DNA of 63,044 nucleotides, counting the filler, from Lenisia limosa (lineage: Eukaryota > Protista > Breviatea), in the NCBI GenBank assembly GCA_001655205.1. It is 10 parts of 10 records of this genome, joined end to end, with 100 filler letters (N's around TTAATTAATTAA, not from the genome) between each part and the next. Parts side by side here need not be neighbours in the genome. Positions count along the whole stretch, not along the records: positions 11,209 to 20,061 come from LPNZ01004886.1; positions 20,162 to 26,279 come from LPNZ01007562.1; positions 26,380 to 39,175 come from LPNZ01010168.1; positions 39,276 to 41,310 come from LPNZ01006484.1; positions 41,411 to 42,934 come from LPNZ01008310.1; positions 43,035 to 52,037 come from LPNZ01004696.1; positions 52,138 to 58,379 come from LPNZ01011629.1; positions 58,480 to 60,991 come from LPNZ01009581.1; 2 more parts are not named here. The stretch is one strand, 5' to 3'. Under the pieces are notes generated by a model. The model was given only the letters and a program-made list of their open reading frames with translations. It had not been told where the DNA came from and searched no databases. Below are positions 1-63,044 of this stretch, in pieces (within the stretch, counting starts at the first letter, position 1; every line of letters begins with the position of its first letter). The translations under genes and the position numbers were made by a program.

Positions 1-481
1 AGTCAGAAGTAGTGGATGAGGTCCACGAGTCCCGGCCAAAATTTGGTAGGCAGCATTTTTTACAATGTGTTTTTTTCGTTGGTTGTCATATCAGCCTTCA
101 TTTTGGACATATATTTCTAGATTCCTAGTGAATAATGGGATAACATATCATAGATATAGTTTATATGTGAGATATCATATAATATACATATACTGGCGGT
201 CACAAGTCTTAATTATTTTCCCGTGATAAACTCGTTCACCCAATTTCGTTTTTTTGATATTTAATAGACATGTGCAAGGGGAATTTCACGTAGCACAAAT
301 TTGACAAGAGGTCGAGACAGTGAATACCAAGGGATATACTGTTCCAAATTTTGAAAACCTGACACTGATTGCCAATCGTCCTAGCAATTTTATAAAACAA
401 AACAAAAATATTATCGAAGTTCTGTTCACAAACTCTTTTTCCTTTCATATCATTAATTGATCTACTATGTGTTATACTATA

Positions 482-548
482 CATTGACCGGGCTTGCCCG
501 ATTTTCTTGGCGATTCATAGTAAATCGGTCAAGACTAAATCCGGTCAC
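482..548. mobile_element. Family C hairpin MITE, degenerate copy
   Basis: TGACCGGG...CCGATTTTCTTGG...AAATCGGTCAAGACT...CCGGTCA; matches the intact copies at 36086 and 46855. Confidence 0.7.
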
Positions 549-1907
549 AATATTATACTATGTAGCTATGTAAGAAAAGGAATAATATAATCAATATACA
601 ATATATATACTGTGTACATAGTTATATATCATACAATGTTACTTGGACGGCAGATACCAGGTAATAATCATCAAGATACCCAGTAATTCTTCAGGATTTG
701 CAAAAATTGACTCTATGTTCGTCTCCGTTTACGCTTCAAACCCGCCAAGCTTTGTTGCAACCTATCAACTTTCCCCCGACAGCGATAACTGGGAGTGTAA
801 TCCAATCCCCAAACTTGGCCTTCCCTTCACCATCCCGTCAAATAACCGTAGTGTGCCCCCCCATCCATGTGTTGGAGTGAAAGATGAGAGGCTGTCCNNN
901 NNNNNNNAATCAACTTTCCCCCGACAGCGACAACTGGGAGTGTAATCCTATCCCCAAACTTGGCCTCTCCTTCACCATCCCATCAAATAACCGTAGTGTG
1001 CCCCACCATCCATGTGTTGGAGTGAAAGATGAGAGGCTGTCCTTCCTTAACTGGTCAAATGACCGGATTTGAAAAGGCATCACTGTTTCTAAATCACCAG
1101 ATTCGGTCCTTAAGCAACTTGCTGCCCAAGAATAGCACAACCGAACCATGACCAGTGTACATCTTGCAGTTCCGCCCAGGCCGAACTTCTGNNNNNNNNN
1201 NTATCTCTACAATCTTCTTCATTCACATTTCCAATTCAACCAGTCCCCATCAACCATTCTCCTCATTCTTTCAGTACAATTTGCGAGCACCATGAGCGCT
1301 TTCGACTGTGTAGACGCTTCCTTCATTTTGGGAGCCATGATATGTTGTTTAAAAACGTTATACCCTCTCCAGCACGAACTGTCTGTCAATGGGGCATTAG
1401 CCACACTCAGCTTGATTTTAGGCAATTCCGTTCTGATCCTTCTTCGTGGAACTGAACGCCAAAAGAACATTCTTCTCGCGACGCCGNNNNNNNNNNAATA
1501 AACTTCCGAAAGTAATCGACGAGGTGCCCCAGGTAGATACAACTGACGAAGAATCCTGAAGGTTAGCGCCAGAGACCTTGTTAAAATGGCGAGAACTCTG
1601 TCATCATGAAACCAACCATCCTGTACCATTTCTACAATCTTATCTATTCACATTTCCAATTCAACCAGTCCCCATCAACCATTCTCCTCCTTCTTTCAGT
1701 ACAATTTGCGAGCACCATGAGCTCTTCCGACTGTGTAGACGCTTCCTCCATTTTGGGAGCCATGATATGTTGTTTAAAAACGTTATACCCTCTCCAGTAC
1801 GAACTGTCTGTCAATGGGGCATTAGCCACACTCAGATTGAAATACACCCACAGCCAGAGTATGAAGGAATGGTGTTCTGCAATTAAGTCCATTTCANNNN
1901 NNNNNNA

Positions 1908-3307
1908 AAAGCAGCATTCAAAGCTGGTGAAGTATTCATAAACAACCCGGATTGTATCAATCTTCCTGGGTTTCCCAGTCACCGCAACATCACACGGTTT
2001 GAGGCATCTTTAAATTCTGGCAAGAAGGAAATGGGCCCCCAAAAATAACAGATTGAAGCGTTTGTGAACACTTTGACCACGCCACACTCACGCCTCCATG
2101 ATGACATCATTAATGGTGCACTGGTCTCATCAAAAGATATTACCAATGCCAAGGTTGTTCTGCTTTCATTTTTCCTTGCCCAAGACGAGTATACGGGAAA
2201 CCCTGACTACGGCAACTCTTCGGAGNNNNNNNNNNCATAAAAGACAACACGGATTGTATCAATCTTCCTGAGTTTCTCAGTCACCGCAACATCACACGGT
2301 TTGAGGCATCTTTAAATGCTGGCAAGAAGGANNNNNNNNNNNNNNNNNNNNNNNNNNNNNNNNNNNNNNNNNNNNNNNNNNNNNNNNNNNNNNNNNNNNN
2401 NNNNNNNNNNNNNNNNNNNNNNNNNNNNNNNNNNNNNNNNNNNNNNNNNNNNNNNNNNNNNNNNNNNNNNNNNNNNNNNNNNNNNNNNNNNNNNNNNNNN
2501 NNNNNNNNNNNNNCCCACATACCCTTGAAGGGCATGGAAGCCTCCGAGAGAAGGCGAGAAACAGATCGCTCTTCATCTATGACATGTTTTTTTTAAAATA
2601 TCTTCAGGTTTCTTCTTCGTGATTTTTCAAAATGTATCCAGGTTTCTCGATGCAGCTGTGCGCTTCTCCGCATTTTGGTTGGTTTAGTTTGGTTTATATA
2701 TTTAACAAATAGAATATATTATTATACTATATGATATGTCATATATCATACGATTTGATATACTATATACTAGTATATATTGTGTTTTTGATATTTGAAT
2801 TTTGGCACAATGTCTTGTCGTATACATAATAGGTGGAAAAGTACCTTTCCAATCCCGATGAGTTACCATGGGCCCAGATGAAGTGCGTTCNNNNNNNNNN
2901 NNNNNNNNNNNNNNNNNNNNNNNNNNNNNNNNNNNNNNNNNNNNNNNNNNNNNNNNNNNNNNNNNNNNNNNNNNNNNNNNNNNNNNNNNNNNNNNNNNNN
3001 NNNNNNNNNNNNNNTTGGAATTATCATTTAAAAAAATTCATAACTTACTTGTTTTAGAAAGAGCTGAAGAACGCCAAACTCGTGGACAAGCCAATGGTTG
3101 GTGGTGGTTAAATCCTATCAAGAATTTGTAATTACATTGTGTATTTCTAGACTGTTGGTAGATTATTGATTTCGTAGGTGGAAAAAAACGAGCTGCAAAA
3201 GCCAAAAAGGCTAATACTCGTGGTATGAGTCTTTATTTTTTGTATTTGAGTTGTTGTAATTTTTCACAACATTTAACAATTTAGGGGGCAAAAAACCTAA
3301 GAAGTAA
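1908..3307 (+). pseudogene. Possible Ulp1/peptidase C48-like protein, gapped, with one in-frame TAA
   Basis: Frame reads LTTPHSRLHDDIINGALVSS...KVVLLSFFLAQ (resembles Ulp1 WLNDEIIN). Later pieces: SLFIYDMFFL, LPWAQMKCV[gap] (position of the PQQxNxxDCG motif), and spliced Lys-rich end GGKKRAAKAKKANTRGGKKPKK*. Catalytic residues would fall in gaps. Confidence 0.3.
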
Positions 3308-3452
3308 TAAGGTGTTGTATGTATCTTTTGTCTAATCTCTTGTGTACAATTGATAAATGGTCTTGAAAAAGGTGGTTTTGTTGAGGAAATTGATTAAATG
3401 CAAAAGTCACTGGAGGAGACAATAAGACCTGCGATTGTTTTTTGAAAACCAA

Positions 3453-4000
3453 CTAGGTCGCCCGGTGTGGCTTAGTGACAGCACCACTAAATAAAGATAA
3501 CGTGAATGCTGCGGCGATGTCCCCGGATGCTCTTGTACTAGACGGTAAAGATCTGTATGCAATGGAGTGCAAATGCCCCTCAAACCGGAATGTCTCTTCC
3601 TTACCCCCTGTAAATTACGCACTCCAACTAGCTTGGCAAATGCATGTGGCACCAAAGTCGCAGCATCTCAAGCCCATTTTCAGCGATTTCACCCTGAAAG
3701 GCACTCTTTTCGTAGATTACAAAGACATCAGGATGCTGTGTTAGTGGGGTATTTTCTGTTCAACACAGTTTATTTCAAGCTCATATGCTCCTTCTCTTTT
3801 TTTCATTATCTATTGCATACGAACATTACTGTCCAGATCTTGGTAGGTCTTTTCAAGGGCCACTGGGCGGATTTCTCCGCACAACTTGCCAATCTTTTTG
3901 CATCTGGTACGATGACACATTCCTAAAGCTCCACAATGTTCTTGGCTAAATAGGTTTTACTTGATCCTGAATCTCCAGCCAATGATGTTGTAATTATGTC
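3453..4000 (-). pseudogene. Degenerate P-loop NTPase-like fragment
   Basis: LAGDSGSSKTYLAKNIVEL (Walker A-like, G to S), a 1-nt slip in a T-run near 3925, then HPDVFVIYE (Walker B-like) after a putative intron. Confidence 0.3.
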
Positions 4001-4006
4001 AGGCAG

Positions 4007-4131
4007 GGGGCCTCCACTCATGAAAATTAGTATTCCACCAGTCAAACAGTGGTGGATGGTGGAAACCGAGTTTCGGAGAGTAGTGGATGGTGGAATCTGG
4101 TGGAACACTAATTTTCATGAATGGAGGCCCC
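4007..4131. repeat. 125-bp inverted-repeat (foldback/MITE-like) element
   Basis: Arms 4007-4040 and 4098-4131 are reverse complements with 2 mismatches; internal direct repeat GTGGATGGTGGAA x2. Confidence 0.8.
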
Positions 4132-4229
4132 TTGATGTCAGATGGTTTACTGGGTGTAGCATACTGTCCCGCCGGGAACAAGCACCCTTTTACCCTGTCT
4201 TAGAGTAGGTGTTGTTTTGTGAAGCGGCC

Positions 4230-5432
4230 ATGGTGAAGTATGCGTTACTTTGCCTTGTTTTGGCCTTTTTAGGATTTTCAGAGGTAAGAGAAGGGAAGGG
4301 AAATTTCTCGTATGACGTTTCAGGTTTTGGGTATCGCTACTTCCCCGCCAACTGGCTTTGCCTCCGCCGTTGAGACTTCTTTTGTTGTTGGATCACCTCT
4401 AATTGACTCCAAGCAACCTGATAGACTCAAATTGGCATGATGTTCTGAAGACGCTCATGACAAAGGCTATCTACAGCTGTGAAAACATCTATGCTGGCGA
4501 TTCGATGAGACTGAAATCTCCTAAGACCTTTGATACCGGTGAATGGGTACCGATTAAACCTCCCCTCCCCTATCCCACATCTCTCCCAGCCTGACCTCAA
4601 CAGCATTCTAACCCTTCTCCACACTTCAATTATCCCACTACGCAACTGTGTGATGTACAGGGCCAAGAAGATCATAGCCATTCAACTCAACTCAGTAGAA
4701 AATGATGCCGTGGTGATTGGAGGTTGCTATGCGACAGGTGTCGGATCTGACTCAGTTGAAACGTACAGAATTAAGGACGAAATAGAAAATTCATACCTAG
4801 TGAAGCTGAAAACCGTTCTTCAAACAATGTCTGAGTTTTTCAACCTTGATGATCTGCTGTTTCTCTTAATACGATGTGACGAAGGGATGCTTGAGCAACT
4901 TCAGGCTGCTTAGGTTGAAGGTCGATATCAGAACCGTCAGAAAATCTCCAAAAAAAGGTGTTCATCTTTGCGTGAAAAAATGTAATCAATATCACAACGT
5001 TACCACGCTACACTGCAGGAGACTACACCGTCACCGTGGGTTATTTATACCAGGGTTGCTTGTTCATTGTAATATTCAAACCCATCATTCCATATGCTGT
5101 TAGATGATTCAAGCCCCTCTACATCATTGCATATGCTGTTAGATGATTGTTGTTCGTTGCTCCGAAGGCTTCTATTACCTCTCCCCAGGCAGCAGCAAAC
5201 ACAGTTCCCATTGCCCCGTCCATCAACGTTACCGTGTCGCCTGCTGAACTCTATGCCCCGAACTCGATTCTCATTTCCCACCAACCCAGGCTGTGGCCGG
5301 TGGGAGGGTCCTTTGATCGCTATAATGTTCACATACACCAAGCCTTGCTGACGTTTCAGGAGTGATCCAGACACTGTCGTTACAGCCTCGTGATTCCTAT
5401 GGAAATGACATTACGGACCCCTCTGGCGTTAC
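4230..5432 (+). CDS. Secreted/surface protein with filamin- or Big-type Ig-like repeats (partial, frameshifted in assembly)
   Basis: Signal-peptide exon MVKYALLCLVLAFLGFSE with GTAAG donor; YTAGDYTVTVGY; NVTVSPAELYAPNS; spliced TQAVAG|VIQTLSLQPRDSYGNDIT typical of these Ig repeats. Confidence 0.45.
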
Positions 5433-6239
5433 GGTTTGTTGATCAAAACTGCATCATGTAATCGCTGTGTTGGTTAACTGGGCTCAGAACTCAAAGCCAA
5501 CAATCTACCACGTACATGTAGTCCGTATTATGTGTTCCATGTAGTCCGTTTTCTTCTCACTATTCAGCCNNNNNNNNNNATGTCAATGACAGGCAGCACC
5601 GTTAGTATCGCAACCACATAAGCTCTCATGCAACACCCTGTCAATATTGACAGTTCCGTCCAAAGGTGCTATTCACAACAATGCCAGCAGTCACGTTCTC
5701 ACTCTTCAGATTTGAATAAAATGGCCAGTTCATTACTACAACTTCACCACAACCGGTACCTATCAAATGGATCTCAGACTAATGGTGAGTTTTTATTTGA
5801 GCAACAGAAATAATAGATATTATACATCAGAAATCGAAATCTTGGGAAACAAATAAATGTATATGTAGGTCAGTGAAAAAAAGGAGCCCAGTGCAAAAAA
5901 AGGGGGCCCACTTTTTTTAAAACACTCATAAATGCACTTTTTCTGATCATTATTCAAATTTTCTCCAAAACTACATTCTGTATACCACCCCAGATATTAT
6001 GTATTTTTTGTACACAGAGTTGTATGCAAGGCATATGGTTGTGTGAATTACTATTAACTATCTGATGTTGTGCAAATACTACCTTATTTTATAGTATCTC
6101 ATTTCTAAACTCTTTATTTCTCCCCTTTTTGTACCATCTAATTACTTTTCCCGTTTTCTTAGCCAGAAAATCTTTTTTATTTCCCCTTTCTATTTATCAT
6201 ATCTAACTTAGCCTAGGTTATGCGCAACTCAGTGATGAC

Positions 6240-6617
6240 GTGGTGGTGTTGGTGAATGAGGAGAGGGTAGTCTCAACTACGACAGTAACAGAATCGGTGT
6301 TTCTGACTAGTTACCCTGACGACCTTGGTATCCTTAACAAGGAGGATGCTTTTTTCCGCTTCCATACCCTTGCCTTGGAGCAGGTTTCGGAAAGAAGGAC
6401 CTGCAGGTCTTGTTCCCCCCCGATACCACAAATTCACTGCGGCGTAGAGACCATACAATCTCAAGAACGTCTGTTTGAGGTCGTCACTCTGTTTGAACAT
6501 TATGCCAGTGAGATCCATAAGGTTCTTATCGATATCGAAAGAGCTATCACATTACACGCCAACAATCGAGCAGGAGACAGCCAACATCCAACCCACGAAG
6601 AGCTCCGACATCGTTGA
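6240..6617 (+). CDS. Uncharacterised ORF directly upstream of pogo-like HTH region
   Basis: 125-aa open frame with protein-like composition; no recognised motif. Confidence 0.25.
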   Translation: MVVLVNEERVVSTTTVTESVFLTSYPDDLGILNKEDAFFRFHTLALEQVSERRTCRSCSPPIPQIHCGVETIQSQERLFEVVTLFEHYASEIHKVLIDIERAITLHANNRAGDSQHPTHEELRHR

Positions 6618-6629
6618 AGACCACGGGAG

Positions 6630-7070
6630 TATCGATAGGCTTAGAGCTGAAAAAGATCGGAATTGCCTCCTTTTACTGTCGACTTTCATTTTTAAAAGCT
6701 CGGAGAAGCTCTGGGAGTGTCACAGGCAACTGTTTCCAGACGAGCTAAGATGAATGATTCAGAAGAGGTAAAGAAAAGTGGAGGTCGGTGTGCCCTTACT
6801 GTGAATGAAGAAGTGCTTCTGCTTCATGATATTGCTTACAAGATTTTCATTGGTGACCCCCCTTCCCAAAATAATGTATTCGAAATGGTGAGCTTGGCTG
6901 TTTATTCAAATATATACTTATTATTGTTATTATTATTTTGTTCATTTATCGCAAAATAGGCAAGAAAAAGACATTCAAATCTTTATCCATGCGATGAGCC
7001 TATAAACCTTACCCGAGGATGATTTCGTGGTTTTCTTGAAAGACATAAAGGCGCCAATATCAATTTAAAA
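6630..7070 (+). mobile_element. pogo/Fot1-type transposase N-terminus (HTH plus CENP-B-type HTH), degenerate or domesticated
   Basis: LSFLK[slip]LGEALGVSQATVSRRAK...KSGGRCALTVNEEVLLLHDIAYKIFIGDPPSQNNVFEM, intron 6888-6959, then ARKRH...LTRG*FRGFLERHK; TGA at 7020-7022 sits at the conserved W of GWxxxFxxRH. Confidence 0.6.
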
Positions 7071-8515
7071 GTTATTGTTTTATTTCAATGATCAGGGTTG
7101 CAGAGATGCAATTGTTCTGCTCTCAGGTATCATTGCTGGAATACGGGGCCGTTTTCCTCTTCAACATGAGGTGTTCCTTGCTGGGGCAACAAAAGCCAAC
7201 AACCTCCACTTTAAACACTCGCGATATCCCAAGACACAGTTTTGACGCCTCAGCATATAGTATTCAGAATTGCTCAAAAATCATTTTTACAAATTTTCAA
7301 AATTTTCCATGAATACCACATATTTTCTGAAAAACAACCTTAAAGTATAGAGCAAAATTGATTTTTTTATTTTGTCTAAAAAGTGTGAATTTTAAAAGCT
7401 GATAAGTGGATTTATCTGTCTTGATGATACGGCACTAAAAAAGTGACTTCCAACGGGGACAACTTCCGGGCAGAAGTGAGAGGAAAAAACGCGACAGGTA
7501 CGTAAAATGTGGTGCAATTTCACATTTTATGATCAAATTTTCATGTGCAGCTCATATGTACCTTGATTTTTTGTGTAAAACTAATTTAACTTTTATATGT
7601 CAAGTTTTTAATCCATTAAAAGGCGATTTAATTGCATATTATAAACTCTTAAATTAAGGGCATTGTTTGAGAGGAAAAAACCTGACACCTAGCAAAGACA
7701 GCAGTACAAGGTATGTGAAAACAGTTTTATTGTTGTTAATTCCTACAAACATCATATTTTTGTCTTGGTCATAAGACACAGCAAAAAAAAGAGTGTATCC
7801 AAAGACTTGGAGCGTGGTAGGGTCAGCATCCTGGTCTTTTTCTTCCAATGCTTGTTTTGCGGTAGTGATCCTTCTTTATGGCGGGCTGCACTTCGTCACA
7901 GGTATGCGAAGTGTCCAGAAGACCACCCCAAAAGAGCATGTACAAGTTAAACTGTGTTGAAATATGTTGTTCACAAACATCTGGTCGGCTGTCATGGTTC
8001 CTTTCAATTAAAACCCAAATGGTTTTCTTATTTAAAGAAGAATATTAAACACAAACCTGAAATCTTACAGACCAGGTCTATAAAGGACCAATTGGAGATA
8101 GTTCCTGAGGACTACATGCAGGGTCATTGGAACTTCATTACTGACGAAACATGCCGAGCTAGAGTCATGAACCATGAAGAAGAAGAAGAAATATAGAATC
8201 AACTACTTGATAGAAGAGAAGCCTGCACACAGCAAGCTGGAGGCGAAGAGCCAGTAGAAAACAGCTGGAGATGGGATCAACTGTCCAAAAATCTAGAAGA
8301 CACACAACTCACCACTTTCAGGAGGAGAGCGCTTTCCATTACACTCAATTACGGATTTTCACTGTATCTAAGTAACAAGGTATCAAGAAGAAGCCAAGAA
8401 GGAAGGCAGCGAACTGGCCCATAGTCAGCACGGACCCCAGGTCACATGAAAGGTAATATGAGATTTCAATCACAAAAACCTTTGACCACTCCCTTCCCGA
8501 AATGTTTGACAATGG

Positions 8516-8836
8516 ATGTGTGGAGTGTTCAGGGACATCAAGATCGACCCCATGAATTCTGTAGTTACTGTTACACAAGCCTTTGGTGAAATTGTATCAT
8601 CAGGAATTATGGTTGGATCTGCAGCTTTTGCCGAAGCTGCCTCTGCCCCACCATCCACCAAGGATCCTAAGTTTAGTGCAGCCGATTCAGACGAAGCAAA
8701 ACAGCTTCTCCAATGGCTGAGAGATAACAACGTCTTGGAAAACCCTGTCCTATTCACCCCTAAACCCGAGTCAGTTGCAGCGGCCAGTGGAACATGTTTG
8801 TCACTGGGGTCAATTCTTCAGCGTACTTTCCACTGA
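8516..8836 (+). CDS. Uncharacterised ORF/exon
   Basis: 106-aa open frame; opposite strand is also open so strand is uncertain. Confidence 0.2.
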   Translation: MCGVFRDIKIDPMNSVVTVTQAFGEIVSSGIMVGSAAFAEAASAPPSTKDPKFSAADSDEAKQLLQWLRDNNVLENPVLFTPKPESVAAASGTCLSLGSILQRTFH

Positions 8837-9109
8837 GGGATTTCTCCATTGCATTGAGTCCGTCGCAAGAATAAAACGCTCCTCTCCACACGACTTGATG
8901 ATGCTGGAAGGTATGTACACACTGAGTGATTTTTGATTATGGCCTCATTTCCATGCTATCATAAGATGGCTTGATAAAATTTTGCTATTCATAATATGAT
9001 ATCGAGAGTAATTTTTCAGAGTTATGAAGGAGGAAGGGTCTTTGGTATTATTGCCGCTACTCCAAGCACTGCAGTCATCATAGCATCCAAAAGTCTTGCG
9101 GCTACTTGA

Positions 9110-9240
9110 CTATTTTTGGGTTTGGAGCTAAATACAAGCCTGACGTTGGCCTGACGCTGTTTTGAAACGTTACGTACTATATTTAAACTTTGTATTAAGA
9201 GATAAAGAGATAAAAGCCTCTTGATGAAGAGAAAAAAACA
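9110..9240 (+). repeat. About 130-bp direct repeat, copy 1 (downstream of UBC2)
   Basis: CTATTTTTGGG..TTTGGAGCTAAATACAAGCCTGACGTTG...TGTATTAAGAGATAAAGAG...GATGAAGAGA shared with 10582-10710. Confidence 0.85.
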
Positions 9241-9393
9241 GTATTAGTGAAACGTGGACAAGCGTGCAAACTGTTAAATTAATAATGGTACAGTCATACG
9301 CGGAAACACGCAAGATTCTTGATAGAATGAATCTTTATATTGAAAGCACTCCTTCTTTAATCTTTCTTTTCCGAAACTCAATAAAAATGGTAG

Positions 9394-9945
9394 CTACTCC
9401 CAAGATTTAGAAACACATTCTTTAACAAGCTTAAAATATGCTCTCTTGTCTTCAATCCAAAGTGAAGCAGCTGCAGAGTTTGCAGGAGAAAGAGGGTTTG
9501 GGTCTGTCAAAAGGGACAAGTTAGTAATAAACAAACACTTGTATTGAGGTTAAAATAGCGCATACATCATATATTGGAGACCACTACCGTTAAGATTTCT
9601 ACATACCTGATTTTGAAGAATATCAAGGCAGATTGCCCCATCAGAATAAACATTAGGATGATAGACTTGACTTACAAATCTAACCTTAGGGCATTTGTTG
9701 GGGTACGATTCATCAAACTCTAAGAAGAGTTTAAAGGTGCCTTGTCAATAACTGTAAAAACCTCCTTCCCACGGACTTTCCTCCGGTCTAGAAAGTAAAT
9801 ATACTCATAAAATCACCAACCCAAATATTACTGCATTCCATACAAGAATGTTATTATCACAGGGTGCTGCCATAATACCAGGAGGTGGGTCATCTTGTAA
9901 TCTTTTAAAATCCCTAAGGAGCCTCCGTCTGCAAGGCGTTGACAT
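9394..9945 (-). CDS. UBC2: Ubiquitin-conjugating enzyme E2, RAD6/UBC2 type (150 aa, 5 exons)
   Basis: Exons 9945-9821, 9787-9762, 9740-9607, 9583-9539, 9516-9394 give [21 protein letters not shown]...PWEGGTFKL...[26 protein letters not shown]...[13 protein letters not shown]...SKSWE*; catalytic Cys intact. Confidence 0.97.
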
Positions 9946-10581
9946 TTTACAGTCTCAAACTCGACCTGAATGACCAAAAAGCCAAAATGTAACCCAACAC
10001 TGCAAACTGACCACTGATGTATTGATGTACTAAACTGATTTCAAACAAGTGTCTGCAGTGTCCAAGCTGTGTCCCAGGCTGAAACTCCCGGAAATGGATG
10101 GGATCCAGGGATCTGGTTATGGTGGTCAGGGATCTGGGATCTGGTTAGGGATCTGGCGGCGTTCCACCACTTTTGCTGCTTTTGCCAAAAATCACCCCCC
10201 CTTACTCCTTTTGGCGAAAAAAGAATTAATTAATATTAAAAAGGAAGAAAACAAGAAGAAAGGAGGAAAACCGCTAGAAAAACGAGAAGATATAGATTCA
10301 GCTGATTTATTAGTTCAGTGTTTTTAGTATGAGCACACTGGGTATAATCCAATGCAGATTCCAGCCAGTTTGTACGTGAAAGGCTCTATATTTCGATTTA
10401 ATTTCGTATAGAGGTCATCCGACACCTGAGGCAGAGACTGTTAACTGGTCTTAAAATATATTTAACTTATAATTTTGGTTGCAGTGGAAAAAAGGAAGGG
10501 GAACGTAACTTTCCAGAGTCTTACGACGGAGGTAGTAAGACCCTGGCGGGTTCAGATGGTATTTAGCTCATTTTCACTGAG

Positions 10582-10710
10582 CTATTTTTGGGTACTTTGG
10601 AGCTAAATACAAGCCTGACGTTGTTTTTAAATGTTACGTGCTATATTTAAGCTTTGTATTAAGAGATAAAGAGAGATACAAGCCTTTTAGATGAAGAGAG
10701 AACAAAACTA
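10582..10710 (+). repeat. About 130-bp direct repeat, copy 2 (upstream of UBC2)
   Basis: See 9110-9240; neighbouring AGCTAAGTAC x3 and GTATTTAGCTC/GAGCTAAATAC inverted pair. Confidence 0.85.
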
Positions 10711-11152
10711 TTGAGCTAAATCCACCTCCCGAGCAGGATTTAGCTAAGTACAAAAAATGTATTTAGCTTAGCTAAGTACAAAATGAGATCAATACAGCTA
10801 AGTACTGAAGTGTTACGGGCTCCTGGTGAGAAAAAGGCCTTCTGAAATCATGAACAAGATCATCATCAGAGGAGGCACTCTTTTTTTGTAAAAATAGGTT
10901 TATCTTATTGAAGTTATCTTTATCTCTATAAAAACGTGAAATAAAACAAGGGGGGTGACGGTCATTGTATAAACCCCCCAGGTGGCGGTATAATGATCAT
11001 TTTTATGCTCTTATCTCTTTTTACTACCTTTATCACGTCGAGGACTTAACGGTTTTAAATATGTGTTTTAAAGTAGTCTATAACTGCCCCCAAACTTGCC
11101 CAATTAGANNNNNNNNNNNNNNNNNNNNNNNNNNNNNNNNNNNNNNNNNNNN

Positions 11153-11164
11153 TTAATTAATTAA
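11153..11164. other. Artificial scaffold linker TTAATTAATTAA (also at 20107, 26324, 39220, 41355, 42979, 52082, 58424, 61037)
   Basis: Identical six-frame-stop 12-mer embedded in N-runs nine times. Confidence 0.97.
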
Positions 11165-11500
11165 NNNNNNNNNNNNNNNNNNNNNNNNNNNNNNNNNNNN
11201 NNNNNNNNGCAACCCCCCAAACGGAGCCGTCAGCACCAACTTCTTCTTGACCTTCATGTCAGGGTTATACAGTATTCTATTCGTGAGGGGAGGGGAGGTG
11301 TGAAAACAGGTCTCCATCCATTATTTAATTAAGTGAGCCCGAAATCCACGCCCACAACTGTCCCTCTAATCCTTGGGAAAGCCCTTACACTCTGAGGTTT
11401 TATTCTGGTTTAGCGGCCTGCTTTAAAGGGGTGGTAGTATGCTGATTATTACCCCTCGGGTGATCAATTTTCCCCTTCATTTTAATTAACATCCTCACAG

Positions 11501-14500
11501 ATGATGAGTCACCTTACGAAAGCGCTACCAGCTCCCCTGCCTACGCTGCTGTAATCAAAATCTTGATAGGTATGTTTATTGTTAACTTTTCACAATATTA
11601 ATGATGTCACCATGTTGTCCCCCCCCCCTCACCAAGGCGCATTTCACCATGTTGTCTCCATTTTTACCTTCACCCCATTCTTGAAATTTTCCTTCATTTT
11701 ACGTATGCTGGAGTGATGGCATGCGGGGCTGCAGAAGCGACTGGCTTGGGTTTTGTTTGTTTTGTTGTTATCGACCTCATGTGTTGTTAGACAACTGAGT
11801 TGATTTTGGGCTTTTTTTCCCCATAAATTTTTCCTATTCCACCCATAGACTGTATAACCCCCCCAGGCTCGTGGCAAGGCAGTCAAAGATCCCTAGTGTT
11901 GGACCTGTTATACCGCATTTCCACTGCGTACGTACTCCAAACCGGCATGATTCCTCAGAGCATTCTAGACCTCTGGATGGTTGGTGCTTTTTGACTAGGG
12001 GTTCACTTCGGTTCAAAAAAAAGACTGGATTTCTCGAAAACCATCGATAATTTGCCGGTCTTTTTCAAACTGAATTGAAGCCCTACCTTTGACCATCATA
12101 TAATTCTGGGGATTTGCCTGCTGTTCCCTTTGCAAATGATCGGGTGCATTACTTTACCATACTCCAATATAATATCTCTTATAATAAGCATTGATCAGAT
12201 AAAACCTTGTTTATATAATAATAATAATTGTATATAATAGTACCTATAGTAATCTGTATATGTATGTACATGTAGTATATAGAATACCCCTTCCCTAACC
12301 TATCCAGGCCATATCACACATAATGAGCACCAGTGTTGTCAGTCATTCCGACATACTGGATGGATCAGACGCTCTCCTCCCGGTACAGTTTAACAACAAG
12401 GTGGGACAATGGGTCTTTTATAGAGTTGAGTCTGGTTTAAATTTTTGTTTCCTAGATATTCCAATTTTGACCCCCCCCCCCTCCCCAGTCTCTGGGAGAG
12501 TTCTTGTTCTTGAAGACGTGCACAATGGCGACTGGAGTTACTGAGGCGTGTGTGGCCTTCCCTGATGGCTTTCCTCCGCCTGCTTGTAAGGGGCAAACTT
12601 TTATAATTAGAGGGGGTACGATGATTGTCTTTTCATTCTAATTTTATTATTTATCTGGGGGTGAGTATGTCGTTGCTATGTGGAGGCAGTAAAACTGGAA
12701 AAATGATTTTGGAATTCATTTCACCCAGTCACTAAAAAATACCCTCCCCCCAGCCATTGAAAGCGAGGACCCAGGCCTGGATCTGCCCCGAAAGGTGTCC
12801 TCTCGCATCCTGGCTGAAATCATGCCGCAATGCCTTGATATTCAGAGCGTTGTTGCTCAGATGGTTGGCTCTGACTGAGTTCTCTGCTTCACCCAAATGG
12901 GAAGGTCTTTAATTCATGGCTTTTTGGGGAAATGGACATTAAATTAAACCCAGGGGAACCAATGAATACATAGAGATACCGTAAACAAATTATCATACGC
13001 TTTGATTATGCTCAACTTTACTTCACCCAAATTGGGAGGGGGGACAAATTTAGATTGAAGGGGAGTTGATACCAATTAAGACAAGAAATTTCTATTGACA
13101 GTTATGTTATTTGCACTATGATTATTATTTCCTGCCTCCCTCCGAAGCCTGTTGATATTGAAGTGTGTCATTGTATCTGACATATTGCCTTCATTTAAAT
13201 GCTCTTGTGACACTCCACAGACAACAGCCCTACTCTCTTTACCTGGATTTGACAGTACCGTCAAAGCCATTGAGGAAGCAAATGCCCCCCAGGTTGGTCG
13301 CTTGTGTTTGTCTTCCTCTCTGAATTGTTCTGAAGGCTAAATCTCGATAAATCCTCAATAAATATCGATATTTCACCTGTCTTTTCTGGACTGTAGGGAA
13401 GCCCTTGATCCATATCACACAAAAGTAACCCAGCAGCCGCAGGTAAGACCACGTGCTAATACGCTGACGAGCCCACCATCACCCCGGGCCTCACCGCCGC
13501 CGTCATCGCCGCTGCCAACAGTTCTGCCCATGGCTCTGGTCCACACCGCTCTCCGTGCCGTGGTAGTGGCGGCTCAATGCGGCTCCGAGGCTCTTAATGG
13601 CGTTTACGGTACGGGGGTGCTTTCAAGGGAAAAATGTTATGATGCTATTTTTTTATTATTCAGATGAATGTTGAAATTGTGGTGTTTTGTATTTGGGTGG
13701 TTAATGAGGTTATGAATTGTTTTTTGATTCGGTGGTTGATGGCACTTCAGCTTAACTTCCTCCTGTAAGGAGTTTCTCCAATTTTCTTTATTGAGAAATC
13801 TCATGATCTGATGTTGATGTCTTTGCAACTAGTGATTAATCGCCTTATAGTGACGGGAGTTCTGGTAGCTGCTCTAAGTATCACTGACGATTCTGAAGAG
13901 GTTTGTCACCGCATCATTCCGAACACCAAGGAAAGTGACAATCCAGCTAAATTCATGAATAATCATATTATCATAGACAAGTCATATGTATTATGTTTTT
14001 TATGAATTATTTTGCTACATAATTATGTACATAATATACATATCATATATGCATATGATATTAATTTTTGCATTTACATACTTTACCATGATTTAATTTA
14101 TTATCAATCATATTACAGTCTATTATTAAACTAGCGACACGCTTTACTTTTATGTAGTCGTCAATGGAAGAGCACATATCAGCAACCATCCAGACCCTGG
14201 CAGATGAGGCCGTTCGCGTCATAAGTGGCTGTCTCGCTGCATCCTATGCGCATGGCGAGAGATTGGTAAGCAAATATCATGTGTCTTTGATGGTAATTTG
14301 GTCTTCTTCTCTTTAGTACAAAGAATGTCGGTATCGTTCGCTATCTCCCAAGAGGAGATTCTCTTCTTTCGGATACATCTTGTCACTATTCAAATACCTG
14401 CTACATCGGGAACAAATCTTATGCTATGTAGTCTAATGCTCTTCTCTTGAGCCTTACCTCTTCAGCTACCAATGGGTATGGGGATGGGGTAAAGGATGAC

Positions 14501-17500
14501 AAATCTCTGATGGTTTGCAAATTTTCCTTTTTAACAAGCTATTTTATTATTGATTTTTGGAAATTATCTATTAGGAAATACAGGATTTCTGTGATATGTT
14601 AATTGGTTTTGTGATGTGATTGTTTCTAATCATCAGTATAACCTGGAGCAAATCTTCGCCTTCAAAAGGTGGGGTTTCTGATGGCAACATGAACTTACTT
14701 ATTGCAATTGGTTTTGGTTGTACATTATTATATAAACGTTCACAAATAATTAAACCTGACAAGCTAATTCTTTGTAGTGCTTCTTGTTTCCCACACCCCG
14801 ATTCTCACCCCCACAGCGGTTTATGCCCTGGACTTCATTGATGCGGCCCTCTCAGTCATCAGCCAGTTTAGTCCGTCTTCTTGGTTGGTGACTCCCATAT
14901 CTGCTGATTGTGATGTTGTAGCTGTATAAGGTCAATATCTATAGAGGGGAGGGGGGGATTAATATTCAGACAGCATATGTGGCAGCATGTAATAGTTCCT
15001 TTTTATTTATGTCATTTATATTCATTAGTTTTCTTCCATTCAAGCAGATTACACCGTGTCAACCAACTATTGACCACGTAGTGGCAGCCTAGTCTCCCTG
15101 CTCACGCAAGCCGTAACCGAGCAGAGCAAGGGCTTTGGCACCCCTTACGATGACAGAAATCTCATAATACTTGAGCACTGGTTGGTGAGCTTCACTTCGG
15201 TTGAAAAAAAGACTGAATTTTTCGATAAATCGTCCAAAGCTGTGGATAATTTACCAGTCTTTTTCAAACCAAAGTGGTTATCTTATTAATTGACTAATAT
15301 TCAAAATATAAACGTATTTTTTGGGTTCGCTCAGATACTTTTTAAAATCTCATGTAAACACTCTCAATCGAGGATGTTTCCACGCAGTTCTAATCCCCCA
15401 AGGTTTTCATGCCCTACCTCTGACCAAAACCTGTCGCTCTCTTCGTACCTTGAAGCATGTAATCCTCTCTGCACGCATCTCATGTACTGCTTCGAACTGA
15501 TCATTGCTGCGGTAGACTGCTCAGCAATTGTCCACTCCTCGGCCCTAGCAAAGGTTGGGCCTTCAAGCATATTGAGATGAGAAGTATAATAAGGTAGTAT
15601 CCAGCCAAATCCGTCTCCTCCTTCACGCCAAAAAGAGATATTGGATTATAGCAGAAAACTCATCCCACGAGCTCTGTAGACACGGCTTTCTGGGTGCCTT
15701 CAAGCATTGTTATTGATTAACTTCTGCTTTGCCATAGCAACCATTTGACATCCCTCTGCTCAGCGTCCTCTTAACTGGTCTCGAGAAACTTCCGAATTNN
15801 NNNNNNNNNNNNNNNNNNNNNNNNNNNNNNNNNNNNNNNNNNNNNNNNNNNNNNNNNNNNNNNNNNNNNNNNNNNNNNNNNNNNNNNNNNNNNNNNNNNN
15901 NNNNNNNNNNNNNNNNNNNNNNNNNNNNNNNNNNNNNNNNNNNGCAGTCACCCTGATGTCTCTCACATCTGAAATCACGTGAGGGTCCAATAACTGCTTG
16001 CATGGTTCAAACAGATAGTTGACCTTTCAATAGTGGACTACTCACATCCTTTTTTTTTTTTTTTTTTTNNNNNNNNNNTCGATGATACCCTAGCCAGATC
16101 GATGTATATGCCAGTTGATGTTCTAATTAGAGGATATAAACTGACCCCCTCTCAGGTCCAAGCCACACAGCATCAATACCAAAGACGAGGCGCCACCACT
16201 CCCATCCGCGCAAGAAGCTGAGCAAGATCTTGCGCTCGCGCTCAACTTGGCTGAAAAGGCGTGTGCTCCACTTTTAGCCGCTGTTCGTGGTGTCGACATT
16301 TCGGGACACTTGGATCAATCTCCTGTCTTCTTCTCAACCGCTCTGGCACTTCTTTCATCCCAGGTAGGGGGATTGCTGATCGTTGGATTATACAAACTGC
16401 TAAAATTGAGCATGACACCGTTTAGGGATTGGTCATTTTTGAAACTTCATATTCAATATCTGAATGCAAAACCATATTTGAATTATTATAGTTCAAAAAC
16501 TGTACTGTCAACAAAAAACCGTCCAAGTTTGGAAAGATAACAGATACATCGACATCAATACACTGCCACTGACATAGATTCTCCACCTCTAGCTTTTAAA
16601 TACATGTAATCTTTTATTGTCCAAAAATAAAATACTGACAACACTGACAATACTGACCATACAGGGTATCGAGGCCACTTCCTTTGATCAAACACCCATC
16701 AAGGACTCGTGTAATCAAAGTAAGATAGGCGTAGATACTTATTTTTTGTTCATAAAAGCAAATCTGTCACTTACCTTGTATAATTTTAATGGCGTTTATT
16801 TCTTTATATTTGCTTATTTCTACATTGTCGTAATTATCTCAACCATAACCGCCTAATCACACCCAGGCACCCTATTCTCCCTGCTGCCCAATGCAGCGCC
16901 TCAGATGAACGTCATAATCGAAACATGCCAAGAAATCGCTTGGAGGTTTCTAACCTCGGATGCCTTATCTTCCCCGGCTTTCCTCTGTATGATGGGAGTC
17001 AAACAAGATAGTATCGTGGGTGTTTTGGTAACCAATGTTTATTTACTTCTTTTATTTGGAACATCACCCCCCTCTTTTTTTTTTTTTTTTTNNNNNNNNN
17101 NNNNNNNNNNNNNNNNNNNNNNNNNNNNNNNNNNNNNNNNNCACACAATACGCGAAAGTTTCACATTGCAATATAAGCTGACAATTGAAAAGGAAGTTCA
17201 AAAAGAAGTAAACACTGAGAACACTGACCTCTAAAGAAGTCTTTTTTTTGCAGACGAACATACTGGGCTCGGTAGAGCACTTGCGCTCCATTTCGGTGAA
17301 TGGCAGTAGGGATTTCGCGCATTGACGGGGCTTCGTCACAAAGGCAGAGGAACTTGCTCGACGGTGTAAGTGGCCCAAGGCCTGCTATTTCAGACGCTCA
17401 TAAGAGGCTCATCAAATTTGGGCTTACGTTTTTAAATCCGCAAACATTCAAACCTCCTGTCCGGATTGATTTGAAACCATTTTAAGCAACTTCCTCAATA

Positions 17501-19822
17501 TTCGAGAGTTTTGAACTGAGAGTGTTGGCCAGCTCTCCTGTTTCACCTACAAAGAGTTCCGGGAATGGGACAGCCCAATCAGTGACAACAACCTTCTCCT
17601 CAGCACAATTTCCGGTGGCGTTGACATAAGACCAGTTGGTGAGTTGAGAAAAAGCACTTGAGAAGAATGAAGGATAATGGATGAGGGTTTTTCAAAACCG
17701 CATTCGCCAATATATATACTTCCCCTAAAAAATGAGCACAACATTTGAATGTTCAACTTGATCAGTGGGGATGGGCCTTTCAAGCTGTTTTGCATCTATT
17801 TCTCCAAGTTGTCTGTATCTTTTTTCTTTTTAACGAGCTGTTTTGATTCAAATGCATAACTTAGTGTATGTAAGTATGTTGTACTGCATTACATATGATA
17901 TGTACCGGAATGGGTGGAATGTCAACATGGCTTTACCTCGGTTCTTAAAAAAAACTGAATTTCTGGATATTTTTTTTTGATAAATATCGATATTTTACCG
18001 CTCTTTTTCCGACCAGAGCATTTGTGGAGCATTCCCTCTCGTCACCCCTCCATTTCCCTCACCCCTTAGCATCAATATCGTTCCTCACTGCCAATTGGCC
18101 TGGTCGCTTCCGTGGCCTCATCCCCATCCTCACGCCCTCGGCCCTCGCATACCCCAAGCTGGCCTCCGCTCTTCACGCAGCAATCACATTTGCCCCGGTG
18201 GGTTTTTTTTTTTTAGGGTAGCTGGAAAATAGAGGGAATTAATCACGTGGTCTTAAAAAGGCGATTTATTGTAAATCGGAGATCTTTACAATCTTTAGTC
18301 ATAAAATCAATCATACGGAAGGGGTTACTGGCATTTTTAAATATCGCTCAAGGAAATAGATACATCGATATGTTGAATAACAGTTTTATGTGATATTGTT
18401 TCGCTTTTTTTGACAGCTTGAGTTTTAAAAACTGTTCACTTACCTATTCTGGGCTACAATTGTTAAACAACGCTGATTCTACTTCAGATGGTTTGTTAAT
18501 TGTTTAGAGTGAAATTCTGGTTGCTGCCCCTCAACAAAACGACTCTGATAACCGAAGCGAAGTGTTCTTAATTGTAAGAATTATCAATATTTTCCAATAT
18601 TATTTGGTAATTATCCATTTTACCGTCTTTGCTGGAGTGATATGATGCAGCGCTGCAGAAGTTCCCTTCACCCCCATAGCCTTTGAGTTTTTGTTTATAA
18701 ATTTCCCATTTTTACTCCCCAAAGCCCTCCGACAACGCGGGCACGGCGTCAGTCCCCCTAGCCCAGCACTACAGATGTTCCAATGACGGCCTTTTCGCAG
18801 TCGGATTGGCCCTGCCCTACGCTGCTGCTTTGTGGGTCTTGGTGACCTTCATTCTTTGTTCTAATTTGTTAATCTCAGATTTATAATAGAGTAATTCTCT
18901 TCAGTATGACAGAGACCGGGATAAGTCTTGACTGATATTCCTTGGGAAATCACATTGCAAATCGGCCAAGACTTCTCCCGGTCACTCTGTCTAAAATGAA
19001 ACGGGATTATATTACCTCATCATCATATTATTGCTGTTGTTAATAACATATAACCAATTCGTGTGAAAAACTGTTAACAGAATATCATCATCCGCCCAGA
19101 CTCAAAAGAGGGTTCCATGATTTGTCTGCCACACTGCTGCATTGGCTCTGCTCTGCTGTCGCTCCACACCACGGCCCACTTCTGGGTTGCTTGCGTGAGG
19201 GGTATAGTACTATTCAACAGGCTTCTCCATCTAAATTTCGTTTGAGCATATATGTTATCTTCTTTCTAACCCCTGAAGAGCTAAATGAGTGCGATAGAGG
19301 GTACCTTGTTCTATCTCCCCTTGTGATAACCGTACGAATAATGACACCTTGCAGGAGAGGCACGAGTTGCCATTAACACTGGTTCGTATGAGTCTCTGGA
19401 GCTAGCGAAAGACTTCCTTGTAAACAAAGGTGGGGGCTAACATGGTTTTGTTATAATGAAACTAGGGTACTTATTAGGGCTCCGTGCATTTAAATTTTGA
19501 GGAAATTAATTGACAAAATTAGAAATTAATGACTGGAATAGTAGCCAACAGAGTTGATTTTGGGGGTTTTGTTTCATAATTTTTCGATTTTCCTCCTCTG
19601 TATCCCTATCCCTCCTAAACCAAACATTTACCTGCCAAAGTTTATTACCATTGCAGAAGNNNNNNNNNNNNNNNNNNNNNNNNNNNNNNNNNNNNNNNNN
19701 NNNNNNNNNNNNNNNNNTTGGGGCTTTTTTCTTTTTGTTTCATAAATTGTCCAATTTGACCCCTCTCCCCCGCAGCCCCATCCCTCCTTTCGTCCCTGTC
19801 CCCCGAGGGTCTGACATGCTGG
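11501..19822 (+). CDS. Large multi-exon uncharacterised helical (HEAT/ARM-like?) protein, partial
   Basis: Series of GT-AG bounded exons, several with compatible phase: DDESPYESATSSPAYAAVIKILI, SIESEDPGLDLPRKVSSRILAEIMPQ, LEHW|SKPHS across intron 15181-16155, STLFSLLPNAAPQMNVIIETCQEIAWRFL; no family motif recognised. Confidence 0.6.
11714..11862 (+). repeat. Family B intron 3'-end repeat, copy
   Basis: GATGGCATGCGGGGCTGCAGAAGCGACTGGCTTGGGTTTTGTTTG...CAACTGAGTTGATTTTGGGCTTTTTT..CATAAATTTTTCC, then CCCCCCCAG acceptor. Confidence 0.8.
11998..12083. mobile_element. Family A hairpin MITE (TA-flanked), intronic
   Basis: TA|GGGGTTCACTTCGGTTCAAAAAAAAGAC...GTCTTTTTCAAACTGAATTGAAGCCC|TA. Confidence 0.85.
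15300..15990 (-). mobile_element. Degenerate IS630-Tc1-mariner/pogo-type DDE transposase relic nested antisense in intron 15181-16155
   Basis: One frame with several stops reads KLINNNA*RHPES...GWILPYYTSHLNMLEGPTFARA, resembling DNAxxH...LPPYSPxLNPIE or LPxHTSHxLQPLD. Confidence 0.5.
18908..18991. mobile_element. Family C hairpin MITE, intronic
   Basis: GACCGGGATAAGTCTTGACTGAT...TTGGGAAATCACATTGCAAATCGGCCAAGACTTCTCCCGGTCAC. Confidence 0.85.
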
Positions 19823-20161
19823 GTTGACGGCTTACTTGCTGCGGCTGATGCTGGTGGTGACTGCGCCTCTGCTGCTCTTGCTGTCTTGGCTGTGGGGGGT
19901 ATTGAATTGGCGCGGGGAAAGGTTTTGTTTTGTTTCTTTGTTGTGGGTGTTCATAGACACATATATCAAACAGTTAATCTCTGTTAATCTCAAGAGAGTG
20001 GGTCACTTGGTCAAAAAGCATTTACCTTTTAATAGATTAATCTCCGCATCACCGGATGCGGNNNNNNNNNNNNNNNNNNNNNNNNNNNNNNNNNNNNNNN
20101 NNNNNTTAATTAATTAANNNNNNNNNNNNNNNNNNNNNNNNNNNNNNNNNNNNNNNNNNNN

Positions 20162-23100
20162 CAGAACTTTGCAGCCCTCGTTCATCTGGCCGCCGTACAG
20201 CTCCGGGAGTCTGATGCTAATTCCCTCACCATTCCTGTTGCCTCTGATGTGGGTGCAGAGGGCAGTATATCTAAGGATCGCAGATCTTGAATCTACGATA
20301 TTACCTTTGACATTTTCAACATATTTCTGATTATCTAGAAGCGAATGTCAAGACGTATTACTTACGGAGGGCAAAACGAGTAAGTTCGGTTAAATACTGA
20401 CTCGTTTCTTTGACTCCGGCCTTGGTTTGATTTCCTGATTCAATTTGTCCTTTGTACTTTTACGCCAATATTCTTCATCGAGATTTCCTTCGTTTTACTC
20501 CTCCTTATTAGTCCCAACGGAGAGGGTTCGGACGACGACAGTGACGATGAAGAGGAGTTCGTACCCCCTCTGGTGCCCGGGGCTTAGATAGTGGTTGAAA
20601 TAATGGATAGAATGATGGATTCCAGTTTTATCCTTGTCAATGTGTGCTTTCTTCTCTCCTTTGATATGTATTTTTTTTTGCTTTTAAGGCTTCGAGGAAA
20701 GGTCTTGACCTTACTTTTCCCACCTCCCCGTTTACCCTTTCAGGAACTCACACAGCCTGAAGCCCTCGCGGCCCTCTCCAAACTGCTCACAAGTAAGAAC
20801 TGATGGGAGCTTGGACTATTGGTCTTGATTGTCTTGAAATGACGAATCTCATCTCAAAGAAATGGTACATATGATATATATCTCGCTTACTGTTTTCAGA
20901 AGACACAGATGTTCTGGCAGCACTCCTCACCACCCCCCTTCCCCCTAAGGTTAGAGCTTTGTTTTTTTCTTTGAGTGAAAAATGCCATTTGTACGTTTTC
21001 CTCATCCTGCTGAGGCAATAATATCATTTGCGATTATTTCACTTCTCACCCCCAGGTGTTCGCCCCAATTCTCAAGGCGGTTCTTGGCTCCGCTGTACAC
21101 GCTNNNNNNNNNNNNNNNNNNNNNNNNNNNNNNNNNNNNNNNNNNNNNNNNNNNNNNNNNNNNNNNNNNNNNNNNNNNNNNNNNNNNNNNNNNNNNNNNN
21201 NNNNNNNNNNNNNNNNNNNNNNNNNNNNNNNNNNNNNNNNNNNNNNNNNNNNNNNNNNNNNNNNNNNNNNNNNNNNNNNNNNNNNNTCCCCTTGCTGCTA
21301 AGATCGTAGCCTTGGAAACGTCAGGAGTTCAGGCCTCTGTGGGTGGATTTGTGCTTTTCGACCTATTTCATCAATAAAAGACAATAAATATTTTTCACAA
21401 CACCCTCCCTTGTGATGGGATGCGGTGCTGCAGAAACGACTGGCCTGGGATTTGTTTGTTTTGTTATCAACCCTCGTGTGTTATCAGCCAACAGAGTTGA
21501 TGTAAGGCTTTTTTTTTGTTCATACAATTTTCAATTTTCGGCAATATTCTTCATCGAAATTTCCTTCGTTTTACTCCCCCCCCCCCNNNNNNNNNNNNNN
21601 NNNNNNNNNNNNNNNNNNNNNNNNNNNNNNNNNNNNNNNNNNNNNNNNNNNNNNNNNNNNNNNNNNNNNNNNNNNNNNNNNNNNNNNNNNNNNNNNNNNN
21701 CAAGACTCTTTTCGGGTTAGCTTTTTTTGAACGGTTTTGGACTTCCATTCAAAAAAACACCCAAGAGGATTTCTAGGTCTATAGCAACTAGATTGGAGAG
21801 TCAATTTTTCGGACTTTCCCTTACTCCCCTCCCCAGCATATGGCCAGCTCTGCGGCCGTTCATGGCTCTCTTCCTGGCTTGCCCCAGTCCTTCGCGACCT
21901 CATCCCAAAAGCTGATACTTTCCAGGTTCGCTGCAGTATCTAATATGACGGGTACTGGGTCTGTTTCAAGATCTTTTGTACAAACATCATGATTATGAGG
22001 TTGTAGGCAAATGATTAGAACCAAACACTTTATTTCTCATTTCTACAAATTGTTTGCATAAGGGAGGGGGTTTGACTCTTTCATAGCGTATCATAATTAT
22101 GGTGGTAGGATAATACCTCATAGTAGACTATTTTCTGCAAGACCCATATTCTTCATCGAAATTTTCTTCGTTTTACTCCCCCCCTCCCTCTGACGCCCAG
22201 GTTGACCCCACCCGCCTGCCCCTAGGCATGACAGTGGATGAGGGCCTTGCTGCCTTGACCGGTGCCTGTGAAGCCATATTAACGGGCTTGGAGCAGTCCG
22301 TACCGTCACTCCCAGCGTGGGCTTGGGAGGGGTGAGAGTTAAAGTCAAAGATATAAATACACCTCTTTGGAGAATTGTTTGATTTGAAGTACATTGTTCA
22401 TATTTATTGTTACTTTGCTCCAGTGTTGTTATGTGTAATGCTAATGTTTGTAGCTTGATATTTTCATAAATTAACTTCGCTGTCAGTCTGTCATTAATTA
22501 ACTGAATCAGGACGCTGCGCGTAGTTCTTGGCGTGGTATTCGGCACAATCATGCAGAAACTCCCGGGTTCCGAAGGACCTGGTGCCCTGACTTTGGTAGG
22601 TACAACATGACTTCTTTTTCTCTGGTTATATTCTACTAAATTCAGATATTATATCATAATGTACTATATGTAAATGCTCGTTTTCTTCCCTTCTTTGAAA
22701 TACCTCACAATACCCCTGTTTGTTTTGTTGTTANNNNNNNNNNTGAAGTGAAATGGTGTGGGCGGCTTCGACTTAGATATTGCTCTATATTACACTATAT
22801 TTCAATACGTGTTCACGGCGTTGGCCATATACCTTATTGCGAAACTATACATATAATATTGAAGATATGATGATGCAGGTTAAAGCCCTCGACAAGGGAA
22901 TGAAGAAGGAGGAGTGCTATCGAATTCTCCAGCTCTTCATCAATGCGTGGGGGGGGGGGGGNNNNNNNNNNNNNNNNNNNNNNNNNNNNNNNNNNNNNNN
23001 NNNNNNNNNNNNNNNNNNNNNNNNNNNNNNNNNNNNNNNNNNNNNNNNNNNNNNNNNNNNNNNNNNNNNNNNNNNNNNNNNNNNNNNNNNNNNNNNNNNN

Positions 23101-26100
23101 NNNNNNNNNNNNNNNNNNNNNNNNNNNNNNNNNNNNNNNNNTTATGATTGATTTTCTAGTTTAAACATTAATCATGTTGTCAGTAACGTTCTTATTCATA
23201 GCCTAATAGCCTTAACCATGTTTGTAGTGAACAGGAGTTCAAAGTGCGTCTTCAGAACATCTTCAACGACCAACAGGCCCCGGTAATTATGGACGTTTCT
23301 GCAATTCAGGTGTGTGGTTAGGATAAACGAGGTTGGAGGTAGAGTGGTAGATTATAATAGCTATTAGTAAAATGATTGATGGGGTGGACAAGAAAGACTA
23401 TATTGGATGATATTAGGGCCTCACTTCGGTTTGAAAAAAGACTGAATTTCTCGATAAATCCTCGAAAATTATCGATATTTTACCGGTATTTTTCGAACCG
23501 AAGTGAAGGCCTAGTGGTATTGAAGGATTTGATGGGAGGGTGTTTGATGCTTTCCTAGCTGTTGACTACCATGGTAATAAACCATTAAACCGTCTTCTTC
23601 ATTTAGAGCACATTTCTTATTATGCAGGTATTCTCCCAACAGCTTGCGCGACCGGAATGGCAAACATCTCAAAAGTGCTCACCATCGCTGTCTCAGGTCT
23701 GTGGTGCCTGTATCAAGACGACAATTAAGAATACTGTTAGATGATAATGCGTTGGTAATGCTTGTATTTCATTATTTCATGATTTTGCGGGCTAAAGTAT
23801 TTAATTATCATCCATCCAGGAGGCCTCTTTGACAGTTCCATCATCCGCGACCTCTTCCTTGTTGACACCAACCCCTGGATCCAGGCCCAGGCAGACAGAA
23901 TAAAAAACGTGACCATGTCCATTATTGTATGAGGGGGGGGGGGGTTTNNNNNNNNNNCGGGCCGGCCGGAGCGGTCAGTGCCGTTGTACTGCAGGAGTCT
24001 GTGGAAGATCTTTGCAGTAAGGGGTTAAGAAACTGTGTTTTTTTTGAAACTGTTTAGCCAGGGTTTGAGAAGAATTTCTGATTAGTACGTTATTTTTTAT
24101 CGAAATTCCCTTCATTTTACTCCCCCNNNNNNNNNNACCCTAGATGCTATGCAATAAAACAAATAAATATATTTAGGTGGGTCAAATTGCAGCGCATGAA
24201 GATTTTGGAAATTCAAAACCTAGGCTTACAATTTATACATAGGGATACCATGAAAATGGGCATCTTTTGTTGTATTTGGTCTTATTTCTAAAAACTACTT
24301 CCCCTCCCCGGGTATTTCTCCCTTGCTCTCTTTTACCTCCTATAGCCCCTCGTGAGCTTTCTGGCGTTATTTGATTCTCTTTCTTTCACAGCTGTTTCTC
24401 TTTTTTTCCCTCATTTTTTTTCTTTCTCCCTCCTCTCTTTTCTTTTCTTTCTTCTCTCTTTTTCTTTCTCGCTCTTTCTTTGTCTCTTTTCTTTCTCTTT
24501 TCTTACATTCTCTTTTGTTTTTTTTTTTCACTCTCTCTCTCTTTTAACACTGCAGTGTGGGCTCACTGACAAAGACATTGAAGTTGAGCGAACCATTCTC
24601 AACAGCCAGAATCCTGATAATGTGGGGGATTGGGGTTAGATTAGGGCTTCCCTGCGGTCCGAAAAAGACCGTTTATATATCGATATTTATCGAGGATTTA
24701 TCGAGAGATTCGGTCTTTTTTGGGACTGTAGGGAAGCTCTGGTTATATCAGAGCGCAATTGTTCCAAAAAGGGAGAGGAGTGATTGTGTTTTTTTTTTGT
24801 GTTGTTTCATATTATATTCCATTTTGACTCCAAACAGATCACATTCCTGTCCTTGAGCAAAGATCGAAACTCAACTGTTCTGGAAAAAAGCTTCTTCAAA
24901 GGCGGCATGGCGCATATTGGCGTTTCACCGAGAATCAAAAATAAGCCAATCAATAAGTATGGCACCAAGAACAAACTCGAGCCGGAAGTGGGGGGGGGGT
25001 GTAGATAATTTCGATTATTATTTTTCAATAAAATCAAATCATGGAGGCAAAATATATGGGGGTCCGACCCCCTGTGGTTCAAACCTTCACTTATATATCG
25101 TTCTCAAAAAGAGTATATCAATTTGTAGATAATTAAGTTTTAAAAGACACACTCGATACAGCCACTTAAAGTTGAACCTTGACCACTCTTGGAAACTGGT
25201 TTCTGTATTGCCTTATATCAAGTCTTAAAATACAGACAATAATTTATTTATGTTAAGTCGTAGAGTAGTTAGGTCATTTAACGACTAAGATTGTCTCATT
25301 TACCATCAACAAGAATATCTTGTCGCACAATTGGACTAAAACAACTTAAAAACAGTACATTAAGAATTTTTTTATTCATTTATTGCCCAATATACAAGAT
25401 TAGAGGTTACTTGTCAATTTTGTAAATCATTGGAATGTGTCAAACTGTCGATGACGTCATTTTCGGTCACACCCCCATTTACGATATTAGTTTACCTCCA
25501 TGATCACATCCACGCACTATAGTATTTGACTTGATACCAGGTCACCATCTACCAAATTGAACTGGACGCTCGGACGAAACAAGAAAAACGGACCTTGAAC
25601 TGCAAGGTTCCGCTTGCTCTCTTCACGTCACACAAGGGCTTCTTCGGCAACTTCTCCGTTCCTGATGCGGGAGTGTTTGTTGCTGAGGCCAGGGTAGGTG
25701 GTGATGGTTGTTCATGGTTGATGGTGTGGACGGCNNNNNNNNNNNNNNNNNNNNNNNNNNNNNNNNNNNNNNNNNNNNNNNNNNNNNNNNNNNNNNNNNN
25801 NNNNNNNNNNNNNNNNNNNNNNNNNNNNNNNNNNNNNNNNNNNNNNNNNNNNNNNNNNNNNNNNNNNNNNNNNNNNNNNNNNNNNNNNNNNNNNNNNNNN
25901 NNNNNNNNNNNNNNNNNNNNNNNNNNNNCAGGAAAATCTCGATAGTTTTCGAGGATTTATCGAGAAATTCAGTCTTTTTTTGAATCGAAGTGAAGCGCTA
26001 GTTGACAGCGTCTTGGGATGAATCTACCTATTTTGTTAGTATTATTATAAATAATCCAGTATCTCTTATAAGCATTTTGTTGCGAACGGCTTCGACCAGA

Positions 26101-26279
26101 TAGATACAACCTTGTTTTATTTCTCATCTCTATATTATATAACCCTTTACTCGCTTATCAGTGTGTTCGGGGCCTAATGTAACCTTGTTTAATTTCTCAT
26201 CTTCTCATGTTCCCTCTTATCCCTGTAAGGTTCTTGCCACGGATGGAGGAGAAGAGTACCTCACGAAGGAGTTCAAATT
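20162..26279 (+). CDS. RasGAP-domain protein, partial, multi-exon
   Basis: Spliced WLAPVLRDLIPKADTFQ|VDPTRLPLGMTVDEGLAALTGACEAILTGLEQSVPSLP, later GMANISKVLTIAVSG and DLFLVDTNPWIQAQADRIKN, in the order expected for RasGAP helices; FLR motif not seen (possibly in a gap). Confidence 0.6.
21413..21586 (+). repeat. Family B intron 3'-end repeat, most complete copy (both modules, ends in C-run at gap)
   Basis: GATGGGATGCGGTGCTGCAGAAACGACTGGCCTGGG...GCCAACAGAGTTGAT...CAATATTCTTCATCGAAATTTCCTTCGTTTTACTCCCCCCCCCC. Confidence 0.85.
23416..23511. mobile_element. Family A hairpin MITE, subfamily alpha, intronic
   Basis: TA|GGGCCTCACTTCGGTTTGAAAAAAGAC...TTTTTCGAACCGAAGTGAAGGCC|TA. Confidence 0.9.
24370..24545 (+). 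repeat. Long CT-rich polypyrimidine tract before a 3' splice site
   Basis: About 175 nt almost only C/T ending near TTAACACTGCAG acceptor. Confidence 0.85.
24644..24739. mobile_element. Family A hairpin MITE, subfamily beta, intronic
   Basis: TA|GGGCTTCCCTGCGGTCCGAAAAAGACCG...GGTCTTTTTTGGGACTGTAGGGAAGCTC. Confidence 0.88.
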
Positions 26280-26731
26280 NNNNNNNNNNNNNNNNNNNNN
26301 NNNNNNNNNNNNNNNNNNNNNNNTTAATTAATTAANNNNNNNNNNNNNNNNNNNNNNNNNNNNNNNNNNNNNNNNNNNNCAACTCTAGTGGAATAACAAG
26401 GACGTTGATAGGAGGAGATGGGTATTGAAGACAGAGCCCAGGATAAAATAATAATAAAAAAAAAATGCTTGTAAGAATACTTTATCATTTCAACGCTGTA
26501 CATAATTTACTTTCTTTTCAAAGTATTATTTTGGGATTTTGGGACCCCCCCCCCCCCAACCNNNNNNNNNNNNNNNNNNNNNNNNNNNNNNNNNNNNNNN
26601 NNNNNNNNNNNNNNNNNNNNNNNNNNNNNNNNNNNNNNNNNNNNNNNNNNNNNNNNNNNNNNNNNNNNNNNNNNNNGCGCCCTGATGGGGAGGGGAGGTC
26701 AGGGTATTTTGAGGGGTGGAAGTGGTAGATA

Positions 26732-26825
26732 GGGCTTCACTTTGGCTCAAACAAAGACTGAATTTCTATAAATCCTCGATAAATATCGATATTTTATCAG
26801 TCTTTTTCGAACCGAAGTGAAGCCC
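26732..26825. mobile_element. Family A hairpin MITE, subfamily alpha
   Basis: TA|GGGCTTCACTTTGG...TTTTTCGAACCGAAGTGAAGCCC|TA. Confidence 0.9.
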
Positions 26826-26869
26826 TAATGGTCGGTGATCAGTTTGTCCAGTAAGTCGATACATACATA

Positions 26870-29800
26870 TGACAATAGAATCCAAGGTACCAGAAAGAAT
26901 ATCACGAAGAACAACGAAAACCCCATTATCAGTGAGGTCTCATTCGGTTCGAAAAGGCCAATAAATACAACTCCCCCCCACTTATCAGTGACCTCATAGA
27001 GCTCAACAGGCACGGAGTTTTCCTCGTTGTCAATTCCACTGGGGGTGGATAACTCTTCCTCTTGCCTTGAAGTCGCCTTAAAAGTGAGAGACGGGGGGAG
27101 GGGGGGTAAATTGGAAAATTAATGAAATAAAAAAAAAAACCAAATCAACTCTGTTGGCAACACAAAGGTTTTATGTACTTCAACATTTCGATGATAACTG
27201 TATTATATTTAGTGTTCCTCTGGTAAAAAAGCCTGGTAACATGTCGATATTATTCGAGGATTTATCGAGAACAAGATTTTTTATTGGGCCACACGGAAGA
27301 TCTAATTCAATCAATAAAACCTCGGGACACAGAAAAAGCCTGACCAGCCCACCGTTCCAAGGAATCTGACCGAGGCGATGAGAGAGGCGTTGCGGTTCTC
27401 CAGCGTGACAATTCGGTCCTTCAGCTGCTGGGTCTCGGCCCCGAGCCGGGCTTTGGTGTCACTCAATCTTGTAATGTCGGCCTGGGGGGGGGGGNNNNNN
27501 NNNNNNNNNNNNNNNNNNNNNNNNNNNNNNNNNNNNNNNNNNNNNNNNNNNNNNNNNNNNNNNNNNNNNNNNNNATGAAATGATATCATAAGCTGATTAT
27601 CCGTGACGATTTGAATAAGAAGGTCTTCGATCAGCTATGATACCCCTCAGACCTTCAACACGCGTCGCTCTTCGAACCACTCTCGCATGGACACGGGGGC
27701 GCCATCAGCCACCTGCTTGATACTGACTTCGGCTTCCAAACGCTTGCGGTCGCGCATCAATGTGTCTAGAGGGGGGGAATTATATTTTTAATGGAAAGGA
27801 AAGACCAAGAGAAAAACCCGAAAACAACACAACATATCGAAGTTGGGGGAGGCGGGTGTTAGTAATATTATCTAGTAATATACGAAAAATAGGGCTTCAC
27901 TTCGTTCGAAAAAAGACCGTATTTCTCAATAAATCTTCGAAAATTATCGATATCAAAGGTACTTCGACATTAGCCCCCCAAACCAAGTTTAACTTCATAG
28001 TCATCAATTGCCGCATTCCGTGACACTAAGTCCGATTTCAGCGCATTAACTTCATCCTAGCACAGTAAAAGAACAATGGTATTAGGATAATTATGTCAAT
28101 AAATGAAACACAAGCTTATCAGCAGACGATGAGAGTATGGTACCCCAATGTATTCTTATGTTTCCCTGGATTTTTTTAGTATATATTTTTCTTGCCCAAA
28201 AAAACAGCGATCCCTCCCCCACTTGAAGATTGATTCTGGATTCCACCTCGGCACTAAGCTTCTCAATTGCCTCAGTTTTGGTGCGTTGAACGTGGCGTAA
28301 CACGCGGTTCTCGGACTCATACTGAAGGGTCAATTATGTGCATCTGAATTGACCCAAAAAAGGGAATAAACGAGATTTTGGTGACGGCTTCGTCTTTGCA
28401 TCTGACGAAGCTGTCAATCTCGTTTATTCCCTTCTTAACTCCCCCCTTTCTTTATGAATATCCGTAATGGGTTAACGCATTCCCTAAATATAGTGATAAG
28501 TCTTAACCGATTAGCTATGTGATTTTCCAAGGAAAATCGGTCAAGACTAATCCCGGTCACTGCATGTATATACCTTACCCCCCCCCCNNNNNNNNNNNNN
28601 NNNNNNNNNNNNNNNNNNNNNNNNNNNNNNNNNNNNNNNNNNNNNNNNNNNNNNNNNNNNNNNNGACGTCAACCATCCGCACACTCCGAGCCTCCACGTC
28701 ACGCTTCAGGTCCTCAATCTGCTGGTTCTGCAGCCGGGCCTCCTTATCACGCACACGCAACTATTGCGTAAGTGAGGGTGGGGAGTAAAATTGGAAATTT
28801 TATAAAACAAAAAAAAAGCCGAAAATCAACTCTGTTGGCTAGCTACACGTGAGGGTTGAGAACAACAAAACAAACAAAGACCAGGCCAGTCGCTTCTGCA
28901 GCCCCGTGGGTGGGGGTGGGGCTGGAAATCAAAATACACCATAGTTATTTACAAATCGAAATTACACTGAGCGCAAGTCCTGACACAGATATTGATTTAG
29001 ATTTAGTCAATCGTATCAGAACTTATCGAGATCACTGAATATGCATGCATATGTACGGAACATATAATACAGCTGTCTTTGTTTATGGTCACATTTTCTC
29101 ATTCTTAGGTTGTATGGTAAATGGTTGGGCTCGGTCTGAGTGCAAATGACTTGCCTACCCCAGATTGAAGGTCTGAAATCAACTTGTCTTTTTCAACAAG
29201 AGAGTCCTCAAGCTTTGTCAAGTGGTGGAAGTAGGATTCACCTTAAAGGGTAAACGAAATAAAAATAACAGAAATAACTTCCCTTGACACCAAATTCATT
29301 GATACTCCGATGGAGTCATATTGTTAAAGAATACACAAAAACCAGATGTGAGAGTAACCATCGCTCAAAGGTCAAGAATGATCTTGATCAAACTAATACA
29401 AGAGATAGGGGAACAATCGAGTCGGTCCACAGCACTCACCATCTGAGGAGCTCTCAGCAGCCTTCTTTGCAGCTAAATAGAGTTAGAGAAGGAAATGCAA
29501 CAAAGAAGAGAACAAATAATTTCAGATATTGAATCTCTTCCCCACCAGCAAGATCGTTTCGCCGCAATACACCAGCATATCTCTCAGCCTGGCTTTTGTA
29601 TTGTGCTGTCTCATCTTCCTGGGCTTCCCGTTGCTGAATGAAATAAATCGGTTGATCAGGACAAAGTGGAAATAAGTATAGTGATTTACAGCTTTCACCC
29701 AATGTGATTACTAAGACAATATGATAACTGAAGTCCACCCCCTCCCCCCACAATTCTCTCTCTCTCCACTTCGCGCTCGAGGCTGATGATGCGCTCCTCG

Positions 29801-30233
29801 CGGACTGCGTTCTACAAGGTGAAAAGGCCAATTATTTGGTGTTGATGCTGCCCCCGCTATTGTTAAAATAATTATTGGCCTTGTATTAACATTACATCTT
29901 CTTACTAGATTTACCAATCTGTCAGCCAACCTGGTCAGTAGAAGACTCAAGGTCAGCTTCATGTGCCCTGATCAGCTCTCTCAGACAATCGTTATCCTCC
30001 TGGAGATGTCAATGTTACCCAAACCTTTCTTTTCCCTTTCTATCAAGATAATACAATTGAAAAGTGGAAACCATGCAAACTTGATAACGTGTGAGATCAG
30101 CCATGACTTGGAATAGCTCATTCTCCAATTTGATGTACTGAGGGGAAGCTTCAGGACCGCCATATGATGTAGGAGGAGGGCTGCTCTGTTGAACTGATGC
30201 ACGGGGGGCGGACTGGGACTCCAAGAGCTTCAC
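26870..30233 (-). CDS. MAP70-like coiled-coil protein, partial
   Basis: Exons TRYQ|EDNDCLRELIRAHEADL, RSVRMVDV[gap], YESENRVLRHVQRTKTEAIEKLSAEV, LMRDRKRLEAEV...PVSMREWFEERRVLK, ADITRL... resemble, in order, plant MAP70 blocks as recalled from memory. Confidence 0.55.
28360..28433. repeat. Near-perfect 74-bp intronic hairpin
   Basis: AAGGGAATAAACGAGATT..TGACGGCTTCGTC / GACGAAGCTGTCAATCTCGTTTATTCCCTT. Confidence 0.85.
28491..28562. mobile_element. Family C hairpin MITE, left arm truncated, intronic
   Basis: GATAAGTCTTAACCGAT...CCAAGGAAAATCGGTCAAGACTAATCCCGGTCACTG. Confidence 0.8.
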
Positions 30234-30647
30234 TTGTTCAAATAAAGACTCTAACTCCTGTCGTTTCGAGAGAAGAACATCCTCCTCTCCTGTACAGTTA
30301 TGATTTATTTAAATACACTGAACCTACCTTGTGACATTGTGATTTGACTACAGGACCGCTCAAGAAAGAATCCCCAAAAAGTGAACGTCTACCTGTCGCT
30401 TTTTCGCTATTATTTGAAGCTAAATCTGTATTGCCTCTTGTTTTGAACGTCGTAGGTATGATTTTTTGATTTTTTGGATTGGATGGAATAAATTTCTTAA
30501 TACAATATAAACCCCTCACGATAGTATATCAACAATTTCTAAAAAAATCACTGAAGACTCACTGAATCTCAAATGTCGGCAATGTTCCTATAACATAATA
30601 TATCAGCGACAAATGATACGATATAAGACATTGTCATACTCTTGACA

Positions 30648-31501
30648 ATGGGTTGTGGGCAGTCAAAGAGCACTCAGTCTCATGGAAAAGTATCTTTGCA
30701 AGAAAATGGTTCAGAATCCGCGTCAATTAAGCAGCTCCCTCCTCTTATTCAAATTTCTTCCACATCGCCCTCGCTCCCTCGTCGCTCTCCGTCCCCTTCT
30801 CCTGCAATAAAGGAGCCAGTGACACTGGATTCAGATATACCGGTTTGATACCCCCCCTTTTTTATTCCTTTTGTAACCTTCTTCCAGTCACCAGTTGATC
30901 TTGATGATGACGAGTCAGCACTAATGGCAGGTTGGAAGGGCTGGGGAAAACTTAAGCTTGTATATTAACCACGTGACCTAACGCAAGTGAAGTTGGTGTG
31001 GTAATATTGGAGTTTCACATCATTTTGTTGTCACTTGTTTCATTGTTATGAACGGTTCTATATCTCTTTATCTTTGATAGGGTAATTTACTGTTGATGAG
31101 CCAAAATGATTATTATCATGCAAACATGTGACAATGTAGCTGTGGTCCGAGGGCTTGTCCGCGGAGCAATGGGAGCGGGCACTCCATCTCCCGCGGCATC
31201 TGTGAGGAAGTCTCGATCCAGTCGCTCGGGGTCGATATCTTCCTCCCTTCCTCCCTCGCCGTTAGCGCCATCAATTGGCCGAGCGTCCCCCTATGAAACC
31301 AGCAGAGGGTCACAGTCATCTCTTCCACTTTCCTCAAGACAAGTGTCTGAACACTCGTTGGTACATAATGAGGTAGGCTGTGGGTGATTGGGCCATTGTT
31401 GTGTTATGTGTGAATTGACAGTTTTCATACTTCAGGTAACTGAAGCGGATTTGATTATCCCTGAAGGCCCTTCCGCTGATTCAATTACTGCTCGAGGGCA
31501 C
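30648..31501 (+). CDS. Ser/Pro-rich protein with N-terminal acylation motif MGCGQSK (3' end uncertain)
   Basis: MGCxxS myristoylation/palmitoylation-type start; phase-compatible exons SPVDLDDDESALMA|AVVRG...VHNE|VTEADLIIPEG. Confidence 0.6.
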
Positions 31502-32645
31502 GTGAGTATCCCCGAAAGGTGAGGGTTCTTTTTTTTTTTTTTTCTCAGTACCATAAATGAAATGGATGAGAAATGATCTTTTGTGACATGAACATTTGAG
31601 AAATGATGAGAGAAAGCAGCTACCTTTCGTCACCTGAAAACTAGTAAAAATTAGCACAACCTTCAATTTTATTTTATATGTTATGCGTTGGTAGCAATAT
31701 GTTTCTTTGCTACCTTGAATAGTATTGCGATATCAATTGAATATTATTGCTTGTGAGGCACACAAATAGCTGTGTGTTTAGAGTTGTGAGGCAAATGATT
31801 GGGGGCATTAATATACTTTAATTCAATATCTCTTACAAGCGTGATGGTGTGGGCGGCTTCGGCCAGATACAACCTTGTTTTTTTGTAATTTTTTCGAATT
31901 TTTTAGATTTTTTGAGTTACCATTGATTAGGGCACGCAGTTGAATGCTCTGATTTTTGTTCTTGACTAATTTTCAGTTGGAACATTTGTTACGGAAATAA
32001 AGCGCTATAGCTCTGACAATCCAGACGAAAGAGGCGGCATTCACGCAGCCATGCTGGGATGAACTACTTCCAGACCCGCAACCAAGACCTGAGTTCACAG
32101 TCCCTTGATGGCCAGACCTCTGAACCAGATTCTTTTTCGGAAAACCTGGTGTCATACTAACGTCAATGTTACATGTTTTTTTTCTTTCTTTCCTTTTAGT
32201 AGTTGCACGTGTGGTGTCTATTATTTATGTTTTGATTTTCAGTTTAATTGAATTGGATTTGAGATATAACTGTGTAAGGAGAGGGTTCTTCGACGTATTT
32301 AATTGTATACCATATCATATCCTATAATATTATGATACATTATTTACTCCCCTCCCCACATTTTGTTCCATACATTGTCCACTATTTGGTGAAATAACTA
32401 AGATGGACCACACTCTCAATGGGGGAAAAAGACATAAAAATACATACCTAATGCCAAATGGACGGCAATTATTGTACAAAAAAACGAAAGACACTACTGT
32501 ACACAATAAAACAACAAAAAACACACACAAAAAATCAGCTCTCCAACACACACGTTATGAAGACATAGATATAACTTGGGGCATCTCGACAGTCTAAAGA
32601 GATAAGAAGTGCAGACAAATGAAGAGGTACAGATAAAGAAGAGAC

Positions 32646-34060
32646 CTATATCACACCCAAAGCTCTGCGAACCTTGGAGGAAGCCTGAGAAACTCTGTTC
32701 ATCTCCGCCACGTTCTCAACACCAATATCATACTCCATGATGTCAACACCATCATCATCGGAAACTCCGTCATCAGAGAACTCGCCAGTCTGGTTGACCA
32801 TAGCTGACCGAACACGGGCCTCGGAGTAGAGGCTGAATGGTGAGAGTGACAAATGCATTGGTTGATAAAAGTGAGAAGAGAAAGTTGGGAAAAGCCCTAG
32901 TTTGACGATTGAATAAGTGTCCTCTTACAATGAACGAAGGCCATTGACATCCTTGAACCATGAGCCGACAGAATCAGTTTTCACAGCGTTGATATGCGCA
33001 GCAATGTCGGAAGGAGCGCCGAAGTTGTCCCAGTCGCAAACAACAACCTTGGAGGGGGTCTTGTCCATCAGCTCAACGAAGTTCTTGTAGCACTGGAGAG
33101 TTAAAAAAAAAAGGCGCACTTTTGAAAAGTGAAATACGGATAATTCCCCATACCTGATCCAGGCCTTCGAGGTAGTCAAGAGGGATTCCAGACTCACATT
33201 CCTAATTGGTCAAAAGACGCGGAGGGGGAGAAGAAGATCAACTTCGCAGCTGGAAAAAGGAAACATACTCTGTTGCGGGAACGGATACGTTCATAGCAGG
33301 TCTCGGCCTTAGTATCAAGGTAGATGGTCATGTGGGGAATAGGAAGGTTCTCAAGCATCTGGCGACGGAGATCGAGGTAGTACTGATAACTGAAAAGTTA
33401 GTAAGATGAATTCTTTGCGCTCAATGTCCTCCAATTTATCTAAAAATGAGAATAGCTGCCTACCCATCAGCAGTGAAGTTCTCGTCAGCAAAGTTCTTCT
33501 CAGCAAACACAATATCAGAATAAACGGAGCGGTCAAGAATGACTGATTGTCCTAAAGAGTGTTAGAAGCGAGGTTTGACCATGATAGAAGACACAAAAAA
33601 GTGCGCCAAAAACTTACCAGTCTCAGCAGCGTGTCTCACGGCACTAACGTAAGTACGGAATCTTTGACGAAGAAGCCAGAGCTATATGAGTGAGAATTAG
33701 GTTTTTTAAAGTGGTTTCCCTTTTGTAACTGAAAGCGCGCCAAAAAGCAAACCTGCATCTTAAGAGCGTAAACCTTGGGTTCAGCATAGTACTTCTCCAA
33801 ATAGGGGTTTGTAATGGTAGGCTCAAGGTACATTGAGAGGTTGCATTGCTCAGCAAGACTTTTGCAAAGGGTGGTTTTTCCAGCGGAGATGTTTCCCTAA
33901 AGTTGATTAGTGAAAAAAGAAACAATGACAAGCAAACCTCAAGGATAATGACGTTACCCGCCTTAGAAGAGGAGTTAAAAGCCATTTTAAACACGTTTCC
34001 AAACAAAGGATTCAACAAAGATGTCTTGAAAGTTGACTTTATGAAGTTTAATGACAGCAT
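32646..34060 (-). CDS. Deoxynucleoside kinase family protein, NDUFA10-like, with probable mitochondrial presequence (7 exons)
   Basis: VIILE|GNISAGKTT P-loop, EPTITNPYLEKYY, AVRHAAETGQSVILDRSVYSDIVFA, PHMTIYLDTKAETCYERIRSRNR|ECESGIPLDYLEGL; all joins GT-AG and in phase; TAG stop. Confidence 0.9.
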
Positions 34061-36085
34061 AAATGTGTCAAAAAAAAAGAGGCGCGCTTTATTTAGGGCC
34101 TGCNNNNNNNNNNNNNNNNNNNNNNNNNNNNNNNNNNNNNNNNNNNNNNNNNNNNNNNNNNNNNNNNNNNNNNNNNNNNNNNNNNNNNNNNCGCACTAGT
34201 CCACACCGGTCGTCGTCGCATGGGTAGTCATCTGTCATCAGGTCTTCCCCGAGCCGGGTCCTTAGTCCAAAGACTTGGACTGGACGGTTGGACCAGGGAA
34301 TCATTCCAACTGTCGTTCAGCCAGCTGCTCCGTGTGGTGACAATTGTGTGGTGCAGAGTGGTGGTCGCCAAGAGGTCTCCCTCCACACAGGTCTTCACGT
34401 GGTCTCCGTCCCCCGTCCACCGTCTGGCTCTGGCTCCTCGAGTAACAACATCATCCCAATATTCCTTATTTAGAACCTGTGAATTACACCGTTGATATAT
34501 ATTATTTGAGAATAGAACTTACAAAGAAAACAAAAATCAAAAACTTTGAGAACACACCTGAAAAGGTGATAATAAATAATATGAGACAAAAAAACAAAAC
34601 AGATTTACAGAAATGCAAAACTCAAATTGAAGTTCTAATGCTCAAAGTACATCATCTTCGCCTCAACACCAGTCATCTACATAATTAAAATGCGTTGGAA
34701 ATTCTGAGAAAATGATCAACGAGAATTAGACGTTCACTTTCAGTTCACAATTGAAACATTACTAACCTCATTGATGGTAGCCATAATTTGGTCGGCATGA
34801 GTTTTCTGGTGGACCTCAATCATGATCATTCCATTCCCTTCATTCATGGTGTTGTCGTGAATACCTGAAAATAATAAAATAATAGTTGGCAGTGATATGG
34901 TATATCTTTTGAGAGATCCCAAATCTGCCAACGCTCACCGACACGAGTTGTGATGTATTTACCAGCGTCCTAAAGTAGTTATGAAACACTTCAAGTGGTA
35001 ACACCTACAGTCAGAACATGCTGCACTTTTTGAGCGTTTTCCACTCTAAAATGGTTTATTAAAATTTGAACGAACACAAAGATGCACCACAAACCTGTTG
35101 GTGATGTGAATTCCAACAATGTAGTGAACTTCTGGATGAACGCCCATTTTTTCTGAATATTTCTGTCGTTAAAGAAAGCTTGAAGAAATCTTTCAAAAAG
35201 TAGAAGGTGGAATTTTTTAAAAAAATATGTCAAAAAGAAGCAACAAAGAGGAAACTCTAAAACATGCTTTTTAAGGAAAGTCTCGGAAGGCGGAATGTCC
35301 AGTTCAGTATAGCTTCATTTTCGATTGTCTTGTGAATGTGTTGGGATAAAGTCATATTTATATACAGATAATAATAATATATCATTAGTAGCAGTTGAAA
35401 ACCCATTTTTATGACAAAAGAAGAAAATTCAAAGATTTATCCGCTGTCGCACATCTCTTTGACACTCTACTCGTGTTTTACTGAAGCAACAAAGGCATAT
35501 CTGTTTTTTTTAGCCGGTGGTAATCCCGTGCTACCCTTGTGTCGCCCAATGTCTGAATCTTCTGAGCCATGTGTCGCCTTCTCCCAAGACGGCACCCCCA
35601 ATGATCGCACTGAGCCAAGTCCTTCAGCGCCAGAACCCAAACGGAAACGATTGATCTCTGAGGCCTCGGTTGAAGAGTCAGGACGATCATTTGAATACGT
35701 TAGTCTTTCGAGGAATGCTTGTCTATTCCTCAGTTCCTCCTTTTCTTCTTCACTTTTTAGCTTCCTGATGGCATCGAGGGTATCATGGATGGTGAGGAGG
35801 AGGGGGTGAACCAAAATGGACCATCATTGTACTCAGAACAGCCCTCTTTTCCCTCAATTATAAATTCTTCGTTGATTGCACCTAGAGTTTGGAGATGAAG
35901 AAAGCGAGGATGAAGACGTCTACGGACTCCACCGCCAGGCCCACATGTTCATGTTAGGTATGAGGAGGGTGCATTAAGTGTTGTTTGTTGGGTATGACGG
36001 GCAAATTAAATCCAGATTAAAGGTGTACACTTCTGAGTTTACTTTTGCGAATGGGAGTTACTTGACACCAGACTTCATAGAAATA

Positions 36086-36163
36086 CAGTGACCGGGATAA
36101 GTGTTGACCGATTTTTCTTGGGAAATCATGTAGCAAATCTGTCAAGACTTATCCATGTCACTG
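36086..36163. mobile_element. Family C MITE, 78 bp, TA-flanked with CAGTG termini (Tc1/mariner-like)
   Basis: TA|CAGTGACCGGGATAAGTGTTGACCGATTT...AAATCTGTCAAGACTTATCCATGTCACTG|TA. Confidence 0.92.
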
Positions 36164-36739
36164 TACATATATTTGGTTATTCGTATAATATTGTCTCTGT
36201 TTTTTTTTTTAGTAAATTTGAATTGATCCTAATTTAATATGCTTCAAGATACAAAGGAATAATAACTTTTTTTTTATTCTCTTCCTGTTCTCCTGTACAC
36301 ATGTTGATGCTGAGTTGAGAGACACCAGAGCCTCCTATATATTTAACTCCTTTAGCAAAGGAGCAGTACTCACAGAGACTCCGTGATGAGCCTAATACAG
36401 TTGGCAGGATTAGGGGAATACATAGGATCAGGAGCAATTCATGGTATAAGGGATTCAGTGATTTTATTTTCAAAGCAAATCTTCCATTCATGTCATCATG
36501 AGTACCAATAAAAAAACACCAGCATCAACCCCATCATTAGNNNNNNNNNNNNNNNNNNNNNNNNNNNNNNNNNNNNNNNNNNNNNNNNNNNNNNNNNNNN
36601 NNNNNNNNNNNNNNNNNNNNNNNNNNNNNNNNNNNNNNNNNNNNCTTTATTGTTCTTATGGGATCTCTCACCTCTTTATGGTTCCATAGGGATCTCTCAC
36701 CTTTTTATCGTTTTTATTGCACCATCCCCAATGATCCCC

Positions 36740-39175
36740 CGCAGCCAAGATGGCTCTGTCGCCTCGGAGTGCTTCTCATCCGCAGAGCCCAGGAAATTGA
36801 GGCCTTCTCCCGCACAGGATCTCCGTGGGCATAGGGCATCCTTGGTCAACCTTAAGCAAATTCATATTCCTCCTCCCAAAAAGGATAATTAAGAGAATTG
36901 AAAGTCACAGTTCAGGACGCCTTCAACCGTAACTGTTCCGGTTGCGGCCCCACCCCCAGGACAAACGTATAACATGGCGGTCCCCCAGCAACTTCTTCCT
37001 TATGCGTCTTCAAGTAGGAGATCTTGTGCAGTAGTGGTATTTGATGTTTCTTAGTCTCAACTAAAGAAAACTAAAAAAAACTGCTCTTCCGAACATTCAA
37101 CCGGTATTGTGCATCATCTCTCTCGTTCATAGACAAATATATATATACTTTTCCGCAAAGAAGTTCTGACCTTGCTCTGACCCCATAGACTACAGCACCG
37201 TAGGGAGTCTTGACGTTGAGGCCTCGTCCAATCGAACACCGTCTGTTGCCCCAAGTGAAATCTCGGTGTATGTTGGAGTTTGTCCTTGGGGCATAAATTA
37301 TCGCTAATTGTGAAGGAATATTTATTTATTATTCCGTGAGATGATCAGTATCGAGTGTTTTTGGTGATACCCTCTCATATGACTAGACAAGCCCCTGCTG
37401 AGCAGCGAATCACAGATCCGCTATCAGACCCTTTATGTCTCTTCTCATTGGGACACTCGTATCTCACAAAGTGCCTCGCTGTTATCAATGGTGGGGGAAA
37501 CTATCGATAACATACAGTATAGTATGTTTCAATTCCAGTCTTGTCGTGAAGTTGAAACACAACAAAACTCTTTGTGTTGGAAGATACAGCATGCCCCCCC
37601 TCCTTACTCTATAGAACCTGACCATCGTGTTGAAGATAGAATTTTGTTGCCAGAAGTAGAGAAGTGGGTGGGATCAAGTTAATGTCAATTTTTTGTTTCC
37701 TTGTTTTTTCAAGTTTCTCATGCTTCTTCTGTTTCCAAAAAAGACTAAACATTAAGGTCGTGTCCTTTTACTGTTTAGGTACATTCAACTTGCCGCCCCC
37801 AGATTAGACGATATGCATTAGGTGTGCATATTAGTAGTATTTATTTGTCCATTTACCCCCTTTTTGTTTCTCCTTTTCGAAAATAATATTATACAACCTA
37901 TATAATAAACTGTTCCTCTCCAAACAAACTGACAGCATATAACACTACAATACCTAATTACCTAATACAACGCCAATCGCATCGTGAGAGCCAAAATGGC
38001 CGACAAAAATAGACCTGGCAAATTTAGGACAATGAAAAGGCTCAGTATTAATGTGCAACAGACTTTAAATAAACCATTAGGGCTTCACTATGGTCACAAA
38101 AGACAGGTCAAATATCGAAATTATTTTCGAGGATTTATCCATAATTCAGTCTTTTTTTGAACCGAAGTGAAGCCCATAATCATACATGGATCAACAAACC
38201 TTCCAAAGCGTGAAGCATTTGTCGGTCAACTGAAAAACCCAATATACGACTGGCATCTCTCTGTGGGTGTGAGCATATCGGGTGTAGTAGCGAAAATAGA
38301 GGCTTCATATCCGATATGGATATGATCACATTCACAGTTTGGTTGGACTTTGGATTTTTGAGTGAAACAATTGGAAAAAGAAACAAGAAAACCCCCCGTT
38401 TAGGTGTCATTCAGGAAGACCACTGTCCTCAAACCTTATGGTCAAGAAGCCCTGCCACGTCCGACATAAGGCGTGCGCTGTAATCGAGGCGCGAGCGCAA
38501 CTGCTGAAGTTCCGCTCTCTGCCAAAGGACATCTTCAGAGTAAGGTACAATAGATCATATTTATAGATTGACCAAGAAAGTCTTGACCGATTTTCCTTGG
38601 GGAATCACATAGCAAATCAGTCAAGACTTATACCGGTTCCCAGTCACTAAATTTATTTATCATATACAACAGTGAGGAATAAACAAATCATAGACATGAA
38701 ATCCAATTAGCTGTCAACTTACTCTCCAGTGGGAATACCCCCCCCCCAAAAAAAAAAAAAAAAAAAAANNNNNNNNNNNNNNNNNNNNNNNNNNNNNNNN
38801 NNNNNNNNNNNNNNNNNNNNNNNNNNNNNNNNNNNNNNNNNNNNNNNNNNNNNNNNNNNNNNNNNNNNNNNNNAGCCAGCCGCAGTTTACTCTACCTTTA
38901 TCATCCTTGACCTCTTGACGACGCACTAATATCGTTAGAGGATGCGAAGAACTAATTTGCCCAAAAAGAGGATAGAAGAACTAATGTGTTTAAAAATTTG
39001 TCCGTAATATTTGATTTCAGGAAGCATATGATATCATGTATTGTAAGAGTGCTAATCATTCAGTCACGCATTGCTGGTATGAGCATGTCTTCAAAAGACG
39101 TACGTGCGGGGCGTGCGGTATGGACAGGGCTGAACCCCCTGTTGAAGAGCGACGAATGTGCTGTTCTCTCCGCTG
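36740..39175 (+). CDS. Uncharacterised multi-exon protein, partial
   Basis: Several AG/GT-bounded GC-richer blocks (DYSTVGSLDVEASSNRTPSVAPSEIS; GRPLSSNLMVKKPCHVRHKACAVIEARAQLLKF). Confidence 0.4.
38080..38175. mobile_element. Family A hairpin MITE, intronic
   Basis: TA|GGGCTTCACTATGG...TTTTTTTGAACCGAAGTGAAGCCC. Confidence 0.88.
38566..38647. mobile_element. Family C MITE, degenerate, intronic
   Basis: AAGTCTTGACCGATTTTCCTTGGGGAATCACATAGCAAATCAGTCAAGACTT. Confidence 0.8.
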
Positions 39176-39300
39176 NNNNNNNNNNNNNNNNNNNNNNNNN
39201 NNNNNNNNNNNNNNNNNNNTTAATTAATTAANNNNNNNNNNNNNNNNNNNNNNNNNNNNNNNNNNNNNNNNNNNNCCCCCCCCCCTTCCCCACAGTATAC

Positions 39301-40801
39301 TGTTCCTCGAGTGTCATTTGGTGGAGGTCCATCTTATCACTTAACTCAAGCCAGGCGCATGACCAAGCCTCACCTGCGGGTATTATACGACGTAAAATAG
39401 GAAAATTTATGAAACAAAAACAAAGCCAAAAATAGACTGGTTGTTGAGTTGGTAGTGGATTGTTATATTGGGGGACTCTCCGAACAGCATACCAACGTAG
39501 GTTCTGCGTGTTTTGTCGTAGTATGTGCCGTAAGAGGACTGGAAGGGGGTCGCTGCGGACACAGCGAAAATGTTCATGTCTGAGGGAAGGTCCAGGAACA
39601 TTGACCCGCTAGATTATGAGTAAAAGGAGCATAAAAATAAAGATTCAGAAAAAAAAGATTTAGATAATAATTTAGTATAGAATAGTAACAATGTTCATAT
39701 CAGATGGGAGGTACAGGAACACTGAGCCGCTAGATTATGAGAACAATAAATGTAAGAGAGAGCTGTAAAGCCGCACACTCGAGATAAACCATGTAAAATA
39801 TGGTTTATCAAATATTTGGGCGTTAGATATGAATAAGGCGGATGCTGTTACGTGAATACCCTGAAGGGCCCAATCATGATTTCGTGTTCAAAAAACAATG
39901 ACCATAGTTTTCCACTTTGTTTCTTTTTTTTAAAAAAAATCAACCATTGCAATATCGGTTCATAAAAAGGCAACTTCAGGTTTCAATTTTAACCCCCCCC
40001 CCCCNNNNNNNNNNNNNNNNNNNNNNNNNNNNNNNNNNNNNNNNNNNNNNNNNNNNNNNNNNNNNNNNNNNNNNNNNNNNNNNNNNNAAAACGTAAAAAT
40101 TAGTGCGAATTTTTCAGATGATTAAATGCATCTCATCAAAAAAAAAAAAATGGAACCCAAATGTGAAGAGCCAAGACTTTGGTTAGTGTTAGGTGTTTGG
40201 ATTTCTGTACAGGTAAAAAAAAACACTCAATTCGTCCTTAACTTCTCGATAAATCGATATTTTACCGTAGTGAAGCCAAATGACACAGCATAAGCCTGCA
40301 AACAAACACAAACTCAATCTACATGCAGCCAAGTAGCTCTTACCTCCTTCTCTTGCATGTGTTTGAACGTTTTGATGAGATCAGTGCCAGAAAGACGGTC
40401 AGTGCAGGAAAGGAAAACAGCGTCAGTTGCAAAACACACCGCATTGAATCCTCCGTGATCGACTATAGAGTTAGCGGTTGGGCAGGGCGTTAGTCATAGT
40501 ATGTATTATTATCTAACAATAATATCGTTCGATATGTAGAGATAAGAAATAAAACAATGTATTTTAAAAAATATTATCAAATTATGTATGAAAAACAGAT
40601 AATTACATGTATTATATAAGTAGTATTTTATATATTATTTATGTAAAAATATACTGAAAACACACTGACTAACGTACATACATGTATTTTATGACAATGC
40701 CTCATTCACCCCCTAAGCACCCCTCTCACCATAGTAAACAAAGACTTGGTCATTAGGACCAGACTCAAGGACTGGACGACCTCCAGTATGACTGCCCTCA
40801 C
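39301..40801 (-). CDS. Legumain / asparaginyl endopeptidase (peptidase C13), internal part
   Basis: GGRPVLESGPNDQVFVYY|VDHGG (catalytic His), LIKTFKHMQEKE, GSMFLDLPSDMNIFAVSAATPFQSSYGTYYDKTRRTYVG|EAWSCAWLELSD; the EAC catalytic-Cys exon would lie in gap 40005-40087. Confidence 0.92.
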
Positions 40802-41110
40802 CTGCGGGGGAGGTAAAATTGGAAAATTAATGAAACAAAAAGCCCAAACAAAGGGGGGTAAACAAAGGAAATATAGGAGTAAAAATGAAAAAATTTATGA
40901 TAATTGTGGGGGTGGGGGGAGAGTCAAATTGATTCCTGAAATAAAAAAGCCCAAATCAACAGTTGATACCAACAAAACAAACAAAGCCCAGGCCATTCGC
41001 TTTTGCAGCACCGCATCCCATCACCCCAGCGTAAACAAAGGAAATTTCAACGAAGAACATAGGCTGAAAGGTGTGTGGGGGTAAAACGAAGGAAATTTCT
41101 ATGAAAAGTG
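40802..41110 (-). repeat. Family B composite copy ending exactly at a legumain 3' splice site
   Basis: Minus strand: GAAATTTCCTTCGTTTTACCCC...GATGGGATGCGGTGCTGCAAAAGCGAATGG...TTCATTAATTTTCCAATTTTACCTCCCCCGCAG|exon. Confidence 0.85.
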
Positions 41111-41164
41111 TTGATGTGAGAAGGTAATAATATCGGGGGAAATGATAATGCAAACAAAAAAACC

Positions 41165-41310
41165 CAGAGAAAGCGAGAGAGCGAGAGAGAGGGAGAGAGA
41201 GAGCGAGAGAGCGAGAGAGAGAGAGAAAGAAAGAGCGAGAGAGAGTGAGAGAGCGAGAGAGAGTGAGAGAGCCAGAGCGAGAGAGCGAGAGAGAAGAGAG
41301 CGAGAGAGAG
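41165..41310. repeat. Imperfect (GA)n/GAGAGC microsatellite at scaffold end
   Basis: Direct reading. Confidence 0.95.
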
Positions 41311-42201
41311 NNNNNNNNNNNNNNNNNNNNNNNNNNNNNNNNNNNNNNNNNNNNTTAATTAATTAANNNNNNNNNNNNNNNNNNNNNNNNNNNNNNNNNN
41401 NNNNNNNNNNAGTCAGTTCTTGGTAGCATTTCCTAGCAAACCGGTCCCAGTGTAATTGAGACTGGCTGTTTGTGCTCAGGCTCTAAATTAATTAATAACT
41501 ACACACATGCATGAAATTTGGATCTCAATGTGATTGACATGGCTGGACGGGTAACAAATGGGATTAGGTTCCCCAAGTTGATAAATAGAGAAGCTCTTTA
41601 TAAACAATGATGCCACCGGCCCTCCACAGTTGATGAGTGATATTAAACAAAACTTATTAACAACCTAACAACAGACTCATAGCAAACTCATAAGTATTTG
41701 ATACATTATACAGTTATACATACATATTTTAATTTATGAGTTCGGTGAAGATGAACTCACCCGGATTCCCAGATCACCTCTGGATCTTTCCGCGATCTTT
41801 CGGTTACAGAAGACCCGCGCGTGACGGGAACACCAGGAGGCGTGAAACAAGTTGACGTCATGACGTCATGAATCACTGCTGGACAATGCCAGTCCCCTCT
41901 TTTAACTTCTGTACTCATGTCTTAAATATTGCAACTACTTTAAGAAATAGTTTAACCAAGTTGAAAGAGTATTTTGAATACACAAATGACAGAATAACTA
42001 CACGATTGGGATCCCATCAAAAAGTCCAAAAGCTTCTAGAACATTCGAAAAAAAAATCGTTCTTTCTGCTTGAAGTACCATTGTGATAATCCTGGAGTGA
42101 CCAATCCCGAATCCTCGACGGCCCGCGTCTCTGCAAATACCCGCCGTCTGCCGTCCTTTCTCTCTCAGTTTCTTTTTTTTATTCTCCTTTTTATTTCTTA
42201 T

Positions 42202-42234
<33 letters not shown>

Positions 42235-43034
42235 NNNNNNNNNNNNNNNNNNNNNNNNNNNNNNNNNNNNNNNNNNNNNNNNNNNNNNNNNNNNNNNNNN
42301 NNNNNNNNNNNNNNNNNNNNNNNNNAAACAAAAAAAAAATACCAGACTCTTTCAAGGCCTGTTTTGTCTTTTGTCAATGAGTGCCACATCTGAAAAATAT
42401 GGATTGATATTTTGACTTCCACAGCCCTTCAAAAATCCAAAAGAAGAAACCCATTAATTAAATATGTAAACAAAGCTAATTAAAAACTCCAGTGGCAACA
42501 AGATCTTCCTAATATGGTAAGTAAACAAAACACAAAAGTGCCTGAATTGGAAACATTTCGTGTTAATCCATAAGACCATTCAATACAATACAGCCCCCCC
42601 TCAATGGTACAAATGGGTGGAGAGGGAGAGGGTCTTCTGATGCTCATGTGGAATGGCAAAATCACCCCCCTCACAATGCCACATTCATTTGTGCCTTTCC
42701 TAATGCGGAAGGTACCGTTTTCGCCCCAGTGCGAGTTCCAACTACACTGTCAACATTGGATCCAGAATGCTGTTATATGTAAAGCGAAAATACAATCATT
42801 CCCATCAAAGTCTTTATTGAAACTAAAATCATGGCGATTTGATATTATATGTGAGAAAAGCAAGTTGTATTTGAACAATTTAGACAGAGGATCATTACCT
42901 GTTAGCAACAATCCATGCATCTTCTGTCCACCCANNNNNNNNNNNNNNNNNNNNNNNNNNNNNNNNNNNNNNNNNNNNTTAATTAATTAANNNNNNNNNN
43001 NNNNNNNNNNNNNNNNNNNNNNNNNNNNNNNNNN

Positions 43035-43114
43035 TTTTGGCACCCCCACCTCCCGAGCTAACCCTGCTTGTTTTGGCACCCCCACCTCCCGAGCTAACCC
43101 TGCTTGTTTTGGCA
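43035..43114. repeat. 36-bp tandem repeat x2.2 at scaffold start
   Basis: TTTTGGCACCCCCACCTCCCGAGCTAACCCTGCTTG repeated exactly. Confidence 0.9.
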
Positions 43115-43869
43115 ACCAGTTCTTGCAGTGCTTTGAATTGAGCCTAAGTAGTAAACGAATCCAGGAACTGCGTATATAGTATTAGGATATGCTAAATGTT
43201 ATGCATGGAGTTCTAAGAACGCCCAAAAACGGACCGGACCCCCCCCCCTCCCAAGTCACAAACTGTCTGTGCGGCTTATGATACCCCTTCAGGAANNNNN
43301 NNNNNNNNNNNNNNNNNNNNNNNNNNNNNNNNNNNNNNNNNNNNNNNNNNNNNNNNNNNNNNNNNNNNNNNNNNNNNNNNNNNNNNNNNNNNNNNNNNNN
43401 NNNNNNNNNNNNNNNNNNNNNNNNNNNNNNNNNNNNNNNNNNNNNNNNNNNNNNNNNNNNNNNNNNNNNNNNNNNNNNNNNNNNNNNNNNNNNNNNNNNN
43501 NNNNNNNNNNNNNNNNNNNNNNNNNNNNNNNNNNNNNNNNNNNNNNNNNNNNNGCTTACTAAACGCCACTTAATATGTTGCTTACCTTAAGCGGAGTAGA
43601 AAGGCAAAAGGGAATTAAACATGTCAGCCTACTTAGTCAGTTCGTCAGTTCTGAAATAGTTCGGAGGAATGTACCGTCACACCACATTTCCAATAAAAAC
43701 AACGGTTAAACACTGCTTGGCTTTCAAAATGGAAAGGTGATATCATATAAAACAACATGACTTGCCACCCAGCCAACCAGAGAACAGAAAACAAATATGA
43801 TTGCTCAAACTTCATAATTATATTGATAATAGTGTTTGGTTGAGTATTCTTCTCCCTGCTTCTCAGCAG

Positions 43870-46800
43870 GTGCTGTTTTTCTCCTGTGCCTGTCCTTCTT
43901 TCTAAATGGACGAAGCAGACGAAGAGAGGGGATGGGTTGGCGGCCATATGAACCCGCCTGCGTCTTACTACCGTCAAGACGATGGTCGCTGGCCGGCCCG
44001 AGGAGCCTCTCAAGGGGTGGCGGGAAGAGGGAGGGAACTCAACCTAATTTTCCCAATTTACATCCCTAGGTTTTAATACTATTTAAATCCCTCGCCCTCC
44101 TCTTGTCCCTCTCGCTGCTCGCTGCCCCTCCTTCATTGCTTAATATTGTATATGTTATTATATTAATTGATAAAAAAAGGTTTTTTTTTAAGTTTTTTGA
44201 AAAAGGAGGAGTAAAGAGTCGACACGATCTAAGATGTTGCATTATCGTACCTTTTTGTTTGCAGCAATAGTGTTCTCCTATTCAGCTGTTTCCTGGGGAT
44301 TTTCCCTCTCAAGTGAGCATAGCCTTGGGTCATTGGCATGGCGTTGGGTTTCGGATGTTCACTCACAAATCACCCCTTCCTTCATCTTCTAATCAACCCG
44401 GTTGTGCGTTTTATTCGTATTTTAATATGCAGAAATAATTGGGTGAACAGGTAATATTGTCTCATTCATCTGGACAAATGCATTTGATCATTTTCCTAAT
44501 CACCTCAACTCATACTACCAGGTGACCCAATCAACGGGGTGTACGTTGATACTCTCACTGTAAGCAGGTCATTTGTTCTGGTATTATCAAAAGGGTATTT
44601 CTCATCCTTGATAAATCGCAGTATTCTTAAGCCATAGTCATAGTAATTGTTGTATTCATTTTCCTACCAATCACTGTGTCTGCCTCATTGAAGATTACTC
44701 CTAAGTGTGTTTCTCTTTGGTACGAAAAAGGCTTGATAGAGACATTTATCTTAAATCTAAGATTCATTTTTGCGTGACTGTAGGGAAACGTTGCTGATAA
44801 CTTTATGCGTGGAACTAACACCGCTTTTCCGTTCAATCCTGTTAATTGAGCAGGGTAGCTCAGCCACCTTTGAGACCATCACAACGAGCAATCTGATTGG
44901 AGTCAAGGAAGATATCAAGGTTTGCTGACCATTTGCTATCTTGAGGGATACAGTTTGATTAGTTAATATCCAGAGTGTTTCGCACCTTTAACATTTTAGG
45001 AAATTTCTCTGAGTTTTTCCCTCCAACAATGTATTGACTATCATCAATCGGCCCAGGGATTTGCTTTGGATCGCGTGTGTCTCATCCCAGCTGGAACCTG
45101 GGAGTTGGAGGAAACTGTTTTTTTGTAGTTGGAAATATGAACACATCAAACCGATGTCATATCAGGGATATCCCCACACTATACACAGTTTTAATAGACG
45201 GAGATAAGCATGCAGCTTTTTAATTACATCTTACTTATTATGCATATCATACATATTGGGTTTTCACTTCAAAAAAGATTGAGAATTTAGGGGGAAATCC
45301 AGCCTCTTTGGGGACTAAGCACAGCCAGCCTAATCAGAGTGGTGTAACGTGGTGCTTTTTAACTGTTTTAGTTTAGCAGGAGGTAGTCTGTCCTTCCACA
45401 ACATGAACTACAGATTGATCTTCAGAGGGGCAGAAACTGGGGGCATTATCAGGTGGGTGGTAGCTGGTTTGTGCGAGGTTAATGTTCTAGGCTGACTGGC
45501 TACTCATCTTCTGGTGAGTACGTTATTTTTTTCTCAAAAGCGACACATGGGTATTAATAAGCTTGTTTAATGACCGAAAATATGGACAGAGTTGAAATTA
45601 TTTAGCTTTTAAATTATGAGTATCTACAGAACCAGGAATGGAACTTGATGAAGCAAATATCCGTTTTGAGAACCTGAGCTTTGTCATGGAGTCTTCGTTC
45701 ACTATGGTCTTCATGGTAAATGACAGCAAACTTGGCTACTCAGTGAGTGGTGGATATTCTGTTATTTTCTTATGTACAATGTGACAACTTAAACTTCAAC
45801 ACTATTGGGTTGATAAATGATCACTTCTGAAGAAATACCATTGATCGATGGTTAGACCTAACAATCAGACTAATTCAGTCACTGTATTTCTGTTGACCAT
45901 GAAGGACTGTGTTGTCACTGTCAATTCTGTTAGCTATTCACTGGTGGCCAGAAAGTCACAAGTCTACTTCTACAATACTGAGGTGAGGGTTACTTTTAGA
46001 CATTTTATGATCATCATATCATATATACTATGTTATGCTGAAATGATAAAGAAAACAGGGGATCGTCTTCTGGCGAAGCCGTCTGCAGCATCATGCTTCT
46101 AAGGGATATTGCAAGTATAATATAACCACCCAATTGTGCAACCCATTTAATATCTCACCATTTAGTACAACTTCATGAAATACGGAATTTCGATTGAAGA
46201 AACGTCAGATATGTCATTTGTTGTATGTCTGGGTACTATGCTTTTCTATTTGCTGCTCTTTTTTTCGCCAACATAAGTCGGTTAATTCTGGGGTAATTTT
46301 CATACTATTTAGAACTCACAAAGCGTTGGTCCGGGTTACAACTTCCGCAGCGCATCACAAGGCAGAATTGCGGCTACCGGATCAGTGGTCAACGCTACAT
46401 CCATGCACTCAATGTTGGCTGTGGATTAACTGATCGGATTTCTCACATGATTCATCTATAGTTTGTAAGGATTGCATCAAAAAACTATCATTCACGAGAA
46501 TCATCTGGCACCCAAAACAGGAAATAATACTTAATCAATGGGACTGTTTATACACTTATTAAAAAAAAGACCATTCCAAAAAGGGCTCTCTTTTTTTGTT
46601 GTTTTAACTTGCATTAGTTACATTTTTGCTGGAAGTGTTGTCATGAAGAAGTCCACTGTCAGCCATTTTGATAACACGCGCAAGCTGCTTGCATACATGG
46701 TGAGTGGTTTTGCCCGGCAACACGCCATGAGAAGGAATTTTGATTCGTATGAATTTAGAGTTCCATAGCGAATGTATCGTTTTTCTTCTGAGAGGACAAA

Positions 46801-48320
46801 GATTGTGATGAAACATAACAATTATTTGGTTCGGCTTAATATATATCATTAGTACACTGACCGGGATAAGCCTTAACCGATTTGCTCTGTGATATCCCAA
46901 GGAAAATAGGTCAAGACTTATCCAGGTCACTGTACATGCATCTATCATTACCATTTATTTTGAAAAACCTCTCGTACCTTGATATTCTTGATAAATCTAG
47001 TAGTAAGTCACAGGTCTTTATTCACTATACAGGGACACCTCGAACTCGACAACTGTGATGTAAATGGAGGAGGATTGACCCTTCAGAAAGCAGGTGAGTG
47101 CACACCTATTAAGTTGCTATTTTCGATGTTTAACACCATAAACCTACGCTTTGCTTCAGGCACCAGTTAACTATGATGCTTAGTTTTTCCATAATCACCA
47201 TGGTATGTGGTTGGGGGCATTTCTACATATCATCATATCATATGATATAGTATATATCACATGTATATGTACTGTATATCGTTCCAGAACTTACGCATCC
47301 AGCCACCACACGTACCTATAGCACCGTCTTTAGTGACATGGCAAATGCTATTTCGATTGAAAGTGGATCTATGCTTGACTCTTCGGAAACGACCTTCACT
47401 GTGCCCTCAGGTGATGGGCTGTAGGTGTTGTGTAAATTTTATTCTTTCCAAATTATTTGAAAAATTATCCCCTTGTATTGACTCTGCTTTCTCAGAAGAT
47501 ATTTGAAGTAGTATCAATGTAACCAAAACAGACGCAGCCGCCTCGAAATGCCTCAGTGCCTACCACTCGACTGTGATCTCCAATTCCGATACCTATGTGA
47601 ACTGCGAAATACTGTAGGTTTCCCCTTGTGCTGCGATACCTTCAATTTTTGGTATTTTCGAAAATGGGTTCCGATGGTCTTACCTTTGTCCTTTTTTTTT
47701 TTTTCAAAACTTATTCCCTTAGTGCCGGGTCTATTGAAATGAGCCATGTGTCACTGCATTCTGCCAAGGTTCGATTTCAAGAGTTTATTCAATTTAATAG
47801 ATCCATGAGTATCCATTTTAATGAAAGTATTTCTTATTTAAAGTTGGGGCTACATTTATGAGAATGGATTATAGTTTCCTTTGGTAGCGTATTATGTATG
47901 TTCTTAGAGTACTTTTTCTTAATGAAACAGACAGAGAATGCCGGCGTCAATGACGTATGCACCCCAGATGCTTCGAGTTATTGCACACCATAATTCTGCT
48001 GATAGATATCTATGTATTTACTATACTCTATTGGCATCACTTCTTCGCCTTTCTGGAGGCAAAAGATACTAGCCTAACCTGGCGAAGGCTATTGTGATAT
48101 TTCTAAATAAAAAAATGCCTCTGATTCCATCACCAACCACAATGACTGTTTAATTATGTCGCCGTGGACGCATTTACAGAACAGCTTATCCATAACGCAC
48201 AACAGTTGTCAATCTAGCCATTCGAAAAAATTATTATCAGTCGAAGACATTACGATATTTGATCTCCTTGTCCCACCCAGAAGTCCAAATAACAACTTTA
48301 ACTGACCGCTTCAATATCAG
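43870..48320 (+). CDS. Multi-exon uncharacterised protein, possibly secreted with beta-helix-like repeats
   Basis: Many short exons with hydrophobic/Asn-Ser-Thr alternation (NIRFENLSFV, DCVVTVNSVSYSLVARKSQVYFYNTE, GHLELDNCDVNGGGL). Confidence 0.45.
46855..46932. mobile_element. Family C MITE, 78 bp, TA-flanked, intronic
   Basis: TA|CACTGACCGGGATAAGCCTTAACCGATTT...AAATAGGTCAAGACTTATCCAGGTCACTG|TA. Confidence 0.92.
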
Positions 48321-48613
48321 GTAAGTTTATTAGAATTCAGGTCAATACATACATGTGTCTCACCATTGCACATGGTTTCACCGAAGAATGGGTTTTGTTG
48401 ACATACTTAGGGTTGTAAATCAGCCCTAGCCTCTCACTTTAGAGGATTTTTTTTACGGAATCAAATAACAACATTAACTAACCGCCCACAAGATATAAGG
48501 TTGTAAATCAGCCCAAGCGTCTCACAATAGAGTTTCTATTTTCATAGTATCAGACATGCACCTCTCATTGACATGGGAATTGTACATAAATATTCTAGTA
48601 AATAAACTAGGAA

Positions 48614-51600
48614 TTAGAAAGACAGGAGTGTGTCGGTTTCTTTGGGCTTAGGCTTGCCCAAAACCCCTCCAATGCGCTCCACCTCGGTCATCAGCATCAA
48701 TGCATTATCACTGATACTCTGGCCTGAGTTTTGGAGGACAAGACGATCGACATTCGGCATTTCAATGAGAGTTGATTCTGGAGGGAGAAGGGGGGAGGGG
48801 TACAATAAAACAGAAAAGTCCCATAATCAACTGCTGGCAAAATATGAGAGATACTTGGGGGACTTCAAGACAATGGAAACAGGCTAATAGACATATGTAG
48901 ACACATGAAGAGTCTCAGATAGGAAACAGAAGTCAAAAATTGATATCCTTCTGAGGAAGCAAATTGAATGTCATATTGACAAAAAGGCCTCTTGCACACC
49001 TTTGCCCCATGCGGCAGCAAAAAGGAGACGAAGGAAGGCTGAGGCCTGGCTAATGAGCGTAGTGGTTCCAGGTACTAGGATGGCTTCACTCTGTGGGGGA
49101 TTTATGGGGGAACGCCTAAAAACTGATGTTGGGAAGCTTGTCACATATTAGAGCATGATACTTCGGTATAGGATGACTTTGATCTTGGTAAACAACTATG
49201 GCTTTGGTATGGCTGCCCTGCCCACTTTGAGGCGAAGAATGGTCAGACTGGCCCAAGCCTCCGACTCAATACTCAGTAAAAGAGACGACAACCGCTGAGT
49301 CACGTGGATGGCAAGACTGATGGAGGGAGGGGGGAGGGTGAGTAGAAAAAAGAGGAAGATAAATCAATGTTTGCGTNNNNNNNNNNNNNNNNNNNNNNNN
49401 NNNNNNNNNNNNNNNNNNNNNNGGTGGAGAATGCATAAAAAACAAATGCATCAAAATGCCCTGTTTGGTATTTACCCACTCTGGGTTACACGCCCTTTCA
49501 GGACAGAGGGGGCTTGACAGATCAGCGTCCTTTTGAGGAACAGGCACAAAGAAAACATTATTGTTCTAAATGGTGAGTACATTCGTTTCAAGAGGAGCTG
49601 AGGTTTCGTTTCGAATAAAACATGCTGAGTGCAGATGGAAAAACCTCCACACTTAACAGTTTTCCCCAAGAGACCATGACTCACCTCCTCAACCGCCTCT
49701 TTGTTGCCTCGTTCAATTTCCCTCAAGAGCCTCTGAATGTCATCTTCAACAGCCTCAATTTCAGGATGCGAATCTTCGTCTGAAGTCTCGCAGCCATTGG
49801 AACTGTCCCAGTCTGATGATTCCAAAGAACTGCAAAGTAATAAGGTAATGTGCAGAAAAAAATTAAGATTATTTGATCCCCCCCCCCCCTCCACCCCAAA
49901 AAACACATATTGTCACTGGAGTCAATTTGCAACTGGTAACCATAACGAAAACTGCACCAAAAAGTCAATATTCACTATTAGCAGGCATATTAGCTATAAA
50001 CCTTGCAAACCTGCTTCTGCTTCTAGACTTCTTCAGAGTGCGCCTCGTCTCGTTCACTCCGGTTCTGCGGTGTTAGGCAAGGGCAAACAGGATTAAGAGC
50101 CAGATATATAGACCAGGAATATTTCAACCTAAAATCCTTTGTGAGACACGCAAGACGTACAGCAGCTGCAAAGCACCCTTCATACATAGCGGAAAGTAGT
50201 CCCCATTTCTCAGTCTCATCAACCTGCAGAACCCCAGCAACGTCACGCACTGTTTTGAGGCAAAGTGTCGCAGTAGCAAGGGCGATGTTATCTGTTGTGT
50301 GAGAAGGTTTATTAGAAAGAAGCCACAGTAGAAGAATGCACAACCCCCAAAATCGTAACATTTCAATGCTAAAAACAGATACTCCTACCAACCTCTAGTA
50401 TTGATCGGAGAAACTGGGGTAGGGACAGCGGCAGTGGCAAGAGCTTTGGTAACGATTTCGGGTAACGTCTTTGGTAAAGGTGTCATTGGGGACGTAGGAG
50501 AGACCCTGACTTGGGCCGTGAGAGGACCGCAGAACGTGAGCACGGGAATATTACCTGGAAAGTGAAACGCTGGAAATGAGTGATATACTAAATGGTCATG
50601 TTGGGGGGGGGGGGCAAGGTATTGGCTTNNNNNNNNNNNNNNNNNNNNNNNNNNNNNNNNNNNNNNNNNNNNNNNNNNNNNNNNNNNNNNNNNNNNNNNN
50701 NCAAAAGGCAAAGCGTCAATCGCTTTGACAGCACCGCATCCCATCACCGGAATGTTGTTGGGGAACAGATCAATGGAGAAATTCATATTAGCGTAGTACA
50801 AAAAGGGGAATGTGGCTCAAAATATGAGTGGATGTTAGGGGCACCTTTAAGTCCGAAATAGACATTTCAAGAACCGTTGATGATTCGAACGCCCTTTTTG
50901 GACCGAAAATAAGAAAATGGGAATCAGAAAGCAAACCTCTCCCTTTTCGCCTTTCTTTTTTTAAAACTCATTATTTTCAGGTTTAATTATTTACCTATTT
51001 CCCCCCTACATAGCCCATCAAGACCCTGGATTGGTACAAAGTTTCTAACTCCAGATTCGCCAGAAATTACCATTCCTCCTGCATAGGTCAAGGGAGTACA
51101 TATTGATATGAATAAGCATTGGTAGGAAGCAAATGGGAGTAATAGTAGGGGAGGGAGATATAGTATGTATATTCTGAAAATAACATATGATATAAATAGC
51201 GGAATAAATATGACTACTATTTTGTGAATTTAGCCCATTATAGTATCAGAATTTTGAATTCAACTCTGTCAAGGTGGGAAAATGCTCTTGAAATATATAT
51301 GTAGCAAAAAGAGGAAAGTAAAATGGAAATGGATGACCCATCATCATACCCTGCGTAATAGTGATATGAACAGTGGTTTCATTAGGTCGAATAGCAGGCC
51401 AAAGAGTCACAGCATCTGCAGGAAGTCAAATAGGCACAGAAAATATGACATCAACTCCAAAAAAATGTGACATCAGTCAAAGTTAACTATTTGTTGAGAA
51501 ATTCAAAATAAAAAATCAAACAAGTTTGGATTTGAGAGAATAACAAGATGATATGTCTTCAATAAATGCCTTTCTAACAATCATTTGAACAATTCATTTT

Positions 51601-52015
51601 CAAAATTATGAACCCAATCAAAAAAAAAGTACAAATCTTTGGATACTCTCACGTTACTGTATTGCTAATACTTAACAGTCTGCCGCCAACATACCAGAAT
51701 AGGCGCATCCTGAGCTGAGGTCGACACCAAGCGTCACGGCATTTTGAAGGCCAATAACAGCTACATTGTGACAATGTGTAATTAAAGTGGTACAAGCTGT
51801 GCCTACTACTATTGTACTGTTTGCAACCTCTATAGGGGATCAATTCCGCTTAAATAAGACCCGTTTCATCAATAAATTCCCCAAAAATATCGATATTCCT
51901 TGATCAGTGTATAGCTCTTGCACATCCTAAGATCTCTCTTAAAATGTTCACCTTCATCTGTGGAGGCGAGCAGAGCGGGTTTGATGGGCTCAGGCTCGAG
52001 GGTGGGGGGAGCAAC
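48614..52015 (-). CDS. Multi-exon uncharacterised protein; C-terminal part weakly chaperonin (CCT/BBS)-like
   Basis: Chain of GT-AG bounded exons; LAIHVTQRLSSLLLSIESEAWASLTILRLK|SEAILVPGTTTLISQASAFLR recalls the chaperonin TILLRG..ERSLHDAL..VVPGGG segment. Confidence 0.45.
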
Positions 52016-52139
52016 CGGATCTCTCTGCTTCCTGGCGNNNNNNNNNNNNNNNNNNNNNNNNNNNNNNNNNNNNNNNNNNNNTTAATTAATTAANNNNNNN
52101 NNNNNNNNNNNNNNNNNNNNNNNNNNNNNNNNNNNNNGT

Positions 52140-55100
52140 TTAAGTAGCCATGTGCAATACAACGCACCTCTTATAAACGGATGCGGACGATGCCATAGTG
52201 CTGTACGTCTCCACTTCTTCATCTGAGTCTGAATCCCTGTAGGGTGAGAAACGCCGTGTAGTGGTTAATATGGGTTGCTTGTCTAGGACAATCAAAACAA
52301 ACAATCCCACTCCCCACTTGTTCTTCTCATAGGACCCAGGGGAGTTAGAGAGATAGAACTCAAGTTCCTTTGCCAGGGCTCGCGCCTAAGAAATAATGCC
52401 ATGTAACGAAATGTATTGAAAGCGCCATAATTATATGCTTTAACGTAATACAAGCGGCATAATTCCATGCTTTAACGTATTACAAGCGGCATAATTCCAT
52501 GTTTTAACGTATTGACAGCGCCAAAATTCCCCACTTCTTTGTCGCAATCGGCATCGAACACGGTGACAATCATGGGGGTCACGGACTTGTCGAGACGCTC
52601 TTTCGGCTCCCTTAGTCGTCTTCGGGACTTGTCGTCCTATAATGTGCGTTAGTCACGGGTATGGGGAATAACTGGTTGGTAGACTAGGGCTTCACTTCGG
52701 TTCGAAAAAGACCCGTTAAATATCGATGGTTTTCGAGGATTGTTCGATATATTCAGTCTATTTTCGAACCGAAATGAAGCCCTAGTAGTCACAGTTTGTA
52801 ATGTGTGTACATTGGACATCACCCCCCTCACTCCTTCAGAAGCCTTCAGTCGTTCCCCAAGGTACTTGGCTTTGAATCCGTCAAATAGCTTCCGGGCACT
52901 TTTCACCGCCGAGTCTTTCTCCGAAATGGCGTGTTTGCTTTCTAATGTGGTCAACATGAAGTACTAGGGATTCCCTACGGTCCGAAATAGACCGGTAAAA
53001 TATCGATATTTATCGAGAATTTATGGAGAAATTCAGTCTTTTTTAGGACTGTAGGTAAGCCCAAAGCATAGCTGAAGTGGAACTGGTCAAATACGCACCT
53101 TTTTCAAGCTCCTTACGGCACTTCTGCATTTCAAGGTATTCCTTGTTGATAGCAATGACGTCGTCGAACTGGTCGTGGTCGAAGAGGATCGTGCGGATCT
53201 TATGGTTGTTAGAATGTAAGCTTATATGTGGGTCCTCAAAGCTCCGGACATCATTCAAAATTCCCGGACAGCTTGAAGTTGACACCTTGTATTTAAGAAA
53301 CAAAATTTTGTACCCCTCGAAGTAATTGGTTCCGGGTTCCCATTTGCTTTGGCTATGTAATGGTGAATTTTGAGGAAAAAATGCTAAAAATAGCACTGTC
53401 TACAGGGGTAAACTTTCCCGGATAGTTGCCATTTATTCCTTGAATGTGGCCTTTTATAACGGTTTTTGCTTGGACCGTAAATAGAGAGCTTAGGGACTTA
53501 ATTTGGTTTTGACCCGATCATATGTTAAATTGGGGTTTCATTATTTGATTAAGATTAAGATTACTTTCAAAAACAGAAGGGAAATAGGGTTTCTGGGTGG
53601 TTTCTGGTGATTTTGTATGGAAAACTCAAGCTGTCCGAGAGTTTGATGTGTCCAGGAATTTTGAATGATGTCCGGAGCTTTGACTATACATAATATATAA
53701 TTATCACTTTAAAAGGGACGGTAGTTATTGAGAAGGAAGTGGAGAAAGAAACAGACGTTTATAAAATATATGTATTTGGAAGAGAGAATTGCTACCCCCC
53801 CCCCTCCTCCTAGCAGCTTACATCAGTAAATTCATCTTCAAACCACTGCACAATCTTCTCACGTTCTGTGTACCTAAAGTTTCATTTCCAAGAAATCCAA
53901 CACATGCAAAATTATTGCACCTCTTGAATATAATATCATACTCTACATAAAACACTATTTACATCCAGTTTCTTACATAGCCCCAACAAAATACATAAAT
54001 TCAACAATGAACAGAAAAGCCAGCCCAACTTTTGCCTCAGCTTGCTGGTGAAGTTATGCTTCTGGATATGTTTCTGAATAGCTTTGTCCACGGCCTTTGG
54101 ATGGTTAATTGTGAAACCTGACAGGGGAATACATCACATATAGTCAAGAAAATAACAGAGTTGTGACGGGTGAAACTATATTGAAATCACCACCTACATC
54201 ACGCTTCTTCTCGTAGGTTTCCTTGACATCCATCAGGGGACCGGACATATCGACGTGTCTGGGGGTGTCACATGATGATAATCAATATGCTAATGGGGCA
54301 AATGTTTGTCCCAACTAGGGCTTCACTTCGGAAAATATTGATACTTTACCAGTCTTTTTTGAACCAAAGTGAAGCCCTCTAGCGCCAACACAGCTGAGAA
54401 AAGTATGATAATCCGGACGAACCGTTGGATTCCGTACTTCTTCGAATCTTCGTCAACTTGCTCAATTAGCTCCCTGGGGGTTAAAATAATGCGATTTATC
54501 AATGTAATCACATGGAGAAACCATTTTACTTTTGTTGCACTAAAAAAACTACAATTTGGTAACATTGAAGTTCCTCTTTGTTTTCTTTGTCAAAACTCTA
54601 TAGCTAAATCACCCCCAACCCACTCGCATTCGGCTTTCTCGGCAAAGATCCTCCAAATGGCGACGTCAGCTGTCAGACTCTTCCGAAGCTATTCGCAGTA
54701 AATGGAGTCGCCTATTGCTGCTTTTCAACAGGTGTTGTGGGTGGAGAAGGGGTAGAGGGTTATTCCCACATACCTTGATAAGACTATCAGCCACAAGGCC
54801 GCAAGTGTCTCTGTCCTCCCGGTCACACGCCTTGGACGCCTGGCTACGGAGGCTGTCCCATTGTGCCACCAAATCATCGCGATAGCGCAATACCTGCAGG
54901 TCTAATAAGAAAAAAAGGTGTTAAAATGTTACCATGCCAGGAAAATTAATTCACTTTACCAACAACATAATCAACAACGAATGGCCGAACTGAGCTCCCG
55001 CCCCCTACAGCAAGCTCCGAACGAGTAGTCGTATAACCCTTAAGAGGCAGCTGAGAGCCCGTCATCGCTGCACCCTTATCCGGCATGTAGTCGTCATCAC

Positions 55101-58100
55101 TATTGTCTGGCGTTTCGAAGTTGTAACGAGCACTCTCCATATCCGCCATTTCTGCATCCACAGTACCGCTGCCACCTTCTATATAGGCCTGGGGGGTGAA
55201 GAGTTTGTATGAATGAGTGGGGATAAAGACGAATGGGGAAATTAATAAGACTGACCCTAACAAGAAAAAAGATTGCAAACCTCCTCTAATGAGCTCTTCT
55301 TCCTCTTCTTGTTAGCGAACAGGATGACACAGATGGACACAATATTGGCTGCAGCAAGAGGGGCTGCGGCACTGGAGAGATCCACTACATCAGCGGCAAA
55401 CGCTGCAGTCTGTTAACAGGCTTCACACAAAGGTCAGAACATTTTGACGTTCCTCTGATTCCAAAGGGAAGTACTTCGCAGATCCATACTGCTAATATTT
55501 GGCTAAAACCCCATCCCACCAGCAGCAAAGCAGAAGTTGAAGAGGTTGACAAAGTTAGAGAACTGTGCTATGAAGGAGAGCAGATTGATAGGAATGCCAA
55601 GTATCTTGGGGGTGAGTGAGAGTTTTTGGAACGCCATTTGTTGATCATTTAAAAAAGTTACAGAAACAAGACCCCCCCCCCCNNNNNNNNNNNNNNNNNN
55701 NNNNNNNNNNNNNNNNNNNNNNNNNNNNNNNNNNNNNNNNNNNNNNNNGATGATGTACGCCAACGTCAGGACTATGCCAACTACAGAGTTAGTGTTGATA
55801 GGACCGTGTATTGATGGCTTCATGCTACTTTTATTCAACAAACAGTAACCTGTAAAACCCAGAGTGGCTTACTAATCGCTTGGTAAAGGGGTTCGAAGAA
55901 ACCAGCAGCAAACATGAGAAATACCTGAAACAATGAGCAGGATAAGTAATTCACACCAATAAGCATTGATTCACCTCTAGTTTGTAACACAACTCTACAA
56001 AAGGCCCTCGAATCCCACCAGAGCTGCTTTGCGTCTCATATTACTGGCCTGCCACGTGGCCATATCCTCAGTGTGCGCAATGTACAGCGCTCCAGCCGAC
56101 GCCATCATATCCCGCGAACTCAGAAGCCCCTCTGCCCGAGCAGTGCCAACAACCTGGGGTGCGGGTTAGAAAGAGCTTTCGAAGAGAATCGGATCTCTCT
56201 TTTTTGAACTATCATTTAGTGCTTTGTTATTCCAAAAAAGATATTCAGCCCTTGGTATGTCCATTTACTGAACGCACTTTGTTGATTTGCCTAGGACCCA
56301 TGAGGACGAATATTGATATGATAGTGGCCGCGAAGACCAAGGCCGTTCTGGGGGGGGGGGGNNNNNNNNNNNNNNNNNNNNNNNNNNNNNNNNNNNNNNN
56401 NNNNNNNNNNNNNNNNNNNNNNNNNNNNNNNNNNNNNNNNNNNNNNNNACTCTCACTCGATCAATATCCAATATGGCCCTCCCACCTGTGGTTCTGTGAG
56501 GAGCAGTCAATAGAGGTATCATACACCATGACCCAAGCATCCGCTCCCTTTTTGCAGTTGAAGCCTTGTAGTAACTGGGCCGTGAATTAGATCGTGGAAG
56601 GGGTGTTGAATTGACGGTTCAAAGGACCCGATCAAAACGATCAAATCGACCCTCACCGTCTTAACAGTTGGCATGAAAACTCCCAAAAGTCCAAGTGTCA
56701 AAACGGCCGTGAATGCAGCAGCCTTCGTGCCAGACCTGTGTGAAGGTGAATCTTGGTATACTGTGTTGGTCTTGTCAAATGTATTGATAGATAGATTTAT
56801 CCATGAGGGGGAACAATGAGTCCCCATTGCCCACTTGAACGCACGGTCACGGGCAAGTTCGACGTCGGTTCGTGGCATGCCGCGATACACTGAGCCCAGA
56901 ATGCGGCTAAGTAGTGAGTGTGTGATGAACAAGTTGATCACGCTAGAAGTAAAAGCATGGTGAAATATAATGTTAACAGCAAGCCTGGATGAATAGCCCA
57001 TTCAGTTTAAAAGGGTTGCTAATCTAACACATATGTATAATACATCTGTTCACTAAACTGCCTGATGAACATACCTTCTACTGGAACGTTTGATTGCGGC
57101 GGTGATGTAGAGTAGAATGAAGATGAAGAGGAGGAAGCCGATAATCCCTGCAGCCTTCTTGTACCTTGAATTGAAAGTGAATTGAAATCAGGACAGTCAT
57201 AATTATTCTTATGAAATAAAACGCTCACAATTCTGAACACGAGTTAGATTTTCAAATGTGGAAATATGGTTCCATAATAAAACGGTAGTAGCCCACCAGT
57301 CGATGTCGTCAACATGGCACTCAGGGGACATTGAGGACGGTTCAAGTAGGAAGGGCCGCAAGATGTTGCTGATACTGCGGTACGATGACGGCCTAAGGGG
57401 TCAAAGCGGTGACGTATTGTTGGTCCAGGACTTGAATGAGCTATGATTCTTGTGACTGTTAGCTATGCTTCTTCTTGTGACTAGTTGTGCTTCTTCTTGT
57501 GACTAGCTTTGCTTCTTCTTGTGACTGTTAGCTTCGGTTTCGCTGACTACATCCCCCCCCCCCCCCCNNNNNNNNNNNNNNNNNNNNNNNNNNNNNNNNN
57601 NNNNNNNNNNNNNNNNNNNNNNNNNNNNNNNNNNNNNNNNNNNNNNNNNNNNNNNNNNNNNNNNNNNNNNNNNNNNNNNNNNNNNNNNNNNNNNNNNNNN
57701 NNNNNNNNNNNNNNNGCTCTGCCAAGACTCGTCTTTCCAGGCTGGGAGGTGAGAAAAGATGGGAAAACAAAGGAAAGGTCGCAGAATATGGAAATAAAAC
57801 AATTGGAAAAGACAGTTCCAGCCCTCTTACCGAAGCGCTAAACGCTACGCCAACAATGAGGATCACAAGGAACCCAATAATGGCCACGTCCCATTGGAAT
57901 GACGGACACTGGAGACAGTCGTTGTTGAACCGGTAGAAGCCATCGTCACATGTGCCGCACAAGTCTGGGGGGGGGGNNNNNNNNNNNNNNNNNNNNNNNN
58001 NNNNNNNNNNNNNNNNNNNNNNNNNNNNNNNNNNNNNNNNNNNNNNNNNNNNNNNNNNNNNNNNNNNNNNNNNNNNNNNNNNNNGGGGTTAACACTTGTA

Positions 58101-58290
58101 AACACTTTGTTGGCGGTAATGGTGAATTAAATAGAGAAACGGTTGTGATGTGTTAAGATGATAATAAAAGTGACCCCGCCCACCTCCCGTGTAACCAGCA
58201 TTACAGGTGCCGTGACACCACCATTCTGAAGGGCATTCGAGGCATGAGGCCATTCCTGGAGTGTAATAACAGAAAACAATGAACAAAAAC
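52140..58290 (-). CDS. Cys-rich ectodomain, multi-pass membrane protein with long cytosolic tail (partial)
   Basis: CLECPSEWWCHGTCNAGYTG, CGTCDDGFYRFNNDCLQCP followed by a TM helix, SMSPEC, LLQGFNCKKG...YDTSIDCSSQNH, several TM exons, then phase-consistent tail exons (CE|ELIEQVDED...FTD|IRTILFDHD...EK|ESKH). Confidence 0.65.
52413..52530. repeat. 32-bp minisatellite x3.5 directly after a 5' splice site
   Basis: AGCGGCATAATTCCATGCTTTAACGTATTACA with unit starts 52421, 52453, 52485, 52517. Confidence 0.9.
52687..52782. mobile_element. Family A hairpin MITE, subfamily alpha, intronic
   Basis: CTA|GGGCTTCACTTCGGTTCGAAAA...TTTTCGAACCGAAATGAAGCCC|TAG. Confidence 0.92.
52967..53062. mobile_element. 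Family A hairpin MITE, subfamily beta, intronic
   Basis: TA|GGGATTCCCTACGGTCCGAAATAGACCG...AGTCTTTTTTAGGACTGTAGGTAAGCCC. Confidence 0.88.
53236..53683. mobile_element. 448-bp element with 35-bp terminal inverted repeats, intronic
   Basis: TCAAAGCTCCGGACATCATTCAAAATTCCCGGACA at 53236 and its reverse complement (34/35) at 53649; no target-site duplication evident. Confidence 0.75.
54318..54377. mobile_element. Family A MITE, internally deleted, intronic
   Basis: TA|GGGCTTCACTTCGG...TGAACCAAAGTGAAGCCC. Confidence 0.85.
57447..57535. repeat. 21-24 bp imperfect tandem repeat x4, intronic
   Basis: (GCTT)CTTCTTGTGACT core repeated. Confidence 0.85.
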
Positions 58291-58629
58291 AATAAATCCG
58301 CACTTCAATGCTCTAAAAGAGATTCCCTGAGGGTTTTCAGATTATATATATATAGACATGTATACACTGTGTAGTATATNNNNNNNNNNNNNNNNNNNNN
58401 NNNNNNNNNNNNNNNNNNNNNNNTTAATTAATTAANNNNNNNNNNNNNNNNNNNNNNNNNNNNNNNNNNNNNNNNNNNNTTTTTTTTTTTGGGGGGGGGG
58501 GTGGTATCACTAGATTATCACAAACATGAAGTTCCGAATTATATCTATCGCACACGTCAAGTCCCCAATTTTATCACAAACAACTGTTCTCACGTTGATT
58601 AAATTTCATCAACGATTTTTACTCAAAAC

Positions 58630-60990
58630 AGGCCCCCGATTTTGGACCGGTTCGCACAGTGTCCAAATCGACCCATACTACCTATGTAACCACTTGTAGG
58701 CGAAGCGTAGTGTGGGAACAATTGGATTGGAAACAAGTGTAACTCGAGGGGGCAAAGTGTAATAAGAAGGGGATGGCAGGTTAGATACTCGCGATAAGTC
58801 CTGATACGATTAACTAAAGATATCTACATCATTGGCTACATATTTTCATTTGGTGATGGAAGGGCATACACTTGCAATAATTTATTACTCAATAGGTCGT
58901 TTTACAGTATGGCCACACAACAAACATTGTTTTTGTTTTATTTCTCATCCAGATATCTACAATTTTTTATTCGCGATAAGATCTGGTACGATTAACGAAC
59001 ATATATATCATATCACTTTTTGGATCATTTCACACATGTGAACTATTATTTTCCACGCGGTGATATGGTACCTCATATCCACTCGTATCAACGAAACGGC
59101 CATATGGTCATATCACTAGTGAATATGGGTTAACATACAGCCGCACTTTTTTTATTCTCCAGGGGATGGCAGGGTCTATGGTTGCGGCTACAGTCCCCAT
59201 GGCCAACTTGGTATTGATGCCACCACGTCTCTTGTGAGAGAAATCTCCGTGCTAGGTGATAAGAAGGTGGGTATGGAGGGGTATTGTTATTGTTTCCCTG
59301 CGGTCCCAAAAAAAAGACTGAATTTTTCGATAAATCCTCGACAAATCCTCGACAAATCCTCGGTAAGTCCTCGACAAATCCTCGACAAATCCTCGACAAA
59401 TCCTCGATAAATCCTCGATATATCCTAGATAAATATCGATAAATCCCAAATAAATCCTCGATAAATATCGATAAATGTCGCTATGTTACCGGTCTTTTTC
59501 GGACCGTAGGAAAGCCCTTGGTATGATGAAGGCATGAGGCTTTGTTTGTTTGGAGTTTGGAGTTGTACGCTTTGTTTGTTGTTATCAACCCTCGTGTGTT
59601 CAACTGAGTTGATTTTGGGTTCTATTTTTTTTTCATAAATTTTCCAATTTTACCCCCTTCAGTTCGTGATTAGAACCTCTAAGCCAATATTCTTCATCGA
59701 AATTTTCTTCNNNNNNNNNNNNNNNNNNNNNNNNNNNNNNNNNNNNNNNNNNNNNNNNNNNNNNNNNNNNNNNNNNNNNNNNNNNNNNNNNAACGTCTAT
59801 GTTCTAGGCGCCAACACATACGCTCAGCTTTGTCTGACAGCGTCAAGTAAAGTAATTACTTACACGCTGGTAGGAAGAGGGGCTGTTTTGCATTAATATT
59901 TATTGAAAATAGGACCATAAATATATTTGCAGTAAATCGAAGCTTAATCATAAAGATCGGGCGGTGAAACCGGGCACAAATAAGCATGTGACCAAAATAT
60001 ACACACAAACTCATATCATGTATACATATGATATAGTATGATATATTATATGATATAATATATGTGGATTGGCACCTTATAGTTGACCAATGCTTTTCTC
60101 GCAAAGGAAGGCCTTTCTGAGAATCTCACCTTTTAGTTGACAGACGCTTTACTGGCAAATAAGGTCCTTTCTGCCCACTGCACTTTAACGAACTGCATTT
60201 TCGTGACCGGTGAGTTATCTAATTTTATCTGTGTTGTTTTTTTTTGTGGGTGGGTGGGGAGAGCGTTTCTGTGGTTTTGTAGCTATTTTGGGGGGAGGGG
60301 GGCTAAGTATTAGTTAATCAGTTTCTTTGGGTGGAGTGTAGAGAAATTAGTGTGTTACCAGAAAGTAATATTACCGAAAAGTCTCAATGATACTCTGATG
60401 TACTCGAGATGAACCCTCATGTTATCTTCGTTTTTCTTTTCGAATCGAAAGTCGGTTATATGGTCACATCACCAGCGGTCAATGTGACAACAAATGATAT
60501 TAGTTGCTTCACTTCGGTTCGAAAAACTGCATTTCTCAATAAATCCTCGAAAATTATCGATATTTTTCCGGGTTTGGTTTTTGAACCGAAGTAAAGCTCT
60601 AGATATCAGTCNNNNNNNNNNNNNNNNNNNNNNNNNNNNNNNNNNNNNNNNNNNNNNNNNNNNNNNNNNNNNNNNNNNNNNNNNNNNNNNNNNNNNNNNN
60701 NNNNNNNNNNNNNNNNNNNNNNNNNNNNNNNNNNNNNNNNNNNNNNNNNNNNNNNNNNNNNGCCTTGGTGACGCCAATCCGACCCCTGTGGACAAAAGCA
60801 CTCCAACCAGCATTACTGCCCATTTTCCTTTTGCTATTGATGAGGTTGGTGATGATGATTGTGATGGTGATGGTAGTGAAAAATGTTGTTGTTGCAAGTC
60901 AACAAAGTTGATTTTCGGCATTTTTATGTTTCCTAAATTCTCTCATTTTACCCCCCATAGGATCTTCAAATTACAGTAGGGTCGCACTAC
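58630..60990 (+). CDS. RCC1-repeat protein, partial
   Basis: VRTVSKSTHTTYVTT|WDGRVYGCGYSPHGQLG, NVYVLGANTYAQLC, LGDANPTPVDKSTPTSI. Confidence 0.75.
59296..59517. mobile_element. Family A beta MITE with internal tandem expansion of an 11-mer
   Basis: CCCTGCGGTCC...(AAATCCTCGAC/T) repeated about 8 times plus variants...GGTCTTTTTCGGACCGTAGGAAAGCCC. Confidence 0.9.
60505..60598. mobile_element. Family A hairpin MITE, intronic
   Basis: GCTTCACTTCGGTTCGAAAAA...TTTTTGAACCGAAGTAAAGC. Confidence 0.85.
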
Positions 60991-61630
60991 TNNNNNNNNN
61001 NNNNNNNNNNNNNNNNNNNNNNNNNNNNNNNNNNNTTAATTAATTAANNNNNNNNNNNNNNNNNNNNNNNNNNNNNNNNNNNNNNNNNNNNTTTGAATGA
61101 CTTTCATAGAGAGGGGTGTCCGAAATTAGTGTCGCTAAAGAGCCTCAAAGTGAGGTTGAGCTCACTCCCACAACCCCAAATGAAGAAGTTCAAGATGACG
61201 TAAGCTGACTAACATGAGATGATGATTGGATGGAATTTATTTAATATATTACCAGAGAGCAATGTAATGTTATTGGATTCTCCAATGAAACAGTTTTCTT
61301 TTTCCACATCCAAGATAACCCTCAAAGGTAGCAGTTCCTCTGGGACAGGTTTCAGCCGAATCAGCAGTCAACATCAATGCCACTTTGACAAAGAACTTCT
61401 TGACAGGCTTTGTGAGCTGCTGGCTTTTTTGTTTTCCCGTGATAATCTTTTTTGATCCTTTTGAGCTTTTTTTTATTTTATTTAAATTATAACTATTTTT
61501 TTTTAAAAAAAAGAATCCTGTAAGCGCTCCCTAATTAGAGTCACTTTCGTAATTATTGATATTTAAAGAGGATTTATATCAAATTCTTTTGTATTATTTT
61601 TGGAATGAATATGCTGGGTTACCCAATCCT

Positions 61631-62790
61631 AGACCCTTCCGGTAGTTTTCAGAAAGGACCAACTCAAAGCACTTCTCTTGCTCTTCAAGGAAAACAAGGA
61701 AGACATTATCAAGGTATGTGTGGCATTATCAAAGTTTCGCGGGATGGGGGGGTATTATAGAATAAGATTCATTCGCCCCAGTATTTACCCTTTAGGCCGT
61801 GCGAACAGACTTGGGCAAAGGTAACGCGTTCGAAGCCACCATCACTGAGTGGAACATGGTAGTCACAGCCATTGTGAGGGGTCTTTTGAATGTGACTATT
61901 TGACCACCAAAAAAAATGTAATATGGGGATGTATGTGTCTTATTTGAACTTTGAAATATTTGACTTTTTAACAATACAAAAAGAAATCTGCTACCTATGT
62001 ATTTGACTTTATAGAAAGAAGCCATAGATCATGTCAAAAAATGGGCCTCCACTCAAACAGTGAGTTTTAGTGGAACCGAAAAGCTATGTGAAAATATCGA
62101 TATTTCTGCGAATCCATCGAGAGAATCATTCTCATTGTGGAGCACTGACCTTGACACACCGCAGAAATACACCCCAATGTCAGCCAAGCCAGCCTCAGCC
62201 TATGTCCGTCACGAGCCGAAAGGAGCCGTTTTGATCATGTCTCCCTGGAATTACGTGGGGAGTAGTGTGTTGTGTAGGAGTCCATGCATTTTATGAAACC
62301 AATACTACTCTTAATCTTCGCGTTATTTTAGCTGTCATTGATGGCTTTGTTTGTTTTCATCCCACTTACCCAGTGTAGCCTGTCAACCTCGCTATTGTTC
62401 CTTTAGTGGGCGCTATTGCAGCGGGATGTACAATTTGCCTCAAAATGTCCCCGTATTCCGCCAATGCCTCTGCATTAATGAAAACGTGGGTGGGAGTATG
62501 GTTGCCTATCATAGAGAAGTGATAATCATTTAAGGTGCCTGTTTCTTGTTACGAAGGATTTTTAGTCTTTTTTAACTATCATGAACAATAAAATATATCG
62601 GGCTGCATTTTCCATAGTTTATTCGAAATATAGTGAGTTATGAAGATCATATTCGCAATAATAGTATTCTCTAAATTTGTTTCTTATTTATTGTTAACGT
62701 ATTAAAGCTATTCATCTTCCGTGAGAATATTATTATTAAGCGTCCATCAGTTATTACCTGGCTAAACGATTAGGCTGCTTGAGAAGTATC
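61631..62790 (+). CDS. Aldehyde dehydrogenase, ALDH3/fatty-aldehyde type, N-terminal part
   Basis: FRKDQLKALL..ENKEDIIK|AVRTDLGK..FEA..TE|KEAIDHVKKWA|..AYVRHEPKGAVLIMSPWNY|PVNLAIVPLVGAIAAGCTICLK|LLEKYLD; all joins GT-AG and in phase. Confidence 0.92.
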
Positions 62791-63044
62791 TGGACAACCG
62801 AATGGTGTGCGTTGAGTTTGAAGGTGCGCGGATAAAGCTCTTTCTGTCATGTCACGGAATTGTTGTATTTTTGAGAATTGTGAAGCACTGTTCAAACACA
62901 ACTTGAAATATCATAGTTGGGGCTTGTGCTCTATTAAAAAAAGAGGATCATGAAGAACACTCAGTTCTAGTACTGATTAAATTTGTGATAATCGATAGGT
63001 ATCGGTTGGTTCTATATAATATAGGTGGAGGCACATGAGTGTGG

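Follow-up and report, generated by a model that had tools for sequence, protein, structure and literature searches.

The window, meaning the whole stretch of Lenisia limosa DNA that was analysed (63,044 nucleotides with filler), consists of ten scaffolds joined by N-linkers. L. limosa is an intron-rich microbial eukaryote, and 15 introns within ~59 kb of this sample (13 strong and 2 marginal), on six of the ten scaffolds, carry copies of a genuine repeat family, B. The strand of the host genes was taken from RNA on scaffolds S4 and S2 and from Pfam on S5 (legumain) and S9 (RCC1), and in all regions also from a gene model run on B-masked sequence, which favoured the chosen strand by 29-195 score units; on S3 and S7 the strand comes from the gene model only. 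RNA cover of S2 amounts to one two-exon contig, whose intron (16987-18069) conflicts with the gene model, so the model is imperfect; absence of RNA cover at other places carries no weight. In the RNA-covered gene, both B-bearing introns (acceptors 27077 and 28761) are removed by splicing. Protein searches aimed at the spliced host proteins gave no match for two host exons, of S2 and S3, and none identical to the S9 protein among the 150 RCC1 relatives listed; the sole host protein recovered was that of a dNK gene, which is free of B. The copies are as follows.

Copy a, 11677-11842, plus strand: module 2 (11677-11702), a 10-nt linker and a full module 1 from GTGATGG at 11713; host intron 11570-11866, with a predicted host-type branch motif downstream of B, 9 nt from the AG.
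Copy b, 12422-12471, plus strand: marginal (14 bits), the 3' portion of module 1, in an intron of 88 nt; TTGAC is the sole branch candidate, 18 nt from the AG at 12488.
Copy c, 18590-18715, plus strand: a module-2-like end, a linker, a module-1 start at 18637, an internal gap and a module-1 end, all weak singly; TTTAC lies 10 nt from the AG at 18724.
Copy d1, 19543-19593, plus strand: truncated module 1, ~63 nt upstream of the predicted acceptor 19656, which is a counter-example to B supplying the acceptor.
Copy d2, 19718-19760, plus strand: follows a gap and scores 14 bits; the sole branch candidate is TTGAC, 16 nt from the AG at 19775.
Copy e, 20466-20498, plus strand: solo module 2; TTTAC is the sole branch candidate, 14 nt from the AG at 20511.
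Copy f, 21412-21574, plus strand: full module 1, with module 2 and a C-run after it; a gap conceals the acceptor.
Copy g, 22144-22176, plus strand: solo module 2; a separate predicted branch motif, CTGAC, lies 7 nt from the AG at 22200.
Copy h, 24090-24120, plus strand: solo module 2 leading into a C-run and a gap of 10 N; the acceptor is uncertain.
Copy j, 27106-27167, minus strand: RNA-confirmed intron 27077-27352, where a separate predicted branch motif, CTCAC, precedes the AG by 8 nt.
Copy k, 28785-28906, minus strand: RNA-confirmed intron 28761-29158, where a separate predicted branch motif, CTTAC, precedes the AG by 8 nt.
Copy l, 39392-39441, minus strand: legumain gene, intron 39374-39492, where a separate predicted branch motif precedes the AG by 9 nt.
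Cluster m, 40813-41113, minus strand: legumain gene, six head-to-tail pieces (module 2, module 2, module 1 without its hairpin, three end fragments); the last TTTAC lies 12 nt from the AG at 40802.
Copy n, 50703-50747, minus strand: 5' part of module 1, the remainder being lost in a gap; 74 nt or more separate it from the predicted acceptor 50555, for which there is a branch motif apart from B.
Copy o, 59565-59710, plus strand: RCC1-repeat gene, module 1 to 59653, an AG-containing spacer, and module 2 running into a gap.
Copy p, 60893-60951, plus strand: truncated module 1; TTTAC lies 10 nt from the AG at 60960.

A preliminary description of this DNA had proposed a two-module repeat family on six scaffolds, and both points are borne out. 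A module-1 HMM seeded with the five long copies gave 10 matches of at least 18.9 bits (5 seeds and 5 non-seeds), with a top score of 17.6 among the decoys (20 local-Markov windows), and a module-2 HMM gave 8 matches of at least 22 bits, every one a seed, with a decoy maximum of 16.6. The copy list of that description had missed copy l and the six-piece pile-up at 40813-41113. The copies are 30-165 bases long with pairwise identities of 67-85%, and share a fixed 3' end, TTT[T/G]AC, while their ragged 5' ends form a ladder of starts; they stack head to tail, with C-rich tracts after them. The end of module 1 has a paralogue in module 2. Read depth implies thousands of B copies genome-wide. No copy above noise was found by HMM scan in ~20 kb of other sequence, and exact B motifs gave 0 matches in metagenome, prokaryote-genome and viral collections. 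It is extremely unlikely that the family merely reflects chance resemblance among the T-rich ends that introns generally have, or a collapsed assembly. Matches below ~12 bits are indeed sense-biased through composition alone, and the short T-rich partial matches at 18688, 24781, 57763 and 48848 are at noise level taken singly, but the non-seed copies score 19-40 bits, above the decoys, and none of 88 branch-anchored non-B segments reaches the similarity to module 2 that module-1 ends show. Moreover, B loci are covered by independent DNA contigs with unique flanks, and RNA joins the adjoining exons. For the 13 strong loci an artefact is thus largely refuted.

Several known element classes were considered and set aside. 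A structured non-coding RNA (snoRNA, ribozyme or retrozyme) was rejected: Rfam gave no match over B (4 sub-threshold miRNA-like matches all fall on another repeat, family A), no stable fold was found (z of +2.9, +0.1 and +1.2), and RNAalifold returned 4 invariant pairs and no covariation, hence no conserved covarying structure, although one copy can form a hairpin, ATCAAC...GTTGAT (z -2.0). Pol III boxes (sought by eye) and a tRNA match were likewise not found in B. A MITE or DNA transposon was rejected, since no terminal inverted repeats were seen by inspection and there was no general target site duplication (TSD) around these old copies (permutation p=0.58), a TSD-like flank match being strong in 1 of 14 copies (copy k, 14/17). 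B pieces gave 0 both-strand self matches, unlike families A and C. Helitrons and Helentrons begin with TC and end in CTRR with a subterminal hairpin. The termini of B, by inspection GTGATG...TTTAC, and its lack of a conserved covarying hairpin do not fit this class. The identity among copies indicates that they are old, so that decay after insertion could account for the missing 5' parts and for eroded TSDs.

The position of B within its introns is far from uniform. In 11 of 13 introns, those of copies d1 and n being counted in the total, no more than 30 nt separate its end from the AG, compared with 2 of 16 control-repeat copies (p=1.5e-4; MWU p=1.4e-4); the acceptors of copies f, h and o, after 21574, 24120 and 59710, are hidden in or beside gaps. 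Against uniform placement, the joint p is ~9e-6 for the nine gap-free introns (leaving out d1, n, f, h and o). The earlier statement that copies run into the AG within 0-35 nt therefore holds for 11 of the 13 readable introns, the exceptions being the copies at 19543 (~63 nt) and 50747 (at least 74 nt). Of the acceptors named there, 28761 and 27077 agree with an RNA contig, and 12488, 18724, 19775, 20511, 22200, 40802 and 60960 with the gene model, but 11862 should read 11866. One DNA contig has a family-A element 39 nt past the B end, which places that B copy mid-intron. In 16 of 17 confirmed host introns the branch A lies 7-12 nt before the AG. Among predicted branch points, the B end is the sole candidate in 6 of the 13 readable introns, and in 7 of 13, the two RNA-confirmed introns among them, B has a host-type NTNAY on its downstream side, at 7-12 nt from the AG. 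Family B has no conserved AG: the 7 nt ending in AG take 10 forms in 12 introns, and donation of the acceptor by B is thus unsupported. No copy constitutes a whole intron in the 15 introns of the ~59 kb, 21-252 nt of unrelated intron sequence lies upstream of B, and the intron 5' parts are unrelated to one another, as had been reported. B does not appear to create new introns.

All B copies are in the sense orientation of their introns (15 of 15), and the earlier claim of a strand lock stands. The binomial probability is 2.4e-4 for the 13 strong introns and 6e-5 for all 15, and comparison with the control family A (11:7) gives Fisher p=0.025 and p=0.009, respectively. Targeting of C-runs without regard to strand fails to explain this because sense G-runs are as common in the sample as sense C-runs (58 vs 53); these mirror targets on the other strand are empty of B, and the choice of strand is thus not in the DNA target. 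Antisense B shows no excess of cryptic splice sites over sense B (acceptors 5 vs 6, donors 12 vs 15), which weakens a plain selection filter. Mimicry of a donor by antisense B was rejected, as its GTAAAA start scores below all true donors.

A C-rich 6-mer follows the B end in 12 of 15 cases, compared with 14 of 101 host branch sites (p=4e-7), and the 15-mers before the 5' edges of 14 copies contain 61 C where 37 are expected (p=4e-4); this is the fair test, as a 5-copy version used copies picked after inspection. Since C-rich sequence also precedes many copies, the C-tract is at least partly landing site and not cargo. Upstream flanks of other genomic copies, seen at loose ends of RNA contigs (2 plus one four-contig consensus), are not C-rich. 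Full copies begin with a donor-like GTGATGGG, at the 38th percentile of true donors and above 96% of decoy GTs; the likeness is modest, as the +5 T is present in 10% of donors and the start of copy c ranks at the 9th percentile. A branch-like motif and a 6-13-nt tail come before the donor-like start in 3 of 5 full copies, a junction shaped like that of processed intron circles (PMC11146597). The idea that the end of a previous unit precedes every full copy applies to a, c and m3 (weakly to m1) and fails for f, n and k.

Non-LTR elements are typically marked by a fixed 3' end, truncation at the 5' end, a tail of simple repeats and stacking. All are seen in B, although its 5' loss may be later decay, and B could conceivably be a SINE-like retroposon whose partner endonuclease hits C/G-runs on either strand, with selection later purging antisense copies beside donor G-runs; we consider this possible but doubtful. 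The flank match at copy k fits it, microsatellite-targeting LINEs are known (Waldo, Mino, Kibi, Koshi and Dong, as covered in PMC3812793), and a sense bias of Alu near exons is ascribed to selection in the part of PMC3088655 that bears on it. It would require a near-total purge of one orientation, yet family A is tolerated both ways, close to donors, and the cryptic-site counts do not help it; a general TSD signal was not seen, in copies that are old. Selection also normally depletes rather than enriches transposable elements near acceptors, according to the same part of that source (PMC3088655).

That these introns are Introners in decay, created by B as whole GT...AG units whose 5' parts later diverged or whose donors slid upstream, is improbable. 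A full module 1 does have a donor-like sequence at its start and a branch-like one at its end, B accounts for 42-77% of the short introns b, c, l and p, and Micromonas introner elements (IEs) are described, in the portion of PMC3879977 cited here, as nested, merged and remnant inside canonical introns. But none of 5 full-start copies begins at a predicted donor, the starts lying 73-143 nt or more inside the intron; the 5' parts of introns do not resemble the B start any more than one another, and the missing family AG and the separate downstream branch motif in 7 of 13 introns also count against it. Still less probable is that B serves the host as a splicing enhancer or 3'-end module, which ectopic gene conversion has spread and selection has retained. 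B is T-rich like the sense strand of host introns (0.40-0.42 vs 0.37) and offers the sole branch candidate in 6 introns, but its splice-proximal 3' part is the least conserved (column identity 0.64-0.74 vs 0.87-0.96 in the 5' part), which also weakens the retained splicing module proposed earlier. In addition, ~100 modelled introns in the sample do without B, six-piece pile-ups and internal deletions look unselected, and covarying structure is absent.

The reading that we favour, tentatively and with nearly even chances of its being right, is that B is a non-autonomous mobile repeat that moves, likely via intron RNA, into existing intron 3' ends without creating introns. On this view B, non-coding and of high copy number, sits at intron branch points or a little upstream of them, and splicing or the transcript likely guides its re-insertion into C-rich tracts. 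The template would be excised intron RNA (a lariat, debranched or circularised) ending in B and a C-tail. This RNA may join 3' end first, by partial reverse splicing or by a template switch of reverse transcriptase at a C-tract of the nascent transcript, and incomplete copying would yield the 5' truncations. Landing between the host branch point and the AG would turn the TTTAC or TTGAC of B into the branch point (6 of 13), and landing just upstream would leave the host branch point in place (7 of 13). Any copy so placed, at the 3' end of an intron, would in turn form the 3' terminus of the RNA set free, a self-feeding loop. The preliminary picture of a mobile, sense-locked family of intron 3' regions with unshared 5' parts is thereby supported. 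Of its half-Introner donating branch point, pyrimidine tract and acceptor, the branch point is plausibly B-derived in 6 of 13 introns only, donation of the acceptor is unsupported, there being no family AG, and the C-tract is at least partly landing site. Somewhat less securely, B may be seen as an intron-tail parasite: the spliceosome would release its RNA and aim copies at existing branch-point regions, gradually rewriting thousands of 3' splice signals with no intron added, and the circle-type (branch-tail-to-donor) junctions would be a fossil of the RNA intermediate.

We found no description of a B-like element in the open-access literature searched. B has the sense orientation in transcription units and the spliced host introns (2 of 2 RNA-covered) of Introners and introner-like elements (ILEs), and lacks their boundary-to-boundary similarity and their carriage or recruitment of a pair of splice sites. 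In the sections cited (PMC3879977; PMC4540971), Micromonas IEs resemble B as an intronic repeat on the sense strand only, with partial, nested and merged copies within canonical introns and a proposed RNA/reverse-splicing mobility. However, they are mostly whole introns with both splice sites, which B never is, and their remnants are a minority for which those sections do not describe the hugging of acceptors, whereas the 3' end of B is fixed at the branch region. Fungal ILEs and sister stwintrons, in the portions of PMC3609843, PMC12403724 and PMC9860276 concerned with them, share with B the lack of TIRs and TSDs, a bias to genes and a proposed RNA route, and their entry into pre-existing introns is considered possible; they are whole introns with stable folds, whereas B is unstructured, without an AG and 5'-truncated. 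Huff-type DNA-transposon Introners, as treated in part of PMC9860276, likewise associate with one intron end, as in the half-Introner idea, but span the whole intron and take the other site from a TSD, whereas B has neither TIRs nor a general TSD. The microsatellite-targeting non-LTR elements Waldo, Mino, Kibi, Koshi and Dong, in the relevant part of PMC3812793, and SINEs have in common with B the fixed 3' end, 5' truncation, simple-sequence landing and stacking. Their targeting would be at the DNA level and blind to the transcribed strand, whereas B is strand-locked. Antisense Alu, like B, presents a pyrimidine-rich strand able to form part of a 3' splice signal, but Alus give rise to new exons and are under-represented close to genuine acceptors, whereas B is enriched at constitutive ones (Alu data from the pertinent part of PMC3088655).

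The question whether spliceosomal intron RNA can be copied back into the genome, in reverse splicing or as transposition of introns, has stood open for a long time. With introners that are whole introns, this mechanism is not distinguishable from selection, since exonic insertions in the wrong orientation are lethal. Those within introns escape that filter, as the control family in both orientations illustrates, and a thousands-strong family that is nonetheless strand-locked and 3'-anchored would therefore be an unusually clean natural test. Introner surveys, as described in the part of PMC9860276 that deals with them, require end-to-end intron similarity, and would likely miss families of the B type.

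Repeat family B, with its two parts, module 1 and module 2, was examined in a window built from ten scaffolds (S1-S10) of an intron-dense microbial eukaryote with N44-12mer-N44 linkers between them, and the evidence on it is 15 loci. All-against-all BLAST grouped 14 pieces in module 1 and 6 in module 2 with no both-strand matches, unlike families A and C, which are palindromic in the same comparison. A module-1 HMM seeded with the five long copies retrieved five more at 18.9-39.7 bits, against a noise level of 17.6 bits for the best decoy (20 local-Markov windows) and 11.3 bits for the reversed window. Three pieces were marginal at 14-15 bits, and weaker T-rich matches are noise, itself sense-biased through composition. 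The module-2 HMM gave 8 matches of at least 22 bits, every one a seed. Counted by intron, 13 loci are strong and 2 (copies b and c) marginal; piece d2 is probably one further B intron and was left out of the strand count. Pairwise identity among the long copies is 67-85%. Two public runs of one study contain window DNA: the DNA run X1 (share 0.99), which is possibly the source of the window itself and gives no independent support, and the polyA RNA run X2 (share 0.28). Summed X1 contig depth, which does not equal copy number, is 555,258 at 11746 versus ~31 in unique sequence; it is in line with the density in the window, roughly one locus every 4 kb, and implies thousands of genomic copies. 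The observation made in the preliminary description largely stands.

Module 1 (~130 nt) has a sharp start, GTGATGG, in 5 copies and ends in TTT(T/G)AC; its remaining copies retain the 3' end and have staggered 5' starts. Module 2 (~33 nt) is a paralogue of the last 30 nt of module 1, a similarity that none of 88 branch-anchored segments outside B equals. The modules are arranged as follows.

11677-11842(+), 18590-18715(+), 40813-41113(-): module 2, linker, module 1 (copies a, c, m)
21412-21574(+), 59565-59710(+): module 1, module 2 (copies f, o; also another genomic copy in an RNA-contig loose end)
20466-20498(+), 22144-22176(+), 24090-24120(+): module 2 alone (copies e, g, h)
40813-41113(-): six-piece head-to-tail pile (copy m)

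A C-rich 6-mer follows the B end in 12 of 15 cases, whereas only 14 of the 101 host branch sites have one, and the 15 nt upstream of the 5' edges of 14 copies are also C-rich (61 C vs 37 expected, p=4e-4); loose-end flanks from three other genomic copies are not. No general TSD was found around the copies (p=0.58), and the flanks of copy k (28785-28906(-)) show a TSD-like match (14/17). An Rfam search over B and analyses of fold stability and covariation returned no match, no stable fold and no covariation.

Family A is a ~100-nt imperfect-palindrome, MITE-like repeat with 19 pieces in 11993-60602 (e.g., 23407-23526 and 52677-52790), almost always intronic, in both orientations (11:7) and with very high X1 depth; a minisatellite at 59320-59470 is an expansion of its 11-nt core. 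Family C is a second palindromic MITE-like repeat (~90 nt), and a third repeat differs from B in that at least one copy runs antisense to the gene modelled around it.

18901-18991, 28483-28579, 36075-36169, 38555-38637, 46846-46952, 493-545: family C
26052-26121(+), 31812-31884(+), 46069-46124(-): third repeat, non-palindromic

Host strands were called with B masked and checked independently by RNA (S4, S2) and Pfam (legumain, RCC1); those in S3 and S7 follow the gene model only. All B copies are sense (13/13, p=2.4e-4; 15/15, p=6e-5), as against 11 sense and 7 antisense among 18 family A pieces oriented via their asymmetry, and no B above noise was found in the ~20 kb outside modelled genes. 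The genes recognised, with coordinates given jointly (32594-33990(-), 39276-40810(-), 61600-62830(+), 9820-9945(-), 59100-60991(+)), are a deoxynucleoside kinase, a legumain/peptidase C13, a Rad6-like UBC, an RCC1-repeat protein and an aldehyde dehydrogenase (Pfam E 9e-4); the 8 short introns of the kinase gene, confirmed by protein P0001, lack B. Scaffold 1 (764-2331 and ~3500-3720) holds near-identical duplicated segments around 10-N gaps, likely assembly redundancy, and a frame that by eye resembles a recombinase or nuclease fragment.

The splice code is unusual, with GTNNG donors carrying G-runs (GTGGGG the commonest of 100) mirrored by acceptor C-runs, and many assembly gaps fall at such runs. 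EM on 101 modelled non-B acceptors gave the branch motif YTNAC, whose A in most cases lies 8-10 nt upstream of the final G; of 17 non-B introns confirmed by RNA or protein, 16 have NTNAY at 7-12 nt (background chance 0.30). One RNA contig of the S4 gene has 12 exon joints spliced, including both B introns, whose previously claimed acceptors are exact. Of 13 introns with a readable acceptor, 11 have the B end no more than 30 nt from the AG, versus 2 of 16 family A and C copies. The terminal TTTAC/TTGAC of B is the sole predicted branch candidate in six introns only.

18590-18715(+), 60893-60951(+): predicted branch 10 nt from AG (copies c, p)
40813-41113(-): predicted branch 12 nt from AG (copy m)
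20466-20498(+), 19718-19760(+), 12422-12471(+): predicted branch pushed out to 14-18 nt by C-runs (copies e, d2, b)

Seven introns (copies a, d1, g, j, k, l, n), both RNA-confirmed ones among them, have a predicted host-type motif downstream of B at 7-12 nt (7/7 by chance, ~2e-4), and AG context is not conserved among B introns. So B hugs the 3' splice region rather than owning it, branch usage being predicted. The earlier idea that B donates the acceptor fails on the unconserved AG context; branch-point donation is partial, plausible in six of the 13 introns.

Well-spaced acceptor-like sites adjoin several copies, and one upstream of copy k is unused in the RNA contig.

28916-28928(-), 59649-59662(+), 11837-11848(+): acceptor-like sites
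16987-18069: GT..AG intron, 1083 nt (RNA contig joins 16986 to 18070)

The donor of this intron is upstream of the modelled one and exon-like segments at ~17254-17638 are skipped, possibly through alternative splicing or model error.

Plain C-run targeting in DNA was rejected as the source of the strand bias, since it predicts half of the targets antisense (P(15/15 sense) ~2e-5). In 100 non-B introns, sense C-runs of at least 4 number 53 (38 near AG) and sense G-runs 58 (37 near GT); the most favourable target motif tried gives P(15/15 sense) = 0.003. Selection removing antisense B would have to find it far more harmful than sense B, but its acceptor-like and donor-like sites are no commoner than in sense B or ordinary intron interiors, its start GTAAAA is a very poor donor in this organism, and both orientations of family A are tolerated. 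The available text on mammals describes selective depletion of TEs near acceptors with partial orientation biases (PMC3088655), the opposite of the B enrichment there. Such a filter is less likely than a transcript-aware step but keeps appreciable weight, because the A-rich composition of antisense B could be harmful.

A transcript-aware insertion step would account at once for the strand lock, the place within the intron and the fixed 3' end. In the Micromonas IE (introner element) reverse-splicing model, as far as the available text goes, the 3' OH of the intron joins first (PMC4540971); if the second step failed, or copying stopped early, 5'-truncated sense copies would result. Intron-lariat spliceosomes are described, in the portion of the source available, as able to ligate the lariat tail, once trimmed, to the 5' splice site, which is discussed there as a possible opening to transposition (PMC11146597). 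The M2-linker-GTGATGG junctions have a branch-like motif, a 6-13-nt tail and a donor-like start, and have the shape of such products, as judged from three copies whose donor score is modest. A variant in which a reverse transcriptase switches templates on the C-tract of the nascent transcript would fit equally well. According to the accessible part of PMC12403724, intron RNA could insert within an intron already present, though the sites would be random. We infer a transcript-aware mechanism for B; neither enzyme nor empty site was seen in the window.

In the available parts of the reports, B resembles RNA-type introners in being sense-only without TIR or TSD (PMC9860276), and IE remnants and merged IEs within canonical introns (PMC3879977); its architecture is SINE-like, with microsatellite-targeting LINEs as a comparison (PMC3812793). 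Unlike introners, it neither spans the intron nor carries both splice sites, two of the tests of introner membership. Within incomplete literature coverage, no description was found of a repeat family whose copies keep to the 3' end of introns already in place. B lies on the margin of what counts as an introner, and the mechanism put forward for it is a proposal.
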